Source of the DNA: Nitrospirota bacterium
Lineage (GTDB): Bacteria; Nitrospirota; UBA9217
Length of the DNA: 64,000 nt
NCBI GenBank assembly: GCA_963790205.1
Contig: CAWBNQ010000001.1
Span: forward strand, 416,001 to 480,000
Direction: 5' to 3'
How positions within the stretch are numbered: the stretch's first letter is position 1; each line of letters starts with the position of its first letter. This document shows, in pieces, positions 1-64,000 of this stretch. Under the pieces are notes generated by a model. That model saw only the letters and a program-made list of their open reading frames with translations. It had not been told where the DNA came from and did not search any database. The position numbers were made by a program, and so were the translations under genes.

Positions 1-78
1 GTGGACAGCGTATTGCCGCTCAATAAAATGGCCGAAGAGATAGCGTTGCGCTGCCGTACAGCCAAAAACAGCGCCTGA
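1..78 (+). CDS. cheB: 3' end of a CheB-type methylesterase (partial)
   Basis: Frame 1 reads VDSVLPLNKMAEEIALRCRTAKNSA*, resembling the CheB C-terminus (compare [11 protein letters not shown] in the intact CheB at 9050-10123). Confidence 0.6.
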   Translation: MDSVLPLNKMAEEIALRCRTAKNSA

Positions 79-88
79 GAATTCGGCC

Positions 89-117
89 TTGATAATTTTT
101 TAATACTTGACTATAAT
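89..117 (+). promoter_or_regulatory. sigma70-type promoter
   Basis: TTGATA(89-94)-N17-TATAAT(112-117) upstream of the GAF gene. Confidence 0.6.
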
Positions 118-255
118 GGGACCAATTGTTTCGATAGCCGGCGGTCGCTTGTACCCTCAGCGGGCACACCCGCAGCAGGAGCCCGGACCGGGGGATCATC
201 TTTCTCCGGAGCGCCGTGAGCAGAAGCAACGGTTCAAAGCCGCATCGAGGAGGTC

Positions 256-1089
256 GTGATGGACAAGGAAACAGCGCCTATCTCCAAAAAAGTCGAAGAG
301 TTTCTCCAGGTCTTCAAAAAGGGCGAGGAGTTTACCCAGGAGCTTCTGAAAGAGAACGAGAAGCTCCGATACCGGGTGGCCCAGCTTGAGGAACTCACGA
401 AACTGTCCGGCAAGGAAGGCGACTTCAAGCTGCATTCCATGGAAGAACGAATCAGGCTCCTCGAGGACGAGAACAAGAACCTTCTTGATCGCTTCCATCT
501 GGTGGAAGAGGAGAACAAGGATTTTGCCAACCGCTATGTGGAAGTAGAGGCGGAGAACAACAACCTGGCGAACCTGTACGTTGCCAGCTATCAGCTCCAC
601 TCGACCCTGGACTTCAACGAATCACTCAAGATCATCCTCGAGATCGTCATGAACCTGATCGGGGCCGAGGAGTTCTCGATCATGATGCTCGATGAAAAGA
701 CCAACGAGCTTACGATCGTGGCCCAGGAGGGCATGGGACCCGAGGCCAGGGCCAGCGTAAAACTCGCCGAGGGCATCATCGGCAAAGCCGCCAAGGCGGG
801 TGAGGCGTATTACCGAGACGGCGACCCCACGGACCTGACGGGCATCGATTACCTCCACCCGATCGTCTGCATTCCCTTAAAGATCAAAGAGCACGTGATC
901 GGCGTGATTGCGATATACAAATTGCTGGTCCAGAAACAGGCGTTCACGAACGTCGACTACGAATTGTTCTCGATGCTGGCCGGCCATGCGGCCACGGCGC
1001 TCTTTTCATCGAAGCTCTATTCGCAGTCCGAACGAAAGCTTACCACGATCCAGAGCTTCCTTGATCTGTTGAAAGAAAAACAAAACTGA
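256..1089 (+). CDS. Coiled-coil + GAF domain protein of a chemosensory cluster
   Basis: N-terminal heptad coiled coil, then GAF-like region (GEGIIG-like, IVCIPLKIKEHVIGVIAIY); GGAGG RBS; flanked by cheB and a CheY-like gene. Confidence 0.8.
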   Translation: MMDKETAPISKKVEEFLQVFKKGEEFTQELLKENEKLRYRVAQLEELTKLSGKEGDFKLHSMEERIRLLEDENKNLLDRFHLVEEENKDFANRYVEVEAENNNLANLYVASYQLHSTLDFNESLKIILEIVMNLIGAEEFSIMMLDEKTNELTIVAQEGMGPEARASVKLAEGIIGKAAKAGEAYYRDGDPTDLTGIDYLHPIVCIPLKIKEHVIGVIAIYKLLVQKQAFTNVDYELFSMLAGHAATALFSSKLYSQSERKLTTIQSFLDLLKEKQN

Positions 1090-1222
1090 AGACATCGTTG
1101 ACTCGCAGATGGCCGAACGGTGGCGTCTCTCGGCGTAACGGTTTAAAATTTAAAAATAAAAACGTAGATCTGGTAAAAATCCCGTCCAAGGGATCCCCGG
1201 CACTGCTTTAGGATTTTGGTAA

Positions 1223-1252
1223 ATCCGTCTTTATCTGTGCTCATCCGTGGTT
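1223..1252. repeat. 10-bp tandem micro-repeat (ATCCGTCTTT ATCTGTGCTC ATCCGTGGTT)
   Basis: Three degenerate units in the spacer; resembles the right arm of the ACCACAGAG/CTCTGTGGT cassettes. Confidence 0.5.
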
Positions 1253-1285
1253 AAATGCTTTTTTGAGGATAAACGGAGGTTTGAA

Positions 1286-1666
1286 ATGCCCGAATACAAT
1301 TTTCTGGTGGTTGAAGATTCCCCGACGATGAGGCAGCTCATATCGTTCGCCCTGAAGCGGATTCCGGGGAGTAAGATTGTCGAAGCCAATGACGGTATCG
1401 ACGCCCTCAAGAAGCTCTCGACCCAGAAGTTTGACATTATCCTGACCGACATCAATATGCCTATCATGGACGGCCTGAAGCTCGTGTCCATGGTGAGGAA
1501 CGACCCGGCGCATAAAACCATACCGATCATCATTATTACGACCGAAGGGGCGGAAGAAGACCGGAAGCGCGGCCTCGCCCTCGGCGCGAACGCCTATGTA
1601 CCCAAGCCCATCCAGACGGCCGACCTCCTGAATATCGTTAATCAGATTTTGGGGAGCAAAAGCTAG
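1286..1666 (+). CDS. CheY-like single-domain response regulator
   Basis: VVEDS, TDINMP phosphoacceptor, ITTE, KP motif; GGAGGT RBS before ATG 1286. Confidence 0.9.
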   Translation: MPEYNFLVVEDSPTMRQLISFALKRIPGSKIVEANDGIDALKKLSTQKFDIILTDINMPIMDGLKLVSMVRNDPAHKTIPIIIITTEGAEEDRKRGLALGANAYVPKPIQTADLLNIVNQILGSKS

Positions 1667-1694
1667 CAGGCGTAGTATTGACCACAGGCAAGCG

Positions 1695-1730
1695 AAGGAC
1701 GAGAAACGAAACAGTTTCCCGTCCTTTTTT
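1695..1730 (+). terminator. Intrinsic terminator
   Basis: AAGGACGAGAAAC/GTTTCCCGTCCTT stem followed by a T-run. Confidence 0.65.
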
Positions 1731-1801
1731 ATGGCGCTTAAAACCCGGTGAGGGCGAAATGGATGAATCGCCCAGATTGAGTCTTAAAATACCTGATCGA
1801 C

Positions 1802-1832
1802 AGGGCGAGTTGAAACAGCTCGCCCTTTTTTT
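1802..1832 (+). terminator. Intrinsic terminator (second)
   Basis: AGGGCGAGTTG-AAA-CAGCTCGCCCT followed by T6. Confidence 0.7.
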
Positions 1833-1997
1833 CAAAACGAACCGCCATTGCCATGAAGTTAATAAGAGGAGCAAGTTTTGCACAGATACTCAGAGCGCCG
1901 GCAAGGTCGAGCAGGAACCCTCCCGTTGGCCCTCGATGCATTGAGATTAGTCCAAGAAGGAAAAGAGAGAGGTGGTTATCAAGGTATCGCTACGCGT

Positions 1998-3104
1998 TTA
2001 TGGTTTGGCTGAGGAGGCAGAACCCGGCGTCAGCCGTTCCCTGAGCTGGCCGCAGGCCGCTGAAATGTCCCTGCCGCGCGACTCCCGCACCAACGCGGTA
2101 TAGTGGTGGTCAGTCAGGATTTTCTTGAAGCGCTGCACCACGTTGTCATCGGGCCGTTTGAACTCGCTCCCCGGAAAGGGATTAAAGGGGATGAGGTTCA
2201 CCTTGCACTGTATGCCTCTCAGCAGCTTCGCAAGGCGAAGGGCGTCCGCCTCCGAATCATTTACCTCCCGCAGTATTACGTATTCAAACGTGATTTTTCT
2301 TCTGTCATCGAGGGGATAGCGCCTGCAGGCAGCGAGCAGTTCCTTTATGGGATAACGCCTGTTCACCGGCATGATCCTGTCCCTCACCTCATCCGTCGTC
2401 GCGTTCAGGGACACCGCAAGATTTACCTTCATTCCTGATCTTCCCAGCTTTTCAATTTCCGGCACAAGTCCATCGGTCGAAAGGGTAACTCTGCGGGGCG
2501 AAAACCCCGGTCCTTTATCCGCGGTAATGATGAGCAAAGCGTTAAGCACCTGGTCGAAGTTTGCGAGGGGCTCTCCCATGCCCATGAGCACGATGTTCGT
2601 GATGTGCCTGAATCGCCCGTAGGAGGACCCTTTGTCCGCCGCCGCGGCTGGTTCCGCTGCAAGCATTTTTTCCACTGCCAAAACCTGGTCCGCGATCTCG
2701 AATGCTTCGAGATTTCTCAGGAACCCCCCGCCTCCGGTGAGACAGAACCGGCACGCCTGGGCGCAGCCCACCTGCGATGAAATGCAGAGCGTGTTCCGGT
2801 CCTCGTCGGGAATCAGGACGCTCTCTATGGTATGTTCGTCTTCAAGCTCAAAAAGGAACTTCCTCGTACCGTCAACGGAACATTCGGTTTTAAGCGCTCG
2901 AAGATGCGAAATATAAAAGCGCTCAGCAAGCAGTAAGCGCTCGGCCTTCGCGATGTTCGTCATCTCGTCAAACGACTCCGCGTGATGACCGTATATCCAC
3001 TCGAACACCTGCAGGGCGCGATATTTTTTGAGACCCATGCCGACGATCTGTTCCTCAAGTTTGCCGGGTATCAATGTTTTTATGTTCTGTCGGATACTGT
3101 TCAT
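1998..3104 (-). CDS. rlmN: 23S rRNA (A2503)/tRNA C2-methyltransferase RlmN
   Basis: Radical SAM CISSQVGCAQACRFC, MGMGEP, C-terminal DISAACGQL. Confidence 0.95.
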   Translation of the reverse strand: MNSIRQNIKTLIPGKLEEQIVGMGLKKYRALQVFEWIYGHHAESFDEMTNIAKAERLLLAERFYISHLRALKTECSVDGTRKFLFELEDEHTIESVLIPDEDRNTLCISSQVGCAQACRFCLTGGGGFLRNLEAFEIADQVLAVEKMLAAEPAAAADKGSSYGRFRHITNIVLMGMGEPLANFDQVLNALLIITADKGPGFSPRRVTLSTDGLVPEIEKLGRSGMKVNLAVSLNATTDEVRDRIMPVNRRYPIKELLAACRRYPLDDRRKITFEYVILREVNDSEADALRLAKLLRGIQCKVNLIPFNPFPGSEFKRPDDNVVQRFKKILTDHHYTALVRESRGRDISAACGQLRERLTPGSASSAKP

Positions 3105-3157
3105 GGAGAAAAAACGTCCTTGAGCCTTCGGCTCACACAGGAGCATGATAATTTCAT

Positions 3158-3200
3158 CCTCACTTTAGTCCTCTCCCGCCGGGGAGATGGCAGGGGTGAG
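3158..3200. repeat. REP-like nested palindrome (CCTCAC..TCTCCC-GCCG-GGGAGA..GTGAG)
   Basis: Inner stem 3172-3177/3182-3187 plus outer CTCAC/GTGAG arms upstream of rlmN. Confidence 0.45.
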
Positions 3201-3392
3201 AGACATTTGCAGGTGAAAGCCTGCCTACAGGAGTGCATAACAGGTGCGTAACAGTATCACCTTTAATCAACAAAAGCAAGACCGCCAAAATTTGACATCC
3301 CGCAATATATAATCGTATGATTTCCGGACAGTTCCCTGCCGGCGCGTGAAACCATAAAAAATAACCTTTTGATTTATAAGTCTTAATAACCT

Positions 3393-3408
3393 GGGAATAA
3401 CTTTTGCA
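3393..3408 (+). promoter_or_regulatory. Possible sigma54 promoter for cheY
   Basis: GG(3394-95) and GC(3406-07) at 12-bp spacing, ending TTGCA. Confidence 0.4.
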
Positions 3409-3512
3409 CTCTACTAATCCTTAGGCTCAAGATTTTTTTAATTCCCTGCTTCAATACCAGAAAAATTATTTATTGATATGAACGATAAAGAAAAAAGAGG
3501 AGAGTGCGCCAT

Positions 3513-3878
3513 ATGATTAAAACGTTCCTTGTTGTGGACGATTCCGCCTCTATGCGTCAGCTGATAATGTTTGCCATGCAAGATGCCGGATACGATGTTC
3601 TGCCCGCGGAAAACGGCAAAGACGCCCTCGATAAGCTGAGCAGCACGAAGGTCGACATGGTGATAACCGACCTCAATATGCCCGACATGGATGGCATCGA
3701 ACTGATAACGCATCTCCGGGGCTTGCCTGCTTATAAGTTCGTCCCCATCATTATGCTGACCACGGAGGCGCAGGAAGAAAAAAAGAGGCAGGGTAAGGCG
3801 GCCGGAGCGAGCGGCTGGATCGTGAAGCCCTTTACGTCGGAACAGCTGCTCAATGTGGTTAGGAAGTTTCTTAAATGA
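3513..3878 (+). CDS. cheY: Chemotaxis response regulator CheY
   Basis: VVDDS, TDLNMP, MLTTE, GWIVKPF. Confidence 0.9.
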   Translation: MIKTFLVVDDSASMRQLIMFAMQDAGYDVLPAENGKDALDKLSSTKVDMVITDLNMPDMDGIELITHLRGLPAYKFVPIIMLTTEAQEEKKRQGKAAGASGWIVKPFTSEQLLNVVRKFLK

Positions 3879-4009
3879 TAAAAGCCCAATTGAACCAAAC
3901 ATGCCTATTATTGGCTGTCATTTTTCCGTCACTGTCGTGTTTTCAATCAGCAAAAAGCCTGGTTTATGCACAACATATTGATTTATAGATAATGGTATAT
4001 CGTAATTTA

Positions 4010-4025
4010 TGGTACGCAAGTTGCA
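4010..4025 (+). promoter_or_regulatory. sigma54 (-24/-12) promoter
   Basis: TGGTACG-CAAG-TTGCA matches TGGCACG-N4-TTGC(A/T); lies upstream of STAS-cheA. Confidence 0.65.
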
Positions 4026-4172
4026 AACTCTCTTACACATTAGCTGGCAAGATCTTCTTTAACGTATTGATACTTCTCGTCTCCTTCACAAAACAGTACG
4101 ACAGCGCGGGTAACCGCAAAAGAACAGGTATTTTCGAGCACGAGTTGTTCAATCTTTGTCTGAGAGGATATC

Positions 4173-4517
4173 ATGGATATTACCTTTCGTGATCAACAAT
4201 CAGGGAAACAAGCGAACATAACACTGGACGGAAATCTTACGGTGGGCCAGGCAGAAGGGCTGCGGACTCTTCTGATCAAGGCCCTCATCGACGCCGAAGA
4301 GGTACGGGTGGATTTCGGGACCGTTACTGACGTCGATCTATCCTGTCTCCAGCTGCTGTGCTCTGCCCACCGCTCCGCGAGCCGCATGAAAAGAAGCATT
4401 TCCTTATCCGGCGACTGGCCGGAACTGTTTAAACAGATCGTGGAAGAGGCAGGTTATTCACGCCTTGCCGGCTGCCGTCTGGATGTTGACCACAGCTGTC
4501 TTTGGGTAAGAGGATGA
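4173..4517 (+). CDS. STAS domain protein
   Basis: ITLDGNLTV...VDFGTVTDVDLSCLQLL; usual position before cheA. Confidence 0.85.
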   Translation: MDITFRDQQSGKQANITLDGNLTVGQAEGLRTLLIKALIDAEEVRVDFGTVTDVDLSCLQLLCSAHRSASRMKRSISLSGDWPELFKQIVEEAGYSRLAGCRLDVDHSCLWVRG

Positions 4518-4564
4518 GCGATACCCCCCGCACGGGGTCAACAACTTGAGAGGGGAAGGAACCT

Positions 4565-6730
4565 ATGGAAGATATTATCGGAAAACTCCGGGAAACTTTC
4601 AGGGAAGAAGCCTATGAGCTCCTTGCCGAGCTTGAGGCGGGACTGCTCGAACTTGAGCATAACCCCGGCGACATGGAGCAGGTCGGACGGGTGTTCCGTG
4701 CCATGCACACGATCAAGGGGTCGGGAGCGACCTGCGAATTCCACAATATAGCCGCCTTCACGCACGAACTCGAGACGACGTTTGATAAGGTCCGCAAGGG
4801 GAAAATAGCCGCCACGAAAGAGCTCATCGACCTGGCGCTCACGGCCCGCGACCATATTCAGTCCTTGTTCGATGCGTTCTATGAGGGGGGCGCGGCGGAT
4901 GAGTCGAAAGGCGCCGATATCACCGCAACCTTGAGGAAGCTGTTCCCCGATTCCGCGGGAAAAGGGGCTGTTGCTCCTGCCTCCCCTGCCGCGAAAGGCA
5001 ATCCAACCAGGGAGGAGCCCGCCAAATACGCGACCTACCGGATTCGCTTCCGTCCGGCGAAGCATATTTTCACCTCCGGCACGGACCCCGTGCTGCTGCT
5101 ACGGGAACTGCGCCGGCTCGGCACCTGCCGCGTGCTGGCCCAGACCGAGGCCATTCCGTATCTTGAAGACTATGACGCCGATGACTGTTATACCTTTTGG
5201 GACGTGATCCTGACGACGAACCGGGGCAGGAATGCGATCGAGGACATATTCATTTTTGCAAAAGAGGCGAGCGAGCTCATGATCGAGGTCATCGATGAAG
5301 AGGGCGGCCTGGATGACGAGGCCTCGTATAAGCGGCTTGGTGAAATCCTCCTCGATCGGGGCGACCTGACGCCGAAGGACCTCCAAAAGGCGCTGCAATC
5401 AAAAAAGAAGGTCGGCGAGATGCTCGTGGAGAACGGCATCGTGAGCTATGACAAAGTGGAGTCGGCCTTGGCAGAGCAGCTGCATGTCCGCGAGATGCGG
5501 GAGCGCCGTCAGGTCGCGGAACCCACATCGAGCATCCGGGTGGCCACTGACCGGCTGGACACGCTGGTAAACCTGGTCGGCGAACTGGTGACCGTGCAGG
5601 CACGGCTCAGCCAGACCGCGCTCGTGCGCGGCATTCCTGAGTTCCTCTCCATTGCCGAGGAAGTGGAGAGGCTGACCGTGTCGCTCAGGGACAATACCAT
5701 GAGCATCCGCATGCTGCCGATCGGCACCACCTTCAGCAAGTTCAAGCGGGCCGTGCGCGACCTTTCCGCCGAGCTGGGAAAAGAGATCGAGCTCACGACC
5801 GAAGGCGCGGAGACCGAGCTGGACAAGACCGTTATCGAGCGGTTGAGTGACCCGCTCGTGCACCTGATCCGGAACAGCATCGACCACGGTATCGAAACGC
5901 CGGAAGTGCGGGAGGCCGCAGGCAAGCCGCGGTGCGGCACTATTCACCTCTCCGCCGTCCATTCCGGAGCGCATGTTCTGATCCAGATCAAAGACGACGG
6001 CGCCGGCCTCGATACCGAGGCCATCCGAGCCAAGGCCGCTGAAAAGGGCCTGATGCCGCCTGACGCGACCCCCTCGGACAAAGAGCTCTTTACGCTCATC
6101 CTCATGCCGGATTTTTCCACCTCCAAAAACGTAACGAGCATGTCGGGTCGCGGCGTGGGCCTCGATGTCGTCAAGAAGGCCATTGATGCGCTGCGCGGGA
6201 GCATCGAGATCGCGAGCATCAGGGGCGCGGGCGCCACGATCACGCTCAAGCTGCCGCTCACCCTCGCCATCATCGACGGGTTCCTCACGAAGATCGACGC
6301 GGAACACTTTATCTTCCCGCTCGCCTCGGTCGAGGAGTGCATCGAGCTCAAGCGCGATGCCGGCAAATCCAGCAACAGGCATCTGGTCAATGTCCGGGGC
6401 CACATGGTGCCGTATATCAGCCTTCGCGAGCAGTTCATGATCAGCGGGGCCGCGCCCGCAATCGAGCAGATCGTCATCGTGGGAGAAGAAGGCCGCAGGG
6501 TCGGCTTTACCGTGGACACGGTGATCGGCGAACACCAGACGGTGCTCAAGTCCCTCGGCAGGTTCTATAAGCAGGTCGAGGGCATATCGGGCGCGACCAT
6601 CCTGGGCGACGGTACGGTGGCCCTGATCCTGGACCTCCCGAAACTGATCAGCACCGCCGAACAAGAGGAAAATATTATTGCCAGGAGCGGCGGCATGGCC
6701 TTTGAGCAGGCTGCGTCGGACGTGCCATAA
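4565..6730 (+). CDS. cheA: Chemotaxis histidine kinase CheA
   Basis: Hpt FRAMHTIKG, dimerisation LVGELV, HLIRNSIDHG, DDGAG, SGRGVGLDVV, C-terminal CheW domain. Confidence 0.97.
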   Translation: MEDIIGKLRETFREEAYELLAELEAGLLELEHNPGDMEQVGRVFRAMHTIKGSGATCEFHNIAAFTHELETTFDKVRKGKIAATKELIDLALTARDHIQSLFDAFYEGGAADESKGADITATLRKLFPDSAGKGAVAPASPAAKGNPTREEPAKYATYRIRFRPAKHIFTSGTDPVLLLRELRRLGTCRVLAQTEAIPYLEDYDADDCYTFWDVILTTNRGRNAIEDIFIFAKEASELMIEVIDEEGGLDDEASYKRLGEILLDRGDLTPKDLQKALQSKKKVGEMLVENGIVSYDKVESALAEQLHVREMRERRQVAEPTSSIRVATDRLDTLVNLVGELVTVQARLSQTALVRGIPEFLSIAEEVERLTVSLRDNTMSIRMLPIGTTFSKFKRAVRDLSAELGKEIELTTEGAETELDKTVIERLSDPLVHLIRNSIDHGIETPEVREAAGKPRCGTIHLSAVHSGAHVLIQIKDDGAGLDTEAIRAKAAEKGLMPPDATPSDKELFTLILMPDFSTSKNVTSMSGRGVGLDVVKKAIDALRGSIEIASIRGAGATITLKLPLTLAIIDGFLTKIDAEHFIFPLASVEECIELKRDAGKSSNRHLVNVRGHMVPYISLREQFMISGAAPAIEQIVIVGEEGRRVGFTVDTVIGEHQTVLKSLGRFYKQVEGISGATILGDGTVALILDLPKLISTAEQEENIIARSGGMAFEQAASDVP

Positions 6731-6775
6731 CAACGGCAAGCGATAACCGATTATCCTTTTACCAAGGAGGCTACG

Positions 6776-7285
6776 ATGAACGCCACAGGAATAATGGAAA
6801 CAACACAGTACCTGACGTTTAAACTCGAAGATGAGGTCTTCGCGCTCGACATCTCGAAAGTGCGCGAGGTGCTCAATTTCACGGCCATCACCAAGGTACC
6901 GAAGACGCCGGAGTTCATGCGCGGGGTGATCAACCTCCGGGGCAGCGTGGTCCCGGTGGTCGATCTCCGACTGAAATTCGGCATGAGCAGGACCGAGAAG
7001 ACGGTGAACACCTGCATCATCATCACCGAGGTGACCGTCGACAATGAGACCACGGTCCTCGGGGCGCTCGCCGATTCGGTGCAGGAGGTGATGGACCTCG
7101 GACCGGACCACATCGAGCCCGCGCCGAAGATCGGGACGCATCTCAACACGGAGTTCATCCGGGGCATGGGCAAGCGGGACAACACCTTCGTCATCATCCT
7201 CGACATCGACAAGGTGTTCTCGATCGACGAACTGGCCCTGGTGCAGGCAAAGCAGGCGGAAGCGCCTGCGGATGGCGCCCGGTAG
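6776..7285 (+). CDS. cheW: Chemotaxis coupling protein CheW
   Basis: QYLTF, VREVL, GVINLRGSVVPVVDL. Confidence 0.95.
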   Translation: MNATGIMETTQYLTFKLEDEVFALDISKVREVLNFTAITKVPKTPEFMRGVINLRGSVVPVVDLRLKFGMSRTEKTVNTCIIITEVTVDNETTVLGALADSVQEVMDLGPDHIEPAPKIGTHLNTEFIRGMGKRDNTFVIILDIDKVFSIDELALVQAKQAEAPADGAR

Positions 7286-7346
7286 TTCTTGCCGAAAGAG
7301 AGAGTGTGGTGACACGTCCCCGCGTAATAACCGTTTTGGAGGGCAG

Positions 7347-7585
7347 ATGTCAACAAGTAGGCAGGGAGCCATGTACTGTGTCTTCTTGACGGCCAACAAA
7401 ATACTTTCATGCAAGGCGTACAAAGGAGTATATGTACAGCGTCTTTTGAACTCGAAGAACATTGCACGAGCACCCGGCGCACGCTGTGTCAGGTGCATGC
7501 CGGTGCGGAGGCGGCAACAACGAAAGATTCGGTCAGGCATCCCACCGGATATGTTAAAATCGATAGGCCGCGGGTACGCGGCTGA
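7347..7585 (+). pseudogene. Small Cys-rich protein with one apparent 1-nt deletion (about 7437)
   Basis: GGAGG RBS; adding one C at 7437 gives MSTSRQGAMYCVFLTANKILSCKAYKGVYVPASFELEEHCTSTRRTLC...RG*. Confidence 0.35.
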
Positions 7586-7615
7586 AGGCATGCTGAACGG
7601 GACACCATCCAATTC

Positions 7616-8478
7616 ATGAAGAACGGTCAAATGTACAATGATGCCGTAAAAGCAATGTCCCCGAAAGAGTTCGACCGCCTGAGCGAGTTTATTATCGATC
7701 ATTGCGGGATCAAGATGCCTCCGGCAAAAAAGATCATGCTGGAATCGCGGCTTCAGAAAAGGCTCCGAAGTCTGGGGATGACATCGTTCAGAGAGTACTG
7801 CGAGTTCCTGTTCGACTCTCCGGAGGGAAACGGCGAACTCGTGCACATGATCGATGCCGTAACAACGAACAAAACCGATTTCTTCCGCGAGCCCGTTCAT
7901 TTTCAGTTTCTGACCGAAACCGCGCTGCCGGAATTCCTGACCGAGAGCGCGTTCGGCAACAGAAAAAAGTTCATCGTCTGGAGCGCGGGCTGCTCCTCGG
8001 GGGAAGAGCCGTATACGCTGGCGATGGTGCTGAACGAATATGCCTTGCCGCATCCCGATTTCCAGTATTCTATCCTGGCCACGGACATATCAACGAGGGT
8101 CCTCGAAAAAGCGCGCTCCGGCATCTACGACCAGCATCTGGTGGAGGGGATCCCTCAATCCTTCAAGGAGAAATACTTCCTGCGCAGCAAAGACCGGGAA
8201 AAGAAGCTGGTCAGGGTCGTGCCGGAGCTCCGGTCCCGCATTGCCTTTCAACGGGTGAACCTAATGGACGAGGACCTGATCGTCCCCGAAAAAGCGGACG
8301 CGATATTCTGCCGGAACGTGATCATTTATTTTGAACGGGCGACTCAGTACAAACTCTTGAGCCGGCTCTGCCGGTGCTTGAAAAGGGGCGGATACCTCTT
8401 CCTGGGGCACTCGGAGACCGTCCATGGTTTTGATCTTCCCCTGGTGCGCATCGCTTCCACGATTTACAGGAAGATGCC

Positions 8479-8482
<4 letters not shown>
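7616..8482 (+). CDS. cheR: Chemotaxis methyltransferase CheR
   Basis: TTNKTDFFRE, WSAGCSSGEEPYTLA, IFCRNVIIYF, GHSE. Confidence 0.95.
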
Positions 8483-10123
<1,641 letters not shown>

Positions 10124-10211
10124 TTTGCAACAAATGGGTTAATTATGAGTATTCCTATCGCGCATTACAATATCGCTGAAAATCCGGTCTTTTCTCGAGG
10201 AGGCAGAAGCA

Positions 10212-10637
10212 ATGTCATTATCTGTTAAAGCAGCGCCCGATTCGTACGTCAAAACCGAACCCAGGCGGATTCTTATTGTTGACGACGAGCCAACCATCCT
10301 GCTCACGCTGTCCTACGCGCTGCGATCGAGCGGCGTTGAGGTCATTACGGCAAGCAGGCTTGAGCCTGCCGAGGAAGCGCTGGCCCGTTATGCATTCGAT
10401 CTCGTGATCGTGGACATCAGAATGTCCGGAATTCTGGGCATAGAAGGATTGGAGCTCTTGAGCTATATCAAACGCTACTGGCCGAAGACCGAAGTGATCG
10501 TTATGACGGCGCACGGCTCAACCGAGATCAAGCAAGAGGCCTACGAGCGCGGCGCAAGCTACTACTATGAAAAACCCGTCGATATTCTGGAACTGGCGGA
10601 GCGGGTGCGCAGTATGGGAATTCCGGTCAAGGGATGA
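10212..10637 (+). CDS. Single-domain response regulator
   Basis: IVDDE, VDIRM, MTAHG, EKP. Confidence 0.85.
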   Translation: MSLSVKAAPDSYVKTEPRRILIVDDEPTILLTLSYALRSSGVEVITASRLEPAEEALARYAFDLVIVDIRMSGILGIEGLELLSYIKRYWPKTEVIVMTAHGSTEIKQEAYERGASYYYEKPVDILELAERVRSMGIPVKG

Positions 10638-10712
10638 AGGACACGGCAAAACGGACACGTTTTGGGAACAAACTTCACAGGCTTCATGCAACAGTCAACG
10701 AGAGGAGAGGCA

Positions 10713-11087
10713 ATGCTTAAGAAAGTGCTGGTTATAGACGATTCTGCGCTGATACACCAGATGTACAAGATGGTGCTGATGCGGTACCGGTGCGAGATCA
10801 TCGACGCGTTGAACGGTCAGGACGGACTGGATAAACTCGAGAAGCATCCTGATGTGAGTTTGATCCTCCTCGACATCAATATGCCGGTCATGAATGGGAT
10901 CGAGTTTATAAAGAAGGTAAAGGAGCTCGGGAAATACAACGACATACCGATTATCATGGTCAGTACCGAGGGCAAAGAAGAAGATACGATGCGGGGGCTG
11001 GCCCTCGGGGCAAAAGGATATGTAAAGAAGCCTTTTCAGCCAAGCGATCTGCACGCAATCATCGAGAAGATCTATCCATCGAAATAA
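10713..11087 (+). CDS. CheY-like response regulator
   Basis: IDDS, LDINMP, VSTE, KKPF; GGAGAGG RBS before ATG 10713. Confidence 0.88.
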   Translation: MLKKVLVIDDSALIHQMYKMVLMRYRCEIIDALNGQDGLDKLEKHPDVSLILLDINMPVMNGIEFIKKVKELGKYNDIPIIMVSTEGKEEDTMRGLALGAKGYVKKPFQPSDLHAIIEKIYPSK

Positions 11088-11167
11088 GCATCCATGGGGG
11101 AAATGCGGGTCGACTGACGTGTTTCTCGAACTTTTCAGGATGCGCTGACCAAGGAGGCCGCAGCGTC

Positions 11168-12049
11168 ATGGGTAAAGAGCTCGTTCAAGAGTCGTCGCTC
11201 AGCGCATTTCTCGAAGCATTTTATGACCTCGACAAGAGAGGGAAGGACGGTGTAATTGCGGCATTCCGCGAGGCGGCCGGTCCGCTCTCCTATCCCGTAC
11301 TTGAATCCGGCCTTAAAAATAACGAAAATGACCGCGTACGGAATGCCGCCATGGAAATCTATGTCGCGTTGGGCGAACGGTCGCTTCCGTTCCTCATTTC
11401 TCTTCTCAATGACGCGGACGAGGAAGTGCGGACGTTCAGCGGCGTCATGCTCGGCACAATGCAGGACCGCGGCGCCGTGCCGTCGCTCATCAAGGCGCTG
11501 GCCGATCCGGACATGAATGTGAAGCATGCGGCGGCAGAGGCGCTCGGCAAGATAGGCGATCCGCGGGCGGTAGAGCCCCTCATAGATGCGCTCGCGACGG
11601 ATATGTGGCTCCAGTTTCCCGCGGCGATCGCGCTCGGCGACATCGGCGATTCTCGCGCTGTCGGGCCGCTGATCTCGCTTCTCGAGCTGCCGGGGGTGAA
11701 CGTGCCGGCCATTCAGGCCCTCGGGAAGCTCGCCCATCCCTCGGCGCTCGGGCCGCTCAGCAGGCTGTTCGACGAAGAAGAGCCCTCCCTTCGCGAGTGG
11801 TCGCTGGAAGCTGTTGCAGCTATCCTCGGCCGCTGGCCGGACAGCGGGTGTGACCTGCGACTCACCCGGAAAACGATCCGCGCGATGATAGAAATGCTCA
11901 GCTCAAGCAGTTTTGAAGCGCGCAGAAATGCCGCTATTACCCTCGGTTGCTGTAAAGTGAGGGAGTCGCTGTCCTGCCTCGTCGAATTGAGCGCCGACCG
12001 GGACATGGGCGAGGTTGCGCGAAAGGCGATTGCCAGGATAGGCCACTAG
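11168..12049 (+). CDS. HEAT/PBS-lyase repeat protein
   Basis: Repeated AAEALGKIGDPRAVEPLI-type units. Confidence 0.88.
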   Translation: MGKELVQESSLSAFLEAFYDLDKRGKDGVIAAFREAAGPLSYPVLESGLKNNENDRVRNAAMEIYVALGERSLPFLISLLNDADEEVRTFSGVMLGTMQDRGAVPSLIKALADPDMNVKHAAAEALGKIGDPRAVEPLIDALATDMWLQFPAAIALGDIGDSRAVGPLISLLELPGVNVPAIQALGKLAHPSALGPLSRLFDEEEPSLREWSLEAVAAILGRWPDSGCDLRLTRKTIRAMIEMLSSSSFEARRNAAITLGCCKVRESLSCLVELSADRDMGEVARKAIARIGH

Positions 12050-12153
12050 CCCATGGGTATAAAAAAGACATGGCAACCGTAAAAAAACAGTTGTAAAATC
12101 CATTCCTATCCTCACCCGGAGACAGGTTCCAAAGCACGATATTTCAAGTCCGC

Positions 12154-12221
12154 GTTACAATCCGTAACCTTCCTCGAAAAACAAAAAATCCTTGACACTT
12201 TATCTTCATAGATGTTATTTT
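12154..12221 (+). promoter_or_regulatory. sigma70 promoter for the C1 cluster with an upstream palindrome
   Basis: TTGACA(12192-97)-N18-TATTTT with TG extension; GTTAC-N5-GTAAC palindrome at 12154-12168. Confidence 0.5.
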
Positions 12222-12246
12222 GACTCATATTATTGAGGAGAAATGA

Positions 12247-13026
12247 TTGAAAATCGCAATTACAGGCAAGGGGGGAGTGGGCAAAACCACACTGGCCGGC
12301 CTGCTGGCGAGGCTTTACGCGGCTGAGGGCCGTTCGGTCCTGGCCGTGGACGCCGATCCGGATGCAAACCTTGCCTCCGCGCTCGGCATATCGCCGGAAA
12401 CGGCGTCCCGGGCCCTGCCGCTTGCCGAACAGTCCGATCTGATTGAGGAGCGCACGGGTTCAAGACCGGGCTCCCCGGGCGGAATGTTCAGCCTCAACCC
12501 GAAGGTGGATGACATCCCTGACGCCTATAGTATAAGGCACGAAGGGGTGCGGCTCCTAGTCGTGGGGAAGTCCAAAGAAGCGGGGTCCGGCTGTTACTGT
12601 CCCGAGAACGTGCTCCTGCGCCGTTTGATCAGCCATCTGATTCTCAGGAGTGATGAAGTTGTCATCCTCGATATGGAAGCGGGTATCGAGCACTTGACCC
12701 GCGGCACCGCCGGCAGCGTCAATGCCTTCATTGTGGTGGTGGAGCCCGGCCAGCGGAGCATGCAGACTGCCCGGCAGATCGAGTCGCTCGCCCGCGGCCT
12801 CGGTGTCAAAGAGGTCTTTGTCGTGGGCAACAAGATCCGGCAGGATTCCGAGAGAGCTTTCATCCTCCGCCATCTCGAAGGAATGAAGTTTCTCGGATTT
12901 ATGAGCTATGCCGGTGATGCCGTTACTGCGGACCTCGACGGAAAATCTCCTTACGACGCCTCTCCCGGCGTACGGGAAGAGGCGAAGAAGATCAAAGCCG
13001 CGCTCGACCAGTTGATGAAGAAATAA
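12247..13026 (+). CDS. cooC: CooC-family nickel-insertion ATPase
   Basis: GKGGVGKT, DADPDANL, GCYCP metal site, DMEAGIEHL; TTG start after GAGGAG. Confidence 0.9.
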   Translation: MKIAITGKGGVGKTTLAGLLARLYAAEGRSVLAVDADPDANLASALGISPETASRALPLAEQSDLIEERTGSRPGSPGGMFSLNPKVDDIPDAYSIRHEGVRLLVVGKSKEAGSGCYCPENVLLRRLISHLILRSDEVVILDMEAGIEHLTRGTAGSVNAFIVVVEPGQRSMQTARQIESLARGLGVKEVFVVGNKIRQDSERAFILRHLEGMKFLGFMSYAGDAVTADLDGKSPYDASPGVREEAKKIKAALDQLMKK

Positions 13027-13035
13027 ATCCTTCAC

Positions 13036-13611
13036 TTGAAAAACGAGCTCAGAAAAAAAGCGCTGGTGGCCCGGGACAGCTTATTGCCGGGACAGCGGTC
13101 ATCGAAAAGCAGGCAGATTGAAGAGAGGCTTTTTTCTCTGCCTGAATTCAAGTCGGCACACGTTATTATGTTCTTCGCGTCATTCCGGAGCGAAGTGGAA
13201 ACGGCCCCCATGATCCGTCGGGCGCTGGCTGCCGGAAAACGGGTTGTTCTGCCGAAGGTCAAGGGCAAAGAACTCGAGCTGTTCGAGATAAAAATTTTTG
13301 ACAGCGATGTTTCTCCCGGCGCCTGGGGAATCCCCGAGCCGCGAGGGTCTGCATTGGTAAAGCTCGACGAGCTGGACGTCATTATCGTGCCGGGGGTGGC
13401 ATTCGATGAGCGGGGAAACCGCCTCGGGTATGGAGCGGGGTTTTACGACAAGCTCCTTTCCGAATTTAAAAAGCCGACCGTTGCCATTGCCTTCGAGCAG
13501 CAGATTGTTCCGATGATCCTCGCTGATCCGCACGATGTGCCAGTGAAGAAAATCGTGACGGAAAATAGAATCATAGAAGCAAAATCATTTGCCATAGAGG
13601 GCGCAGAGTAA
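13036..13611 (+). CDS. 5-formyltetrahydrofolate cyclo-ligase
   Basis: WGIPEP, IVPGVAFD, RLGYGAGFYD, HDVPV..IVTE. Confidence 0.93.
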   Translation: MKNELRKKALVARDSLLPGQRSSKSRQIEERLFSLPEFKSAHVIMFFASFRSEVETAPMIRRALAAGKRVVLPKVKGKELELFEIKIFDSDVSPGAWGIPEPRGSALVKLDELDVIIVPGVAFDERGNRLGYGAGFYDKLLSEFKKPTVAIAFEQQIVPMILADPHDVPVKKIVTENRIIEAKSFAIEGAE

Positions 13612-13671
13612 ATAGAAAAGGTGTGCCGATTGCGTCGGGTTCCCTTAGCCGTCCCCTGTGAACTCTGTGGT
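13591..13671. repeat. 9-bp micro-repeat cassette with inverted arms (ACCACAGAG family)
   Basis: GCCATAGAG GGCGCAGAG (13591-608) ... CCCTGTGAA CTCTGTGGT (13654-671). Confidence 0.6.
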
Positions 13672-13679
13672 TAATTCTT

Positions 13680-14246
13680 ATGGACACTAAAAAAATAGAA
13701 AAAGGCGTTCGGCTCATTCTTGAAGGCATCGGTGAGGATGCCGACCGGCCCGGGTTGAAGGATACCCCGCAGCGCGTGGCCGAGATGTATGGGGAAATTT
13801 TTTCCGGCATCTCCGCGAACACCGAAGAGTTAATGAAGCCCATGGCGGGAGAGAGTCACGATGAAATGGTGATGATCCGGGACATCCCGTTTCACTCGAT
13901 GTGCGAACATCATCTCTTGCCCTTCTCCGGCAAGGCCCACATCGCCTACATCCCGGGCGCCGGAAAGATCGTGGGGATCAGCAGCCTGGCCAAGGCGCTC
14001 GAAATCTTTGCGAAGCGGCCGCAGGTGCAGGAGCGATTGACCGCGCAGTTCATCGACCTGATCGTGAGCAGGCTAAAACCCAAGGGCGCGATGGTGGTCA
14101 TCGACGCGGAACATTTATGCATGAGCATGCGCGGCGTGAAGAAGCCGGGCGCCCGTGTCGTCACCTCCGCGGTGCGGGGCAGTTTCCGCAGCAAGGAGTC
14201 CACGCGCATGGAGATGCTCGAGCTTTTGACGAAGCAGGAAAAGTAG
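13680..14246 (+). CDS. folE: GTP cyclohydrolase I
   Basis: [30 protein letters not shown]. Confidence 0.95.
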
Positions 14247-14361
14247 ACTAGCCCCAAAGTAGCAACTCAAAGAATCTCGAGTCTTAAGAACAGCTAATTT
14301 TTCTATCTATTTTTTACTTAAAGCTCGATAATATAGAGTTAATTTACGGCAGGAGTGAATT

Positions 14362-16463
14362 ATGGCAACACAAGATGTGTGCACTCTCGAACCCTATAGA
14401 CCTTACGGCGCTGACATCAAAGAAACAAGGCCCTATTCGCCGTGCCGCGCGGCATGTCCCGGCGCATACGGATGTGCAGGCCTATGTGGGCCTGATCGCC
14501 CAGGGCAAATACACCGAGGCCTTCGAGGTCATCACCTCGGTAAACCCCATCGCGTCGGTCTGCTCCATGATCTGTCACCATCCCTGCGAGCAGTCGTGCA
14601 GGCGCTGCGGTGTTGACGAGCCGCTGGCCGTCCGTCATTTGAAGCGGTTTGCCATCGAGAAGTCCAAGGACTATCGCCGCGCCAAGCGGAAGCTCGTCCA
14701 AAAGACCAGGGGCAAGAGCATCGGCATCATCGGCTCAGGCCCATCGGGCCTGACCGCAGCGCGAGACCTTGCGGACTTGGGCTACAGCGTGACCCTCTAT
14801 GAGAAGCACCCTGTCCTCGGCGGCATGCTCGCTGCCGCGATCCCTCCCTACCGTTTGCCAAGAGAAGTGTTGAAAGAAGATATTGATGACGTTATTTCAA
14901 AAGGCGTCGAGGTCAGGACGAACTTCGAGATCGGCAAAGACGCAAAGCTCGATGATCTCGCAAAGAAGCACGATGCAGTGCTCGTGGCCATCGGTCTTTC
15001 CCTCAGCCGTTCGCTGAATATTCCCGGCGTGGAAGGCCCCGGAGTGCTGCTCGCTATTCCTTACCTGGAAGATGTCGCATTCGGCCGCAAGCCTGCGCTC
15101 GGTAAGAAGGTGCTCGTTATCGGCGGCGGAAACGTTGCCATGGACGTTGCCCGGTCCGCCCGCAGGCTCGGGGTCCAGAACGTCGAGATGGTCTGTCTTG
15201 AGAACGAGCAGGAGATCCCTGCCTGGAAATGGGAAGTGGACGAGGCTGTTGAAGAGGCGATCAAGATCAATTACCGCTGGGGACCCAAGGCGATCAAGCG
15301 TGAAGGCGATAAGGTAAAGGGTCTCGAAGTCACGAAGGTATTGTCGGTCTTTGACGCGAACAAACGGTTCGCTCCGACCTTTGATAATAATGTGACCACG
15401 CTCCTTGAAGCCGACACGATCATTATCACCATCGGCCAGATGTCGAACATGGTCTTTCCTGAAAGACAGCGCGGTCAAGATCGATGAACGCGGACGCGTT
15501 GAATGGAACCCGGCGACCCAGATGAGCAGCGCAAGAAACATTTTCGTCGCGGGCGAGGTCGTGACCGGCCCCGGCTCGGCTATCGCTGCTGTCGCGAACG
15601 GACGCCGGGCTGCCCTGGCAATGCATCTCTATATTCAAGGCGAGACCATCGAGGGCAGGCTTCCTGTGCAGGAGAAGGAAAAGATCGCCGAGATGCCGTC
15701 CGAAGTTGTTGAAAAGATCAGCAAACAGCCGCGCATGAAGATCAAGCATCTCGCTCCCGAGGTCCGCGTCAAGACCATGGACCACTTCGAGATGGGATAC
15801 AGCGAGGCCGAGGCGCTTGAGGAAGCAGGCAGGTGCCGCGGCTGCGGCGGCGGGGCTGTCGTGGACCAGAAGAAGTGCATGGCCTGCCTCACTTGCTGCG
15901 CATCTGTCCTTACGGCGCGCCGGTTGTGACGTCGGTGTCCGACGATCAGGCCCGAGTACTGCCAGGCCTGCGGTCTGTGCGCTCCGGAATGTCCTGCCGA
16001 GGCCATCAGCATGGTGAGCTACGACGTGCGCGAGATCAGAAATTCACTGCCGGCGATCGTCGGCAAGATCGATCCCAAGCGACAGGAGCCGGTCATTGCC
16101 GCCTTCGTGTGTACGCACCACGCGGGCGTGCTCGGTCTCGATCTGCCGAAGAACGTTCGGGCCGTGCCCGTTCACTGCACCAGCCGGATCGATATTCTTG
16201 ATATGTTGAAGGCCTTCGAAGTCGGCGCCGACGGCGTGGCAGTCGTGCGCTGCGGGAGCGGGACCTGCAAGTACCGCGATATAGAGCCCCGGGTGAATGC
16301 GCGCGTGAAGCGGGTGCAGGACCTGCTCGGCATGCTGAAGATCGAGTCCGGGCGTCTTGAGATACTTTCCGCGGCATCAACGAATGGCGGCAATCCCTAC
16401 GCTGCCGTATGTGCTGAGTTTTCCGAACGCCTTAAACAGATAGGTCTGAGTGCTGGTAAATAA
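14362..16463 (+). pseudogene. GltD/NfnB-like FAD-FeS oxidoreductase fused to 2x[4Fe-4S] ferredoxin and MvhD/FlpD domains; 4 single-base indels, probably an intact gene with sequence errors
   Basis: Correcting +C(14458-60), +G(15451-52), -1(about 15896) and +C(15939-40) gives one 699-aa frame: SPCRAACP, ICHHPCEQSC, GSGPSG, GGGNVAMD, CMACLTCxRICP, CQACGLCAPECP, HCTSRID..KAFEVGADGV..RCGSGTCKY. Confidence 0.8.
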
Positions 16464-16503
16464 CAGCCTGCACGAATAGCATGATATAAAGGAGTAATGA
16501 ACA

Positions 16504-17205
16504 ATGATCGTAGGAACACAAAAACCAATCGAAGAAATATGGAACATGGTGAAGGACTTCAAGAAGGTCCTCGTGTTCGGGTGCAACACCTGCGTTGCCA
16601 TCTGCCATGCGGGCGGAGAAAAAGAGGCCGAGACCATTGCGTCCCTCATCAAGATGAAGGCGGCGCAGGAGGGCAAGACCATGATCGTGAACCACCTGGG
16701 GGTCATGCGCCACTGCGAGCCAGAATACTTCGAGCCCGTTATGGACGAGGTGAAGAAGTACGATCTCGTGCTTTCGACAGCCTGCGGCGTGGGCGTGAAC
16801 TTCCTGTCCGACCGGACCGGGACGATCCCCGTGTATCCGGGGATCAATACCTCATTTTACGGCGCTGTCGAAGCGCCCGGCGTGTTCAAGGAGCTTTGCG
16901 CGGGCTGCGGAGACTGCATTCTGCATTTGACCGGGGGAATCTGTCCCGTTGCGCGCTGCGCCAAGACGCTCATGAACGGGCCCTGCGGCGGCACGAACAA
17001 GGGCAAATGCGAGGTAAGCAACGAGATCGACTGCGCCTGGTACCTGATCGTAGAGCGCATGAAGAAGCTCGGCACCCTGGAAAAGCTCTCCGAGATCCAG
17101 CCGCCCAGGAACTGGTCAACGTCCCGCGACGGCGGGCCGAGGCGCATATCTCTGGAGCATATCCGGGAGTATGAGGAGAAGGAAGAGGCAAAGGCCGGGA
17201 AGTAA
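16504..17205 (+). CDS. metV: Methylene-THF reductase FeS partner subunit MetV
   Basis: GCNTCVAIC, ACGVGV, CAGCGDC, CPVARCAKTLMNGPCGG, CAW; adjacent to metF. Confidence 0.9.
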   Translation: MIVGTQKPIEEIWNMVKDFKKVLVFGCNTCVAICHAGGEKEAETIASLIKMKAAQEGKTMIVNHLGVMRHCEPEYFEPVMDEVKKYDLVLSTACGVGVNFLSDRTGTIPVYPGINTSFYGAVEAPGVFKELCAGCGDCILHLTGGICPVARCAKTLMNGPCGGTNKGKCEVSNEIDCAWYLIVERMKKLGTLEKLSEIQPPRNWSTSRDGGPRRISLEHIREYEEKEEAKAGK

Positions 17206-17214
17206 GTCTAAGAT

Positions 17215-17269
17215 CCGTTCAACCCGTTTAGCCCGTTTGAACTGTTTAAACAGTTGGAACTGTTTGAAC
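17215..17269. repeat. Six 9-bp quasi-palindromic tandem units (CnGTTYAAA family)
   Basis: CCGTTCAAC CCGTTTAGC CCGTTTGAA CTGTTTAAA CAGTTGGAA CTGTTTGAA. Confidence 0.75.
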
Positions 17270-17296
17270 CAGAAGATTAAAACCTGGAGGCTTAGG

Positions 17297-18268
17297 ATGA
17301 AGAGTGGAAGCACGCTGGAAAAAGTACTCGCGAGCGGCAAGCCCGCGGTCACGGCAGAGCTCGGCCCCCCCATGAGCGCCGATCCCCATGAGGTCATCAA
17401 GAAAGCGCAGCAGCTCAAGGGCTTCTGCGACGCGGCGAACATCACTGATTGTCAGACCGCGGTCGTCCGGATCTCGAGCATTGCCGCCGCGGCCATCGCG
17501 TTTCAGCAAGGGCTGGAGCCGGTCATGCAGATGACCTGCCGCGACCGGAACCGCATTGCCATGCAGGCCGACCTTCTCGGTGCCGCCGCGCTCGGGCTCA
17601 AGAACTGCCTCTGCCTTGCGGGCGACCACCAGAAATTCAGCGCCGCGGGAAGGCTCAAGGGCCACCCCGGCGCAAAGAACGTATACGACGTGGATACCTG
17701 CCAACTCGTCGGTATTCTCAAGAAGATGCGCGACGAGAGCAAGCAGGACGGCGGCGACCCGATCGAAGTGCCGCCCAAGTTCTTTATCGGCGCTTCCTGG
17801 ACGCCCATGGCCGACCCCATCGATTTCAGGCCGATCAATCTCATGAAGAAAGTGAATGCCGGGGCCGACTTTATCCAGACCCAGGGCATCTACGATATGG
17901 AAGGTTTCCGCGCGCAGATGGCAAAGATCCGGAACATGGGTCTTCACGAGAGGACCGCGATCCTTGCCGGTATTATCGTCCCGAAAAGCGCCATGATGCT
18001 GAAGTATATGGATTCCTCTGTTGCCGGCGTGTCGGTGCCGAAGGCCCTCATAGACCGGATGAACAAGGCCAAAGCGGCCGCAGGTGAGGACAAGAAAAAA
18101 GCCAGGGAGCTCCAGGAGCAGGAAGGCATCAAGATCACGATCGAGCTTATCCACCAGGCTTTGGAGACCCCCGGCGTAAGGGGCGTGCACATCCAGGCCA
18201 TCGAGTGGGAGAGCGCCATCGAAGGGATCGTGAAGGCTGCGGGGCTGTATCCGAGGCCCTCTTTTTGA
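17297..18268 (+). CDS. metF: Methylenetetrahydrofolate reductase MetF
   Basis: TAELGPP, NITD, TCRDRNR, AGD, KKVNAGADFIQTQ; GGAGG RBS before ATG 17297. Confidence 0.93.
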   Translation: MKSGSTLEKVLASGKPAVTAELGPPMSADPHEVIKKAQQLKGFCDAANITDCQTAVVRISSIAAAAIAFQQGLEPVMQMTCRDRNRIAMQADLLGAAALGLKNCLCLAGDHQKFSAAGRLKGHPGAKNVYDVDTCQLVGILKKMRDESKQDGGDPIEVPPKFFIGASWTPMADPIDFRPINLMKKVNAGADFIQTQGIYDMEGFRAQMAKIRNMGLHERTAILAGIIVPKSAMMLKYMDSSVAGVSVPKALIDRMNKAKAAAGEDKKKARELQEQEGIKITIELIHQALETPGVRGVHIQAIEWESAIEGIVKAAGLYPRPSF

Positions 18269-18318
18269 TTGCGGATTGTAGATTGCGGATTGCGGAATGA
18301 AAAGAATAAATCTGAAAT
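18267..18318. repeat. 7-bp tandem micro-repeat (GATTGCG x4) with one degenerate inverted unit
   Basis: GATTGCG GATTGTA GATTGCG GATTGCG GAATG starting in the metF stop; AATCTGAAAT at 18309-18318. Confidence 0.7.
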
Positions 18319-18324
18319 AAAACT

Positions 18325-19125
18325 ATGCCGAAAATAACAGTTCTAGACATATATAAGAAGAAGGCCGAAGGCAAGAAGATCACCATGCTCACGGCTTACG
18401 ATTATCCCACTGCCCAGATCGTGGACCAGGCCGGCATTGATATGATACTCGTAGGCGATTCTCTCGGCATGGTGGTACAGGGAGTGACAAGCACTCTTCC
18501 GGTCACGATGGACGAGATGATCTATCACACAAGAATGGCCTCGCGCGCAGCACAATCCTCCATGGTTGTGGGCGACATGCCCTTTCTGTCGTACCAGACA
18601 AGCGCCTCCGACGCTGTTCGAAATGCCGGCCGCTTCCTGAAGGAAGCGGGTGCTGAAGCGGTGAAGCTCGAAGGCGGAAGCCAGATGGCCGACGCCATCA
18701 GGGCGATTGTGAATGCCGGGATCCCTGTTGTGGCCCATATCGGACTGACCCCGCAGTATGTCCACATGCTCGGCGGTTTTAAAGTACAGGGCAAGGATGA
18801 CGCTGCACGGGAAAAGATACTTGCCGACGCAAGGGCGGTCCAGGATGCAGGCGCGTTTTCCGTGGTACTGGAAGCAATGCCGTCCTCCCTTGCAAAAGAG
18901 ATCCATGGAATGCTCCATATCCCGACCATAGGGATCGGTGCCGGCCCTGATTGTGACGGCCAAGTCCTCGTAATTCATGACATATTAGGTCTTTTTGACC
19001 GGTTTACTCCCAAGTTCGTAAAGAAATACGCCAACCTCAAAGACCAGGCGCTGAAGGCGGTAAAAGAGTATAAGCAGGATGTAGAAGGCGGCAAATTCCC
19101 GTCCGAAGAGCACAGCTTCAAATAA
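18325..19125 (+). CDS. panB: Ketopantoate hydroxymethyltransferase
   Basis: MLTAYD, LVGDSLG, VKLEGG, HIGLTPQ, IGIGAG..CDGQVLV. Confidence 0.97.
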
Positions 19126-19249
19126 TAAGACCGACAACAAGAGTGGATTTTCGTAACAAAGGGGCAGCTACCTTTTGTAGCGCACGCATTTTTATCAATG
19201 AAATTTATAACTTAATTAAAAAATATTGTCGGCATCTTCTCAATTATTC

Positions 19250-19279
19250 TTGACTCATGAGATAGGTGTTGGATATAAT
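19250..19279 (+). promoter_or_regulatory. sigma70 promoter for thyX
   Basis: TTGACT(19250-55)-N18-TATAAT(19274-79). Confidence 0.6.
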
Positions 19280-19285
19280 ATCCTT

Positions 19286-19355
19286 CCCTTGTCATCCGTA
19301 TTTTTCCCCTTTTCTCGCTGTAAGGGTGTCGAGGGTCGCTCTGGAGAGGAGGGGA
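19286..19355 (+). promoter_or_regulatory. Structured thyX leader with two crossing helices, one masking the SD
   Basis: 19286-97 pairs with 19324-35 (11/12 including GU); 19305-16 pairs with 19344-55 (12/12 including 2 GU), covering AGGAGG. Confidence 0.45.
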
Positions 19356-19359
19356 CAAC

Positions 19360-20091
19360 ATGCCTGAAACAGCATTAAACGTGGTTCTCCTCCGGCATAC
19401 GCCGGAACCTGAGGAAGTTGTGGCAATGGCGGCAAAGCTTTGCTACAGCCCGTCTGGCGTTGAGGAGCTGAAGGGGAAGATCGAGGCCAAGGACCAGGCT
19501 GCCTTTGTGGAGAAGCTGGCGGCCATCGGACACCTGTCCCCGATCGAGCATGTTTCGTTCTCCTTTGGCATTGAGGGCATCTCCCGGGCCTGCTCTCATC
19601 AGCTTGTCCGCCATCGCGTGGCGTCTTATTCTCAGCAAAGCCAGCGCTATGTGAAGGCAGAGCAGTTCGACTATGTGATCCCTCCGAGCATCAAGCAGGA
19701 CCCGGCCCTGGTCCGTGAGTTTGAGAAGTTCATGGCCGAGGCCCAGGAGAATTACACCAAAGTCCTGAAGCGGCTCGAAGAGCTCGGGTATAAGGGCGAA
19801 GCCGGACAGCAGGACGCTCGCTATTTGCTGCCGAACGCGGCGGAGACGAAGATAGTAGTCACCATGAACGCCCGTGAGCTCCTGCACTTCTTCCGCGTGC
19901 GGTGCTGCAACCGGGCGCAGTGGGAGATCCGGGAAATGGCCGAGCGCATGCTCGCGCTCGTGAAAAAAGCGGCGCCGACGATCTTCGCCAAGTCCGGTCC
20001 CGGCTGTCTCTATGCAGCCTGTCCCGAGGGAAAGATGACCTGCGGCAAGATCGAAGAGGTCAGGAAGAAGTTCGGGGTGATGAAAGCATAG
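19360..20091 (+). CDS. thyX: FAD-dependent thymidylate synthase
   Basis: GHLSPIEH, SHQLVRHRVASYSQQSQRY, NARELLHFFRVRCCNRAQWEIR. Confidence 0.95.
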   Translation: MPETALNVVLLRHTPEPEEVVAMAAKLCYSPSGVEELKGKIEAKDQAAFVEKLAAIGHLSPIEHVSFSFGIEGISRACSHQLVRHRVASYSQQSQRYVKAEQFDYVIPPSIKQDPALVREFEKFMAEAQENYTKVLKRLEELGYKGEAGQQDARYLLPNAAETKIVVTMNARELLHFFRVRCCNRAQWEIREMAERMLALVKKAAPTIFAKSGPGCLYAACPEGKMTCGKIEEVRKKFGVMKA

Positions 20092-20156
20092 GGTTCAGCG
20101 ATCAGGGCTCAGGGTTCAGGAAATGCTCAACCCTGGACCCTATCCCCCGAACCCTG
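20090..20156. repeat. 7-bp micro-repeat cassette with inverted arms (AGGGTTC family)
   Basis: AGGGTTC AGCGATC AGGGCTC AGGGTTC ... CCCTGGA CCCTATC CCCCGAA CCCTG. Confidence 0.7.
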
Positions 20157-20169
20157 TAGTTGAGGTACC

Positions 20170-20940
20170 ATGGGTTTTACAATAGCAGTTGCAGGTAAGG
20201 GCGGCACGGGCAAGACCAGCCTGGCCGGTCTTACCATTCGATATTTGACAGAGAAAAGGCGCGGCGCGGTGCTTGCCGTTGACGCCGACGCCAATGCGAA
20301 CCTGAATGACGTGCTCGGGGTGAAGGTCCACGCAACCGTAGGCAAGCTGCGGGAGACTTCCCTCGAAGCCGTCAAGTCCACGGCCCCGCGGCCGGGCGGC
20401 ATGAGCATGGAGCAGCTCTTCGACTATCAGATCCAGCAGGCATTGGTCGAAGCAAAAGGCTTCGACCTTCTGGTGATGGGCAGGCCCGAGGGTTCGGGTT
20501 GTTACTGCGCGGCGAACAACATCATCCGCAAGTACATGGACAAGCTGGCCGACTCCTATCCCTTTACGGTCATGGACAACGAAGCCGGCCTCGAGCACCT
20601 GTCGCGACGCACAACCCAGGACACGGACCTGCTCCTTATCATCAGCGACTCCTCGGTGCGCGGCGTAATGACCGCCGGCCGTATCGGCGAGCTGGTAAAA
20701 GAACTGGACCTGAACGTCAAACGTTCGGTCCTGATCGTGAACCGCGTGCAGGACGGGACGAGTGACGACCGGTCGCTCCAGAAGGCAATCGAGCAGCAGG
20801 GCGTGGAATTCGCGGGCTTTGTTCCGGCGGACGAGCTGATCTTTGAATACGATTTGAACGGCAGGCCCCTTATCCAGCTTCCCGCTGATTCCAAAGCGTT
20901 GACGAGCTTCTATACCGTACTGGACAATTTGATCCCCTAG
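20170..20940 (+). CDS. acsF: CooC/AcsF-family Ni-insertion ATPase (second paralog)
   Basis: GKGGTGKT, DADANANL, GRPEGSGCYCAAN, DNEAGLEHLSRRT; inside the acs cluster. Confidence 0.85.
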   Translation: MGFTIAVAGKGGTGKTSLAGLTIRYLTEKRRGAVLAVDADANANLNDVLGVKVHATVGKLRETSLEAVKSTAPRPGGMSMEQLFDYQIQQALVEAKGFDLLVMGRPEGSGCYCAANNIIRKYMDKLADSYPFTVMDNEAGLEHLSRRTTQDTDLLLIISDSSVRGVMTAGRIGELVKELDLNVKRSVLIVNRVQDGTSDDRSLQKAIEQQGVEFAGFVPADELIFEYDLNGRPLIQLPADSKALTSFYTVLDNLIP

Positions 20941-20943
20941 ACT

Positions 20944-21852
20944 ATGCCCCCTAAAACGGTCGCCATCATAGGCGCAGGTCGTGTCGGCAGTTCAGTGGGG
21001 TTCCTGCTCAAGCGGGCAGGATATGCCGTCACCGCAGTAGCGGCACGAACCGCGGCGGCAGCAGAAAAGGCCTCGGCTTTTATCGGCGGGGGAGACCCTC
21101 TTGTCGATGTTATAAAGGCAGCGTCCAAAGCAGAGATCGTTTTTATCACTACGCCGGACAGGGACATTAGAGAAGTCTGCGACACGATATCAACCAACGG
21201 TGGGTTGAAGCGCGGGTCACTCGCGGTACACATGTCCGGCGCTCACTCGCTCGATCTCCTGAATGCGGCACGAAAAGCAGGTTCCTATCGGGCGGTGATT
21301 CATCCGCTCCAGTCGCTGGCGAGCAAAGAGCAGGGTATCAAGAACCTCCCGGGCTCGTACTTCCGTATCGAAGCAGACCCCGAGGCGCTGAAGACGGCGA
21401 AAGATATCGTGAAGGCGCTGGACGGCATCGAGCTGGTAATGCCGAAGTGGAGTTCAGATAAGGAGTCAGCCGCCCTCTATCACGCAGGTGCGGTCGCGGT
21501 ATCGAACTACTTCGTGGCCCTTGTTGACTACGGCTTAAAGTTTTATCAGGCGTTGGGCGCCGACAAAAAGGAGGCGTTCAACGCAGTGCTTCCGCTTATC
21601 CGGGGGACGCTTGACAATATCGAGACGCTCGGCATCCCCGACGCGCTCACCGGTCCGATCATGCGGGGCGATGTGCAGACCGTGCGCGACCACCTCGATG
21701 CCATGCAGAAGCGGACGCCGGAGCTGACGGGCCTTTATAAGGAACTGGCGCGTCAGACAGTGTCCGTGGCCAGGGACAAAGGAAGCATCACCCGGGAGAA
21801 GGCGGAGGAACTTTTGAAGCTGGTGAAAAACGAGAAAAGCCGTGAGGAGTAA
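20944..21852 (+). CDS. Rossmann-like + DUF2520 oxidoreductase (possible PanG-type ketopantoate reductase)
   Basis: IIGAGRVG, HMSGA, HPLQS, YHAGAV, ALTGPIMRGD. Confidence 0.85.
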   Translation: MPPKTVAIIGAGRVGSSVGFLLKRAGYAVTAVAARTAAAAEKASAFIGGGDPLVDVIKAASKAEIVFITTPDRDIREVCDTISTNGGLKRGSLAVHMSGAHSLDLLNAARKAGSYRAVIHPLQSLASKEQGIKNLPGSYFRIEADPEALKTAKDIVKALDGIELVMPKWSSDKESAALYHAGAVAVSNYFVALVDYGLKFYQALGADKKEAFNAVLPLIRGTLDNIETLGIPDALTGPIMRGDVQTVRDHLDAMQKRTPELTGLYKELARQTVSVARDKGSITREKAEELLKLVKNEKSREE

Positions 21853-21903
21853 GGAGTAAGGAGATTAAATCTTAAACCCTCTTCTTACACCTGATGCCTC
21901 ACG
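21841..21903. repeat. 7-bp micro-repeat cassette with inverted arms (CGTGAGG family)
   Basis: CGTGAGG AGTAAGG AGTAAGG ... TCTTACA CCTGATG CCTCACG. Confidence 0.7.
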
Positions 21904-21944
21904 AGAAGTTATAGATTCAGATTCGAAAGGAGAAGTTTCAGAAC

Positions 21945-22733
21945 ATGATAATTATCGGAGAAAAGATAAGCGTTATCGCGAAGAAAGTGCGCGAGGCCCT
22001 CACGAAGTTCGATCCCAAACCGCTCCAGGAACTGGCCGTGGCGCAGGCCAAAGCCGGCGCGAATTTTATCGACATTTCCATCGGCCCGGCCGAGGAGAAC
22101 GGCCCCAAGCTCATGGATTGGGCGGTGAAAGTCCTGCAGGAAGCGGTGGAAAAGCCGCTCTGCCTCGACACCACGAACATCAAGGCCATGGAGGCGGGTC
22201 TCAAGGCGCACAACAACGCGTGGGGAGTGCCGATCATCAATTCCACGTCCAACGAGCCGGAACGCTTCCCGATGATGGAGCTCGCGGGCAAGTACAATGC
22301 CAAGATCATCGCGCTTACCCTGGGCAAGGGCAGCATCCCCGCGGACGCCGAGGACCGCTGCGGCATTGCGGCCGAGATCATGGCCCGCGCCATGGAGAAC
22401 GGCGTGCCTATGGAGAACCTTTTCCTCGACCCCCTCATCCTCCAGCTGTGCACCATGCAGGACCAGGGGCTCCAGGCGATCAGGGCCGTCAAGATGTTCC
22501 AGCAACTGAACGATCCGCCCATGCAGACGGTAGTCGGGCTTTCCAATATTTCGAATGGCGCGCCTAAGCACGTTCGGCCCATTATCAACCGAAATTTCCT
22601 TACGATGCTCATCTACGAGGGGCTTTCGGCCGCGATCATCGACCCGCTCGATAAGGACATGATGGACACGGTCAAGACCACGGAGATGATTATGGGTAAA
22701 AGCATGTATGCCCATTCGTACCTGGACATGTAG
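21945..22733 (+). CDS. acsE: Methyl-THF:corrinoid/FeS protein methyltransferase
   Basis: MIIIGEKI, LCLDT, IINS, LFLDP, GLSNISNG, AAIIDP (pterin-binding barrel); next to acsD. Confidence 0.9.
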   Translation: MIIIGEKISVIAKKVREALTKFDPKPLQELAVAQAKAGANFIDISIGPAEENGPKLMDWAVKVLQEAVEKPLCLDTTNIKAMEAGLKAHNNAWGVPIINSTSNEPERFPMMELAGKYNAKIIALTLGKGSIPADAEDRCGIAAEIMARAMENGVPMENLFLDPLILQLCTMQDQGLQAIRAVKMFQQLNDPPMQTVVGLSNISNGAPKHVRPIINRNFLTMLIYEGLSAAIIDPLDKDMMDTVKTTEMIMGKSMYAHSYLDM

Positions 22734-22778
22734 GCTACCGTCGGCCGGCGCCGGAGACTGAACCGGTAAACGAACCCT

Positions 22779-22807
22779 TTGACATTCCGGCAGCATCACT
22801 TTATAAT
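22779..22807 (+). promoter_or_regulatory. Consensus sigma70 promoter for acsD onward
   Basis: Exact TTGACA(22779-84)-N17-TATAAT(22802-07). Confidence 0.8.
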
Positions 22808-22850
22808 ACACGGGCATTTTTCGTTTTTTACAAATAATCAGGAGGCTTTC

Positions 22851-23789
22851 ATGGCACTGGTAATACCAAAAGAAACCTACAGCGGAAAGATCTATAACGT
22901 TCAGCTCGGAGGCGGAGCAAAGGCCGTTACGATCGGGGGTGCGAACGCGCTTCCCTTCCTGGGATTCGAGGGTACGTTCCCGAACAGGACGGCCGTGGCG
23001 CTTGAGATCATGGACATTGCGCCGGATGACTGGCCCGAGACCCTGAAGAAAGCGATTGGCGGAGCATCGGCAAGCCCCGTGCAGTGGGCGAAGTTCTGCC
23101 AGCAGAGCGGCGCGGACATGGTGGCGCTCAGGCTCATGGGCACCCACCCCGACCAGCAGAACAAGAGCCCCGAAGAGGCGGCAAAGGTAGCGGCGGATGT
23201 CGCCGCAGCGATCGATATTCCGCTCATCATTCTCGGCAGCGGACAGGCCGAGAAGGACACGCAGGTGCTCCAGGCCGCTGCTGCTGCCACGCGCGGGAAA
23301 AACTGCGCTATCGGCAAGGCCGTGGAAGAGAATTACAAGACCGTAGCGGCCGCGGTCATGGCGAACGACCACAAGCTGATCGCCATGAGCCAGCTCGACG
23401 TGAACCTGGCCAAGCAGCTGAACATCCTCCTCACCCAGATGGGTTTCGACAAGGAGCGCATCATCATGGACCCCATGTCCTCGGCCCTGGGATACGGTCT
23501 CGAATATACCTACAGCGTGATGGAACGCATCCGCCTGGCGGCGCTCTTGCAGAATGATCCCATGATGCAGACTCCGATCGTTTGCGACATCGGCTTAAAC
23601 GTCTGGAAGGTCAAAGAGACCATGGCGCCTGATGCCGAGATGCCGGAATGGGGCGGCCTCGAAGACCGCGCCCTGGCATGGGAGGCGGTCACCGCTTCGG
23701 CCATGATTACGGCCGGCGCTGACCTGCTGATCATGCGTCATCCCGGCGCAGCGGCAAAGGCAAAGGAAGTCATCGCCGAGCTGATGTAA
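22851..23789 (+). CDS. acsD: Corrinoid iron-sulfur protein small subunit
   Basis: DVNLAKQLNI, IMDP..ALGYGLEY.YSVMERIRLAAL, GADLLIMRHP; GGAGG RBS. Confidence 0.95.
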   Translation: MALVIPKETYSGKIYNVQLGGGAKAVTIGGANALPFLGFEGTFPNRTAVALEIMDIAPDDWPETLKKAIGGASASPVQWAKFCQQSGADMVALRLMGTHPDQQNKSPEEAAKVAADVAAAIDIPLIILGSGQAEKDTQVLQAAAAATRGKNCAIGKAVEENYKTVAAAVMANDHKLIAMSQLDVNLAKQLNILLTQMGFDKERIIMDPMSSALGYGLEYTYSVMERIRLAALLQNDPMMQTPIVCDIGLNVWKVKETMAPDAEMPEWGGLEDRALAWEAVTASAMITAGADLLIMRHPGAAAKAKEVIAELM

Positions 23790-23795
23790 AACATG

Positions 23796-23866
23796 GAAGT
23801 TAAGAAGGTGAGAAGATAGGAATAAAACCTTTTTTCATCTTCCCCGCTTCCCAAGTTCTCAACTTC
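23796..23866. repeat. 8-bp micro-repeat cassette with inverted arms (GAAGnTRR family)
   Basis: GAAGTTAA GAAGGTGA GAAGATAG ... TCATCTTC CCCGCTTC CCAAGTTC TCAACTTC. Confidence 0.7.
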
Positions 23867-23892
23867 AGGTTTATTGAAAGGAGCACAAAATA

Positions 23893-25233
23893 ATGGCACT
23901 CTCCGGAGTCGAAATATTCAAGCATCTGCCCAAGACAAATTGCAAAAAATGCGGACACCCGACCTGTCTTGCCTTTGCCATGAAACTTGCGGCCAAGCAG
24001 GCGAGCCTCGACGCCTGCCCGGACGCGTCCGAGGACGCGAAGAAGATACTGGGCGAGTCAGCCGCTCCGCCGATCCGGGACATAACTCTCGGTGTCGGAG
24101 ACAAGGCTGTGAAGGTCGGCGGCGAGATCTGCATGTTCCGGCATGAGAAGAAATTCTTTAACCCGAACGTGTTCGCCGTTGCGATCAAGGCCTCCGAGGC
24201 CGGTGACGCCGCTGCCAGGAAGATCGAGGCGGTAAAGACCTCCGAGATCGACCGCGTCGGCCAGAAACTCAGGGTCGATGCGATTGCCGTGACCGACGAG
24301 GGCGGCGACGCAGCAAAGTTCGCTTCCGTAGTAAAGCAGGTGGTGGACGGTGCGCCCGGCGTGCCGGTCATCCTGGTCAGCAAGAACCCCGCGACCATCG
24401 AAGCTGGGATAGCGCACTGCGCTGACAAGAAGCCGCTGATCTATGCCGCGACCACGGAAAATGCCGAAGCCATGGCAAAGATCGCCAAGGAAAAGAAGGC
24501 CTCCCTGGCCATCGCAGCCGACGGGCTGGATGCGCTCACCGCCCTTTCAGAAAAGGTAAAGGCCCTCGGCATAGACGACCTGATACTCGATTCCGGCGCG
24601 CGTAAAGCAAAGGACATGATCGAACATTTTACCATTATCCGGCGTGCGGCCATCAAAAAGAATTTCAAACCCCTGGGCTATCCGGTCATCACGTTCGCTA
24701 CCCGTGACAACACGGTTGCCGAGGCCATGACCGCTGCGGTTGCAACGATGAAGTATGCCTCGATCGTCATCCTGAACAATGTCGAGAAGTGGAAGATGCT
24801 CGCGCTCCTGTCGCTCAGGCAGAACATCTACACCGACCCGCAGGTCCCGATGCAGGTCGCGCAGAACATCTACAAGGTCGGCGACGCCAAGGACAACTCG
24901 CCGCTCATGATCACCACCAATTTCTCGCTCTCGTACTTCATCGTGCGCGGCGAGGTGGAGAACAGCAAGGTGCCGTCATGGCTCGCGGTCATGGACAACG
25001 AAGGGCTCTCGGTCCTGACGGCCTGGGCCGCGGGAAAATTCACGGCAAGCAAGATCGCGCAGTTCGTGACAGAGAGCGGCGTTGAGAAGAACATCAGCCA
25101 CAAGGAGCTCATCATTCCCGGCTACGTGGCCGTGCTCTCCGGCGCGCTTGAAGAAAAGCTGCCGGGCTGGAAGATCACCGTGGGACCGCGCGAAGCGAAC
25201 CAGCTTCCGACCTTTCTGAAGGCGAGAGCGTAA
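23893..25233 (+). CDS. acsC: Corrinoid iron-sulfur protein large subunit
   Basis: LPKTNCKKCGHPTCLAFA..CP, RQNIYTDPQ, TTNFSLSYF, SVLTAWAAGKF, VGPREA. Confidence 0.96.
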   Translation: MALSGVEIFKHLPKTNCKKCGHPTCLAFAMKLAAKQASLDACPDASEDAKKILGESAAPPIRDITLGVGDKAVKVGGEICMFRHEKKFFNPNVFAVAIKASEAGDAAARKIEAVKTSEIDRVGQKLRVDAIAVTDEGGDAAKFASVVKQVVDGAPGVPVILVSKNPATIEAGIAHCADKKPLIYAATTENAEAMAKIAKEKKASLAIAADGLDALTALSEKVKALGIDDLILDSGARKAKDMIEHFTIIRRAAIKKNFKPLGYPVITFATRDNTVAEAMTAAVATMKYASIVILNNVEKWKMLALLSLRQNIYTDPQVPMQVAQNIYKVGDAKDNSPLMITTNFSLSYFIVRGEVENSKVPSWLAVMDNEGLSVLTAWAAGKFTASKIAQFVTESGVEKNISHKELIIPGYVAVLSGALEEKLPGWKITVGPREANQLPTFLKARA

Positions 25234-25243
25234 AAATAGATTC

Positions 25244-25297
25244 ACCACAGAGAGCACCGAGAAAAACTTTTTAGACTACCTCTGTAACCTCTGTGGC
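25244..25297. repeat. 9-bp micro-repeat cassette with inverted arms (ACCACAGAG family)
   Basis: ACCACAGAG AGCACCGAG ... CTCTGTAAC CTCTGTGGC. Confidence 0.75.
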
Positions 25298-25320
25298 TAA
25301 AAAGCATTTTAAAGGAGTCA

Positions 25321-27525
25321 ATGATGTCAAAAGTTATTGCCAGCGGGGCCATTCTGGGTTCCCACTACTATGTCAAGCAGGCCGAGGCGCTTGTCGAGAA
25401 GGCCATTTCCGAGAAGGGCGCGGATTTTAAATTTGAGTTTCCCGATACGGGATACTTCCTGCCGCAGATGTTCGCCATGACGGGCTTCGAGGTCCGCACC
25501 CTGGGCGATATGAAGACCGCGCTGGAGCAGCAGGTGAAGCCGCTCCTCACGGATGCGCCGGCAGACCACCTCTACAAGCCCTATCTGGGCGAAGCGCTCG
25601 ACGCGGGCATGGCGGCCCTTTTTGCCCAGGAAATGATCATGGCGATCCGGTACATCTACGGGCAGGAGCCGGTGAAGGACGATTCGATCGGCCTGACCTA
25701 CAACGGCTTCATCTCCGACACCATCCTTCGTAACCTGGGCGTGCAACTCGTGGATGGCTCCATGCCGGGGTATGTCTGCATCATCGGGGCGGCCAATGAC
25801 GACGATCACGCCCTCGAGATCGCGCGCGAACTCCAGCAGAAGAACATTCTTACGCTTATGTGCGGCAACGTGAACGGCGACAGCATGACCAAACAGCTCC
25901 TCAGGAAGGGCGTGCAACTCGGCTGGGACACGCGCCTGGTTCCCCTCGGACCGGAAGTGGAGCACGCCATCTACGCACTGAACTGGGCGGCGCGCGCCGG
26001 GATCACCTTCGGCGGCATGAAGGGCGGTGATTTCAAAAGAATCCTGAAATACTCCAAGGACAAGGTGTTCGCCTTCGCCATGGTGCTGGGCCCGTTGAAC
26101 GACCGCATCTGGACCACGGGCGCGGGCGCGATCAACATGGGCTTCCCGGCCATCGCAAACACCGACATCCCGACCATCCATCCCACGGGCGTCACGATCT
26201 ATGAAGAGGTCGCCAAAGAACTCGACCCCAAGAAGATCGTCGAAAAATGCATCGAGGTCCGTGGCCTCAAAATTACGGTCTCGAAGCCCCCCATCCCGGT
26301 CGCCTACGGCCCGGCCTTTGAGGGCGAGCGCATCCGCAAAGAAGATATGCATATCGAGTTTGGAGGCCAGCGGACCCCTGCCTTTGAATGGCTTCATACC
26401 GTGGACCTGAACAGCATCGAGGACGGCAAGGTCACGATTATCGGGAGCGATCCCGAGGCCCGGTACCAGAAGGGCGGACAGATGCCGCTCGGCGTGTACG
26501 TCGAGGTCGGGGGCCGCAAGATGCAGAAGGATTTCGAGCCTGTGCTCGAGCGCAAGATACACCACTTCATCAATGAAGCGCAGGGCATCTGGCACATGGG
26601 TCAGCGCGATCAGAACTGGTTCCGCGTCAGCAAAGCCGCGTTGAGTGAAGGATACCAGCTGCGCCATTTCGGCGACATCCTGGCAACCCAACTGAAGCAT
26701 AAGTTCAACAACATCGTAGACAAGGTGCAGGTGACTCTCTACGTGGACGAGGCCGATGTAAAATCGAAACTTGAAGAGGCCCGCAAGGCATATCTGGAGC
26801 GCGATGTCCGGCTCGCCTCCATGACGGATGAGTCCGTGGACACCTTCTACTCCTGCATCCTCTGCCAGAGCTTTGCGCCGAACCATGTGTGCGTGGTTTC
26901 CCCCGAGCGGCTCGGTCTCTGCGGGGCGTACAACTGGCTCGATGCCAAAGCGGCCTTCGAGATCGACCCGAACGGTGCGAACCAGCCCGTGATCAAGGGC
27001 GAGGTGTTGGATGACAAGAAGGGCCGCTGGAAGGGCGTGGACGAATACGTGTACACGAACTCGCACCAGGCCCTCGAGTACTTCAACGCCTACACCATCA
27101 TGGATGCACCCATGACCTCCTGCGGCTGCTTCGAGTGCATCGTGGCCATCGTGCCCGAGGCGAACGGCGTGATGGTCGTGAACCGCGGTTATACCGGCAT
27201 GACCCCCATCGGCATGAAGTTCTCCACCCTCGCGGGCACGGTGGGCGGCGGAGCGCAGACCCCGGGTTTCATGGGCATCGGCCGGTTCTTTCTTACGAGC
27301 AATAAATTTCTCTCGGCGGACGGCGGGTTCAAACGCATCGTCTGGATGACCAAGAACCTCAAAGAGTCCTTTGCCGAGGTATTCAAGAAGCGGGCCGAGC
27401 AAGAGGGTATTCCCGATCTTTTGGACAAGATCGCCGATGAGACCGTGGCTGAAGATTCGGACAAACTCATGGCTTTCCTGACAGAAAAGGGCCATCCGGC
27501 GCTCACCATGGATCCGATGTTCTAG
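25321..27525 (+). CDS. acsB: Acetyl-CoA synthase (bacterial type)
   Basis: FPDTGYFLP, AFEGERIRK, CILCQSFAPNHVC, LGLCGA, A-cluster PMTSCGCFEC. Confidence 0.97.
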   Translation: MMSKVIASGAILGSHYYVKQAEALVEKAISEKGADFKFEFPDTGYFLPQMFAMTGFEVRTLGDMKTALEQQVKPLLTDAPADHLYKPYLGEALDAGMAALFAQEMIMAIRYIYGQEPVKDDSIGLTYNGFISDTILRNLGVQLVDGSMPGYVCIIGAANDDDHALEIARELQQKNILTLMCGNVNGDSMTKQLLRKGVQLGWDTRLVPLGPEVEHAIYALNWAARAGITFGGMKGGDFKRILKYSKDKVFAFAMVLGPLNDRIWTTGAGAINMGFPAIANTDIPTIHPTGVTIYEEVAKELDPKKIVEKCIEVRGLKITVSKPPIPVAYGPAFEGERIRKEDMHIEFGGQRTPAFEWLHTVDLNSIEDGKVTIIGSDPEARYQKGGQMPLGVYVEVGGRKMQKDFEPVLERKIHHFINEAQGIWHMGQRDQNWFRVSKAALSEGYQLRHFGDILATQLKHKFNNIVDKVQVTLYVDEADVKSKLEEARKAYLERDVRLASMTDESVDTFYSCILCQSFAPNHVCVVSPERLGLCGAYNWLDAKAAFEIDPNGANQPVIKGEVLDDKKGRWKGVDEYVYTNSHQALEYFNAYTIMDAPMTSCGCFECIVAIVPEANGVMVVNRGYTGMTPIGMKFSTLAGTVGGGAQTPGFMGIGRFFLTSNKFLSADGGFKRIVWMTKNLKESFAEVFKKRAEQEGIPDLLDKIADETVAEDSDKLMAFLTEKGHPALTMDPMF

Positions 27526-27545
27526 AAGAATCAGAACCCGGAAGG

Positions 27546-27615
27546 GGTCAGGCGTGAGGCGTGAGGGGCTTTTTAAATCCTCGTTCGCGCCACCCTGCCG
27601 CCTCCCGGCCTCCTT
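27546..27615. repeat. 7-bp micro-repeat cassette with inverted arms (CGTGAGG family)
   Basis: GGTCAGG CGTGAGG CGTGAGG ... CCTGCCG CCTCCCG G CCTCCTT. Confidence 0.6.
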
Positions 27616-27666
27616 GGCCGCCGGGAAAAATGAGGCGGCTATTTTTGTCTCAAGAGGAAGTGAACG

Positions 27667-28149
27667 ATGGAAAAAAAACTGGAAGGTATACTGTCGCGGT
27701 ACCGAGAAAACGAAGGGAACCTGATCTCGATCCTGCAGGACCTCGAGAGCGAATTCGGCTATCTGCGTGAAGACGCGATCAACTGGATCGCGGAGCAGCT
27801 CGATGTCCCCCCTGCGAAGTTTTACGGCATCGCGACGTTTTATGCGCAGTTCCATCTGAAGCCCAGGGGCAAGAATGTCATAACGGCCTGCTGCGGCACG
27901 GCCTGCCACGTCAAGGGGTCCGAGCGGCTGATCACCAGCCTCGTGAAAGAACTAGCCATTCCCGAAGGTGAGGAGACATCCGAAGACCTCAAGTTCACCG
28001 TGGAAAAGGTGAACTGTGTGGGAGCCTGCAGCATTGCCCCGGTCATCATCATCAATAAAACCGTGAACGGCAAGATGACGCCGGACAAGCTTATGAAAGA
28101 GATGAAGACCCTCAAGGAAGGGAAGCGGGAGTACACCGACTATATTTAA
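27667..28149 (+). CDS. NuoE/HydC-like [2Fe-2S] subunit
   Basis: ATFYAQF, CCGTACHVKG, NCVGACSIAP. Confidence 0.92.
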   Translation: MEKKLEGILSRYRENEGNLISILQDLESEFGYLREDAINWIAEQLDVPPAKFYGIATFYAQFHLKPRGKNVITACCGTACHVKGSERLITSLVKELAIPEGEETSEDLKFTVEKVNCVGACSIAPVIIINKTVNGKMTPDKLMKEMKTLKEGKREYTDYI

Positions 28150-28153
28150 ACAA

Positions 28154-28188
28154 CGGTTAACGGTTTAAACAGTTCAAACCGCTTAAAC
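28154..28188. repeat. 9-bp quasi-palindromic tandem units (CnGTTYAAA family)
   Basis: CGGTTAA CGGTTTAAA CAGTTCAAA CCGCTTAAA C. Confidence 0.65.
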
Positions 28189-28221
28189 GGCCAATAGGTT
28201 TCTATCCGGAGTAACGTAATC

Positions 28222-30000
28222 ATGAAGAAAGACGTTTCGATAAAAGTATGCATGGGCACGGGCGGGATCGCCGCGGGCGGCGTGGAGGTGATGTCCACGT
28301 TCGAGAAGGCGCTTGCTTCCGCCGGCATAAAAGCATCAGTGGCAAAGAACTGCTCAATGCATAAGGTCGGCTGCCGGGGCTTTTGCGCGCGCGACGTGCT
28401 GGTCGATGTGATCATCGACGGCGGCAAGTCCACGTACCAGTACATCAAGCCCGACATGGTCGAGCGGATCGTGCATGAACATATTGTCGGCGGCGCTCCC
28501 GTGGGCGACTGGCTCGTGACCGACGACTATCACACCTTCCACGACAAGCAGATCAAGGTTGTGCTCTCGGACTGCGGCGAAGTGGACCCCGAGGACATCG
28601 AATCCTATATTGCGCGCGGCGGCTACGAGGCGACCAAAAAGGTCCTTACGACCATGACCCCGCAGGAAACGATCGAGGTGATCAAGGCCTCGGGTCTTCG
28701 CGGCAGGGGCGGCGCGGGCTTCCCGACCGGCACCAAGTGGGACATGGCGATCAAGGCCCCGGGTCCGGTCAAGTACCTCATTTGTAATGCCGACGAAGGA
28801 GATCCGGGGGCGTTCATGGACCGCTCGGTCGTCGAAGGAAACCCGCATGCGGTCATCGAGGGCATGCTTATCGGCGCCTATGCCATCGGCGCGCCTTATG
28901 GTTATGTCTATATCAGGGCTGAATACCCCCTTGCAGTGGAGCGGCTTCACCTTGCGATCAAACAGGCGAAGGAGCGCGGGTTCCTCGGCAAGAATATTCT
29001 CGGCAAAGAGCTGGATTTTACGATCAAGGTAAAACTCGGAGCCGGCGCTTTCGTCTGCGGCGAAGAGACGGCGCTCATCGCTTCCATCGAAGGAAAGCGC
29101 GGCCAGCCCCGCGCCAAACCGCCGTTCCCGGTCCAGAAGGGGCTGTGGGGGAAGCCGACGATCATTAATAACGTCGAGACACTCGCGAATGTGCCCTACA
29201 TCATCCGGAAGGGCGCTTCGTGGTATGCCGGAATGGGGACCGAGAAAAGCAAGGGCACCAAGGTCTTTGCGCTTACCGGCAAGATACTGAACTCCGGACT
29301 GATCGAAGTCCCGATGGGCATCCCGCTCAAAGAAGTGATCTATGATATCGGCGGGGGCATCGAAGGGGGCAAAAAGCTCAAGGCCGTCCAGACCGGCGGG
29401 CCTTCCGGCGGCTGCATTCCCTCGAACATGATGGATACCACGCTGGATTATGAATCACTCGGAAAAGTCGGGTCCATCATGGGCTCGGGCGGCATGGTGG
29501 TGCTGGACGAGACCGACTGCATGGTGAATGTCGCCAAGTACTTTCTCGAGTTTACCAAATCCGAGTCCTGCGGCAAATGCATACCCTGCCGGATCGGGAC
29601 CAAACGGCTCCTGGAGATTTTGACGCGGATCACCGAAGGCAAGGGGAGGGAAGGCGATATCGAGCTCCTCGAGACCCTGAGCAGCGACGTGAAGACCTCG
29701 TCGCTCTGCGGCCTTGGTCAGAGCGCGCCGAATCCGGTCCTCTCCACGATCAGGTACTACCGTGATGAATACGAGGCGCACATTTACGAAAAGCGCTGCC
29801 CCGCCGGCGTATGCAAAGACCTTCTCTCCTATAGCATCCTGGAGGAATTTTGCAAAGGGTGCACGGCCTGCACACGGGTCTGTCCTGCCGGCGCCATCAT
29901 CGGCGAGAAGAAAAAGCCGCACAAGATCATCCAGGACATCTGCATCAAGTGCGGCGCCTGTTTCGAGACCTGCAAGTTCAAGGCGATAAAAAAAGGGTAA
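28222..30000 (+). CDS. NuoF/HydB-like FMN/NADH-binding FeS subunit
   Basis: GLRGRGGAGFP, NADEGDPGAFMDR, CGEETAL, GGPSGG, ESCGKCIPCR, two C-terminal CxxCxxCxxxC motifs. Confidence 0.95.
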   Translation: MKKDVSIKVCMGTGGIAAGGVEVMSTFEKALASAGIKASVAKNCSMHKVGCRGFCARDVLVDVIIDGGKSTYQYIKPDMVERIVHEHIVGGAPVGDWLVTDDYHTFHDKQIKVVLSDCGEVDPEDIESYIARGGYEATKKVLTTMTPQETIEVIKASGLRGRGGAGFPTGTKWDMAIKAPGPVKYLICNADEGDPGAFMDRSVVEGNPHAVIEGMLIGAYAIGAPYGYVYIRAEYPLAVERLHLAIKQAKERGFLGKNILGKELDFTIKVKLGAGAFVCGEETALIASIEGKRGQPRAKPPFPVQKGLWGKPTIINNVETLANVPYIIRKGASWYAGMGTEKSKGTKVFALTGKILNSGLIEVPMGIPLKEVIYDIGGGIEGGKKLKAVQTGGPSGGCIPSNMMDTTLDYESLGKVGSIMGSGGMVVLDETDCMVNVAKYFLEFTKSESCGKCIPCRIGTKRLLEILTRITEGKGREGDIELLETLSSDVKTSSLCGLGQSAPNPVLSTIRYYRDEYEAHIYEKRCPAGVCKDLLSYSILEEFCKGCTACTRVCPAGAIIGEKKKPHKIIQDICIKCGACFETCKFKAIKKG

Positions 30001-30003
30001 GGT

Positions 30004-32676
30004 ATGGCAAATCTTTCTATCAATGGCAGGAAAATTACTGTTCCCAACAATAGTACCATTCTCGACGCTGCGCGGCGAAATGACATCTATATCCCGACGC
30101 TCTGCGACGACCCGAGGCTCGAACCCTACGGCGGATGCAGGCTCTGCCTCATCCAGGTGAAAGGCATGCCCAGGCCGGTGACCGCGTGCACCACGCCGGT
30201 CACCGAGGGCATGGAAGTCGAGACCACGAACGAGCAGATCGAGCGCCAGCGCCGTACCATTGTCGAACTTCTCCTGTCCGACCATCCCAACGACTGCATG
30301 GTCTGCGAGCGGGCCGGTGACTGCACGCTCCAGGAACTGGCCTACTTCTACGAGATCCGGTCGAACCGCTTCGCCGGAGAGCGGCGACAGTATACGAAAA
30401 AGGACCTGAACCCCTTCATCGAGCGCGACATGGAGAAGTGCATACTCTGCGGCAAGTGCGTGCGCGTGTGCGACGAGATCCAGGGCCTCGGCGCGATCGA
30501 TATCGCGGGGAGGGGCTTCACCGCCAAGGTAACGCCGCCCTTTGAAAAGGACCTGGACTGCGAGTTCTGCGGCCAGTGCGTCAGTATCTGTCCCACCGGC
30601 GCGCTCATCGGCAAGCAGTCGCTCGGCAAGGGCAGGCAGAAGGACGTGAAGGAGGTCGAGACCGTCTGCGGCTACTGCGGGTGCGGGTGCAACCTCACCC
30701 TGCATGTGAGCAGGAACGAAGTGGTCCGCGTCACCTCGCGGCCGGACACGATCAACGAGGGCTGGCTCTGCGTCAAGGGACGGTTCGGATACAGCTTTAT
30801 CAACAGCCCGGACCGGCTCACGACGCCGCTCGTCAAGAAGGACGGTTTGTTCATTGAAGCGTCCTGGGACGAGGCCTTCGCCCTCATTGCCGAACGCTTA
30901 AGCGCCATCAAGGAAAAACACGGGCCCGATGCCATCGGCGGGCTCTCTTCGGCCCGGTGCACCAACGAGGAAAATTATCTTTTCCAGAAATTCATCCGCG
31001 CAGGCATCGGCACGAACAACGTCGATCACTGCGCGCGCTACTGACACAGCTCGACCGTGGCCGGTCTGGCCACCGTATTCGGTTCCGGGGCAATGACGAA
31101 CTCGATCGCCGAGATCGAGAACAACGACGTACTGTTCGTCATCGGCTCGAACACCAAGGAGAACCACCCCATCGTAGCGCTTCGGATGATCAAGGCGAAG
31201 CGCAAAGGAGCGAAGATCATCATCGCCGACCCGAGGCGGGTCCCGATGGTCCGGTTCGCGGACATCTGGATGCAGCACAAGCCCGGCACGGATGTGGCGC
31301 TTTTGAACGGGATGATGCATGTGCTCCTGAAGGAAGGCCTGGTCAAGAAGGATTTCATCTCTTCCATGACCGAAGGGTTCGATGACGAGTTCAGGAAGAA
31401 TATCGAGGACTTTACGCCCGAGGCCGCCTCGAAGATCACCGGCGTACCCGCGGACACGATCGTCAAGGCCGCGCGCCTGTACGGGAGCTCGGACCGCGCC
31501 GGTATCTACTATACGATGGGAATCACCCAGCATGCCCACGGCACGGAGAACGTGTTCTCCATCGCCAATCTCGCGCTCATGACCGGAAACCTCGGCAAGG
31601 AGGCTGCCGGCGTCAACCCGCTCCGCGGACAGAACAATGTCCAGGGCGCCACGGACATGGGATGCATCCCGAACATGTATCCCGGATACCAGCGCGTGAA
31701 CATACCGGCGATCCGGGAGAAGTTCGAGGCCCTGTGGAAGGCAAAGCTCTCCGAAAAGGAGGGGCTTACCGCCACGGATATGCTTCCGGCCGCGGAAAAA
31801 GGCATCATCAAGGCCCTGTACATCATGGGAGAAAATCCGGTCATCAGCGATCCCGACGTTGCCCATACCACCAAGGCGCTCAAGGCGCTCGATTTCCTCG
31901 TCGTGCAGGACATCTTCATGACCGAAACGGCCGCGCTTGCGCATGTCGTATTGCCCGCCTCATCGTTCGCGGAGAAGGTCGGGACGTTCACGAACACCGA
32001 GCGGAGGGTTCAGCGCGTGAGAAGGGCGGTCAACTCCCCCGGGGACGCGATGAAGGACTCGCTCATCATCATGGAACTCTCGAAGCGGATGGGCTACGAA
32101 ATGTCCTATCCGCATACCGTCGAGATCTTCCGCGAGATCGGACAGGCCTGGCCCGCGATGGCGGGGATGAGCTATGCCAGGCTCGAGGACGGCGGCCTCC
32201 AGTGGCCCTGTCCCACGCCGGAACATCCGGGAACGCAGTTCCTGTTCAAGGGCGGATTCCCGCGCGGCAAGGGCAGGCTTACGCTCGTGAAATACAAACA
32301 GTCGGTTGAGCTTACTGACAAGGACTATCCGTTCATCTTGACCACGGGGCGGCAGTTGTTCCAGTACCACACCGGCGGCATGACGCGCCGGGTAAAGCCG
32401 ATCAACACGGTCTCGCCGGAGTCCTACGTCGAGATCAACCCAGATGATGCCCGGTCCCTTTCAATCAAGGGCGGATCGAACGTGAAGGTGAGCTCGCGCA
32501 GGGGTTCCATTACCGTGAAGGCGTTGGTGTCGAAGAGGCCGGCAAAAGGCGTCGTGTTCATACCCTTCCACTTCAAGGAAGCGGCGGCCAATGTGCTTAC
32601 GAGCAGCAGCTCCCTCGATCCCATAGCCAAGATCCCGTCGTTCAAGGTCTCGGCGGTGAGGATCGAAAAGGCGTAA
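30004..32676 (+). CDS. fdhA: Selenocysteine formate dehydrogenase alpha subunit with NuoG-like N-terminal FeS domains (890 aa by UGA read-through)
   Basis: ORFs 30004-31044 and 31057-32676 share a frame across TGA 31042-44: DHCARY-U-HSSTVAGL..FGSGAMTN; RGQNNVQG; CGYCGCGC. Confidence 0.93.
31045..31076 (+). promoter_or_regulatory. Bacterial SECIS element
   Basis: GTGGCC-GGTCT-GGCCAC hairpin (31057-31073) starting 12 nt after the UGA; loop resembles the E. coli fdhF SECIS. Confidence 0.85.
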
Positions 32677-32691
32677 TCCTCAAATAGGGAT

Positions 32692-32763
32692 TAACCACAG
32701 AGAACGCAGAGGGGCGTCTTGTCCTTAATCCTTGTGCAGCTTACTCTGTGACCTCTGTGGTTA
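32692..32763. repeat. 9-bp micro-repeat cassette with inverted arms (ACCACAGAG family)
   Basis: TAACCACAGAG AACGCAGAG ... CTCTGTGAC CTCTGTGGTTA; outer 11 bp are a perfect inverted repeat. Confidence 0.8.
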
Positions 32764-32797
32764 GAAGGTTTAACAGTTTTTCAACGAGGAGGAAACA

Positions 32798-33256
32798 ATG
32801 GCCGACAAATCGGAACTCAAGAAACAGATACTCTTCAGCGATCTGACCGACGCCGAGCTCGGCATGATGGCGCAGAAGATCGTCGTCGAGAACTACGCAA
32901 AAGGGACGGCCATATTCAAAGCAGGCGAGCCCACGAAAGGCATCTACCTGGTGAAGACCGGGAAGGTGGAGATCTCGATGACCACCGCCGACGGGTGGAA
33001 GCAGACCCTTGCCATCCTCCTGGAAAACCATATTTTCGGCGAGCTCGCCGTTATCGAAGACAAGCAGACCCACGGCGCAGACGCCACGGCCATCGAGGCC
33101 ACGGAAGTCTACCGCATCAAGGCCGACGACTTCAAAGCACTCGAAAAAAGCGATACGAACATGATGTATAAGATCATGAAGACCATGGCCCGCATTGCGA
33201 GCAGGAACGTGCACTCCATGAACGAGAAGCTCATGAAGCTCCTGATCAGCTATTAA
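32798..33256 (+). CDS. Stand-alone cyclic-nucleotide-binding domain protein
   Basis: LFSDL, IFKAGE, IYLVKTGKVEI, IFGELA, ADATA; no HTH follows. Confidence 0.85.
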   Translation: MADKSELKKQILFSDLTDAELGMMAQKIVVENYAKGTAIFKAGEPTKGIYLVKTGKVEISMTTADGWKQTLAILLENHIFGELAVIEDKQTHGADATAIEATEVYRIKADDFKALEKSDTNMMYKIMKTMARIASRNVHSMNEKLMKLLISY

Positions 33257-33260
33257 ATAA

Positions 33261-33288
33261 CCGTTCAAGCGGTTCAAACGGCTTAAAC
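33261..33288. repeat. 9-bp quasi-palindromic tandem units (CnGTTYAAA family)
   Basis: CCGTTCAAG CGGTTCAAA CGGCTTAAA C. Confidence 0.7.
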
Positions 33289-33315
33289 TAAAATTTTCTA
33301 CAAGGGAGGTTAAGA

Positions 33316-35079
33316 ATGGCACTGGATCCTACGAAGCACGCGGATTGGGAAATCGCGGAAGATTCTGAGAAGCACATGAGGCCTATCACCGAGATCGCGA
33401 AAAAGATGGGGCTCAACGATGACGAGCTGCTCCTGCACGGCCATCATATTGCAAAGATCGATTTCAAGAAAGTGCTCAAGCGTTTTGAGGGAAAGCCGGA
33501 CGGCAAGTACATAGACGTCACGGCCATTACGCCCACGCCGCTCGGCGAAGGCAAGTCCACCTCGACCATTGGGCTCACCCAGGGCCTCGGCAAGCGCGGC
33601 AAGAACGTGATCGCCGCGATCCGCCAGCCCTCGGGCGGCCCTACCATGAACATCAAGGGCTCGGCGGCCGGCGGCGGTCTTTCGCAGGTCATCCCGCTCA
33701 CGCCGTTCTCGCTGGGCCTGACCGGCGACATCAATGCCATCATGAACGCGCACAACCTTGCGATGGTGGCCTTGACCTCCCGGATGCAGCATGAGTTCAA
33801 CTACAATGACGAGCAGCTTTCCAAGAGAAAATTAAAGCGGCTGAATATCGATCCGCACAACGTGGAAATGAAGTGGATCATGGATTTTTGCGCCCAGTCG
33901 CTCCGCGAGATCACGATCGGCATGGGCGGCAAGTCGAACGGCTTTATGATGAAGTCCGGTTTTGCCATTGCCGTGTCTTCCGAGGTCATGGCCATCCTGG
34001 CAGTTGCCAAGGACCTTAAGGACATGCGGGAGCGTATGGGCAGGATCGTGGTTGCCTACAGCAAGGACGGCACGCCGGTCACCACGGCGGACCTCGGAGT
34101 GGACGGAGCCATGACCGCGTGGATGGTCGAGGCCCTCAATCCGAATCTGCTCCAGACCATCGAAGGCCAGCCCGTGTTCGTGCACGCAGGGCCCTTCGCA
34201 AATATCGCTATCGGCCAGTCCTCCATTATCGCAGACCGCGTGGGCCTGAAACTCGGCGACTATGTCGTGACCGAGTCGGGCTTTGCCGCGGACATCGGCT
34301 TCGAGAAATTTTGGAACCTCAAGTGCCGCATGTCCGGCCTCAAGCCGCATGCAGCCGTGGTCGTTGCAACGATCCGTGCGCTCAAGTGCCACGGCGGCGC
34401 GCCGATCCCGGTGCCGGGCAAGCCCATGCCTGCCGAATACAAGGGAGAAAACGTCGGCTGGGTCGAGAAGGGCTGCGATAACCTTATCCACCACATCAAG
34501 ACCGTGAAAAAGGCCGGCATCAACCCCGTGGTCTGCATCAATGCCTTCTACACCGACACGGACAATGAGATCAAGGCTGTTCGGAGGCTCGCCGAGGCGG
34601 CGGGCGCGCGCGTGGCCCTGTCCCGTCACTGGGAAAAGGGAGGCGATGGCGCTCTGGAATTCGCCGATGCGGTCATTGACGCGTGCAACGAGAAAAACGA
34701 CTTCAAGTTCCTCTACGAGCTTAGCACGCCGCTCCGTCAGCGCATCGACCTGATTGCGAAGGAGGTTTACGGCGCGGACGGTGTCGATTATACGCCCGAG
34801 GCGGAGGCCAAGGCCAAGAAGATGGAGGCGGACCCCGATCTCGCCAAGATGGGCGTCTGCATGGTGAAGACGCACCTCTCGCTCACGGACAACCCGACCA
34901 TCAAGGGAGTTCCCAGGGGCTGGAGGCTCCGCATTCGCGATATCCTGACCTACAAGGGCGCGGGCTTCGTGGTTCCCGTTGCCGGCACGATTACACTTAT
35001 GCCCGGCACATCTTCCGATCCGGCATATCGTCGTGTGGACGTGGATGTGGAGACCGGGAAGGTAAAGGGCGTGTTCTAG
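33316..35079 (+). CDS. fhs: Formate--tetrahydrofolate ligase
   Basis: [46 protein letters not shown]. Confidence 0.97.
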
Positions 35080-35083
35080 AGAA

Positions 35084-35104
35084 AATTCAAGATTCAAAAT
35101 TCAA
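35084..35104. repeat. 7-bp tandem micro-repeat (AATTCAA x3)
   Basis: AATTCAA GATTCAA AATTCAA just after the fhs stop. Confidence 0.55.
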
Positions 35105-35138
35105 AAGCCCGTTCCGGCATGTCCGGAATGGGCTTTTT
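35103..35138. terminator. Bidirectional intrinsic terminator between fhs and tatA
   Basis: AAAAGCCCGTTCCGG-CATGT-CCGGAATGGGCTTTTT. Confidence 0.8.
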
Positions 35139-35179
35139 AGTGAGTATTACCGGCGGAACCATTCTAATAAAAAGTGCCC

Positions 35180-35380
35180 CTATGAGCTCTTTTTCCCGTC
35201 GTCTTGCGAACCGGACTTGGTCATTTCTTTCGGCTCATCCTTATCGTTCAGTGCTTTCTTAAATGCTTTTATACTTTTTCCCAGTCCCGCCCCAAGTTCA
35301 GGCAGCTTGCCCGGACCAAAGATGATCAGTACGATCACTAAAATAATGATCAAATGCATCGGCTGAAAAAGGCCTTCCAT
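35180..35380 (-). CDS. tatA: Twin-arginine translocase TatA/E
   Basis: [42 protein letters not shown]. Confidence 0.92.
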
Positions 35381-35720
35381 GGAATATCCTCCTTGTGTGT
35401 TTCATTGCTTGAGCATGTGCCAGAAGCGTAACCGTATCATGGAACAGCATCGACGTTTGTCACCCGGTTTACGTGACCTTCGATGCTTCCCTTCCCCATC
35501 CCATCAGGATATGCCGGAAAAGCGTCCATTTCAAATCATGGTTCAAACACTGTCTTGTTACACTGTTATCTGTATTCAGAATGACCGCTATCAACATCAT
35601 GTTTCGCATCCTTCAAATAAGGCTTCGAAGAGTCTTGTAATTAAAAGTATCTCCCTTTTTTCATTCCCCATGGCCTCGTCTCGCAGAAAACTCATCCCAT
35701 GGCAGGCAAAGCAAAGTATC

Positions 35721-36647
35721 TTATTTCAGTATCGAAGAGCCGCCAACGCCAATAAGAAAAAACATCTGCCGCTCCCGGTTTCGGTCTTCCAGATTGTACC
35801 CGATCTCTGCAAAGAAATGACTCTCGTCGAAAAACCAGTTCTTATGGCTCTGTTCCGAATAAAAAAGAACTCCTATCTGCTGCCTCGTCAGGTCGGCCGC
35901 CTCAGCGTGCACGAGTTCGTAATAGGGACCGAGGAATATGCTGCCATTGCCGGGTCCGCCGCTGATCTCTTTCAGCACCTGCGTGCGGTTCGCGTAGAGA
36001 TGGTCGCCGTTTCTGAGCAGGGTATCGTATTCCTGTTCAAGAAAGAAGGGTCCCATGCCCGGGAACCGGTATCGTGCGATGTCCGATTGATTGCGGAGAA
36101 CAATATCACCGATCTTCAGCTGGACCGTGGGCTGGAACAATATCCGACTGCCGAAGCCTGATTCTTCAGTTCCCCTCCGCGCCCTGAGTTCTTGATTGCC
36201 GAAGGGATCCTTGCCCGACGAAAAGGACAGCAGTCCGCCGTTTCTTCCGAAATAATAATAGCCGTCGCATTGCAGCCGGGCGACAAGAAAAAGGGCGGGC
36301 ATCCATTCGAACGCGATCGACGGCTGCGTATAAGCGGGGTTGACGTCAATGCCCGCCCCCGTTTGCCAGTAGGAGCTTACTGTGTCATAGTGATCATCGT
36401 AGCGATACGAATCCTTATACTCAAAACCTCCGGATGCGTCAGCTCCCAGCGGATTGTAGGTCCCGATTAAATCTGCATATGCCGACCACTCTTTGCCCAG
36501 TTTCTCCTTGGTCTCCGGTGCTTTTTCCTGAAGGTTCTGGTCGGATGACTTCGACGCTTCGTCGGCCAATGCTTCAGGCAAAAAGAACAGATGAAAAAAA
36601 ACCAACAGCATGAGCAGGCCGGATGCGAACGCTGCCGGCCTCCTCAT
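35721..36647 (-). CDS. Exported protein, possibly an outer-membrane beta-barrel
   Basis: Signal peptide ending ALA/DE; alternating aromatic/Gly strands; alternative coupled GTG start at 36734. Confidence 0.65.
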   Translation of the reverse strand: MRRPAAFASGLLMLLVFFHLFFLPEALADEASKSSDQNLQEKAPETKEKLGKEWSAYADLIGTYNPLGADASGGFEYKDSYRYDDHYDTVSSYWQTGAGIDVNPAYTQPSIAFEWMPALFLVARLQCDGYYYFGRNGGLLSFSSGKDPFGNQELRARRGTEESGFGSRILFQPTVQLKIGDIVLRNQSDIARYRFPGMGPFFLEQEYDTLLRNGDHLYANRTQVLKEISGGPGNGSIFLGPYYELVHAEAADLTRQQIGVLFYSEQSHKNWFFDESHFFAEIGYNLEDRNRERQMFFLIGVGGSSILK

Positions 36648-36730
36648 GCTGTATTTTTCCCGTGACGCATAAGAATGTCGGTATCGTTTGCAGCGGGATA
36701 CCCGTGTCAGCTCTGGAGCGCCGGTGCCGA

Positions 36731-37549
36731 TCACGGCCTTACGGAATGGCTTGGCCCGCAGGCCCGATCTTTGAAGAAATGAATGATCTCATCTGCAGCC
36801 ACGCTGCGCTGGTTGTCGATCGGGACCATATGGTAACAGTCGTCGAGCAAGAGCATGTGGACGTCCTTGCTTTTGATATGCTTCTGCACATACAAAGCGT
36901 TCTTTGCACTCGCAAGGTCGTCCTCCTTCGAATGGACGATGAGCGTCGGCGCCGTCACCCTGGCAATGACCTTTTTCTTCATGACACCGATAAGCCGGTA
37001 AAGCTCTCGCATGCTGACACCGGGAACGCTTTCGTGGGCAATCGAGCTGTCCCGCATGCCTTCGACGATCCGGACCCGGAGTGCTTCGTTCTTGATGCCG
37101 TAGGGTTCCCGTTCTTTGAAGGAGTAGACATGGCAGGCGGGAGCAACGTAAGCCAGCGGCAGCAGGAATTTATACCAGGGAAGTCCCCAGCCGTCATAAA
37201 ACAAGGTGGTCGAAATAAGCGAAACAGCGTTTACCTCTTCTTCAAGATCAGCGGACAATTTAAGCGCCAAAAGCGCGCCCATGCACAGTCCGGCAACGGA
37301 AACGGTCTCATGGGTGCGCTTCAGTTCCTTGAACGAGTCGTACACAGTCCCGTACCAGTCCTGCCACCGGGTCTTCTTCAGGTCCGCGAGCGTCGAACCG
37401 TGGCCCGCGAGACAGGGCCCCATTACGGTGAAGCCGGCGCCGTTCAGTTGCCTGGCCAGATATTTCATCTCATAAGGGCTTCCGGTCAGACCGTGGATCA
37501 GGAGAACGGCATGGTCTCCGCCGCTCATGTCTATTTTATGATCATTCAT
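36731..37549 (-). CDS. Alpha/beta hydrolase (carboxylesterase-like) with Cys nucleophile
   Basis: LIHGLTG, GHG, elbow GLCMG, HSKEDD, CYHM. Confidence 0.88.
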   Translation of the reverse strand: MNDHKIDMSGGDHAVLLIHGLTGSPYEMKYLARQLNGAGFTVMGPCLAGHGSTLADLKKTRWQDWYGTVYDSFKELKRTHETVSVAGLCMGALLALKLSADLEEEVNAVSLISTTLFYDGWGLPWYKFLLPLAYVAPACHVYSFKEREPYGIKNEALRVRIVEGMRDSSIAHESVPGVSMRELYRLIGVMKKKVIARVTAPTLIVHSKEDDLASAKNALYVQKHIKSKDVHMLLLDDCYHMVPIDNQRSVAADEIIHFFKDRACGPSHSVRP

Positions 37550-38771
37550 ATTTCCTCACGATAAGCACGGCGTTTGTTCCTCCGAAGGCGAATGAATTCG
37601 ACATGACGGTTTTAAGATCCAATCCGGTCCTGGCCTTCACCGGCACGTAGTCGAGATCGCACTCCGGGTCCGGTACGGTCAGGGTTGATGTGGGCGGCGC
37701 TGTCTGATGTTTAAGCGCGAGGACCGCTGCAACGAGCTCTATCGCTCCGGCCGCGCCCAGGAGATGGCCGTGCATCGATTTTGTGGAGCTGACGGGGATA
37801 TCGTAGGCCCGCCTGCCGAACACCTTTTTGATCGCCTGGGTCTCGGCCAGGTCATTGGCGACCGTAGCCGTACCATGGGCATTGATGTAATCAATATCCC
37901 CGGGGCTGATGCGTGCTTCTTCCAGCGCTGCCTCGATCGCATATGCCTGACCCTCCACGGAGGGCTTGGTAATATGGCTGGCGTCCGCTGTCGAGCCGTA
38001 GCCGATCATCTCGCCGTAAATGCGGGCGCCGCGGTGCAGCGCCCGTTCAAGGGTCTCCAGCACTATGACTGCGGCCCCTTCGCCCAAAACGAAACCGGTC
38101 CGGTCCTTTGAAAAGGGCCTGCAGGAGGTCGACAGGTCGTCCGCTTCCAGCGCCAGGGTCCCGATCGAGTCCCAGCTCATCATAACCCCGAAGGTGAGGA
38201 GCGATTCCGTCCCACCGGCAAGCATGACATCGGCATATCCATGCTTGATCTGACGAAAGGCCTCGCCGATAGCCACCGCAGAGGATGAACAGGCGGTGGA
38301 GAACGTCAGGCAGGGGCCCTTCATTCCGTGCTCGATCGAAAGGCAGGAGGCGGCCGCATTGTTCATCACCATGACAACCGTGAGCGGATGGACCCGCCTG
38401 GCGTTCTGCAGCAGGACCTCTGTATAGGAGTCATCAAGGGTCCGCGCGCCCCCCATGCCGGTCCCCAGATACACCCCGCACCTTCTTGTCTCCTCAGCCG
38501 TGAGCTGCAGGCCTGCGTCCTTGACCGCCTGGGCGCCGGCAACCAGGGCAAACTGGCTCACCCTGTCCAGCGTCCGCGCAATTTTTTTGGGAAAGTGCTC
38601 TTCGGCCTTGAAGTCCGCTTCGGCGGCGATCCTGATCGACAACCGCTTGTCGAAATCCTGCGATAATCTCCTGATCCCCGATTTTCCCGCCGCCAGGCTG
38701 CTGAAAAAATCTTCACACGTATTTCCCACGGGCGAGACGACGCCCATGCCGGTAATGACCACTCGCCTCAT
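37542..38771 (-). CDS. fabF: Beta-ketoacyl-ACP synthase (FabF-like, accessory copy)
   Basis: RRVVITGMG, TACSSS, NAHGTAT, KSMHGHLLGAAG, SNSFAFGG. Confidence 0.9.
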   Translation of the reverse strand: MRRVVITGMGVVSPVGNTCEDFFSSLAAGKSGIRRLSQDFDKRLSIRIAAEADFKAEEHFPKKIARTLDRVSQFALVAGAQAVKDAGLQLTAEETRRCGVYLGTGMGGARTLDDSYTEVLLQNARRVHPLTVVMVMNNAAASCLSIEHGMKGPCLTFSTACSSSAVAIGEAFRQIKHGYADVMLAGGTESLLTFGVMMSWDSIGTLALEADDLSTSCRPFSKDRTGFVLGEGAAVIVLETLERALHRGARIYGEMIGYGSTADASHITKPSVEGQAYAIEAALEEARISPGDIDYINAHGTATVANDLAETQAIKKVFGRRAYDIPVSSTKSMHGHLLGAAGAIELVAAVLALKHQTAPPTSTLTVPDPECDLDYVPVKARTGLDLKTVMSNSFAFGGTNAVLIVRKYE

Positions 38772-38784
38772 GCATACACCCCGG

Positions 38785-39045
38785 TCATACCGCTTTCACA
38801 TGCTGCTCGGCGGCCAATCGATCGATGACATCGATCATGTCTTGAATGGAATTGAGCGTTACTTCGCGGTCGGGGATTTTGATGTCGAACTCCTTTTCGA
38901 GGGCGAACATGAACTCGATCTTATCGAGCGAGTCAAGGCCGAGGCTTTCGATGGTCGCCGCCGGCTGCAGGCGTTCCTCCTCGAAATCAAAGTTTTCGAG
39001 AAACAGTTTTTTAATGCGTTCATAGGTACTCACGGTGTGTTTCAT
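38785..39045 (-). CDS. Acyl carrier protein
   Basis: LGLDSLD phosphopantetheine site, LEKEFDIKIPD. Confidence 0.92.
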   Translation of the reverse strand: MKHTVSTYERIKKLFLENFDFEEERLQPAATIESLGLDSLDKIEFMFALEKEFDIKIPDREVTLNSIQDMIDVIDRLAAEQHVKAV

Positions 39046-39086
39046 TCTCCTTTTCGTCTGGTTTGTCGGGAAGCCGGTCGTCCCGT

Positions 39087-40478
39087 CTATCCGCCGCATC
39101 GCTTCAGCAACGCTTCAAAAAGTCGTATGAACAAATCGATCTCCGCATCGGTAATGGTCAATGCAGGCGCCAGCGTGAAGACGTTTTTATAATAGCCGCC
39201 CACATCGAGCACCAGACCGTATTTTTTCCCGTCGATCGGGATGTCGCCCTTCATCCCCTCTTGAAATATCATGTCCGTGAGCTTTTTGTCGGGCGTGAAA
39301 CCGTCAGGCTTCGTCATCTCGATCCTTACGGCCAGCCCCAGACCGTCCACATCGCCGATGACGGCATGTTTTTTCTGAAGGTTTTTTAACCGCGATACGA
39401 GGTACTGCCCCTTCTCTGAAACGATCTTCGCAAAATCATTTTTTTTCAAAAGCTCCATGGTTGCAAGCCCGGCCGCAGTGCCCAGGGGATTGCTCGAAAA
39501 CGTCGAATGCGTCGATCCTGGCGGAAACATCTTGGGGGTAATCAGTTCTTCCCGCGCCCAGATCCCGGACAGGGGATTCAGGCCGTTCGTCAGGGACTTG
39601 GCAAAGGCGACGATGTCTGGCCGGGCCCCGAAATGCTCGAAAGCCCATAGTTTCCCGGTCCGGTAAAAGCCCATCTGGATCTCGTCATCAACAAGTAATA
39701 TACCAAATTTCTGCAGCACCGTCGCCAGCCGCATAAAGTATTCAGGAGGAGGAATAATATAACCGCCCGTTGCCTGGACCGGCTCAGCAAAAAAAGCGGC
39801 ATATTCGACGTCATTCTCCTTGGTATCGATCACACCGTAGTACTCTGTCTCAAAAAGCTTCTCGAACTGCCGGACGCACTCGTATCCACAGGTCGCAAGC
39901 TCTTTATCGTAAAAGCACCGGTAACAATAAGGATAGGGAATAAAGGTTGCCCTGCTGCCGAAGTGTCCATACCTTTTCCGGTACCGGAAACTGCTCGTGA
40001 TCTCCGTCGCGGCAAGGGTCCTTCCGTGATAACCGCCCATGAAGGCGAACATGAGAGATTTCCCCTTTTTATAATTTCGGACGAGTTTGATACTGTCCTC
40101 TATCGCCTGCGCTCCGCCGACATTGAAATGCACTCTCCCTTTTGAGCCGAACCTCTTTTCGGTCTCCCGGGCAATGGTTGCAGCCAGAAGGATCTTCTCC
40201 TTGTGGAGGTACTGTGATGCTACCTGGGGAAGCCTGTTCATCTGGCGGTTGTGGGCTTCCTCTATTTCCCTGTTCCGATACCCGAAATTCACGGCCGAGT
40301 ACCACATCTGCACGTCCAGATAGGGAGTCCCCTGCAGATCATACAGCCACGACCCTTCGCATTTATCGAACAAAACGGGGCGGTCGGCATAGTGGACCGT
40401 ATCGCCGTAGGAACAATAACGCTCTTCGAGGTCCAACAGCTCTTGCTCCGAGAGCCGACCGGTTTGAATGTTCTCCAT
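39087..40478 (-). CDS. Class III PLP aminotransferase, RtxA N-domain (DHAP aminotransferase)-like
   Basis: GYHGRT, DEIQMGFYRTG, FAKSLTNG, HSTF; N-terminal YCSYGDTVHY and QMWYSAVNFGY recalled from the RtxA family. Confidence 0.85.
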   Translation of the reverse strand: MENIQTGRLSEQELLDLEERYCSYGDTVHYADRPVLFDKCEGSWLYDLQGTPYLDVQMWYSAVNFGYRNREIEEAHNRQMNRLPQVASQYLHKEKILLAATIARETEKRFGSKGRVHFNVGGAQAIEDSIKLVRNYKKGKSLMFAFMGGYHGRTLAATEITSSFRYRKRYGHFGSRATFIPYPYCYRCFYDKELATCGYECVRQFEKLFETEYYGVIDTKENDVEYAAFFAEPVQATGGYIIPPPEYFMRLATVLQKFGILLVDDEIQMGFYRTGKLWAFEHFGARPDIVAFAKSLTNGLNPLSGIWAREELITPKMFPPGSTHSTFSSNPLGTAAGLATMELLKKNDFAKIVSEKGQYLVSRLKNLQKKHAVIGDVDGLGLAVRIEMTKPDGFTPDKKLTDMIFQEGMKGDIPIDGKKYGLVLDVGGYYKNVFTLAPALTITDAEIDLFIRLFEALLKRCGG

Positions 40479-40480
40479 GA

Positions 40481-41161
40481 TCAATCCTTTCCTGCTTCAA
40501 CCGACTGCAGCGGAATCGCCCGTATCCTCTTTGTCTGCAGAGATGCCGTTATCTCGCCGAAGTTGTCGAACGGGGTGTGGGGTATGTTGTTCTCGCGGCA
40601 ATAGACGGTGAGCTTTTTCTTGGTGAAGACATGGTGTGATTTGTGGGCCAGACAAAAATCGCTTCGTCCGTCACCGACGAGGATGAGAGAGCGCTCCCTG
40701 CCGAGGTCGGACACGGCCATGCACTTGCAGTTTGCCGAATTGCAGTCCGGCTGGGAATAGGGGAATACGGTTTTCATCGTACCGCCTTCCTCGCGCAATA
40801 TGTTGGCATAAACAGGAACCTGCCCGAGCCCTGCGTTCGCAAGGAGCCTTTCTATGAACACCTGGAATCCGTCGCTGACGATGGCGTAGGGTATGCCCCG
40901 GGCATTCAGGTAGCCGGCGAAGTCCTTGAATGTGCTGTCGATTGAAAAACCGTCGATATAATCCAGGAGCTTTCCGAGCGGCTGATCGATCATGGACATC
41001 TGCCGTTCAAGGCATTCCCTGGAGCCGATGATGCCCTGCTCCCACAACCGCTCCACCTCCTGCCATTCAGGACGCGCAAATGACTGCAGGACCGCGTCTA
41101 TGATGTCTACATCGGTCACCGTCCCGTCAAAATCGATAGCGACAAAATAAGGCCCTTTCAT
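40481..41161 (-). CDS. MtnX-like HAD-IB phosphatase
   Basis: DFDGT, VSDG, CKC, GDGRSDFC. Confidence 0.88.
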   Translation of the reverse strand: MKGPYFVAIDFDGTVTDVDIIDAVLQSFARPEWQEVERLWEQGIIGSRECLERQMSMIDQPLGKLLDYIDGFSIDSTFKDFAGYLNARGIPYAIVSDGFQVFIERLLANAGLGQVPVYANILREEGGTMKTVFPYSQPDCNSANCKCMAVSDLGRERSLILVGDGRSDFCLAHKSHHVFTKKKLTVYCRENNIPHTPFDNFGEITASLQTKRIRAIPLQSVEAGKD

Positions 41162-41164
41162 TGA

Positions 41165-41590
41165 TTATTGCTTCCTTTCTTCTCTCCTGCTTTGATCATC
41201 GAAGTTACCTTGCCCTGTGTTGTTTTTTATATTTTTTCTCAGCTCTGATTTCAATTTTTCGATATTGAGGGGCTTGGCGAGGTAATCAATGCCTCCTTGG
41301 CCCATTGCTCTAGCATAGCTTTCCAGGGACGCATGGGCCGTCATGACGATAACAACGGGAAGCTCGGCGAGTTTTTTGAGATCGTGAAACAACTCAAGTC
41401 CATCACCATCGGGCAGCCGCAGATCGAGAAGGATCGCGGCAGGCTGGAAACTCTTCAGGGCCTGCCGGGCGCTTTCAAGACTCCCGGCCACGGATACGGT
41501 AAATTCATCTTCAATTGCGAGCTGCAGGGATTCCGTGAAGTTCCGCTCGTCGTCAACGATCATTACCGTCGGTTTGTCAGGGATGTTCAT
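41165..41590 (-). CDS. Single-domain response regulator
   Basis: IVDDE, LDLRLPDGDG, MTAH, KP. Confidence 0.85.
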   Translation of the reverse strand: MNIPDKPTVMIVDDERNFTESLQLAIEDEFTVSVAGSLESARQALKSFQPAAILLDLRLPDGDGLELFHDLKKLAELPVVIVMTAHASLESYARAMGQGGIDYLAKPLNIEKLKSELRKNIKNNTGQGNFDDQSRREERKQ

Positions 41591-41691
41591 GTGTACACCG
41601 TGTGAAGTAAGAGAACTATAACTGCGATTAAACCCAGATCGCAGCGAATGTTTTCTCACAATTTTTTATAATAGCAAAATGTACGTATTAA

Positions 41692-41707
41692 TGCAAGTTA
41701 AATGCCT
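41692..41707 (-). promoter_or_regulatory. sigma54 promoter
   Basis: Minus strand AGGCATT-TAAC-TTGCA with GG/GC at -24/-12; next to a sigma54 activator gene. Confidence 0.65.
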
Positions 41708-41905
41708 ATTTTAACATACTGTTATTTCAATCTACTGCGTGAGCCATCGCTGGACATGCGCAAAAATTGTATACGAGGATTGCAGGGCGAGACTTATGTC
41801 TCGGTCGAACGCGAACTGACTTTTAAAGAAGGTTGGAATTGGATTGCGTACGCAGCAGGTCCATGGGATATTACGGGTGCTACCGGCAGTTGGATCTCGG
41901 GGAAA

Positions 41906-43252
41906 TTACAGTGAGTATTGATTGAGCTTATAATGAAGCTGTCTTACCGATATGCCCAGGATCCTGGCCGCTTCTGTTTTATTGTTCCCTGCAGCGACCA
42001 TTGCGTTTTGAATGCAATTCCTTTCCACATCCGCCACCGCGTCTTTAAGGGCGACCGTGAGGACCGCGTTTTCCATCCCGGCCGCATTTTTGCCCGGCCC
42101 GGGACCAAGCACGAGATCATCCGTGTCAAGGATATCTTTTGTCGCGGTTGCTACCGCACGGTGGATGCACCATTTGAGTTCCCGGATGTTTCCGGGCCAA
42201 ACATGGCGCAGGAGGAGCTCCAATGCCCGATTGGAAAGATCTTTGACGTTTTTGTTATAGGCATAACTGGCTTCGTTCAAGAAAGCTCTCGCGAGGAGAG
42301 GAATGTCCTGTTTGCGGTCGCGCAGCCGGGGCAGCTCCAGCACAATTCCGGCTATCCGGTAATAAAGGTCCTGGCGGAACCTGTTCTCCGGATCGTTCAA
42401 ATTCTTGTGCGTAGCGGTAATAAGCCTGAAGCGTGTTTTTCGTTCACGCGCATCGCCGAGTTTAAAGTAACGACCGGATTCGATAACACGAAGCAATTTA
42501 GCCTGAGTTTCATCTGCCAGTTCCCCGATCTCATCGAGGAACAAGGTGCCTTCCTCGGCCCGTTCTATCAATCCTTCCTTGGTGCCGGCGGCACCGGAGA
42601 AGGCCCCTTTCACGTATCCGAACAGTTCGCTCTCAAAAATGTCCCTGGGAACAGCAGCGCAGCTGATCGTCACCATCTCACCGTGCTGGCCGGACAGGTC
42701 ATGGACCCACTGCGCCAGCTTTTCCTTGCCGGTCCCTGTTTCACCCTGAATAAGAACGGGTATCGGAAGAAGGGCCACGGCCGGCACTCGTTCGACAATT
42801 GTTTTCATTGAGCCGGTCCCTGAAGTGACAAAGGGCGGCACGATCCTTTTCATCTCGCGGTCAAGGCTGCTGATTTTCTTCTGGAGCGACCTGTTCTCGA
42901 GATAGACCCCCAGTTCCCGCTTCAACTTATCGATGTCCATGGGTTTCGTGACATAATCGACAGCGCCTTCCTTAAGCGCGTGGATGGCGTTCTCAACGGT
43001 TGCAAAAGCGGTCATTACGATAACGATGGGCATTCGATGGCTATTTTTCAGTTCGCGCAGCAGCTCAATACCCTCCCCGTCAGGCATATAAACATCGAGC
43101 AGAATGGCGTCCGGCGTACTGTCCTTGAGCGCGGCCCGCGCCATGCTCAAACTGGAGACTGAGACGACGGAAAAAGCGTCCTCAATCGCCAGTTGCAGCG
43201 ACTCGGTAAAATTCTTTTCGTCATCAATAATCAGAACAGCAGGTTTTTTCAT
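41906..43252 (-). CDS. NtrC-family sigma54-dependent response regulator
   Basis: Receiver, GETGTGKE, ESELFG..GAFSGA, LFLDEI, WPGNIREL, Fis-type HTH. Confidence 0.95.
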   Translation of the reverse strand: MKKPAVLIIDDEKNFTESLQLAIEDAFSVVSVSSLSMARAALKDSTPDAILLDVYMPDGEGIELLRELKNSHRMPIVIVMTAFATVENAIHALKEGAVDYVTKPMDIDKLKRELGVYLENRSLQKKISSLDREMKRIVPPFVTSGTGSMKTIVERVPAVALLPIPVLIQGETGTGKEKLAQWVHDLSGQHGEMVTISCAAVPRDIFESELFGYVKGAFSGAAGTKEGLIERAEEGTLFLDEIGELADETQAKLLRVIESGRYFKLGDARERKTRFRLITATHKNLNDPENRFRQDLYYRIAGIVLELPRLRDRKQDIPLLARAFLNEASYAYNKNVKDLSNRALELLLRHVWPGNIRELKWCIHRAVATATKDILDTDDLVLGPGPGKNAAGMENAVLTVALKDAVADVERNCIQNAMVAAGNNKTEAARILGISVRQLHYKLNQYSL

Positions 43253-43256
43253 GTTG

Positions 43257-44429
43257 TCAGGTCTTTATCCGTTTCAGGGGAACCGATATAATAACTCGCG
43301 CACCCTTTTCCATTCTTGCCAGGGATAGGGATCCGCCGTGCGCCATCGCAATTTTTTGGGAAAGATACAAACCCAGGCCGCCGCCCCGCGATCGGCTTGT
43401 TACAAAAGGGGCCGTCAGTTTTTCCAGATCGGCAGTCAGGGGAAATCCACTGCCGTTATCTTCGAACACTATTTCCGCGAAAGCCGCTTTCTCATGGGGG
43501 CTATGCACGTTCACGCGCACCTTGTTCGCCGACGCTTCGCGGCTGTTTCTGATAAGGTTCTTGAACAGCAGGCCCAGATAAAAACGATCTCCATAGATCA
43601 TGTAATTATCGGATATTTCAAGCAGCAGGCCGGTGAGAACGTCTCCCGTAAAAAAGCTCTTGATCGGGATCCACTCTTCGTTCAGCACATCGATGTCTTT
43701 CCCGTATACCAGCAGATTGTCTATCAACTGTTGAGTGCGATTCAGCTCCTCGCTCGTCAGCGTCATGAATCGTTTTATGAATTGCTCATCCGCATGTCGC
43801 GCGGGTAGCGCCTGGACGAGGTTGGAGATGGTTCCGATAGGGGTCTTCAGCTCATGAGCGAGCGCGGCCGACATGCGCCCGACAAGCGCCAGTGCTTCCT
43901 GCCGTTCCAGCGCGGAATGAAGTTCCGCATGCTCTACTTCAAACTGTTGTTTCATTAAAAGCGTGCGCTTCTTGTTTTCGGTGAAAAACACCGTGAAGGA
44001 GAACACAATGATGGTCGACGCGATTCCCATCATATAGTCCGGCACATCGAGATGCTCCAGCTCTGACTTTAGGAACTTATTGCGCACGTAAACGTCGAGT
44101 GCATACCCCTTCCCCGGCAACGTACACAAAAATACCGCATCTTGGGTGGCTTCGCCTCGCCTGTCCGTCCGGTCTTCGCGGACAACCACCTTATCGGCCA
44201 TGACGGAGTCAGCGAACTTTAAGATGAAGTTCTTTTCTTCGCGCGCTGTGGAATATACTGCCGATTCTCTGAACGATGCGACCGCATTTTTCATGTCGTC
44301 TTCCAGCGTTTTGCGGATCTTTTCCTCGACAGTGACATTTTCGAAACTGTCGGCCAAATAAGTGACCGCAATTCCAATGAGCAGTGAACCGACGAGGTAG
44401 GAGACGATTTTTAAAGTCTGCTTCAGCAT
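43257..44429 (-). CDS. Membrane sensor histidine kinase
   Basis: Two TM segments, LAHELKTP, NLIRNS, DNGSG, GGLGL. Confidence 0.92.
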   Translation of the reverse strand: MLKQTLKIVSYLVGSLLIGIAVTYLADSFENVTVEEKIRKTLEDDMKNAVASFRESAVYSTAREEKNFILKFADSVMADKVVVREDRTDRRGEATQDAVFLCTLPGKGYALDVYVRNKFLKSELEHLDVPDYMMGIASTIIVFSFTVFFTENKKRTLLMKQQFEVEHAELHSALERQEALALVGRMSAALAHELKTPIGTISNLVQALPARHADEQFIKRFMTLTSEELNRTQQLIDNLLVYGKDIDVLNEEWIPIKSFFTGDVLTGLLLEISDNYMIYGDRFYLGLLFKNLIRNSREASANKVRVNVHSPHEKAAFAEIVFEDNGSGFPLTADLEKLTAPFVTSRSRGGGLGLYLSQKIAMAHGGSLSLARMEKGARVIISVPLKRIKT

Positions 44430-44539
44430 ACGATAGGAATTTCACGTTGTTTAAGGCTCGAACGTTATTTACTTTTTACCATTTCCAGCCCACAATAGTC
44501 AATCGCGATCAATAGCTTAACCAATAACTCATGCGGCGA

Positions 44540-44700
44540 CCAGTTGTAATACGTAAGCTGCCCTCCGAGCCTTTCTCGATATTGAATACGATGGCCGCGC
44601 CTTTGCTCAGATGGTGGAGTGGAGAAGGAGGAAGGCATATTACTTCTTCCCTGATGGCTAAAGCTTACCAATATGGTGTCTGGGCGAAGTATTTTTAGAC
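44540..44700 (-). mobile_element. Degenerate integrase-core transposase remnant
   Basis: Fragments KILRPDTIL, HQGRSN and IQYRERLGGQLTYY resemble N- and C-terminal motifs of an rve-type transposase family. Confidence 0.5.
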
Positions 44701-44895
44701 ATCTTGCTTAACGATTTCCGGGGAACTCTTCAATTTAGAATAGATGCAACTGCCGTTTAGTACAGGAAGAGGTCAGTAGCATATACACTCATCAGTAACT
44801 ATCCGGTGTTTTTTAAGTTGAATTGACGAAATCGTATATATGCGATATTCTCGCAATTTATTCTCGTTGCTACCCGCTGTAGGCGTCGATAAAAA

Positions 44896-45462
44896 TCAGA
44901 TTATTTTCCCGATCAAAAAAGCTTTGCCGATACGTTCGCCAATACCGTAATAAGCACCCTCCCCAGGATCAAAAATGAGCGGCTTGACCTTCAGGATGTC
45001 CGCCACCCCATGTTCGCCAAGCACCGACTCTTCGGCTTTGATGTCCATGATCTCGCCAATGAATTGCGTGTGGAGCCCGATCTCCAGCGTGTGGAGTACC
45101 CTGCATTCGATCACAACAGGAAATTCTTTTATGTACGGAGCGTCGACGAGCTCGCTTCGAACAGGGGTCAGCTTCGTCATCGCAAACTTATCGACATTTT
45201 TTCCCGAAACCGTGCCGGCATAGTCCACTTTCTTCACCAGCGCAGCTGAAGGGATGCTGATGGTGTACGCTTTGCGTTCCATGATGCACCCATACGTATA
45301 GGTTGCCTTGCGCAGGGAAATAGTCACACAGGGAGGTTGTGAGCAGCAGATTCCGCCCCATGCAATAATCATGATGTTTGGTTTGCCGCGCGAATCATAG
45401 CTCCCAACAACCCAGACAGGCGCTGGCTGAGCGAGTGTCTTGGCGCCGAGCGACTTTTTCAT
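44896..45462 (-). CDS. Flavoredoxin / flavin reductase family protein
   Basis: [32 protein letters not shown]. Confidence 0.88.
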
Positions 45463-45570
45463 AGTTACCTCCATTCATGGCGATGACGCTCCCAAAAAGA
45501 TGAGGAGCGGCAAGCCGAAGCTCGTGAGGACTTTCCTTTTTCACCGTCCGGTCCCGCTTATTCGTACCGG

Positions 45571-46494
45571 TCATTCGTTCCTATATCGATACGTTTTCAG
45601 ATCGATACCTACCTGCGCCGAAAGCCGGTAGAGGTACTCATAGTCTCCGTTATTCGTCTCGATAAACCCGCGGGCGCCGAAACGCCGTAACGTTTCAATC
45701 CCCTCCCTGTCCTTCTCCATGTCCAACAACGTCTTCTTGAGCGCATTTTTCAGCTCCGGGTCGAGGTCACGGCGTACGGCGAGACAGTTCAGGGGCAGCA
45801 CGTTGGAAGACGTGAGGACAACCAACTCTTTTTCGACGCGTGGGTTCTCGGTCGCCAGCAGATCGTATATGGTGTCTTTGGCAGCGCCGATATCCGCCTC
45901 CTTGTTCAGAACGGCCTGGATCGCGGCTTCAGGACTGCCGGCAAAAAACGTCTCCCCGAGATAGGCCCGCGGGTCAGTAATCCCGTTCTTCCGAAGATAT
46001 GCAAGAGGGAACAGATACCCCGCCGTCGTCGCACGCTCGACGAATGCAAATCGCTTTCCTTTCATCTCAGCTGCCGTGCGAATACCGCTGTCCTTGCGAA
46101 CGAAGATATGCCCGCGGTAGGTAGAGGTTCCGTCGAGGTTGACCGGACGGGCTAGCGCCTCGACCCCAAGCTGATTGTGAGCGAGCGCATATGTAAAGCT
46201 GTCAAAGAAGCCTCCATCCATATGCTCCGTGGTAAATCGATCTACAATATTGCCGTAGCGGCTCAGATTGGTAAAGTTGACGGTGATCCCGAGACGATCG
46301 TAAAGATATTTTTTCAATACCATATAATGCTCTCGCTGGCGAAAAACATTCTGCTCCGGTATGAGACCGATCAGTAATTCCTGCTGTCCCCATGTCTTTT
46401 TCGGTTCCGGAAATTGTTCCGTCCTGTCGCAGGCACTAATGAACAGCGCAGCCGTGACGATAAGAACCGGTATGGTTATACGATATCGCGCCAT
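45571..46494 (-). CDS. PhnD-like phosphate/phosphonate substrate-binding lipoprotein
   Basis: Lipobox ISAC, IGLIPEQ, MKGKRFAFV..TTAGYLFP, ADIGAAK. Confidence 0.85.
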   Translation of the reverse strand: MARYRITIPVLIVTAALFISACDRTEQFPEPKKTWGQQELLIGLIPEQNVFRQREHYMVLKKYLYDRLGITVNFTNLSRYGNIVDRFTTEHMDGGFFDSFTYALAHNQLGVEALARPVNLDGTSTYRGHIFVRKDSGIRTAAEMKGKRFAFVERATTAGYLFPLAYLRKNGITDPRAYLGETFFAGSPEAAIQAVLNKEADIGAAKDTIYDLLATENPRVEKELVVLTSSNVLPLNCLAVRRDLDPELKNALKKTLLDMEKDREGIETLRRFGARGFIETNNGDYEYLYRLSAQVGIDLKTYRYRNE

Positions 46495-46744
46495 AGTCTC
46501 TTTTTTTAGTGTTACGCGTTCGTCACAGCGTTTCCAGAATACTCATCCCGAAAATGATGTTTACAAAATAGTGTAATCCCGAAGCTGGTTGGTTTAAGAA
46601 AAAAGGTCAGCTTTCCATGTTTAATTTATTGCTCACATGAAATGCGCGATTTTCCGGCATTTGCAGCTGACGCGTAGTACGGGAAAAATCAGCGTTAAAA
46701 ACATCCTATCATAAACCGAATAGAAAATCACCATAACCTTATAG

Positions 46745-46893
46745 TTTTTGCAGATGCAGGGAAAGTTCATCCTCATTAAATATTTGCCGTGCCCGATGGA
46801 AAGGGTAAATACCGGGAATGCCTGGAAGTGAGCCAGGACGTGATGACGATCAGAAAGCTCGATGGCCGGAAAAGACCGCTTGACAGGAATTAG
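46745..46893 (+). pseudogene. Remnant of a DUF438/PAS_10-like protein C-terminus
   Basis: FLQMQGKFILIKY[frameshift]AVPDGKGKYRECLEVSQDVMTIRKLDGRKRPLD*; upstream part decayed. Confidence 0.55.
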
Positions 46894-46948
46894 ACCGGCC
46901 CCTTCGCCGGGAAATATTAGTTTGACGATCAAACCTTGATAATGGCGG

Positions 46949-47515
46949 CTATTTGCCGTCGTGATCGTTGCGGCCGCCTTCATCACGAAGCTGCATTTCC
47001 ACCGTTGGGTCGAGGCTGATATATACAGTGATCCTGCCCTCTCTCATCACGTATTGTATATTAAGAACGTCGTACATGCCGAACCGTACGGGCGAATAGA
47101 GCGGCCTCACCTCATACCCGATAATAGCTCCCGCGGGGTCCGAAATTTTGCTCATACGGGACCCTTGATAAGAGACGCTGCATGTTATAAACTGTCCGGC
47201 TTCTCTGAGCGCTTCGTCCGCTGTAAGGCCGGACTTTATCTTGTATCTGGACGCAAGGGCATAGATCTCAAAGGTGTAAGGCCCTCCTTCCTTGTCGAGG
47301 ATCGCAACATTTTCCAGGTCGTCGGGATAGCGGCAGCCATAGAGCAGCAGCGTGTATGTTCCGGTCACTTCCTTCGGATCAGCCGGCCCGGTGTTAAGAT
47401 GTTTGCCGGCCGTTGCCGTGCAAGCGGATAAATTAAGACTTACACCCAGTATCGCAAAAAGACATAAAACCGGACGTCGCATCATGACAAAATATTTTGC
47501 TATGGCTGTTATCAC
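46949..47515 (-). CDS. Hypothetical lipoprotein
   Basis: GGAGGT RBS before GTG 47515; lipobox LSAC. Confidence 0.7.
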   Translation of the reverse strand: MITAIAKYFVMMRRPVLCLFAILGVSLNLSACTATAGKHLNTGPADPKEVTGTYTLLLYGCRYPDDLENVAILDKEGGPYTFEIYALASRYKIKSGLTADEALREAGQFITCSVSYQGSRMSKISDPAGAIIGYEVRPLYSPVRFGMYDVLNIQYVMREGRITVYISLDPTVEMQLRDEGGRNDHDGK

Positions 47516-47676
47516 GACACACCACCTCCGTTTTATAACAAATGAACTGGCTTCAAGATATTCTAAATATCCATTTTCTCGACTCAATTAAACAGTCGAA
47601 AAAAAAGGCGCCGACTGTAGCCCGGCGCCCTCCCAGTAATGCCTTCCGTTCCTTTGGGTGTTGTTATGTCTTAATG

Positions 47677-47964
47677 CTAATGCGCGGTCTGGAACTTATC
47701 CCGTTCCTGGGCATACGCCTGCTTCCCTGCATCGACTGCGTTGGAAACAACAACCCTTGCTTCATCGTAGAATTCCCGGCTCCTGTCGATCGCCGAAGAA
47801 AGTTTCTCTTTTGTATCTGCCGCGAGATCCTTTATTTGCTTCCTGATCTCATGTCCCGGCTTCGGTGCCAGCAGTAAACCGAGCGCCGCACCCACGATAC
47901 CGCCTACCAACAGGGGAACCACTATCGAATTCTGCTTGATCGGTGTTACCAGCTCTTCTTTCAT
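47677..47964 (-). CDS. YtxH-like protein
   Basis: LVGGIVGAALGLLLAPKPG.E.R. Confidence 0.85.
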   Translation of the reverse strand: MKEELVTPIKQNSIVVPLLVGGIVGAALGLLLAPKPGHEIRKQIKDLAADTKEKLSSAIDRSREFYDEARVVVSNAVDAGKQAYAQERDKFQTAH

Positions 47965-48359
47965 GATGATCCCTCCTTCCTTTCGTTCAGATCCTTAAGC
48001 AGGGTGGTCATACCTGCTTTTACGCCGGCCTTCAGTCCGGCAATGTTCGCACGGGCAGCTTCGCCCAGGTCTTTTTTATAGTATTCATACAGGCCATTGA
48101 CGGTATTTTCTACTCTAGCCACCGTTTCAGCCATTTCCCGCAAACTTTCGGTGAGCACCGCGATATTGTAAGTGGTCTTTCCGATATCTTCGAGGATACC
48201 TCTTAAGGCCGTCAGCGCCGGATGAAGGTTCTCTTCAGACCTCTTGATGAGCTGCCGGAGCGCAATGCTGGCACGTCGCATCTCAATAATGCTGGCTATA
48301 TTGATAACCGCATAAACAATAAATACGACGATACCTATATTGACCAGTGCCTCATTCAT
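47961..48359 (-). CDS. DUF948/YoxC-like membrane-anchored coiled-coil protein
   Basis: N-terminal TM plus helical body; ATGA overlap with the YtxH-like gene. Confidence 0.7.
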   Translation of the reverse strand: MNEALVNIGIVVFIVYAVINIASIIEMRRASIALRQLIKRSEENLHPALTALRGILEDIGKTTYNIAVLTESLREMAETVARVENTVNGLYEYYKKDLGEAARANIAGLKAGVKAGMTTLLKDLNERKEGSS

Positions 48360-48792
48360 CCGTACCATCCTTGCCCAATCATGCGGGCAATTAGAGTGTA
48401 ATTCAAGTATAGCACAGCCCTTTTCCTGCATTCTTTGTGCTTGCAGGACTCTAAACTTTTATCCAGCGAAAGTATCAGTGGAGATTGGCCATGGGGCATC
48501 GGGCGGAAGCTGAAACCCTCCGCGGAGTTGACCGGCAGGTGACGTGCGGGGAGGACAACAGGAACCGGGTTGGTATTGGGACGAGCGCTTTCTATTGCTG
48601 TTTTGCTTCAGTGAACGGAATACAAGGCGGAAGGTCAGAAACGGGCAAGCGGGCAGTAACATTGGCGAGGATTATTTCCATAAGGAGATTCGTGAGGAAA
48701 CCCCCAATCCCTGCCCATCCGATAAAAATCACGCCGTACCGTGAGGGACATAACTAAACAGCGGACGCCATCATGAGGGCCCCGAAAAAAAA

Positions 48793-49125
48793 TCAATGGC
48801 TGTGTTTTTCTCTCCAGCGGCTGAGATTCAGCCTTTGTTGCATGATAGCCTGGGCAAAAATGTGTTTTGCCCTGTCGATAAGCGGCATCTCCTCCACGAG
48901 ATGGATCTTTCGGTCCTTGATCGTAGCGCCTTCGAAAAAGTTGACCGCACGGTAGGCGTCTACATCGAGAGACATTTCTACAAATCCGCGGCCTGTTGGA
49001 CGCCGGGTGATCAAATCCGTCTGTATCCTGACGGACTGCACTTCACCGATCTGAGAAAAAATGTCTCTGAGTCTTTCCTCGGTAATGTCGGGAGGTAAAT
49101 TTTCCACGGATATTCTGGATGCCAT
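48793..49125 (-). CDS. RRM RNA-binding protein
   Basis: RNP2 ISVENL, RNP1-like GRGFVEM; AAGGAG RBS. Confidence 0.9.
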   Translation of the reverse strand: MASRISVENLPPDITEERLRDIFSQIGEVQSVRIQTDLITRRPTGRGFVEMSLDVDAYRAVNFFEGATIKDRKIHLVEEMPLIDRAKHIFAQAIMQQRLNLSRWREKHSH

Positions 49126-49412
49126 GTTTGACTCCTTTTACAATTGCCTGTAATAAAATACTCACAGCAGGGGACAACCGTGTTTACACACTTCTCCCTC
49201 CTGTGCTCTTTACTTGTCGTGAAGTAATTGCTGCGGAAGAGGCTACTCCCTATTATAACAGACTAAACGAATTTGTGTAAACGGGTTGATAAAAATGCAC
49301 CATGTCCGAGCTTACCGGCATTGCACAACCCGGCAAATGGCGTCTCCCAGAATGAAAAAGTAGGCTTAAGACGCTTCTTAGTTCCCTTTCCGCCTGTTGA
49401 GCTTTCAGCCTC

Positions 49413-50402
49413 TTACTGGCGGAAAAGGACCCTGTCCATGTCGATATTTCTCCCGCCAACGCTCTGCTGATTATGCGTGCCGGTGAGCTTGGAGCCGTTG
49501 TCCGATATCACAAGATCATACGTCTCGGTCTTCCAGTAGCCGACAACGGATTTCATTTTCCACTTCATTTGCAATTTCAATTTTTTGTCGGTTATCTCGA
49601 AGACATTGACGGTAGCAACGCTGTCTGCGGCCCTCTTGGGCGGATTGACAACCAGGTCGCCGCTTGCATTCTTGGCGATTTCAAAAGCAGGAATAGTAAG
49701 TTCTTCACCGCGCAAAGTCTGTTTATAATGCCAGTTGCCGATGAAGTTCGGCATCCTGGACTTTTTGTCCTGCGGCATTTTAATGATCCTGAGCTGCTTA
49801 TCAGGCTCTATTTCGAGCGCCGGTTTTCCGGCAAGGACCAAGGACTTGTCGGCCTTGTGTTCAGGAGCAGGGGCAGGTGCGGCAGCGGGTGCGTTTTTAC
49901 CGGCTTGCATGTCTTCAGCATCGACCTCGAGAGCATATATATTATTTTTCACGTCGCGCGCATTTTTTGCGTCCGGCGCCGCCATAAGGTAGAACTTCAG
50001 ACTTTGGATGGCTTCGACATAAAACCCGGCTTTCTCTTGTACCACGCCGAGATTATAATACGCAAGAGCCAGCCAGGGAGCTGTATTCGCGGCCGCCTCA
50101 AATTCAGCGATGGCTTTCTTGTATCCGGCGCTATCCGAGGCCTTCTGGGCGAACGCAGCTCCCCGCGCCATGTTCCGCTCAGCTTCTTCCGGAACTGCAT
50201 GCATCTGTTTCGCACTCTGCGCCAGCTTGATGATCTTTTCGCGGAGGGTGTTGTCGCCCGGATTTTTCTTAAGGGCATCGATATATTGCTGCAGCGCTTC
50301 CGGCCTAGAAGATGGTTTTTTTGCCGCTTGTGATACAAAACCCGGCAGAACCACTAATAAAAACATCAACGGAATAATCGCGGTACGGATAGTGCGTTTC
50401 AT
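49413..50402 (-). CDS. Exported TPR-repeat protein
   Basis: Signal peptide; AYYNLGVVQEKAG..EAI...YL..AP TPR; Pro/Ala linker; beta-rich C-domain. Confidence 0.8.
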   Translation of the reverse strand: MKRTIRTAIIPLMFLLVVLPGFVSQAAKKPSSRPEALQQYIDALKKNPGDNTLREKIIKLAQSAKQMHAVPEEAERNMARGAAFAQKASDSAGYKKAIAEFEAAANTAPWLALAYYNLGVVQEKAGFYVEAIQSLKFYLMAAPDAKNARDVKNNIYALEVDAEDMQAGKNAPAAAPAPAPEHKADKSLVLAGKPALEIEPDKQLRIIKMPQDKKSRMPNFIGNWHYKQTLRGEELTIPAFEIAKNASGDLVVNPPKRAADSVATVNVFEITDKKLKLQMKWKMKSVVGYWKTETYDLVISDNGSKLTGTHNQQSVGGRNIDMDRVLFRQ

Positions 50403-50794
50403 TTCTTTCTCCTTGCCTCATGCTAAAAGCTACAGAGTCCTCTGCCGATGGTGCATGGTGCTTTTCTTTTGCGTCCGGCAGAGAGGTGTCAACTCATTGA
50501 TTTATTGCGCAAAAATTTATACTATCATAGGAATAGTATCTGAAAGCACGAGGAGAGTCAAGAAGTGTTTTACATAGGGTGCCCTTTTGACCGTGGTATT
50601 TTGGGGGTATTCAAAGTGAAAGGCATGGTGATACGTAAACTTCCCGATTGTTCCTTGATCATGGATAAAGGGGCAAGAGAGAGCCGGCATGATTCCGTGG
50701 TCCGTGCGGGAATGTTTTTTCTTTTTGCGAACTCAAGGCATTGATGCGTCAGATAATTTTTCGTATTGTCTAAACAATTCTGTTAAGCTATATT

Positions 50795-51094
50795 ATGTAT
50801 GCTATGAAAACATGTCATGCTTGCATGCGTGAGCTTACACTCGGCAGGGTCACCGGCCGCAGGGACGAGTGTCCCTTCTGCCGGGGAGATCTCCATTGCT
50901 GCCTGAACTGCAGGTTCTATGACCCGACCTCACCGAAGCAGTGCCGCGAACCCGCAGCCGAGCTGGTGAGGGACAAAAATCGTGCGAACTATTGCGATTA
51001 TTTTGTGTTCGGCGAATCACGAACAACAGGGTCTCAAAACGTTGAGGTTGAAAGTGTACGAAAAGCATTTGACGATCTTTTTAAAAAGAAATGA
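50795..51094 (+). CDS. Small Cys-rich (probable Zn-binding) hypothetical protein
   Basis: CHAC, CPFC, CCLNC, ANYCDYF, FDDLFKK. Confidence 0.75.
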   Translation: MYAMKTCHACMRELTLGRVTGRRDECPFCRGDLHCCLNCRFYDPTSPKQCREPAAELVRDKNRANYCDYFVFGESRTTGSQNVEVESVRKAFDDLFKKK

Positions 51095-51109
51095 GTGTTG
51101 TCGGTACGC

Positions 51110-51847
51110 ATGATAAAATTTGACAGAAAAACCATTTTCGGTCTTGGAGTGTTCAGCGCGGTTGTTGCGGGAATCCTTTTTCTTTTGTTTCCCCTCGGAT
51201 TGGCGGAGTACTTCACAGACCGGCGTCTGCTGGCCCATTTTTTCTCCGAGCATAGGACCAATGCGGTTTTTATCTTCATCGGGCTGCAGATCCTGCAGGT
51301 AGTTGCCGCTCCCGTACCCGGCGAAGTGACAGGATTCGTAGGGGGGGTTTTCTTCGGAACTGTCGGCGGCATCATCTATTCAACCATCGGTCTCACCATT
51401 GGTTCCTGGCTGGCTTTTGTCCTCGCCCGCACGGCGGGCAGGCCGCTTGTCGAGAAGATCGTGAACCCCGAGACGATTAATCGGTATGACTATGTGATGA
51501 AACACAAGGGGATATTTCTCGCGTTTCTCATGTTCCTTATCCCCGGTTTTCCCAAGGATATTCTCTGCTATCTGCTCGGCCTGGGGCACATGAAGCACCG
51601 TGATTTTCTCGTCGTGTCTACGACCGGCCGACTGTTTGGGACCGTGCTCCTGACCGTGGAAGGCTCCTTCTTCCGCGATAAACGCTATGGAGCGTTTTAT
51701 ACGGTCCTGGGTATAAGTATCGTTGTGATCATGCTCGTGATGATATACCGTGAGTACATCGAGCGCTGGTTCCGCCGCATCCGGGCGGCGCAAAGGATTA
51801 AATCCCGTACCGAGCGGACCAAACTGAAAAAGCGCGAGGGGGAGTAA
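51110..51847 (+). CDS. TVP38/DedA (VTT domain) membrane protein
   Basis: QVVAAPVPGE, FLIPGFPKDILCY.LGL. Confidence 0.88.
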   Translation: MIKFDRKTIFGLGVFSAVVAGILFLLFPLGLAEYFTDRRLLAHFFSEHRTNAVFIFIGLQILQVVAAPVPGEVTGFVGGVFFGTVGGIIYSTIGLTIGSWLAFVLARTAGRPLVEKIVNPETINRYDYVMKHKGIFLAFLMFLIPGFPKDILCYLLGLGHMKHRDFLVVSTTGRLFGTVLLTVEGSFFRDKRYGAFYTVLGISIVVIMLVMIYREYIERWFRRIRAAQRIKSRTERTKLKKREGE

Positions 51848-51940
51848 TTACTGAGGACACCATCCCTCTCAGTGAAATGAACGGCAGAGGCCGTGGTTGA
51901 ATTTTTTCACAACAGCAACCACTTCGTAAGATAAGACGGG

Positions 51941-52627
51941 CTAAACGCCTTTCCGGGCCATGTCTCTCCGATCCCGATGGGAGACGCCGCTTAAACGGTC
52001 TCTATATCGCTTATTGATGATGGCGCAGACTTCTTCGGGCTCCTCAACGATATGCATGAGATCGAGGTCCTCGGGGCTGATGTTGCCCATGGCGAGCGCC
52101 GATTCCCTCATCCAGTCGATCAAGCCTTGCCAGTACTCCCTGCCCACGAGCACGACAGGGAAGCTCCTGATCTTGTTGGTCTGGATGAGCGTGAGCGCCT
52201 CGAACAGTTCGTCCATGGTGCCAAAGCCGCCCGGGAAGATCACATATCCGACGGCATATTTTACAAACATGAGCTTGCGCACAAAAAAGTAGCGGAATTC
52301 CACGCGGACGTCCTGGAATGCGTTAGGCGTCTGTTCCGTGGGCAGTTCGATGTTCAGTCCGACGGAGATCCCGTTCGCGTTTTGCGCCCCCCTGTTTGCA
52401 GCCTCCATGATGCCGGGCCCGCCTCCCGAGATGACCGCAAAGCCGTCCTTTGCCAGATTTTCCGCAACCTTGAGGCATTTATTGTAGTAGGGTGATCCCG
52501 GCTGGAGACGGGCGCTCCCGAACATCGTAACGGCGGGGCCGATGCCGTTCAGTGCCTCGAAACCCTCCACAAGCTCTGCCATGATGCGGAACACCCGCCA
52601 GGTGTCGGATTTTGCCAGATCTTCCAT
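51941..52627 (-). CDS. LOG-family (TIGR00730-like) nucleotide phosphoribohydrolase
   Basis: FGSAR, GGGPGIMEA, YFFVRK, PGGFGTMDE. Confidence 0.92.
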   Translation of the reverse strand: MEDLAKSDTWRVFRIMAELVEGFEALNGIGPAVTMFGSARLQPGSPYYNKCLKVAENLAKDGFAVISGGGPGIMEAANRGAQNANGISVGLNIELPTEQTPNAFQDVRVEFRYFFVRKLMFVKYAVGYVIFPGGFGTMDELFEALTLIQTNKIRSFPVVLVGREYWQGLIDWMRESALAMGNISPEDLDLMHIVEEPEEVCAIINKRYRDRLSGVSHRDRRDMARKGV

Positions 52628-52756
52628 GTTTCTTTCTCCTTTTATGTTAAGAAAAATTTTTTCCGCAGAGATCATCGAGGCTGCAGACGCGGAGCGAAGT
52701 CGAGAAATTGAAAAGCGGAAAGACATGATGCAATAATGCATTAACCTTCATCTTCC

Positions 52757-53848
52757 TCATTTTTGTTTTCCGTTTTCATTCGCCGCGTACTCCTCGCGGT
52801 AAATCTGGATAAATGCGGTAAGAAGCGTCACGATCAGGGGACCGAAAAGAATGCCCAGGATGCCGTATACCTGCAATCCGCCGAGGATCCCCAGGAACAA
52901 GAAGAACGTCGGGAGGTCGGCTTTTTTCCCGATGAGCATGGGTTTTAAAAAATTGTCCGGCAGGCTTACCAGGACCAGTCCCCAGCTCGCGAGAAGTACT
53001 CCCTGCAGAGTTGCGCCGGTCAGCAGAAGGAAGAGCGCCCCGGGAATCCAGACAAGCGCCGCGCCTCCGATCGGAAGAAGCGCCAAAAAAGCGGCAAGAA
53101 AACCCCAGAATACCGGAAAGGGCACGTGAAACAGCGCGAACCCGATGCCGGTCATACACCCCTGGCCAAGGGCGATGAGAAATATGCCGTTCATCACCGC
53201 ACTAAAGGTGTCGTGAAATTTCCGCGCTATGGATTGCTTCTGCTCATGCTTGAAGGGGAGCAGGTCCATACCGGCGCGGTAGTAGTCCTCCCCGCTGCGA
53301 AAAAAGAAAAAAAGAGCAATGAGCGTGATCAGGAGATTAACGACCAGGAGCACAGTGTTGCGGAGAACGCTGCCGATGTGCGTTGCCAGGCTTGAAGATA
53401 TTTGGCCCAGGCCTTTTATGAAGGTTCCCTTTATACCAAAACCGGAGAGCAGCGGATGGGTGAGAATCGTTTGCGAGACAGAGGAGGTCAGCCTGTTCCA
53501 GAGCTCAGCCGCGGCGCCGGATCTAATGCCCTCCGAAGCCCACTGGTACAGGTCGACGGCCTGGGATACAAGCATGGCAAGCAGCGCTAGAGCAGGACCG
53601 ATTACGAGAAGGAGGGTGACGAGCGTCATGGCAGCCGCGGCAAGCCCTGTCCTCCCGCGGAGCAGGGTCACCGTCTTTCTGTAGAGAGGATGAAGCGCGA
53701 GCGCGATGATGCCCGCCCAGACAAGGGCCGCGAAAAAGACCGCGAGTATCCTGGCCATCTGGTACAGGAGGAACAGAAAAATTGCGAAAAAGGCAACAGT
53801 GACGGCATGCGAGCGGGAGATGGAGGGTTCTGTTTGTTTGCTGGTCAA
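52757..53848 (-). CDS. AI-2E family transporter
   Basis: Multiple TMs, DNFLKPMLIG, GILFGP. Confidence 0.9.
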   Translation of the reverse strand: MTSKQTEPSISRSHAVTVAFFAIFLFLLYQMARILAVFFAALVWAGIIALALHPLYRKTVTLLRGRTGLAAAAMTLVTLLLVIGPALALLAMLVSQAVDLYQWASEGIRSGAAAELWNRLTSSVSQTILTHPLLSGFGIKGTFIKGLGQISSSLATHIGSVLRNTVLLVVNLLITLIALFFFFRSGEDYYRAGMDLLPFKHEQKQSIARKFHDTFSAVMNGIFLIALGQGCMTGIGFALFHVPFPVFWGFLAAFLALLPIGGAALVWIPGALFLLLTGATLQGVLLASWGLVLVSLPDNFLKPMLIGKKADLPTFFLFLGILGGLQVYGILGILFGPLIVTLLTAFIQIYREEYAANENGKQK

Positions 53849-54864
53849 GCATCCCCCCCGGCTGCCGATTTTTTGTGCGCAGCCAGCTTAACGGCAAGCT
53901 TCACCGCCTCGAGCAAGCTCGCCGGATCGGCACAGCCCCTGCCGGCGATGTCGTAGGCGGTCCCGTGATCGACCGAGGTCCGTATGATCGGCAGGCCCAC
54001 GGTGACGTTCACGGCGTTTCCGAAAGCCATCATCTTAAGCGGCGCCAGGCCCTGGTCGTGGTACATGGCAACCACGACGTCGTAGTAATTGTTACGCGCC
54101 TTGTAAAAGAGCGTGTCGGCCGGAACGGGGTCGCTTGCGTCAATACCCGCCTCGCGCGCCTTTATCACGGCAGGCAGTATCTCGTCCCACTCTTCGGACC
54201 CGAAGAGCCTTCCCTCCCCTGCATGCGGATTCAGGGCCGCCACGCCGATGCGGGGCTTTTCGATGCCGAAGGTTTGCATCGCCTTGTGCGCGAGGCGGAG
54301 GGTCTTCAAGATCGTGCCGGTATTGATGTGCTTGTGCACATCCCTGAGCGCGAGATGGATGGTCGCCAGAATAACCCGCAAGCCGCCGCCCACGAACAGC
54401 ATGCCGTATTCCTGAGAAGCAGTGAGGTAGGCGAGAAGCTCGGTGTGGCCGGCGTAATGGTAGCCCGCCGCGTTCATCATTTCCTTGTTAATCGGCGCGG
54501 TAACGATCGCATCGGCCCCGCCGTTCATGGTCAATTCAACAGCCTTCTTGATATATTCAACGACTGCCTTGCCTGAAGAGATGCCGGGGCGTCCCCATTT
54601 GTGGGTAGCGAGGTCCACCATCTTGAGGTCGAGAACGTCCAGCTTGCCGTGATCAGGATCGGCCTGGGCGAGGGATGCAATGCTGCGTACCGAAATAGAA
54701 AGTCGCATTTCCTCGACAATTTTTTTTATGACACCGGTGTCGCCGATGACTACGGGCCTGCAGAGCGGATAGAGCTCGCCGCTGTCGATGACCTTGGTAA
54801 TGATCTCCGGGCCAATGCCGGCGGGATCGCCCATGGTTATGACTATGAAAGGTTTTCGTTCCAC
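53845..54864 (-). CDS. pdxA: 4-hydroxythreonine-4-phosphate dehydrogenase
   Basis: TMGDPAGIGPE, GHTE, NPHAGE, MYHDQG, RTSVDHGTA. Confidence 0.95.
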   Translation of the reverse strand: MERKPFIVITMGDPAGIGPEIITKVIDSGELYPLCRPVVIGDTGVIKKIVEEMRLSISVRSIASLAQADPDHGKLDVLDLKMVDLATHKWGRPGISSGKAVVEYIKKAVELTMNGGADAIVTAPINKEMMNAAGYHYAGHTELLAYLTASQEYGMLFVGGGLRVILATIHLALRDVHKHINTGTILKTLRLAHKAMQTFGIEKPRIGVAALNPHAGEGRLFGSEEWDEILPAVIKAREAGIDASDPVPADTLFYKARNNYYDVVVAMYHDQGLAPLKMMAFGNAVNVTVGLPIIRTSVDHGTAYDIAGRGCADPASLLEAVKLAVKLAAHKKSAAGGDA

Positions 54865-55136
54865 GGGTTTTTTTCTTTCGGCAAACGCGTATCTGATTTC
54901 AGCCGGTACAGTTCGTCCGGAAATGTCTTTTTGGAGGATGCTGCGAATAAGCCGATTATTTCGAGTTCAATGATTCGCGATGAAAATTTCAGGGTGACGA
55001 TATCGTGCTGCTTAACTTCTTTGGCCGGTTTGGCTGCGTTACCGTTGACGAGCACCTTGCCACTGTCGCACATCTCTCTGGCTGCAGTTCGTCTTTTTAT
55101 AAGCCTGCTGGTTTTCAGAAAGAGGTCAAGCCGCAC
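54843..55136 (-). CDS. S4-domain RNA-binding protein (Hsp15/RqcP-like)
   Basis: MRLDLFLK.SRLIKRR..A...CDSGKV.VNG..AKP. Confidence 0.88.
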   Translation of the reverse strand: MRLDLFLKTSRLIKRRTAAREMCDSGKVLVNGNAAKPAKEVKQHDIVTLKFSSRIIELEIIGLFAASSKKTFPDELYRLKSDTRLPKEKNPWNENLS

Positions 55137-55346
55137 AAAATAATTGTAGCGTAAAAAAGAGTGTTTTACAATCGCAATCTATAATCTGAAAAGTAGATTG
55201 ACGCTTGATAGTGAGAGAATCATTATCAAGCAGACAATGATGACAAGGGGAGCGAAACATGCAAATTTTGAATCAACACCTCCCGCCGGACAATGTTAGC
55301 TTCTTTTCCGTACAGAAGGCCATGCCCCCTGCCCCGGCAAGAACAG

Positions 55347-56765
55347 TTATTTTATCATGCCGATAGCAGTTTCAATACGCTTAATGGTCTTTTCTTTGCC
55401 CATCACCTCGATCACTTCAAAAATACCGGGGCTGACCGTGCCCCCGGTCAGGGCCACGCGCACGGGCTGGGCGAGCTTGCCGAGTTTTAGTCCCTTTGCC
55501 GACACCAGGGCATTGAACACCTTCTCCAGTTCGGCATGGGAAAAGGACTCGACAGACTTGAGGCGCGCTGTCAGTTCAGAGAGAAGCGGCGCCATGTCCG
55601 ACGTCAAGTGCTTGGCTTTTGCCTTTTCATCCATCTTAATATCGTCGACGATGAAGGGAAGGGCGGCGGTTTTCATTTCCGCTAGCGTGTGGCTACGTTC
55701 GGTGAGTATCTTTACGAGCTTCTTGAACCACTCGATGTCCGGCTCCCTGCCCGCGGTTATCGTGCCGTCCTTCTTTAAGAGATCAAGGACCAATTCCGCG
55801 AGTCTGCCGGACTCGGCCTGCTGAATGTAGTGATGGTTCAGCCAGAGGAGCTTCTCGGCATTGAAGATCGACGGAGCCTTGCCGACGCTCTCCAGAGAGA
55901 ATTTTTCTATAAGCTCCTGATTTGAGAATATCTCCTGATCGCCGTGGGACCAGCCGAGTCGCGCGAGGTAGTTCACGAGTGCTTCGGGCAAATAGCCCAA
56001 GGCGATATATTCGGTGACGGCTGTCGCGCCGTGGCGCTTTGATAATTTCGTCTTGTCCGAGCCCAGGATCATCGGCAGATGGGCGAACTCAGGCGGCTCG
56101 TACCCGAGCGCCCGGTAAAGCTGGATCTGGCGCGGGGTGTTGTTCAAATGGTCGTCGCCCCGGATCACATGGGAGATGTTCATGGTGACATCGTCCACAA
56201 CGACGGCAAAGTTGTAGGTAGGAAGCCCGTCCGAGCGCAGGATGATAAGGTCATCGAGCTGCTGGTTCTCGAAGGTCACCGCGCCGCGGATCAGATCGCG
56301 AACGACGGTCTGGCCCTCGTCGGACGAGAGGAACCGTACGGCCGGCGTCCTGCCCGCGATAGGGGCGCTCCGCGACCGGCATTTCCGGTCATATTTAGGC
56401 GGCTTGCCCGCGGCCATGGCTTCTTTTCTTCTGGTCTCAAGCTCTTCCGGCGTGCAGTAGCAGTGGTAAGCCTTACCCGCCTTGAGCAGGCGCTCGACGT
56501 GCTCACGGTAGACGGCCATGCGTTCGGTCTGTCGAAAGGGGCCCTCGTCCCAGTCGAGCCCGAGCCATTTCATTCCGTCGAGGATGATCTGAATGGACTC
56601 GTCAGTGGAACGGGTCTGGTCCGTGTCTTCGATCCGCAAAATAAACTTCCCACCGTGGTGGCGGGCAAATAGCCAGTTAAACAGAGCGGTACGGACGCCG
56701 CCGATGTGCAGGGCGCCGGTAGGGCTCGGCGCAAAGCGGACTCGAACGTCACTGGTGGTACTCAT
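55347..56765 (-). CDS. gltX: Glutamate--tRNA ligase
   Basis: RFAPSPTG.LHIGG, RIEDTD, KLSKRHG. Confidence 0.97.
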   Translation of the reverse strand: MSTTSDVRVRFAPSPTGALHIGGVRTALFNWLFARHHGGKFILRIEDTDQTRSTDESIQIILDGMKWLGLDWDEGPFRQTERMAVYREHVERLLKAGKAYHCYCTPEELETRRKEAMAAGKPPKYDRKCRSRSAPIAGRTPAVRFLSSDEGQTVVRDLIRGAVTFENQQLDDLIILRSDGLPTYNFAVVVDDVTMNISHVIRGDDHLNNTPRQIQLYRALGYEPPEFAHLPMILGSDKTKLSKRHGATAVTEYIALGYLPEALVNYLARLGWSHGDQEIFSNQELIEKFSLESVGKAPSIFNAEKLLWLNHHYIQQAESGRLAELVLDLLKKDGTITAGREPDIEWFKKLVKILTERSHTLAEMKTAALPFIVDDIKMDEKAKAKHLTSDMAPLLSELTARLKSVESFSHAELEKVFNALVSAKGLKLGKLAQPVRVALTGGTVSPGIFEVIEVMGKEKTIKRIETAIGMIK

Positions 56766-56986
56766 GGTGCGGTTGACTCCTTGCGTTCATAAGGATTTGT
56801 TGTTGCAACACACTATTATAACAGATAATCGAGACTAGCAAAAGCAAATTAGCGGGTCGTCAAGATGAGCTCTCGGACGCCTATATATACTAACTATATG
56901 TAAGAAAACGGCTTTTTTGTGCCGGTGAATACATCAGCACGAAAAATGAAACGGATTTTTTATACGTGACCGCCTATCCGGTTGAT

Positions 56987-57015
56987 TTGACAAGGCCTCG
57001 TTCCTTCGCTATGAT
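56987..57015 (+). promoter_or_regulatory. sigma70 promoter
   Basis: TTGACA(56987-92)-N17-TATGAT(57010-15). Confidence 0.65.
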
Positions 57016-57119
57016 TGAAACAGTAATAATTGTAATTTGAGGTCCTGTTCTCGCTTGCTGCGGATATACGCCTTGGACTGGTGAGAAGCCGGCATCATAA
57101 TTTTTTTGGAGGTGTGAAT

Positions 57120-57566
57120 ATGGACATCAAGGTGTTAACGACTGCTCCTGTTGTAGAAATCGACGGCGTCAAATACCACCACCATCCGAATGGCGGAGGT
57201 ATGGTTGCCGAGAATGCGCATGTGGCGGATACCGTCTACGTCGGTCCCTTTGCCAAGATCTGCGGCCACTGCAAGCTGAGTGGCGAGGCCTTTGTATTCG
57301 GGAACGCCTGGATCTTCGACAAGGCGGAGGTCTCGGGCAGGGCCGAGATATTCGGGAACGCCAAGGTCTTCGGCAACGCGAAGGTCCAGGGTGACGCCAA
57401 GGTCTATGGATTTGCCGCCGTCTATGGCGACGCAGTGGTGAGCGGTTTTGCCGAGGTGTCTGACAGGGCAGAGATCGGGGGGAACGCGCGGGCGCTTGGC
57501 AATGCCCGGGTAGGCGGAGATGCCAAGGTTATGGGTGACGTGAGCGCTGAAAAAAAGGTGGCGTAA
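57120..57566 (+). CDS. Hexapeptide-repeat (left-handed beta-helix) protein
   Basis: HPNGGG.VA then GNAKVF/GNAKVQ/GDAKVY repeats; GGAGGT RBS. Confidence 0.82.
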   Translation: MDIKVLTTAPVVEIDGVKYHHHPNGGGMVAENAHVADTVYVGPFAKICGHCKLSGEAFVFGNAWIFDKAEVSGRAEIFGNAKVFGNAKVQGDAKVYGFAAVYGDAVVSGFAEVSDRAEIGGNARALGNARVGGDAKVMGDVSAEKKVA

Positions 57567-57606
57567 CCGGCGGCATCTTCACAGCAATTTTCTAAATCAG
57601 AAAATA

Positions 57607-57639
57607 AAAAAGGGACGGTTCAAAGAGCCGTCCCTTTTT
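57607..57639. terminator. Bidirectional intrinsic terminator
   Basis: AAAAAGGGACGGTTC-AAA-GAGCCGTCCCTTTTT between convergent genes. Confidence 0.85.
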
Positions 57640-57659
57640 GTTATACTGAAGCATATTTG

Positions 57660-58085
<426 letters not shown>

Positions 58086-58120
58086 TCAGGAAGGAACTCT
58101 GTACCATCGGGGTCGAATGT

Positions 58121-58807
58121 CTAGTGATGTTCTCCGCCGATATGCGCCTCTTCGATAGATCCGGCGAGATAGAGCATAGTCAAAAGCGCGAACACTCCTG
58201 CCTGCACGAAGGATACAAGGAGGCCGAGGCCAAGAATAGGAACTTGTAGAAAATAAGGAAAAAGAAAGAACAAAACGAGAAGCAGAACATGCTTGGCGAT
58301 CATGTTCCCGAAAAGACGAATAGAGAGTGAGAGCACCCTGGCTAAATGGCTGATGACTTCGATGATAAACATGAATGGTGCAAGGACCCACATCGGACCA
58401 AAAAAGTGCTTAATATACCCGAACCCATGTCGTTTGACGCCGATATAATGAGTTGCGGTGAACGATACGAGCGCCAGCGCAAGCGTCGTGTTGATATTGG
58501 CAGTCGGTGAATCGAATCCGGGGAAGAGTCCCTCGAGGTTGCAGACGAGGATGAACAGGAACAGGGTGCCGATCAGCGTCAGGTAATGCTTGCCCTCGGG
58601 TCCCATGATCTCTTCGACGAAGTTTTCGAGGCCACCGACGATGGTCTCCATGAGGTTCTGTACACCCGTGGGCGCGGACTTTTTAAGGGTTAAACGCGCG
58701 ACGAGTGAAAGGCCGATGAGGATTGCCATGGCAAGCCATGTGTACGTGACATGTACTGGAACATTCGGTGCCAATGCTTCTAGTACCAGCGGACCTTCTT
58801 TCATCAT
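58121..58807 (-). CDS. atpB: F0 ATP synthase subunit a
   Basis: PTANINTT, RVLSLSIRLFGNM, VQAGVF.LL..LY. Confidence 0.95.
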   Translation of the reverse strand: MMKEGPLVLEALAPNVPVHVTYTWLAMAILIGLSLVARLTLKKSAPTGVQNLMETIVGGLENFVEEIMGPEGKHYLTLIGTLFLFILVCNLEGLFPGFDSPTANINTTLALALVSFTATHYIGVKRHGFGYIKHFFGPMWVLAPFMFIIEVISHLARVLSLSIRLFGNMIAKHVLLLVLFFLFPYFLQVPILGLGLLVSFVQAGVFALLTMLYLAGSIEEAHIGGEHH

Positions 58808-58847
58808 AACCTAACGCTCCTTATTAGACGAATATCATACTCGAAAA

Positions 58848-58876
58848 AATCTACAGGAACCCCCTTTTTTTGTCAA
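58848..58876 (-). promoter_or_regulatory. sigma70 promoter for atpBE
   Basis: Minus strand TTGACA-N17-TAGATT. Confidence 0.5.
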
Positions 58877-59129
58877 GAAAAAACCAGGAATGATCTCATA
58901 AAATTTCTTAATAATTCTATATATTATTGCTAATAAAACGTAACCTTTCCGGAACAGGCAACAGAAGGTGCCGTCCCCCTGACTGGTCGCGGGTTTGCAA
59001 AAGGCCGGGATGCGGGCTACAGGAAACGAGCGGGATGGTTAATGCCGAAGTCGTATACGCGCTTGAATCATTCTTGCCTTATTTAGGGAGAATGAAATCG
59101 TAAAACTTGTTGCATGAACTGCCCTGTCT

Positions 59130-60335
59130 TTACAGTTCCGCTATTGAAACGCTGTTTCTGCCGGCCTGTTTTGAGGTATAGAGGGCGGCATCAGCGCGTG
59201 CCACGATGGTGTCGCTATTTTCCACGGCAGCGCAGCAGCTTGCTACCCCTATGCTCATCGAGAGCCCGATCAATTTCCCAGGAAGCTCAAGTTCGGTGTT
59301 CTCTACCGCCGCACGAATCTTTTCCGCAAGACTTTTTGCCCCGTTGAGCGACGTTTCGGGAAGGATCATCATGAACTCATCACCGCCGTACCGACCGATG
59401 ACATCCGCTTTTCTGAGCGTCTTCTTGAGAGACTCTGCAATGGCCTGGAGCGCGAGGTCTCCCGCCCGATGGCCGTAGGAGTCGTTTATAAGCTTGAACC
59501 GGTCGATGTCGCAAAGAATCAGCGAGAGATCGGAAGAGTAACGGCTTGCCCGACCGGTCTCGTGATCGAGGATATCGTTGAGAGCCCTTCTGTTGAGCAG
59601 CCCGGTAAGGCTGTCGGTCGTCGAGAGGTGGTTCAGTTTTTTTATCAGGTGTTTCTTCTCCTCTTCCGCCATTTTGCGGTCAGTAATGTTCCTGGCGTAT
59701 TCGATAACATGAGAAACCCGCATGTTCTCGTCGAGGACGGGATAGGTATAGATTTCCATCCACAGCTCAGACCCGTCTGGGGTCGTTACGAGCTTCTCTT
59801 TGGCGCAGGGGTCGGATGACCGAAATGTCTTCTCGACTACGCACTCTTCACAGACGCCGGTTCTGCCGTGTAGCGCCTTATAGCATGTTTTGCCGAGAAG
59901 GTCGTTCGCCGGCCTTTCATGTGTGCATACGAATCGTTCACTTTCATGATCGTGTAATCCCGGGCCATGATGCTGAAGGGGTCGTGGATGCTGTTGAATA
60001 TGATGCCCAAAAAATTTTCCGATCTTCGCAGTTCTTCTTCCGTCCGCACGCACACGGATCTCTTTTCTCAGACGGTCATTAACGACCATGCTATCCGTTA
60101 GAGTCTCATGTGCCGGGTCGCGTTTAATGACTGCTTTGGTGAGAAGAGCGCTGTACAAGAGGAAGCCGGCAATCATGAATAGGAGGGGATAGATCTCATG
60201 GGATGATGTGCCGATCAGTAAAGCAACAGGGGATGTGCCACGATGTAAGAAGTAGGCGTCGATCATCGCGCCTGCTGCCCAGAGGACAAGAGCTACAATA
60301 AGCGACAAGATGACTATGTTTCGGGTATATTTCAT
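59130..60335 (-). CDS. Membrane-anchored PAS-GGDEF diguanylate cyclase (two compensating indels in the PAS N-half)
   Basis: Two TMs, CY...HG...C..C PAS, DSLTGLLNRR, DIDRFK.INDSYGH, RKAD I-site, GGDEF. Confidence 0.88.
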   Translation of the reverse strand: MKYTRNIVILSLIVALVLWAAGAMIDAYFLHRGTSPVALLIGTSSHEIYPLLFMIAGFLLYSALLTKAVIKRDPAHETLTDSMVVNDRLRKEIRVRADGRRTAKIGKFFGHHIQQHPRPLQHHGPGLHDHESERFVCTHERPANDLLGKTCYKALHGRTGVCEECVVEKTFRSSDPCAKEKLVTTPDGSELWMEIYTYPVLDENMRVSHVIEYARNITDRKMAEEEKKHLIKKLNHLSTTDSLTGLLNRRALNDILDHETGRASRYSSDLSLILCDIDRFKLINDSYGHRAGDLALQAIAESLKKTLRKADVIGRYGGDEFMMILPETSLNGAKSLAEKIRAAVENTELELPGKLIGLSMSIGVASCCAAVENSDTIVARADAALYTSKQAGRNSVSIAEL

Positions 60336-60957
60336 GCTTCGCCCATTATTTTACTGATTCACCCAATAAATATGCAATTCGCGTGCTCGACATATTATGC
60401 CTCCATTATGGTTATAGCGTATCAACCATAATATTACGATAGTATTTATTAAAATCAATGAGTTATAACTTTTGATGGCATTTCATTAGAGCATTTTTCG
60501 GGCACATTAGAGCCTTATGGTGTGGGTTATATACTACTAAAATATTAGTAAAATCACTCAATGGCATGTATTCGCTTCTTTGCCATTGTTTTGCACTTAT
60601 CCTGACAAAAAAGCATCGGCGTTTATTTTTCACAAACTTCATAAAGGGGCAGTAGGGGGGTGGCTGAAAGGGAGTTATTAAGAAATAGCGGCCTGAATCC
60701 ACGATCCTCAGGTGCGGCAATTGCTGACTGGATTATAGAATGGCCAAATGAGAGATAATTAATCGCAACTACGATTATTTCATGGTGATGGGATCAATAA
60801 AGAGAGAATAGGCAAGAAAGAACACATTAGACTGCAAGTGCTGTCAGTTCGCCACGAGTAAGCCTCGCATCATTAGAGTGAGCTATCTCTGGACTCAAAA
60901 CCATCCTCCTTAGACAAAAAAAAGGATGGGCAAAATTTAAAAATTTGCAGGACCGGC

Positions 60958-61521
60958 CTAAACGGTCATGATCTCTTTTTCTTTGTGCGCCAGGAATTCG
61001 TCGATCTTCTTAATATAGCTATCGGTTGTCTTCTGGATCTCGTCCTGCAGCTTCTTAATCTCATCCTCGGAAACGTGGGTGTCCTTGTCCTTGCTTTTTC
61101 TCTTAATCTCATCGTTGATGTCGCGGCGAATATTGCGGACGATGATTCGTCCGTCCTCGGCAAGCTTCTTTGCGTGCTTCACGATCTGCTGCCTGCGCTC
61201 TTCCGTCAGCGGAGGAATGCTGAGACGGATGATCTTGCCGTCGTTGCCGGGAGTGAGGCCCACGTCAGATTTCAAAATGGCCTTCTCGATCTCCCCGAGC
61301 ATCTTCGCTTCCCAAGGTTGGATGGTGATGGTCCGCGGGTCGGGCACGGCCATGTTTGCTACCAGGTTGAGCGCCGTTGGTGTGCCGTAGTAGTCCACCA
61401 AGACCCCGTCGAGCATGCCGAGCGACGCCCTTCCGGTGCGCAAGGTTGCGAACTCCTTCCTGAGCGCATCAAGGGCCTTGCTCATCTTCTCGTCAGCCTT
61501 CTTTTTTTGCTCGCTAAGCAT
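60958..61521 (-). CDS. frr: Ribosome recycling factor
   Basis: [27 protein letters not shown]. Confidence 0.97.
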
Positions 61522-62242
61522 TGTTCCTCCCGGTTACGAGCGTTCCCACCGTTTCACCCAAAACGATTCGCTTGATATTGCCGGAAACGTTTAAATTGAA
61601 AACGATGATGGGAAGATTATTGTCCATGCAGAGGGAGATAGCCGTTGCATCCATGACGCGAAGGTCCTTTCGGAGCACGTCAAGGTACGTCAGGCTGTCG
61701 AACTTGGTTGCAGTCTTGTCCTTCATGGGGTCCGCGCTATATACGCCGTTAACCTTTGTCGCCTTCATGATGATTTCTGCCCCAACCTCCATGGCGCGGA
61801 GGGCAGCCGCGGTATCAGTTGTAAAATAAGGATTGCCCGTCCCGGCCGCAAAAATGACGACCCGGCCTTTTTCGAGATGACGCACCGCGCGCCGCCTGAT
61901 ATAGGTCTCGGCGAGTTCCCGCATCTCAATGGCCGACTGTACCCGGGTGACGACACCTTTGTTCTCAAGAATGTTCTGGAGCGCAAGGGCGTTTAACACG
62001 GTGGCAAGCATGCCCATGTAATCGGCGCTCGCCCTCTCCATCCCTTTTGCGGCAGCGGACAAACCACGGAAGATATTGCCGCCGCCGATGACAATAGCGA
62101 CCTCGACGCCGAGTTCGCAGATTTCCTTAACCTCGGATGTGATCTTGTCGAGCACCCCATGGTCGATGCCGTAACCCTGATCGCCCATAAGGGCCTCGCC
62201 GGAAAGCTTCAGGAGAATGCGTTTGTATCGCGCGTGTGCCAT
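61514..62242 (-). CDS. pyrH: UMP kinase
   Basis: [27 protein letters not shown]. Confidence 0.97.
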
Positions 62243-62362
62243 GATTTACCCCGTTAGAGAAAACCACCCGTCATTCCGGCAGGATACTTCATTAACCTTC
62301 CTGATTCGCATAAGCAGGCCGTCAGCTATTTCCGTTTAAAATATATAAGTTCTTAACGGGGC

Positions 62363-63238
62363 TTATTTCAGCTGGGCTGCCACTTCCTCTGCAAAGTTTT
62401 CCTTCTTTTTTTCTATCCCCTCGCCGAGCTGATACCGGACAAAACGGATCACCGCGGCGTTTCCGCTTTTCGTCAGGAGGTCCTTGATCTTAAGCTTGCC
62501 GTCGGGATCCTTGATATACACCTGGTCCATGAGGCAGGTGTCGCCGTAGTACTTCTCGATCTTGCCATCCACCATCTTGCCGATGATGGCAGCAGGCTTG
62601 CCCGATTCCTTGGCCTGAGCTTCGTACACCGCACGCTCGCGCGCCAGGGCGTCGGCGGGCACGGTCTCCCGCGAAAGAAAGAGGGGATTCGCTGCAGCGA
62701 TGTGCATCGCAATGTCCTTGCCGAGCTGACCGTCGCCGCCTGTGTAGTCCACCATGACGCCGATGCGGGTACCGTGCAAATAAATAGCGAGTTTGCCGTT
62801 GGTCTGAAAACGCGTGAAACGGCGAATCGCGATGTTCTCGCCGATCTTTTGCACGAGTGCCTGGCGCCTAGTCTCGACGTTCTCTCCGTTTAGGGCAAAC
62901 TGGGAGAGCGCAGCAACGTCAGCCGGGTTATGGGCGGCCACGAGCTCCGCAATCCCCTTGGCGAAGTTTTGGAACTCCTCGTTCTTCGCAACAAAATCCG
63001 TTTCGCTGTTCACCTCGGTCAGTACGCCTATATTGCCGCTTGTCGTAGAGATGATGATCCCTTCTGCTGCCACGCGGGTAGCCTTCTTTGCTGCTGTAGA
63101 GAGGCCTTTGGTCCTCAGAATATCAACGGCCTTTTCGAGGTCACCGCCTGCTTCTTCAAGCGCCTTTTTTGCATCCATCATGCCGGCGCCGGTTTTTTCG
63201 CGCAAGTCCTTCACTGCAGCTGCTGTTATTGTTGCCAT
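62363..63238 (-). CDS. tsf: Elongation factor Ts
   Basis: LREKTGAGMMD.KKAL, EVNSETDFVAKN. Confidence 0.97.
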   Translation of the reverse strand: MATITAAAVKDLREKTGAGMMDAKKALEEAGGDLEKAVDILRTKGLSTAAKKATRVAAEGIIISTTSGNIGVLTEVNSETDFVAKNEEFQNFAKGIAELVAAHNPADVAALSQFALNGENVETRRQALVQKIGENIAIRRFTRFQTNGKLAIYLHGTRIGVMVDYTGGDGQLGKDIAMHIAAANPLFLSRETVPADALARERAVYEAQAKESGKPAAIIGKMVDGKIEKYYGDTCLMDQVYIKDPDGKLKIKDLLTKSGNAAVIRFVRYQLGEGIEKKKENFAEEVAAQLK

Positions 63239-63282
63239 TGGACAAAAACCCCCTTCTGTGTATTCTTTTCGTAACGGGTGCC

Positions 63283-64000
63283 TTATTCCTCGACAGCGTC
63301 GACAGCGTCAATGTCGGCTGCGGTTTCCTCGAGCGCCTCAGCCGGCAGCTCCGATGCCTGGACGGCTCCGGCTGCCTTTGCAGCCTCCGCGGCCGCTCCC
63401 GCTTCCTTGGCGATGGCCTGTCTTCCTTCGATGACGGCATCGGCGATCTTGGAAGCCATCAGGCGGATGGCGCGGATCGCATCGTCGTTGCCTGGAATGA
63501 CATAGTCAATGTTGTCGGGATCGCAGTTGGTATCCACGACGGCAACTACTTTAATGCCCAGCTTGTTCGCTTCATGCACGGCAATTGCTTCCTTGCGGGG
63601 ATCAATGATGAAGATTACTGACGGCGGTTCGGCCATGGTCTTGATGCCTGAAAGGATCTTTTCCAGCTTCGTGCGTTCCTTTTCCAGGCCGGCCACTTCC
63701 TTCTTGGTGAGCTTATCGTAGGTGCCGTCTTCCTTCATTTTTTCGATCTTCTTGAGACGGTCGATGCTCTTCTTGATAGTCGTGTAGTTCGTCAGCATGC
63801 CGCCAAGCCAGCGGCTGGAGACGTAGTACATGTTGCAACGCTTTGCTTCTTCGGTAATGGCATCCTGAGCCTGCTTTTTGGTGCCAACGAAAAGGATGTC
63901 CTTCCCTTCGGAAGCTGATGTGCGAACGAACTCGTAGGCTTCCTTGAAAAGTTTGAGCGTTTTTTGGAGATCGATGATGTAGATCCCGTTGCGCTCACCG
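63283..64000 (-). CDS. rpsB: 30S ribosomal protein S2 (5' end outside the window)
   Basis: [41 protein letters not shown]. Confidence 0.97.

Follow-up and report, generated by a model that had tools for sequence, protein, structure and literature searches.

The repeat arrays of the Wood-Ljungdahl cluster

A Wood-Ljungdahl gene cluster spans positions 13,036-35,079 of the window, the stretch of 64,000 nucleotides of Nitrospirota DNA analysed here. The first half of the cluster consists of the genes for 5-formyl-THF cyclo-ligase, folE, hdrA-like, mvhD, metV, metF, panB, thyX, a CooC-like ATPase (cooC2) and DUF2520. The second half consists of acsE, acsD, acsC, acsB, nuoE/nuoF-like genes, formate dehydrogenase (fdh), a CRP-domain gene (crp) and fhs. 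The short gene names were partly assigned in this analysis, and genes were called with a custom script, a few of whose starts are wrong. The genome of the window is termed G000, other genomes of the family carry further G-numbers, and metagenome loci carry L-numbers.

Twelve arrays of short tandem units are found in the cluster, all between protein genes and none within a 23S rRNA gene. Every array described in the original prediction is present, and its counts are correct: seven are two-armed, three are self-complementary and two are essentially single-armed. It had proposed at least six unit families, and seven families of 7- to 9-mers are found. An Rfam search of positions 13000-36000 gave no matches. 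The arrays, termed shells where arms are present without a gene, and two empty junctions are as follows.

13591..13673, + strand: GxxExxY-type 8/9-mer shell, left arm within the last codons of the 5-formyl-THF cyclo-ligase gene and right arm ahead of folE; inverted pair p = 0.066
17215..17269, + strand: self-complementary 9-mer array, metV-metF, p = 0.003; its family flanks four-helix-bundle genes in L277, L293 and L341
18267..18322, + strand: array of GATTGCG 7-mers that begins in the stop codon of metF, right arm vestigial; a four-helix-bundle arm family
20090..20161, + strand: AGGGTTC 7-mer two-arm shell, thyX-cooC2; AGGGTTC also flanks the four-helix-bundle gene at G000:C14:70630
20941..20943, + strand: empty slot of 3 nt, cooC2-DUF2520; among 35 distinct orthologous spacers, 14 are at most 25 nt long and 12 have a significant inverted repeat
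21841..21903, + strand: AGGAGTA 7-mer two-arm shell that overlaps with the stop codon of DUF2520
23789..23872, + strand: 8-mer two-arm shell, acsD-acsC; its family flanks the four-helix-bundle genes L224, L229, L230 and L235
25241..25297, + strand: GxxExxY-type two-arm shell, acsC-acsB; its family is on both arms of 15/30 GxxExxY and 0/107 four-helix-bundle genes (among the matches listed)
27534..27612, + strand: AGGCGTG 7-mer two-arm shell, acsB-nuoE; a separate hairpin, conserved and U-tailed, comes next
28154..28189, + strand: self-complementary 9-mer array, nuoE-nuoF; inverted-arm p = 0.082
30001..30003, + strand: empty slot of 3 nt, nuoF-fdhN; holds an arm-flanked four-helix-bundle gene in L075, L058, L082, L196 and L137
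32692..32763, + strand: GxxExxY-type two-arm shell, fdh-crp; three different arm groups are found here in the closest relatives
33259..33287, + strand: self-complementary 9-mer array, crp-fhs; beats shuffles (p < 0.02)
35082..35106, + strand: AAAATTC 7-mer single arm 3′ of fhs, directly ahead of a terminator-like hairpin

Tandem scores for 7-9 bp units were compared with those of 300 dinucleotide shuffles per spacer, and 11 of the 12 arrays exceed them at p < 0.02. The array at 13591 does not (p = 0.13); here the left arm is part of the upstream gene and falls outside the tested spacer, and the inverted pair is borderline. With respect to inverted arms, nine of the twelve give p ≤ 0.066, that at 28154 gives 0.082, and those at 18267 and 35084 are not significant. 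Every element of the window has family siblings in G000, including the shell at 13591, and sibling spacers agree also outside the tandem units.

Distribution in the genome

The arrays had been described as rare in the rest of the window, which is the case: a tandem score of at least 8 is reached in 8/19 cluster spacers vs 0/29 spacers elsewhere in the window. A scan of all of G000 by spacer type, proposed as a check, found this score in 299 of the 1987 spacers between co-oriented genes (11.4 expected), in 24 of the 316 convergent spacers (1.6) and in 16 of the 291 divergent ones (3.2), so the feature is genome-wide. None of the other 2031 sliding 22-kb windows in G000 is as dense as the one at the Wood-Ljungdahl cluster, and array-bearing spacers are clustered (0.24 vs 0.15 expected). 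Occupancy is 31% in the top quintile of genes by codon typicality vs 6% in the bottom quintile, codon typicality being a mere proxy for expression. The ribosomal and ATP-synthase genes at the right end of the window are without arrays.

Repeat hairpins start 3 nt past the stop codon and end 20 nt before the next start (medians), and the ribosome-binding site is spared. That they begin at the stop codon, as the original prediction put it, holds as a tendency but not as a rule, 58% of 154 repeat hairpins starting within 5 nt of the stop. The stop codon itself is covered by 21 of 295 arrays vs 8.8 in the control; this is an enriched but uncommon arrangement, which argues only faintly for strict stop-codon targeting. 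A limited set of words is found at hundreds of sites in G000, and one array word is present in several phyla. Near-identical copies of the shells were not found in G000, the best in-genome scores reaching between about one quarter and three-fifths of the self score, which argues against a recent burst.

Genes bracketed by the arms

G000 has four loci of four-helix-bundle genes (TIGR02436) and eight of GxxExxY genes (TIGR04256); four weaker TIGR02436 matches on longer genes were set aside. All twelve of these cargo genes are bracketed by inverted arrays of such words, and all are read in the same direction as the two co-oriented genes between which they lie. Arms are retained also around the three that are broken or partial. 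The GxxExxY proteins of G000 keep a D...E-x-K motif, which we take to be a PD-(D/E)XK-type signature. By family, the cargo proteins are PF05635 (closest structure PDB 2GSC, with a weak bAvd match) and PF13366. The function of PF13366 is given as unknown in the accessible part of one source (PMC3424549), and PF05635 is described in part of another as resembling the Avd protein of DGRs (PMC10053308).

Flanking sequences were gathered from the family for 107 four-helix-bundle and 30 GxxExxY genes (108 and 30 loci among the matches listed). Among the matches listed, five window families are on both arms of four-helix-bundle genes (13, 2, 1, 1 and 2 of 107, the 13 being those of GATTGCG) and of none of the 30 GxxExxY genes, and one window family shows the reverse, with 15 of 30 GxxExxY genes and none of the 107. 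The self-complementary 9-mer family is absent from both flank sets; of 104 pattern-matched loci in other genomes (76 with long flanks), 3 have it on the flanks of four-helix-bundle genes. All seven unit families of the window therefore also make inverted arms around four-helix-bundle or GxxExxY genes, in line with the similar repeats that the original prediction placed beside such genes in other genomes.

Arm words follow the type of cargo. Clustering of the arms of the 137 genes without typed motifs gave 26 groups, 25 of them pure for one cargo type, and 29 singletons. For four-helix-bundle genes at different slots, arms are shared in 40% of 86 pairs with protein similarity of at least 0.6, vs 0.1% of 4357 distant pairs; similar GxxExxY proteins at different slots share arms in 36% of 42 pairs vs 5% of 179. 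Pairing of own and other arms found the own partner best in only two to three members per family (n = 6-40), a comparison biased by arm picking. Counts of zero for reverse polarity signify that the arms point inward, as they do in filled cassettes, and are uninformative on orientation to the host because an inverted repeat is identical on both strands; a reverse-complement control of the arm clustering is invalid on the same ground. No cargo remnants were found in the 10-45 nt loops of the shells, and a screen of 2222 spacers for such remnants gave nothing beyond the known genes and one 19.7-bit match on a longer gene.

The same junctions in related genomes

The cluster was compared with 16 family genomes and with 52 of 79 metagenome loci (AcsB at least 80% identical), loci with AcsB below 80% identity being left out of slot counts. 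Gene order is mostly retained across these relatives and spacer content is not. Significant inverted repeats are present in 37 of 52 distinct acsC-acsB spacers, 21 of 32 thyX-cooC2 spacers and 25 of 45 acsD-acsC spacers, and at these three junctions they belong to several arm groups and both cargo types. Family labels per slot come from a conservative k-mer grouping, which assigned 121 of 402 distinct spacers (about 10 expected), and from reading by eye.

Even loci with AcsB 95-97% identical to that of G000 carry other families in the corresponding gaps. Among them, fdh-crp displays its three arm groups with the ribosome-binding part retained, crp-fhs changes from the 9-mer family to one of 7-mers, and acsC-acsB has anything between a strong hairpin and a decayed remnant. 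At metV-metF, contigs from two runs of one study, whose flanks are about 96-97% identical, have 128 other letters in place of the whole 90-nt spacer. Nesting is seen as well: G004 has two hairpins in the loop of a hairpin that G007 has alone. The acsC-acsB and thyX-cooC2 spacers of G000 are closer to those of more distant loci than to those of the nearest ones, and the swaps may stem from new insertion or from alleles exchanged among lineages. Turnover alone is not diagnostic, since the acsE-acsD spacer, which is free of repeats, loses homology at about the same rate beyond a tree distance of 0.15.

The nuoF-fdhN junction is 3 nt long in G000 and at most 25 nt in 19 of 33 distinct spacers. The five loci in which it is filled represent at least two insertion lineages, as judged by protein start and arm word. 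In L082 the cargo gene is full-length and in one frame; in L075 and L137 the right arm forms an in-frame part of an N-terminal extension predicted for FdhN. The original prediction had suggested a search for small open reading frames between the arms in related genomes. Filled, shell and empty states were indeed found at nuoF-fdhN, but the twelve occupied slots yielded no filled form. Pairwise alignments gave no clear target-site duplication, and no filled/empty pair from the same species was found.

Mismatches and folding

One of the two roles originally proposed for the arrays was that of mRNA hairpins that set subunit stoichiometry. The mismatch test has as its premise that a stem selected in mRNA tolerates G·U over A·C on the sense strand. 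In the repeat hairpins, the G·U:A·C ratio is 317:293 in 148 spacers of G000 and 327:360 in 182 orthologous spacers, and in filled cassettes it is 290:270 and 81:85. For isolated mismatches it is 72:65 in repeat hairpins and 23:1 in 73 terminator-like stems of G000 (Fisher p = 2e-5), these control stems being short and found by a different procedure. Non-repeat hairpins obtained with the repeat-hairpin pipeline had ratios of 263:201 overall and, where mismatches were isolated, of 55:42. Fold stability is about equal in sense and antisense (85 vs 68, p = 0.11; 94 vs 84, p = 0.67).

All arrays but the last had been said to lack clear U-tails and not to look like terminators. U-tails are present in only 15 of 154 repeat hairpins, but the spacer at 27546 adds a separate U-tailed hairpin and the array at 35084 precedes a terminator-like one. 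Intrinsic termination by the repeat hairpins themselves was rejected on the U-tail count and on the ratio of 72:65 vs 23:1.

Host-selected mRNA hairpins could set the stoichiometry of the Wood-Ljungdahl proteins by selective RNA processing and stabilisation (SRPS), with cassette arms as merely the raw material. Consistent with this, the acsD-acsC, acsC-acsB and thyX-cooC2 junctions are highly occupied, and their spacers rarely fold more weakly than -8 kcal/mol (0/45, 2/51 and 0/32, respectively). An RNase III gene is present in G000, the stems measure 20-35 bp, and both promoter-bearing spacers of the G000 cluster are without arrays. The explanation is nevertheless unlikely. There is no G·U excess and no advantage of sense-strand folding, families are swapped in close relatives, and there is no fixed strength rank: the order among thyX-cooC2, acsD-acsC, acsC-acsB and fdh-crp is close to a coin toss (17/32, 14/31, 25/43 and 14/25), although hairpins of crp-fhs and nuoE-nuoF tend to be weaker. 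Folding energies at acsC-acsB vary from -7 to -46 kcal/mol among five close loci. Published SRPS stem-loops, by comparison, remain with their gene according to the accessible part of the report (bioRxiv 2021.06.12.447814).

An RNA route resembling that of the intervening sequences (IVS) of 23S rRNA is similarly improbable. Here the arms would be RNase III substrates in the transcript, and an Avd-like four-helix-bundle protein would help a host reverse transcriptase copy the unit into transcribed DNA. The Coxiella 23S IVS, as described in part of PMC4990558, carries tandem heptamers on the upstream side of an S23p gene, with an RNase III cut in the stem. The likeness of PF05635 to DGR Avd (PMC10053308, in part; the bAvd match here is weak), the sense orientation of all twelve cargo genes and the preference for core operons also speak for such a route. 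On the other side, the G·U signature is missing even in filled cassettes, and the two reverse transcriptases of G000 look, on reading their sequences, like group II intron proteins, with no cargo gene among their listed neighbours. In L075 and L137, moreover, a cut in the stem would remove the predicted start of FdhN, a poor fit with obligatory cutting.

Least likely is a local origin, in which slippage and template switching form the arrays and small genes merely insert into existing hairpins: variable unit numbers, decayed arms, single-arm cases and the lack of identical copies in G000 are consistent with it, but a limited set of words at hundreds of sites, one of them across phyla, words that track cargo subfamily at unrelated slots, and letters shared by siblings outside the tandem units are not.

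Probable shells of a mobile cassette

The arrays are probably shells, devoid of a gene, of a mobile cassette. Such a cassette would insert after the stop codon and ahead of the ribosome-binding site, likely displacing at the DNA level whatever occupied the gap before. Observed are the shared words, the three states found at one slot, family swaps, nesting, the sense orientation of cargo, the preference for core genes and strand-symmetric mismatches. Since the words are common to cargo arms and differ in the gaps of relatives, the arrays are likely cassette shells and not tuned operon regulators. The second role originally proposed, that of empty cassette shells that go with four-helix-bundle and GxxExxY genes, is thus supported: all families flank such genes, and filled, shell and empty forms share one orthologous gap.

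By this model, a cassette would enter a transcribed junction between stop codon and ribosome-binding site, and the host would tolerate it because both are preserved. The few filled copies would be expressed through read-through of the host operon. As arm word tracks cargo subfamily, each cargo protein may recognize its own word on DNA. A GxxExxY protein with the PD-(D/E)XK fold might then nick hairpin DNA exposed in heavily transcribed operons; such nicking in trans is perhaps the case, and is put forward tentatively. Shells would arise from loss of the cargo gene, from copying in trans, or from both, and newcomers would displace older residents or nest in them.

Several points count against the cassette reading. 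There is no recent burst, no clear target-site duplication, no same-species filled/empty pair and no remnant in the loops. Slots that are mostly occupied and rarely weaker than -8 kcal/mol would also follow from selection for a hairpin. In addition, six of the seven window families accompany a protein without known nuclease activity.

The arrays are real and non-random, and represent a variant of IVS-type heptamer-armed cassettes that resides in mRNA junctions. Heptamer repeats and the S23p/four-helix-bundle and GxxExxY families have been known separately and are unexplained; they are joined here at single gene junctions. New in this window are two things: residents are replaced slot by slot along a core operon, and the G·U signature is missing. 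The empty, filled and gene-less states, together with the swaps, allow a direct test of whether each protein binds or cuts its own word. They also advise caution, as the role of such hairpins as stoichiometry signals is doubtful where, as here, they are without the G·U signature of RNA-selected stems. A wider possibility, somewhat speculative, is that these cassettes belong to a widespread class of selfish elements, in which competing families of tiny genes (Avd-like four-helix bundles, PD-(D/E)XK nucleases), each having a 7-9-base word to itself, settle in junctions of the most active operons and oust one another from the same slot. If so, the long-standing puzzle of bacterial heptamer repeats would be explained and many new word-specific DNA-binding or DNA-cutting proteins would be at hand.

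Comparison with known systems

Among the nearest known systems are the open reading frame-bearing 23S rRNA IVS of Coxiella and Leptospira, for which the accessible part of PMC4990558 describes an S23p/PF05635 gene, tandem heptamers and excision by RNase III. In filled forms the cassettes likewise have a PF05635/TIGR02436 protein encoded in the loop of inverted heptamer-type arms, inside a host transcript; the twelve window elements are without this open reading frame. Unlike the 23S IVS, the cassettes reside in mRNA junctions, are mostly gene-less, include GxxExxY as a second cargo family, have many arm words and replace each other by family.

Intergenic heptamer arrays near stop codons are also known from cyanobacteria (STRR; PMC2670836), Xanthomonas and Nostoc (PMC4692102) and Beggiatoaceae (PMC4679880). 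As far as the accessible parts of these papers go, the arrays resemble those of the window: 7-mers in tandem lie between co-oriented genes, close to the stop codon or across it and often as convergent pairs; 8- and 9-mers are found here in addition. These papers, in the same parts, deal with a single word or a few, and suggest roles in G-quadruplexes, stability or translation, the function being unexplained. A link to cargo genes does not appear in those parts, and four-helix-bundle is mentioned nowhere in that of PMC4679880. In the open-access literature, supplements aside, no description was found that joins the arms, both cargo families and the gene-less shells.

SRPS loops, as presented in the accessible part of bioRxiv 2021.06.12.447814, are intergenic stem-loops in the operon of a multi-subunit machine, stay with their gene and depend on a pattern of strengths. 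The window hairpins are similarly found between genes inside an operon for a multi-subunit machine, but are swapped between relatives and have no strength rank.

Assignment to the MITEs was rejected, as near-identical dispersed copies are missing and no target-site duplication is evident in pairwise alignments. REP/RAYT systems consist of a small HUH-fold gene flanked by its own repeat, with many gene-less repeats. Seven Y1-transposase (PF01797) matches are present in G000, and inspection of their flanks by eye found no such arms. Y1 transposases and reverse transcriptases were rejected as mobilizers, no link to the cassettes being seen in G000.

In the Ssn system, a GIY-YIG nuclease has its own flanking NTS/SRM repeat and cuts it as single-stranded DNA (PMC11893778, accessible part). 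According to the same part, it has in common with the cassettes a small gene with its own flanking repeat, hundreds of gene-less repeats, and protein-repeat pairs that co-vary. The flanked genes here are PF05635 and PF13366 and not single-domain GIY-YIG, and two tandem-word arms enclose the gene, unlike SRM or REP, each of which forms its own small hairpin. By analogy, Ssn with its flanking repeats is the closest tested counterpart of the proposed protein-word pair.

Predicted promoters and a probable terminator within the cluster

Near-consensus sigma-70 promoters are predicted at two sites of the Wood-Ljungdahl cluster, window positions 19250-19279 between panB and thyX and 22779-22807 between acsE and acsD. 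The spacers that carry these sigma-70-like sequences are the two longer ones without repeats. The acsB-nuoE spacer has a second hairpin, which is U-tailed (window 27617-27650). It is conserved in most of the family, the adjoining repeat hairpin varies, and the U-tailed structure is probably an internal terminator.

Other repeats and insertions

Tandem repeats of 18 bp and 30 bp, found at window 57297-57405 and 281-340, respectively, have no relation to the cassettes. An unrelated element of ∼90 nt is present in the fdh-crp, crp-fhs and acsC-acsB spacers of the related genome G010 (loci L031/L032 and L006). Its copies are near-identical and partly in tandem, and one sits in the loop of a GxxExxY-type shell, an arm pair without a gene. 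A palindromic insert of ∼43 nt lies in the left arm of the acsD-acsC spacer of locus L053 and is missing from L054. In genome G003 (loci L035/L036), metF and panB are separated by a broken toxin-antitoxin-like gene pair, which we take to be of the HicAB type.

Interrupted reading frames and putative selenoproteins

The hdrA-like gene (window 14375-15929) is spread over several frames here and is a single frame in relative G018; either assembly errors or a pseudogene would account for this. The reading frame of formate dehydrogenase alpha is interrupted by an in-frame TGA (window 31042-31044), with an identical 12-nt gap at the split in 11 of the 12 relatives shown, and this TGA is likely a selenocysteine codon. 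The metF-panB spacer of six relatives contains a gene for a secreted glutaredoxin-like protein. The first Cys of its CPYC motif is encoded as such in L072 and L099 and is replaced by an in-frame TGA in G010, G016, G023 and L090, where the product is probably a selenoprotein.

What the first reader, a model, noticed from the sequence alone, without database searches (positions are those of the whole stretch)
14362..18268. Single-chain flavoprotein-ferredoxin-MvhD fusion directly upstream of metVF: possible new MTHFR coupling module
Seen: the indel-corrected 699-aa protein has a GltD/NfnB-like FeS+FAD core, two CxxCxxCxxxCP motifs and a four-Cys MvhD-like C-terminus. Knowledge: MetVF partners with HdrABC-MvhD in Moorella thermoacetica and with RnfC2 in Acetobacterium woodii; neither HdrBC nor RnfC2 is encoded in this window. 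After GGGNVAMD the usual YRR NADPH motif is replaced by acidic CLENEQE. Inference: an NADH-preferring donor module, possibly bifurcating given the NfnB-like core.
Basis: partly seen in the sequence, partly recalled or inferred. Interest (0 to 1): 0.7.

Follow-up and report, generated by a model that had tools for sequence, protein, structure and literature searches.

The report
NADH wire replacing Hdr beside MetVF
One 699-residue flavin and iron-sulfur protein, likely broken here only by assembly errors, sits where sister genomes carry the four-gene Hdr partner of methylene-tetrahydrofolate reductase, and it likely feeds that enzyme NADH electrons through a plain wire without electron bifurcation, which would be a subunit make-up outside the four described types.

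Summary
Four one-base indels break a 699-aa GltD-ferredoxin-MvhD gene before metV-metF. Intact orthologs exist, and near-identical short-read contigs keep the frame at all four sites, so these are probably assembly errors.

metV follows the gene in 73 of 79 related loci; the other 6 end at contig edges. In a 54-genome class sample, 28 carry it, 19 carry orthologous hdrB, and none carries both. All 20 close-metV genomes lacking it have hdrA in the same slot. MetV and MetF trees split by partner type.

The protein resembles the GltD insert of Moorella-type HdrA, with the same acidic CLE motif. It lacks HdrA's bifurcating flavin domains. Its FAD-proximal cluster has the lysine of non-bifurcating StnC/NfnA, not NfnB's glutamate. 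Best reading: a linear NAD(H)-to-MetVF module; bifurcation is not supported.

Against: two genomes keep it away from metVF, and 6 of 13 copies in a second phylum sample are unlinked. Binding and activity are untested. Seven literature searches found no description. This scan noted the architecture before on other genomes. New variant, interest 0.6.

The parts
14362..16463 (+). Gene X: GltD-like FAD/2x[4Fe-4S] module + 2x[4Fe-4S] ferredoxin domain + MvhD-like domain, 699 aa, with four one-base indels in this assembly
   Evidence: model of an intact ortholog pLDDT 94.5, pTM 0.93
14437..15848 (+). GltD-like module of the StnC/NfnA/HdrL-insert type; its RCxxC cluster motif lies after the FAD domain, not at the N-terminus
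14642..14644 (+). Lys94, aligned to StnC K170 and Tsi NfnA K165 (ligand of the FAD-proximal cluster); Glu in bifurcating NfnB/NfnL
   Evidence: K in 53 of 53 X-like sequences
15194..15214 (+). Acidic CLENEQE at the place of the YRR motif of NADPH-type GltD
   Evidence: the genome's own NfnB has YRR
15858..16013 (+). Two-cluster ferredoxin domain, 41-43% identical to the C-terminal ferredoxin domain of HdrA
16116..16445 (+). MvhD-like domain with four invariant cysteines (predicted [2Fe-2S])
   Evidence: Pfam PF02662; 65 of 65
16504..17205 (+). metV, 233 aa, 13 cysteines
   Evidence: PF12225; no relative among solved structures
17297..18268 (+). metF, 323 aa
   Evidence: PF02219
12247..14246 (+). 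Upstream flank of the slot: cooC-like ATPase, 5-formyl-THF cyclo-ligase, folE
18325..27525 (+). Downstream flank: panB, thyX, cooC-like ATPase, DUF2520 Rossmann protein, acsE, acsD, acsC, acsB (Wood-Ljungdahl cluster)

Best explanation
Gene X encodes a single-chain flavin/iron-sulfur protein that occupies the slot of hdrCBA-mvhD before metVF and likely serves as the NAD(H) module of MetVF, passing electrons along a predicted unbranched wire without bifurcation. Shown: the architecture, the link to metVF, the either-or occupation of one slot, and the split of MetV/MetF trees by partner. Inferred steps: (1) NADH gives a hydride to the FAD of the GltD module; the acidic CLE motif would disfavour NADPH. 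(2) Electrons would go singly through the Lys-ligated cluster and the second GltD cluster to the two ferredoxin-domain clusters and the MvhD [2Fe-2S]; the order of the last two is not known. (3) The ferredoxin-MvhD end would dock MetV as MvhD and HdrA do in the Hdr type. (4) MetF would reduce methylene-THF. The reaction would be exergonic by about 23 kJ/mol. In reverse, for acetyl-CoA oxidation in these dsr-bearing organisms, it would need product removal by FolD, as described for the RnfC2 type. It would work like type III (RnfC2-MetVF) while being built from type IV parts.
For: Linkage: metV downstream on the same strand in 73 of 79 loci, 63 within 300 bp; the 6 others end 0-1095 bp after the gene (the best 79 of 158 matches). 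Slot swap: of 46 genomes with a metV at least 62% identical, 26 have X and all 20 others have hdrA before metV. Six of those 20 have a 1476-1492 aa HdrA, and a GltD insert was confirmed in the 5 aligned; hdrC-hdrB is visible in 18, and two contigs begin inside hdrA. Class sample of 54: X in 28 (26, plus two frameshifted copies), orthologous hdrB in 19, no genome with both, 7 with neither (86-89% complete). Both states occur within genera g17 and g19. MetV (47 rows) and MetF (43 rows) trees split by partner (support 0.88, 0.98); cooC, ygfA, folE and panB trees do not. One state change on the metVF tree against three on the flank tree (31 rows). The link recurs with divergent metVF in two other branches of the family. 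Residues 26-514 are 35-39% identical to the GltD insert of long HdrA, CLE motif included. The Lys ligand and the absence of HdrA flavin domains argue for a non-bifurcating flavin.
Against: G073 and G111 carry a full-length X (64-65% identical) among unrelated genes, while their metVF follows hdrCBA-mvhD. In a 401-genome sample of a second phylum only 7 of 13 full-length copies lie beside metV (2 candidates scored per genome). The AU test did not reject a single X clade on the flank genes (p 0.103), so repeated swapping is suggested, not proven, and kin are not independent. NADH preference rests on a motif rule and on Moorella data; the motif in Moorella HdrA itself was not checked. Two distant metVF-linked members have YRR, so the donor varies in the family. 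No activity data and no RNA data exist here.
Confidence: 0.65

Rival explanations
1. X-MetVF bifurcates: the GltD flavin would split NADH electrons between methylene-THF and ferredoxin, or join reduced ferredoxin and methyl-THF electrons to reduce NAD+.
For: It replaces a cassette proposed to bifurcate (PMC8760232, PMC13391211, passages). R164, aligned to the flavin arginine of NfnB, is invariant. The hosts encode dsrA (51 of 54), and oxidising methyl-THF with NAD+ is endergonic.
Against: Lys instead of Glu at the proximal cluster. The arginine is also present in non-bifurcating StnC and NfnA. Best sequence and fold matches are NfnA and StnC. No second-branch subunit was recognised among conserved neighbours.
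Confidence: 0.08
2. X is a general NAD(H):ferredoxin or NAD(H):carrier oxidoreductase that serves MetVF indirectly through a soluble carrier or serves other enzymes, so MetVF stays a type II enzyme.
For: Unlinked copies in G073 and G111 and in 6 of 13 cases in a second phylum. Type II MetVF uses reduced ferredoxin in vitro (PMC8760232, passages).
Against: Tight linkage, either-or occupation of the slot and MetV/MetF sorting by partner fit a dedicated partner better. NADH-to-ferredoxin transfer without bifurcation is uphill (established knowledge).
Confidence: 0.14
3. Same wire, but the donor is NADPH or both nucleotides.
For: All solved close relatives of the module bind NADPH. 15 of 53 X-like sequences have YRR. 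The nucleotide-binding motif is GGGNVA (GxGxxA), which PMC12054007 links to NADP+ (passages).
Against: CLE is invariant in 65 of 65 close orthologs and places an acid where YRR binds the 2'-phosphate (recalled rule). The long HdrA inserts of the same slot have CLE, and Moorella HdrA oxidises NADH.
Confidence: 0.08
4. This genome's copy is a true pseudogene; the family is real but this strain lost the module.
For: Four indels in 2.1 kb while metV, metF and the acs genes of the window are intact.
Against: Contig pieces with 3 differences in 272, 11 in 646 and 1 in 154 letters keep the frame at all four places in two runs of one study. 12 of 112 tested orthologs change frame in this assembly, 9 after setting aside this gene and two shadow ORFs. 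dsrA and a CO dehydrogenase-family gene are split too. No Hdr substitute is in the genome.
Confidence: 0.05

Closest known systems
Type IV MTHFR, HdrCBA-MvhD-MetVF of Moorella thermoacetica and Sporomusa ovata (PMC9430772, PMC8760232, passages; Mock et al. 2014 not held)
   Same: metVF preceded by an MvhD domain and an HdrA-type C-terminal ferredoxin domain; the Moorella-type HdrA holds a GltD insert like X's N-terminal module; sister genomes carry this cassette in the same slot.
   Different: X has no thioredoxin-reductase-like HdrA flavin domains, no HdrB or HdrC, and is one chain. Its GltD module is not sister to the HdrL inserts of the same slot in the tree, so it looks like a displacement rather than a deletion on the spot.
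Type III MTHFR, RnfC2-MetV-MetF of Acetobacterium woodii (as summarised in PMC8760232, passages)
   Same: Three genes; one added subunit would supply the NADH site; predicted to run without bifurcation.
   Different: The added subunit is a GltD-type FAD module with ferredoxin and MvhD domains, not an RnfC-like FMN protein.
StnC of Sporomusa ovata and NfnA of NfnABC (PDB 8oh5, 9n5u, 9bov; PMC10482914, PMC12018979, passages)
   Same: Best sequence and fold matches; Lys-ligated FAD-proximal cluster; RCxxC after the FAD domain; a flavin described as a non-bifurcating entry point.
   Different: They bind NADPH (YRR) and feed a HydBC-like core through a NuoG domain; X has CLE and ends in ferredoxin-MvhD.
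NfnB/NfnL of NfnAB (PDB 4ylf, 5jca)
   Same: Homologous FAD and two-cluster fold.
   Different: Glu-ligated cluster, YRR and a partner NfnA; the genome has its own separate nfnAB.
HdrL, HdrA-glutamate synthase fusions (PMC2702500; type III HdrA in PMC12054007; passages)
   Same: GltD module coupled to MvhD-associated chains and proposed to use NADH.
   Different: HdrL keeps the HdrA flavin domains; X does not.

Membership tests
Type IV (Hdr-type) MTHFR | metV and metF in one cluster with an MvhD | tested here: met
   MvhD domain fused in X; metV 40 bp downstream
Type IV (Hdr-type) MTHFR | HdrA with thioredoxin-reductase-like flavin domain(s) | tested here: not met
   X matches HdrA only at the C-terminal ferredoxin domain and a short Rossmann stretch; HdrA motifs absent; only Qmo-type HdrA homologs in the genome
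Type IV (Hdr-type) MTHFR | HdrB and HdrC | tested here: not met
   No HdrB hit in G000; none in 28 of 28 X-bearing class genomes
Type III (RnfC2) MTHFR | rnfC2 next to metVF | tested here: not met
   The only RnfC over cut-off lies in an rnf operon on C5
Type III (RnfC2) MTHFR | Direct NADH:methylene-THF activity | not testable with these tools
   Needs an enzyme assay
Type II (MetVF alone) MTHFR | No dedicated partner gene beside metVF | tested here: not met
   X precedes metV in 73 of 79 loci
Bifurcating NfnAB/NfnSL | Glu ligand on the FAD-proximal [4Fe-4S] cluster | tested here: not met
   Lys94 in 55 of 55; Glu in 4ylf_B, 5jca_L and the genome's NfnB
Bifurcating NfnAB/NfnSL | Arg hydrogen-bonded to FAD N5 | tested here: inconclusive
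Bifurcating NfnAB/NfnSL | NfnA partner gene alongside | tested here: not met
   None recognised among ORF clusters of the 79 loci, judged from the printed cluster list; separate nfnAB on C1
StnC/NfnA-type non-bifurcating GltD module | Lys-ligated proximal cluster and RCxxC after the FAD domain | tested here: met
StnC/NfnA-type non-bifurcating GltD module | NuoG-like domain and HydBC-like partner | tested here: not met
   No such domain in X; no nuoE/F hit within up to 8 kb in 79 loci; not tested beyond 8 kb
HdrL | GltD module inserted in HdrA | tested here: not met
   X has the module without HdrA

The most novel reading that the evidence does not exclude
X-MetVF is an Hdr-free, three-protein electron-bifurcating methylene-THF reductase in which a Lys-tuned GltD flavin couples NADH, methylene-THF and ferredoxin, letting sulfate-reducing Nitrospirota conserve energy at this step or drive methyl-THF oxidation.
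Probability: 0.08. Interest if true: 0.85.

Novelty: new variant of a known kind. Interest (0 to 1): 0.6.

Why it matters
The electron donor of MetVF-type reductases is an open question, and a July 2026 paper still lists four types (PMC13391211, passages). A three-protein version that swaps with the six-protein Hdr version in one genomic slot is a natural control. It would show what GltD, ferredoxin and MvhD do without the Hdr flavins, and so where the unexplained coupling of the Moorella enzyme lies. It is small enough to express. It also bears on genome screens: one survey assumed HdrABC is present whenever MetF, MetV and MvhD are (PMC6085437, passages), whereas 28 genomes here have MvhD-MetVF and no orthologous HdrB hit. 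Energy budgets for these dsr-bearing Nitrospirota would differ by partner type.

Tried and rejected
Complex prediction of MetF + MetV + X residues 496-697 returned 'no answer': score 0.61 with one control at 0.44; it is no evidence either way. No RNA holder was listed. The metagenome scan used generic Rossmann patterns and read 1 of 64 parts; of its 80 loci I annotated 5, chosen for long matches; two held a full-length X-like gene, one without metV nearby and one at a contig end. Names and taxa for the distant family members could not be obtained. Origin by deletion from the HdrL of the same slot was rejected: the modules are not sisters (FastTree, weak deep support). A link between partner type and sulfate reduction was rejected: dsrA is in 51 of 54 genomes of both types. 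'Type V' hits in two papers were unrelated word matches. Mock et al. 2014 is not held. Appel et al. 2021 on HdrA modules was seen only in reference lists, and no supplements were read; either could mention this architecture.
Full report
Observation. The region 14362-16463 has no single long ORF; its pieces lie in shifting frames. A DNA search of 41 genomes found full-length matches in the window's family. Of the 14 relative loci fetched, 13 hold a complete 688-700 aa ORF and one is cut by a contig end. Aligning 9 of these genes with the window places four one-base indels near 14457, 15451, 15895 and 15943. Read through with X at the breaks, the gene gives 699 residues, 83% identical to an ortholog. 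Pfam on two intact orthologs gives Fer4_20, Pyr_redox_2, Fer4 twice and FlpD. metV and metF follow at 40 and 91 bp, each behind a GGAG-type site. The cluster continues with panB, thyX, acsE, acsD, acsC, acsB, a NuoEF-linked formate dehydrogenase and fhs.

The breaks are probably assembly errors. Contig pieces from two runs of one study, with 3 differences in 272, 11 in 646 and 1 in 154 letters, keep the frame at all four places. They need not be the source strain. In this assembly 12 of 112 tested orthologs change frame; 9 remain after setting aside this gene and two shadow ORFs. dsrA and a CO dehydrogenase-family gene are also split.

Distribution and linkage. The genome scan kept the best 79 loci of 158 matches; nearly all record titles are Nitrospirota MAGs, plus one Syntrophobacterales, one deltaproteobacterial, one unclassified and one betaproteobacterial label. 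metV lies downstream on the same strand in 73 of 79, within 300 bp in 63; the other 6 loci end 0-1095 bp after the gene. A FolD-like gene (name recalled from its sequence, not scanned) occurs in 30 of the 79 loci, in the gap between folE and X where I looked.

The slot swap. In a 151-genome phylum sample, 46 genomes have a metV at least 62% identical to the window's. Of these, 26 have full-length X. I fetched the metV region of all 20 others: every one has hdrA before metV, with hdrC-hdrB visible in 18. Six have a 1476-1492 aa HdrA; the five aligned carry a GltD insert. The other 14 have an approximately 1018 aa form without it, some partial or frameshifted. A separate mvhD with an in-frame TGA was seen in 5 of 5 translated. 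In the 54 genomes of the class, X is in 28, an orthologous hdrB in 19, none has both and 7 incomplete genomes have neither. Genera g17 and g19 hold both states. MetV and MetF trees split cleanly by partner (support 0.88 and 0.98); within one genus MetV is 89.5% identical for the same partner and 71.0% for different partners, against 90.0 and 89.0% for cooC. Trees of cooC, ygfA, folE and panB show no clean split, though ygfA identities also drop between partner types (76 against 62%). On 31 genomes the state changes once on the metVF tree and three times on the flank tree, but the AU test does not reject one X clade on the flank genes (p 0.103). Repeated swapping is therefore suggested, not proven.

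Results against. G073 and G111 have a full-length X, 64-65% identical, away from metVF, which there follows hdrCBA-mvhD. Among 401 genomes of a second phylum, 13 had a full-length copy; 7 lie beside metV-metF and 6 do not, and two of those six lack MvhD cysteines. So the family is not bound to MetVF everywhere. On the other side, five of the seven linked copies are only 35-46% identical to X, fall in two other branches and sit beside divergent metVF. A search of 1.84 billion representatives shows dozens of clusters with the same architecture (53 rows classed X-like, seven of them my own loci).

What the parts are. Residues 26-514 are 35-39% identical to the GltD insert of the long HdrA, and residues 504-552 are 41-43% identical to HdrA's C-terminal ferredoxin domain. 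[quoted passage not shown] X has none of those domains. In trees of the GltD module, the main X clade nests among CLE-type modules that include HdrL inserts but is not sister to the inserts of the same slot (deep support weak). X is therefore best seen as a separate family that displaced the Hdr cassette.

Bifurcation. The best solved matches by sequence and fold are NfnA and StnC. Both papers describe their FAD as a non-bifurcating entry point whose nearest cluster has a lysine ligand, where NfnB has glutamate (PMC10482914, PMC12018979, passages). X's Lys94 aligns to that lysine and is invariant in 55 of 55 orthologs. The genome's own NfnB has Glu and YRR. PMC12018979 cautions that the meaning of the ligand is unclear, so this lowers bifurcation without excluding it. 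No NfnA-like or NuoEF-like partner appears among conserved neighbours.

Nucleotide. CLE is invariant in 65 of 65 close orthologs and shared with the long HdrA inserts. That an acid here selects NADH is a recalled rule. The GGGNVA motif is the form that PMC12054007 links to NADP+ (passages), and 15 of 53 X-like sequences have YRR, so NADH is likely, not shown.

Mechanism. Inferred: NADH, FAD, two GltD clusters, two ferredoxin clusters and the MvhD [2Fe-2S] form one wire to MetV and MetF. MvhD is a known docking site for donor modules (PMC6085437, passages), and Sporomusa MvhD and HdrA pull down MetF. The genome has dsrAB, aprAB-qmo, Rnf and NfnAB, and dsrA is in 51 of 54 class genomes, so the pathway may run either way. 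Methyl-THF oxidation with NAD+ costs 23 kJ/mol and is pulled by methylene-THF dehydrogenase in the RnfC2 type (PMC13391211, passages).

Novelty. Four MTHFR types are listed in 2021 and again in July 2026. Seven searches of the open-access library and passages of 14 papers showed no description of a GltD-ferredoxin-MvhD chain beside metVF. I read passages only, no supplements; subscription papers are not covered. All parts are known and the GltD-to-MvhD-to-MetVF idea is contained in the Moorella complex, so this is a new variant rather than a new kind. This scan has noted the same architecture before on other genomes (7 of the 8 notes shown); those notes are not evidence, and the phrase 'fifth type' comes from one of them.

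Verdict. Real and conserved; most likely a non-bifurcating NAD(H) module of MetVF (0.65); bifurcating 0.08. Interest 0.6.

Noticed in passing
L250:4038-6134 (G073) and L252:629-2722 (G111), with L251 and L253: Genomes holding both a stand-alone X and an hdrCBA-mvhD-metVF cluster whose HdrA (about 1012 aa) lacks the GltD insert; X could be an alternative or in-trans NADH module.
   Followed up: partly
L243:5304-7424 and L244:7150-9270: metVF-linked X-like proteins with YRR instead of CLE, flanked by regulator-like and sensor-like genes: a possible NADPH version under two-component control.
   Followed up: partly
L240 and L245: Two metV-metF pairs facing each other across a sensor/regulator block, one behind an X-like gene and one behind a [NiFe]-hydrogenase large subunit (L240:15247-15999).
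   Followed up: partly
L241:7219-9264 and L242:7324-9369: X-like proteins with a degenerate MvhD end, convergent with a carbon-nitrogen hydrolase and a trimethylamine methyltransferase (MttB) gene; no metV within the fetched region.
   Followed up: no
L133 and L134 (G001): One genome carries two copies of the cooC-ygfA-folE-X-metV-metF-panB-thyX cluster on different contigs (contamination 5%).
   Followed up: no
window 30004-32676: Formate dehydrogenase alpha subunit split in frame at a stop near 31042-31044, as expected for selenocysteine; it follows nuoE- and nuoF-like genes. The codon and SECIS were not checked.
   Followed up: no
L098, L099, L102, L103, L113 (mvhD before metV): The separate MvhD of the Hdr-type cassette has an in-frame TGA at a cluster ligand (probable selenocysteine), whereas X has cysteine there.
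   Followed up: partly
window 18325-21852: panB, thyX and a DUF2520 Rossmann protein sit inside the Wood-Ljungdahl cluster between metF and acsE in many relatives.
   Followed up: no
L131:726-2510 and L132:5468-7297: Other Nitrospirota carry a 595-610 aa GltD-ferredoxin protein without MvhD, behind a CBS-like gene and before Rieske/cytochrome b-like genes (names recalled from sequence).
   Followed up: no

Follow-up and report, generated by a model that had tools for sequence, protein, structure and literature searches.

A conserved class III PLP enzyme cassette with its own acyl carrier protein in a Nitrospirota bacterium and its possible role in making an envelope lipid

Introduction

Bacterial pathways to amide lipids that use a dedicated acyl carrier protein (ACP) together with a GNAT-type acyltransferase include those for ceramides (Spt/ACP/bCerS) and for ornithine lipids (OlsB/OlsF). 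Amino-alcohol phosphates are made in other settings. In the capsule module of Campylobacter jejuni, as described in excerpts of two reports, Cj1437 supplies serinol phosphate, Cj1436 supplies ethanolamine phosphate, Cj1438C is an amide ligase and Cj1435 a phosphatase, and the Cj1437/Cj1438/Cj1435 route runs in the order amine phosphate, amide, then phosphatase (PMC12409886, PMC13276843). The domain at the N terminus of RtxA from Bradyrhizobium elkanii converts DHAP into serinol phosphate, according to passages of PMC3222319. A term search of a review on acyloxyacyl amino lipids returned none of the words serinol, ethanolamine or GNAT (PMC12971839).

Here we analyse an operon in a window of Nitrospirota DNA (the window being the whole stretch of 64,000 nucleotides), which combines a PLP enzyme, a phosphatase, an ACP and a ketoacyl synthase. 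Our search of listings of open-access papers found no published description of this cassette.

Results

Nine open reading frames, all on the minus strand and closely spaced or overlapping, fill positions 35721-44429 of the window, so that the tight gene run of the preliminary description is confirmed. Its first two genes encode a sensor histidine kinase (43257-44429; HisKA and HATPase_c), in which hydropathy predicts two membrane helices (residues ~8-26 and ~132-150) flanking a short periplasmic domain, and a sigma54 enhancer-binding response regulator (bEBP; 41906-43252) with the Pfam architecture REC-AAA-HTH and GAFSGA in place of GAFTGA. A stand-alone receiver domain follows (41165-41590); it shares 50% identity with the receiver part of the bEBP and occupies the same place in loci L005 and L096. 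Next come an MtnX-like HAD-IB phosphatase (40481-41161), a class III PLP enzyme that belongs to an uncharacterised subfamily of its own (39087-40478; PF00202), a dedicated ACP (38785-39045; PF00550), a FabF-type ketoacyl-ACP synthase (KS; 37542-38771), an alpha/beta hydrolase of the monoacylglycerol lipase/Est30 family (36731-37549) and an exported protein (35721-36650). The HAD protein scores 86.3 against a TIGR01489 cut-off of 81.55, carries the DFDGT motif, has MtnX (2fea) as its best PDB match and also matches the phosphatase family PF06888. The synthase had been called intact, and it does pass TIGR03150 (496.3 against 493.75) with all of the Cys161-His299-His336 triad in place; the hydrolase likewise has the cysteine nucleophile ascribed to it, with Cys89 in the motif G-L-C89-M-G and Asp210 and His240 completing the set.

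The claim that a sigma54 site, a bEBP and a sensor kinase precede the operon also holds. The GG-N10-GC site at 41692-41708 (minus strand) scores 16.0 of 18.2 with a matrix that we built ourselves from the -24/-12 consensus, a score reached by 1 of 1000 shuffles, and sites at L005 and L096 align with it. When the three intergenic regions are aligned, positions 41758-41787 (minus strand; CCCTGCA...GTATAC..TTT.TGCGC) stand out as a conserved block while the rest has diverged, and this element is likely a binding site for the bEBP. GAFSGA is shared by the bEBPs of L005, L006, L020, L021 and L027, and the sections consulted of PMC4641369 place it among the variants of the sigma54-contact motif that keep activity. 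The features of a sigma54-dependent operon, namely a -24/-12 element, an upstream enhancer and a bEBP with a contact motif, can thus be pointed to in the sequence, and the predicted control of the operon by its own two-component/sigma54 system is supported because the putative enhancer is conserved. Sites were detected in just 5 of the 23 loci scored, and in 3 of 8 where a bEBP lies nearby; 6 of the 84 loci have homologs of the kinase (at least 42% identity) close to the cassette. The genome also encodes a kinase paralog, downstream of lpxC.

The PLP enzyme had been proposed as a homolog of the RtxA N-terminal domain, and this did not survive comparison. BLASTP gave E=0.65 against a B. elkanii RtxA-type protein (P0125) and E=6.3 against that of P. 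phymatum, these proteins being annotated as AEP transaminases and identified as RtxA-type by domain architecture, length (803-840 aa), operon and passages of PMC3222319 and PMC5789663. RtxA-architecture proteins combine an N-terminal domain of class V (PF00266, PhnW-like) with PF01053, and RtxA homology of a class III (PF00202) enzyme with no detectable similarity to them was therefore rejected. The three motifs quoted as RtxA-like are all present, yet they are the signature of the enzyme's own family: the 10 fused Bradyrhizobium proteins of RtxA architecture that we compared all match them at best in only 3-4/10, 3-4/11 and 5/10 letters. With the window enzyme as query, the symbiotic plasmid of P. 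phymatum yielded only two class III matches (29-31%), which are not the rtx operon, and the matches to P0125 in our genome (24-27% identity) lie away from the operon. Because the RtxA link was wrong, serinol, for which it had been the sole basis, is left without homology support and becomes just one of several head groups to consider, in our estimate a rather improbable one. The statement that the product should not be rhizobitoxine stands, since 35721-44429 holds no gene for an O-acetylhomoserine sulfhydrylase domain or an RtxC desaturase.

Membership of class III is clear from the fold, the PLP lysine and the D-E-x-Q motif, with K296, D267 and Q270 (residues counted from a TTG start at 40484) unchanged in all 84 homologs. 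These homologs, at least 60% identical, define 84 loci, and the next plasmid matches stand at 31%. None of the 25 NCBIfam matches listed passes its cut-off (best 288.6 against 552), and the closest solved relatives show 24-28% identity. R155, R167, R169 and K433 are invariant in the family, the three arginines in all 84 homologs; R155, R167 and R169 would fit the binding of an anionic group such as phosphate, a role assigned from class III numbering and alignments. T239, D427 and T437 occupy positions where typical transaminases have Glu or Arg (7vno has E and R opposite T239 and T437); D427 and T437 replace the arginines that usually hold the carboxylate of the amino donor. Assignment as a GABA, ornithine, acetylornithine or DABA aminotransferase was rejected, as no equivalog cut-off is reached and the glutamate switch and carboxylate-binding arginine are replaced by T239 and T437; GABA, ornithine and DABA aminotransferases and racemases are the nearest solved relatives, yet identity is only 24-28% and the key residues differ, so that assignment as a racemase was likewise rejected.

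The closest solved relatives of the hydrolase in a PDB search are lipases of the monoacylglycerol lipase type, and its role may therefore be degradative instead of biosynthetic; its nucleophile is Cys in 21 and Ser in 3 of 24 homologs. The exported protein starts with a signal-like helix, and its model (pLDDT 89) resembles autotransporter barrels and small channels best (Z 18.6, rmsd 2.8, 206 aligned), from which it is predicted to be an outer-membrane beta-barrel. Listed earlier as part of the operon run, it is indeed a minus-strand reading frame there but only loosely attached: it adjoins the hydrolase or lies near the cassette in just 2 of the 11 genomes that have it, being mostly found without the cassette. 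As a core cassette member it was rejected (0/84 and 0/80 loci).

The cassette is spread over Nitrospirota, Omnitrophota and Acidobacteriota as well as Proteobacteria associated with plants or skin; culturable carriers are found in Rhizobium (for example R. leguminosarum 23B, NZ_CP050090), Agrobacterium, Xanthomonas and Roseomonas. Beside the 84 aminotransferase genes we counted the HAD 81 times, KS 46, ACP 42 and the hydrolase 24, with many loci ending early at contig ends. A PaaK-like ligase occurs in 48 loci and the hydrolase in 24, never together, an exclusivity that largely tracks lineage in a quick tree; every well-represented version has one or the other as a candidate for acyl transfer. 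L126 carries ligase and GNAT together, and there as in Roseomonas a GSAM-like class III enzyme substitutes for the aminotransferase. Five loci consist only of HAD, aminotransferase, ACP, KS and hydrolase; ACP and KS are absent from several seemingly complete loci with HAD, aminotransferase and hydrolase (e.g. L001, L003, L016, L017, L020). Recurrent lipid-enzyme neighbours are an MGDG-synthase-like GT28, a desaturase, a cyclopropane synthase and PAP2. Arginase-fold and DegT-like partners also occur and are not accounted for by the amine-lipid scheme discussed below.

The usual partners of the cassette, an EamA pair and a FemAB-like GNAT, are found on contig C3 of this genome, where they follow a second ACP gene (~203780-204040) whose protein is identical to the operon ACP. 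The order ACP, EamA, EamA, GNAT is that of the intact cassette L109. The operon is thus half of a larger cassette, and the EamA pair and GNAT are its missing partners. The ACP copies differ at 6 sites, all 6 synonymous, where ~21% would be expected at random. The duplication is also seen in two peat runs (X1 and X2), with both flanks at doubled depth, in contigs alone from one study in which no single piece covers the full stretch; with synonymous changes only, an assembly error is unlikely. Among the 34 loci that span at least 6 kb, 11 have close homologs of the C3 GNAT (PF04339/PF13480) next to the aminotransferase, and three same-family genomes that carry the aminotransferase (86-91% complete) gave no GNAT match. 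Because the duplicate ACP sits ahead of the EamA pair and the GNAT, we tie the GNAT to the dedicated ACP and regard it as a second candidate acyltransferase.

Discussion

The cassette may well make an amine-bearing envelope lipid of the N-acyl amino-alcohol type, a reading that we hold with about even confidence. From the gene set, the intact catalytic residues, the promoter elements, the multi-phylum conservation and the C3 locus we infer the following steps. The class III enzyme would start from a small metabolite that carries phosphate and yield an amino-alcohol phosphate, with serinol phosphate, 3-amino-propanediol phosphate and ethanolamine phosphate as candidates. On the cassette's own ACP, FabF would elongate an acyl chain, which would pass to the amine via the GNAT and/or the cysteine of the hydrolase. 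Dephosphorylation by the HAD protein would probably come once the amine is acylated, as with C. jejuni Cj1435, and the EamA pair, where present, would carry the lipid across the inner membrane. Counting for this are the HAD-PLP pairing (81/84), the invariant arginines, the lipid-enzyme neighbours, an acyl-transfer candidate in every well-represented version, the ACP copy with its GNAT context and the like logic of the C. jejuni route; counting against it are the distance of the solved relatives (24-28%), loci lacking ACP and KS, genomes lacking the GNAT, the lipase-like hydrolase, the lineage effect on ligase and hydrolase, L126 with both ligase and GNAT, and the scarcity of sigma54 sites (5/23). 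The preliminary description of a dedicated acyl-amine lipid pathway thus holds in its own ACP and KS and in a gene set conserved elsewhere, fails in its serinol basis, and overlooks the second half on C3.

Other explanations share much of this evidence. An amine or amino sugar could be added to an envelope polymer or lipid A via an undecaprenyl-phosphate carrier, as in the Arn pathway, with ACP, KS and hydrolase as an acyl-tailoring add-on; some copies do have ArnE/F-like EamA pairs, a DegT-family PLP enzyme, a GT-C (PMT_2), PAP2, GlmS or an undecaprenyl-diphosphate phosphatase beside them, and the lpxC-linked kinase paralog would suit it. We think it unlikely, as PMT_2 stands beside 3 loci and GlmS beside 2 (37 hand-picked neighbours scanned) without either clustering as a common partner, no ArnC-like GT2 recurs, and an Arn-like locus exists separately on C3 (908-922 kb; matches below curated cut-offs). 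That DHAP becomes serinol phosphate and the Cys hydrolase forms an N- or O-acyl serinol, which the kinase might perceive as a signal, would now require convergence rather than descent from RtxA. The near-constant aminotransferase-phosphatase pairing fits a ketose-phosphate substrate, the GT28 of Acidobacteriota would take a diacylglycerol mimic, and the five minimal loci contain just the genes of this version; the lack of similarity to RtxA-type proteins and the replacement of the usual donor-carboxylate arginines by D427 and T437 nevertheless make it distinctly improbable.

The PLP enzyme might instead aminate the acyl chain itself, as beta-keto-acyl-ACP or fatty aldehyde, yielding a secreted amino-fatty acid freed by the hydrolase. 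PigE and the mycosubtilin aminotransferase domain are precedents, KS, ACP and a thioesterase-like hydrolase lie side by side, ABC, TolC or MFS exporters trail some copies, and the substituting GSAM-like enzyme could be read this way; however, the PLP enzyme keeps to the phosphatase far more than to KS or ACP, and we consider amination of the chain very unlikely. Least probable of all, and hardly credible to us, is a remodelling or salvage unit in which lipase, phosphatase and PLP lyase dismantle an amino-lipid: the resemblance of the hydrolase to monoacylglycerol lipases and the PF06888 match of the HAD would suit it, but a dedicated ACP, an intact FabF and, in most versions, a GNAT or ligase are signs of a biosynthetic unit.

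Since the cassette occurs in several phyla and is uncharacterised in the literature searched, it probably encodes an as yet unassigned envelope lipid together with unexplored enzyme chemistry. The split arrangement in this genome yields a concrete prediction, that the FemAB-like GNAT partners the cassette ACP and is therefore more likely to act as an acyl-ACP transferase than to use aminoacyl-tRNA. A bolder proposal, which we advance only tentatively and think less likely to be right than wrong, is a new class of membrane lipid that mimics ceramide or diacylglycerol and has a small amino alcohol as its backbone. It would be made by a new kind of class III PLP enzyme lacking the usual carboxylate-binding arginines, would receive its acyl chain from a private ACP through interchangeable catalysts (the Cys hydrolase, the FemAB-like GNAT or the PaaK-like ligase), and in Acidobacteriota would also be glycosylated.

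Among described systems, RtxA shares with the window enzyme only PLP dependence and differs in its domains (PF00266 + PF01053 against PF00202) and in the desaturase and sulfhydrylase that this operon lacks. Fuller versions of the cassette share with the Arn pathway an EamA pair, a DegT-family enzyme and two-component control, whereas nothing in the Arn pathway corresponds to the class III enzyme, HAD, ACP/KS or hydrolase, and ArnA, ArnC, ArnD and ArnT are absent from the operon and from its C3 half. The ceramide and ornithine-lipid pathways have in common with it a PLP enzyme or amine head group, an acyl-ACP donor and a GNAT-fold N-acyltransferase, and differ in PLP class and GNAT family (here PF04339/PF13480). 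As far as the available descriptions of the C. jejuni module go, the likeness is one of analogy, a PLP enzyme giving an amino-alcohol phosphate, an amide step and a phosphatase within one locus; there, in contrast, the acceptor is a capsule uronic acid, the ligase is ATP-dependent, ACP and KS are missing, and Cj1437 is presumably a class I/II PLP enzyme.

Gene content of the operon

The preliminary description of nine tightly packed minus-strand ORFs at 35721..44429 was borne out, all nine being found in place and overlapping or closely packed. Pfam and NCBIfam assign them to a histidine kinase, a sigma54 response regulator, a stand-alone receiver, an MtnX-like HAD phosphatase, a class III PLP enzyme, an ACP, a FabF and an alpha/beta hydrolase, while the same search returned no family for the last ORF, an exported protein. 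The Cys-His-His residues of FabF (C161/H299/H336) are intact, as had been proposed, and so are the hydrolase triad with its predicted Cys nucleophile (C89/D210/H240) and the PLP lysine K296 of the class III enzyme. The exported protein is confidently predicted to fold as a beta-barrel (pLDDT 89), and the model is similar to barrels of autotransporters and small channels of the outer membrane (6-11% identity). It may be co-transcribed with the operon here. As a core part of the conserved gene set it is ruled out, given its absence from all 84 loci compared below and its presence in 11 of 64 family genomes, where it adjoins the hydrolase in two, the window's own and the related G036.

Elsewhere in the window, an ORF at 30004-32676, which we label formate dehydrogenase alpha-like from its motif, contains a single in-frame TGA at 31042-31044 (..HCARY-U-HSSTVAGL..) that is likely read through as selenocysteine.

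An aminotransferase family distinct from RtxA

Three motifs of the aminotransferase (YCSYGDTVHY, QMWYSAVNFGY and LPQVASQYLH) had been taken to match RtxA's N-terminal domain, a reading that must be abandoned. The seven-gene rtx operon reported from P. phymatum (PMC5789663) corresponds to a run on NC_010627 whose opening genes encode a class V aminotransferase, an enzyme of Cys/Met metabolism and a desaturase. Searching for longer homologs gave 10 proteins of 803-840 aa in which PF00266 and PF01053 are fused (nine named from Bradyrhizobium, one B. elkanii), in agreement with the two-domain layout described for RtxA (PMC3222319); we identify them as RtxA by this layout and the operon match, their database name being AEP transaminases. 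No similarity links the window enzyme to the P. phymatum class V protein (E=6.3) or to the fused B. elkanii protein (E=0.65), and each of its motifs shares 3-5 letters with the 10 fused proteins; together these results rule out RtxA homology. Among 205 family sequences, in contrast, the motifs are nearly complete (at least 9/10 letters in 199, 9/11 in 205 and 8/10 in 201); they are a signature of the enzyme's own family.

The closest named homologs are from Nitrospirota, and the subfamily is tight, with 34 plasmid records at ~60% identity before the next matches drop to 31%. Among solved structures, its relatives comprise GABA/ornithine transaminases and racemases (24-28% identity). R155, R167, R169 and T239 are invariant in 84 homologs, K433 and T437 are kept in 83 and D427 in 82. 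If residue roles are as we presume them to be in class III enzymes, alignment to 7vno and 3n5m indicates that the enzyme lacks the glutamate switch and the two arginines that usually bind carboxylate, and that its distal pocket is arginine-rich. Together these features suggest a phosphorylated substrate and non-standard chemistry; they indicate no particular substrate.

A conserved cassette

The genome scan found at least 549 relatives of the aminotransferase among 600 candidate stretches, of which 80 were kept and joined with four hand-chosen plasmid records. The gene set recurs elsewhere: in these 84 loci the aminotransferase is accompanied by HAD in 81, the FabF-type synthase in 46, ACP in 42 and the hydrolase in 24. 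In Nitrospirota, Omnitrophota and Proteobacteria the cassette is repeatedly found with EamA pairs, FemAB-like GNATs, arginase-fold proteins and DegT-like enzymes; in Acidobacteriota its recurrent companions are instead GT28 and a PaaK-like ligase. The ligase occurs in 48 loci and the hydrolase in 24, with both in none and neither in 12, an exclusivity that is mostly lineage-bound; a quick tree places both types within Omnitrophota. A GSAM-like class III enzyme takes the aminotransferase's place on Roseomonas mucosa plasmid NZ_CP025188 and in one further locus (L126), making it a candidate for non-orthologous replacement in an organism that can be cultured; a kinase and a sigma54 regulator accompany the R. 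mucosa copy as well. The enzyme is found in 3 of 60 relatives of the window's genome, a count that may overlap with the 84 loci, and its distribution is therefore patchy. These three relatives (86-91% complete) gave no match with either GNAT query. Literature searches, covering listings outside subscription journals and supplements, returned no published description of the cassette, and its product is worth testing.

The cassette is split in the window's genome. A 384-base stretch at 38715-39098 (ACP and the first fabF codons) is repeated at 96% on another contig, C3, where two EamA genes come next, then genes for a FemAB-like GNAT and a PAP2 protein. The C3 copy encodes an identical 86-residue ACP, with all six differences third-position synonymous, where ~21% would be expected if changes were random (33% for transitions); the fabF remnant, unlike the ACP, has decayed. 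The C3 GNAT shares just 20-28% identity with its counterparts in the 84 loci above, yet genes closely homologous to it are part of the same cassette: among 80 metagenome loci carrying them, 34 are at least 6 kb long, with the aminotransferase in 11, HAD in 9 and the hydrolase in 8, and one locus (L109) has the whole set in a single row, HAD-AT-hydrolase-KS-ACP-EamA-EamA-GNAT. In two peat runs of one study both ACP flanks were seen, depth over the ACP was roughly doubled, and one contig spans the fabF-remnant/EamA junction. The ACP is therefore retained in both halves of the cassette, and we infer that the GNAT acts with the cassette's ACP. The first EamA gene (L087:9197-9766) shares its reading frame with the ATG of the fabF remnant and could carry a short foreign N-terminus. 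Just past the operon, at 35177-35415, lies a 130-240 base element with 70-80% copies on contigs C3, C5, C8 and C10, one of them lying a few kb away from the C3 half.

Evidence for sigma54 control

The proposed sigma54 control is well supported for the window's lineage, as judged from sequence. A GG-N10-GC site at 41692-41708 scores 16.0 of 18.2 on a pattern that we constructed from the sigma54 consensus, a value reached by 1 of 1000 shuffles. Intergenic alignment with two related loci (L005 and L096) shows this site and a second conserved block ~60-70 bases upstream (41758-41787), likely an enhancer. The operon's bEBP carries GAFSGA, which is found in five related bEBPs as well but, of the 19 such motifs in the genome, only here; this variant is listed among those retaining activity (PMC4641369). 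Such control is not universal across the cassette: sites at p <= 0.005 occur in 5 of 23 scored related loci (24 examined), and at that threshold in three of the eight with a nearby bEBP. The region upstream of the C3 copy yielded no such site (best score 11.7).

A kinase paralog (58% identical) lies ~450 bases downstream of lpxC on contig C1 (724669-725832; L088:8670-9839), with no regulator adjoining. The intergenic stretch upstream of the operon's kinase (44554-44735) has a 77% match on contig C2.

Proposed pathway

We favor, at even confidence, a pathway in which the PLP enzyme would form an amino-alcohol phosphate, FabF and ACP would provide the acyl chain, formation of the amide or ester would fall to the GNAT and/or Cys hydrolase, HAD would remove the phosphate and the EamA pair would flip the lipid. 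An Arn-like carrier-linked modification is unlikely. A distinct Arn-like operon is already present in the genome; it (C3 908000-922000; L090) comprises ArnT, EamA, ArnB, ArnC, ArnA-like pieces and ArnD, with arnC-like and neighbouring ORFs that look fragmented in the ORF calls. That the cassette makes an acyl-serinol by convergence is distinctly improbable, that the acyl chain itself is aminated very improbable, and lipid breakdown the least probable of all. In the favored amino-alcohol-phosphate pathway, dephosphorylation is placed after acylation by analogy with the C. jejuni module, in which the phosphatase is described as acting after amidation.
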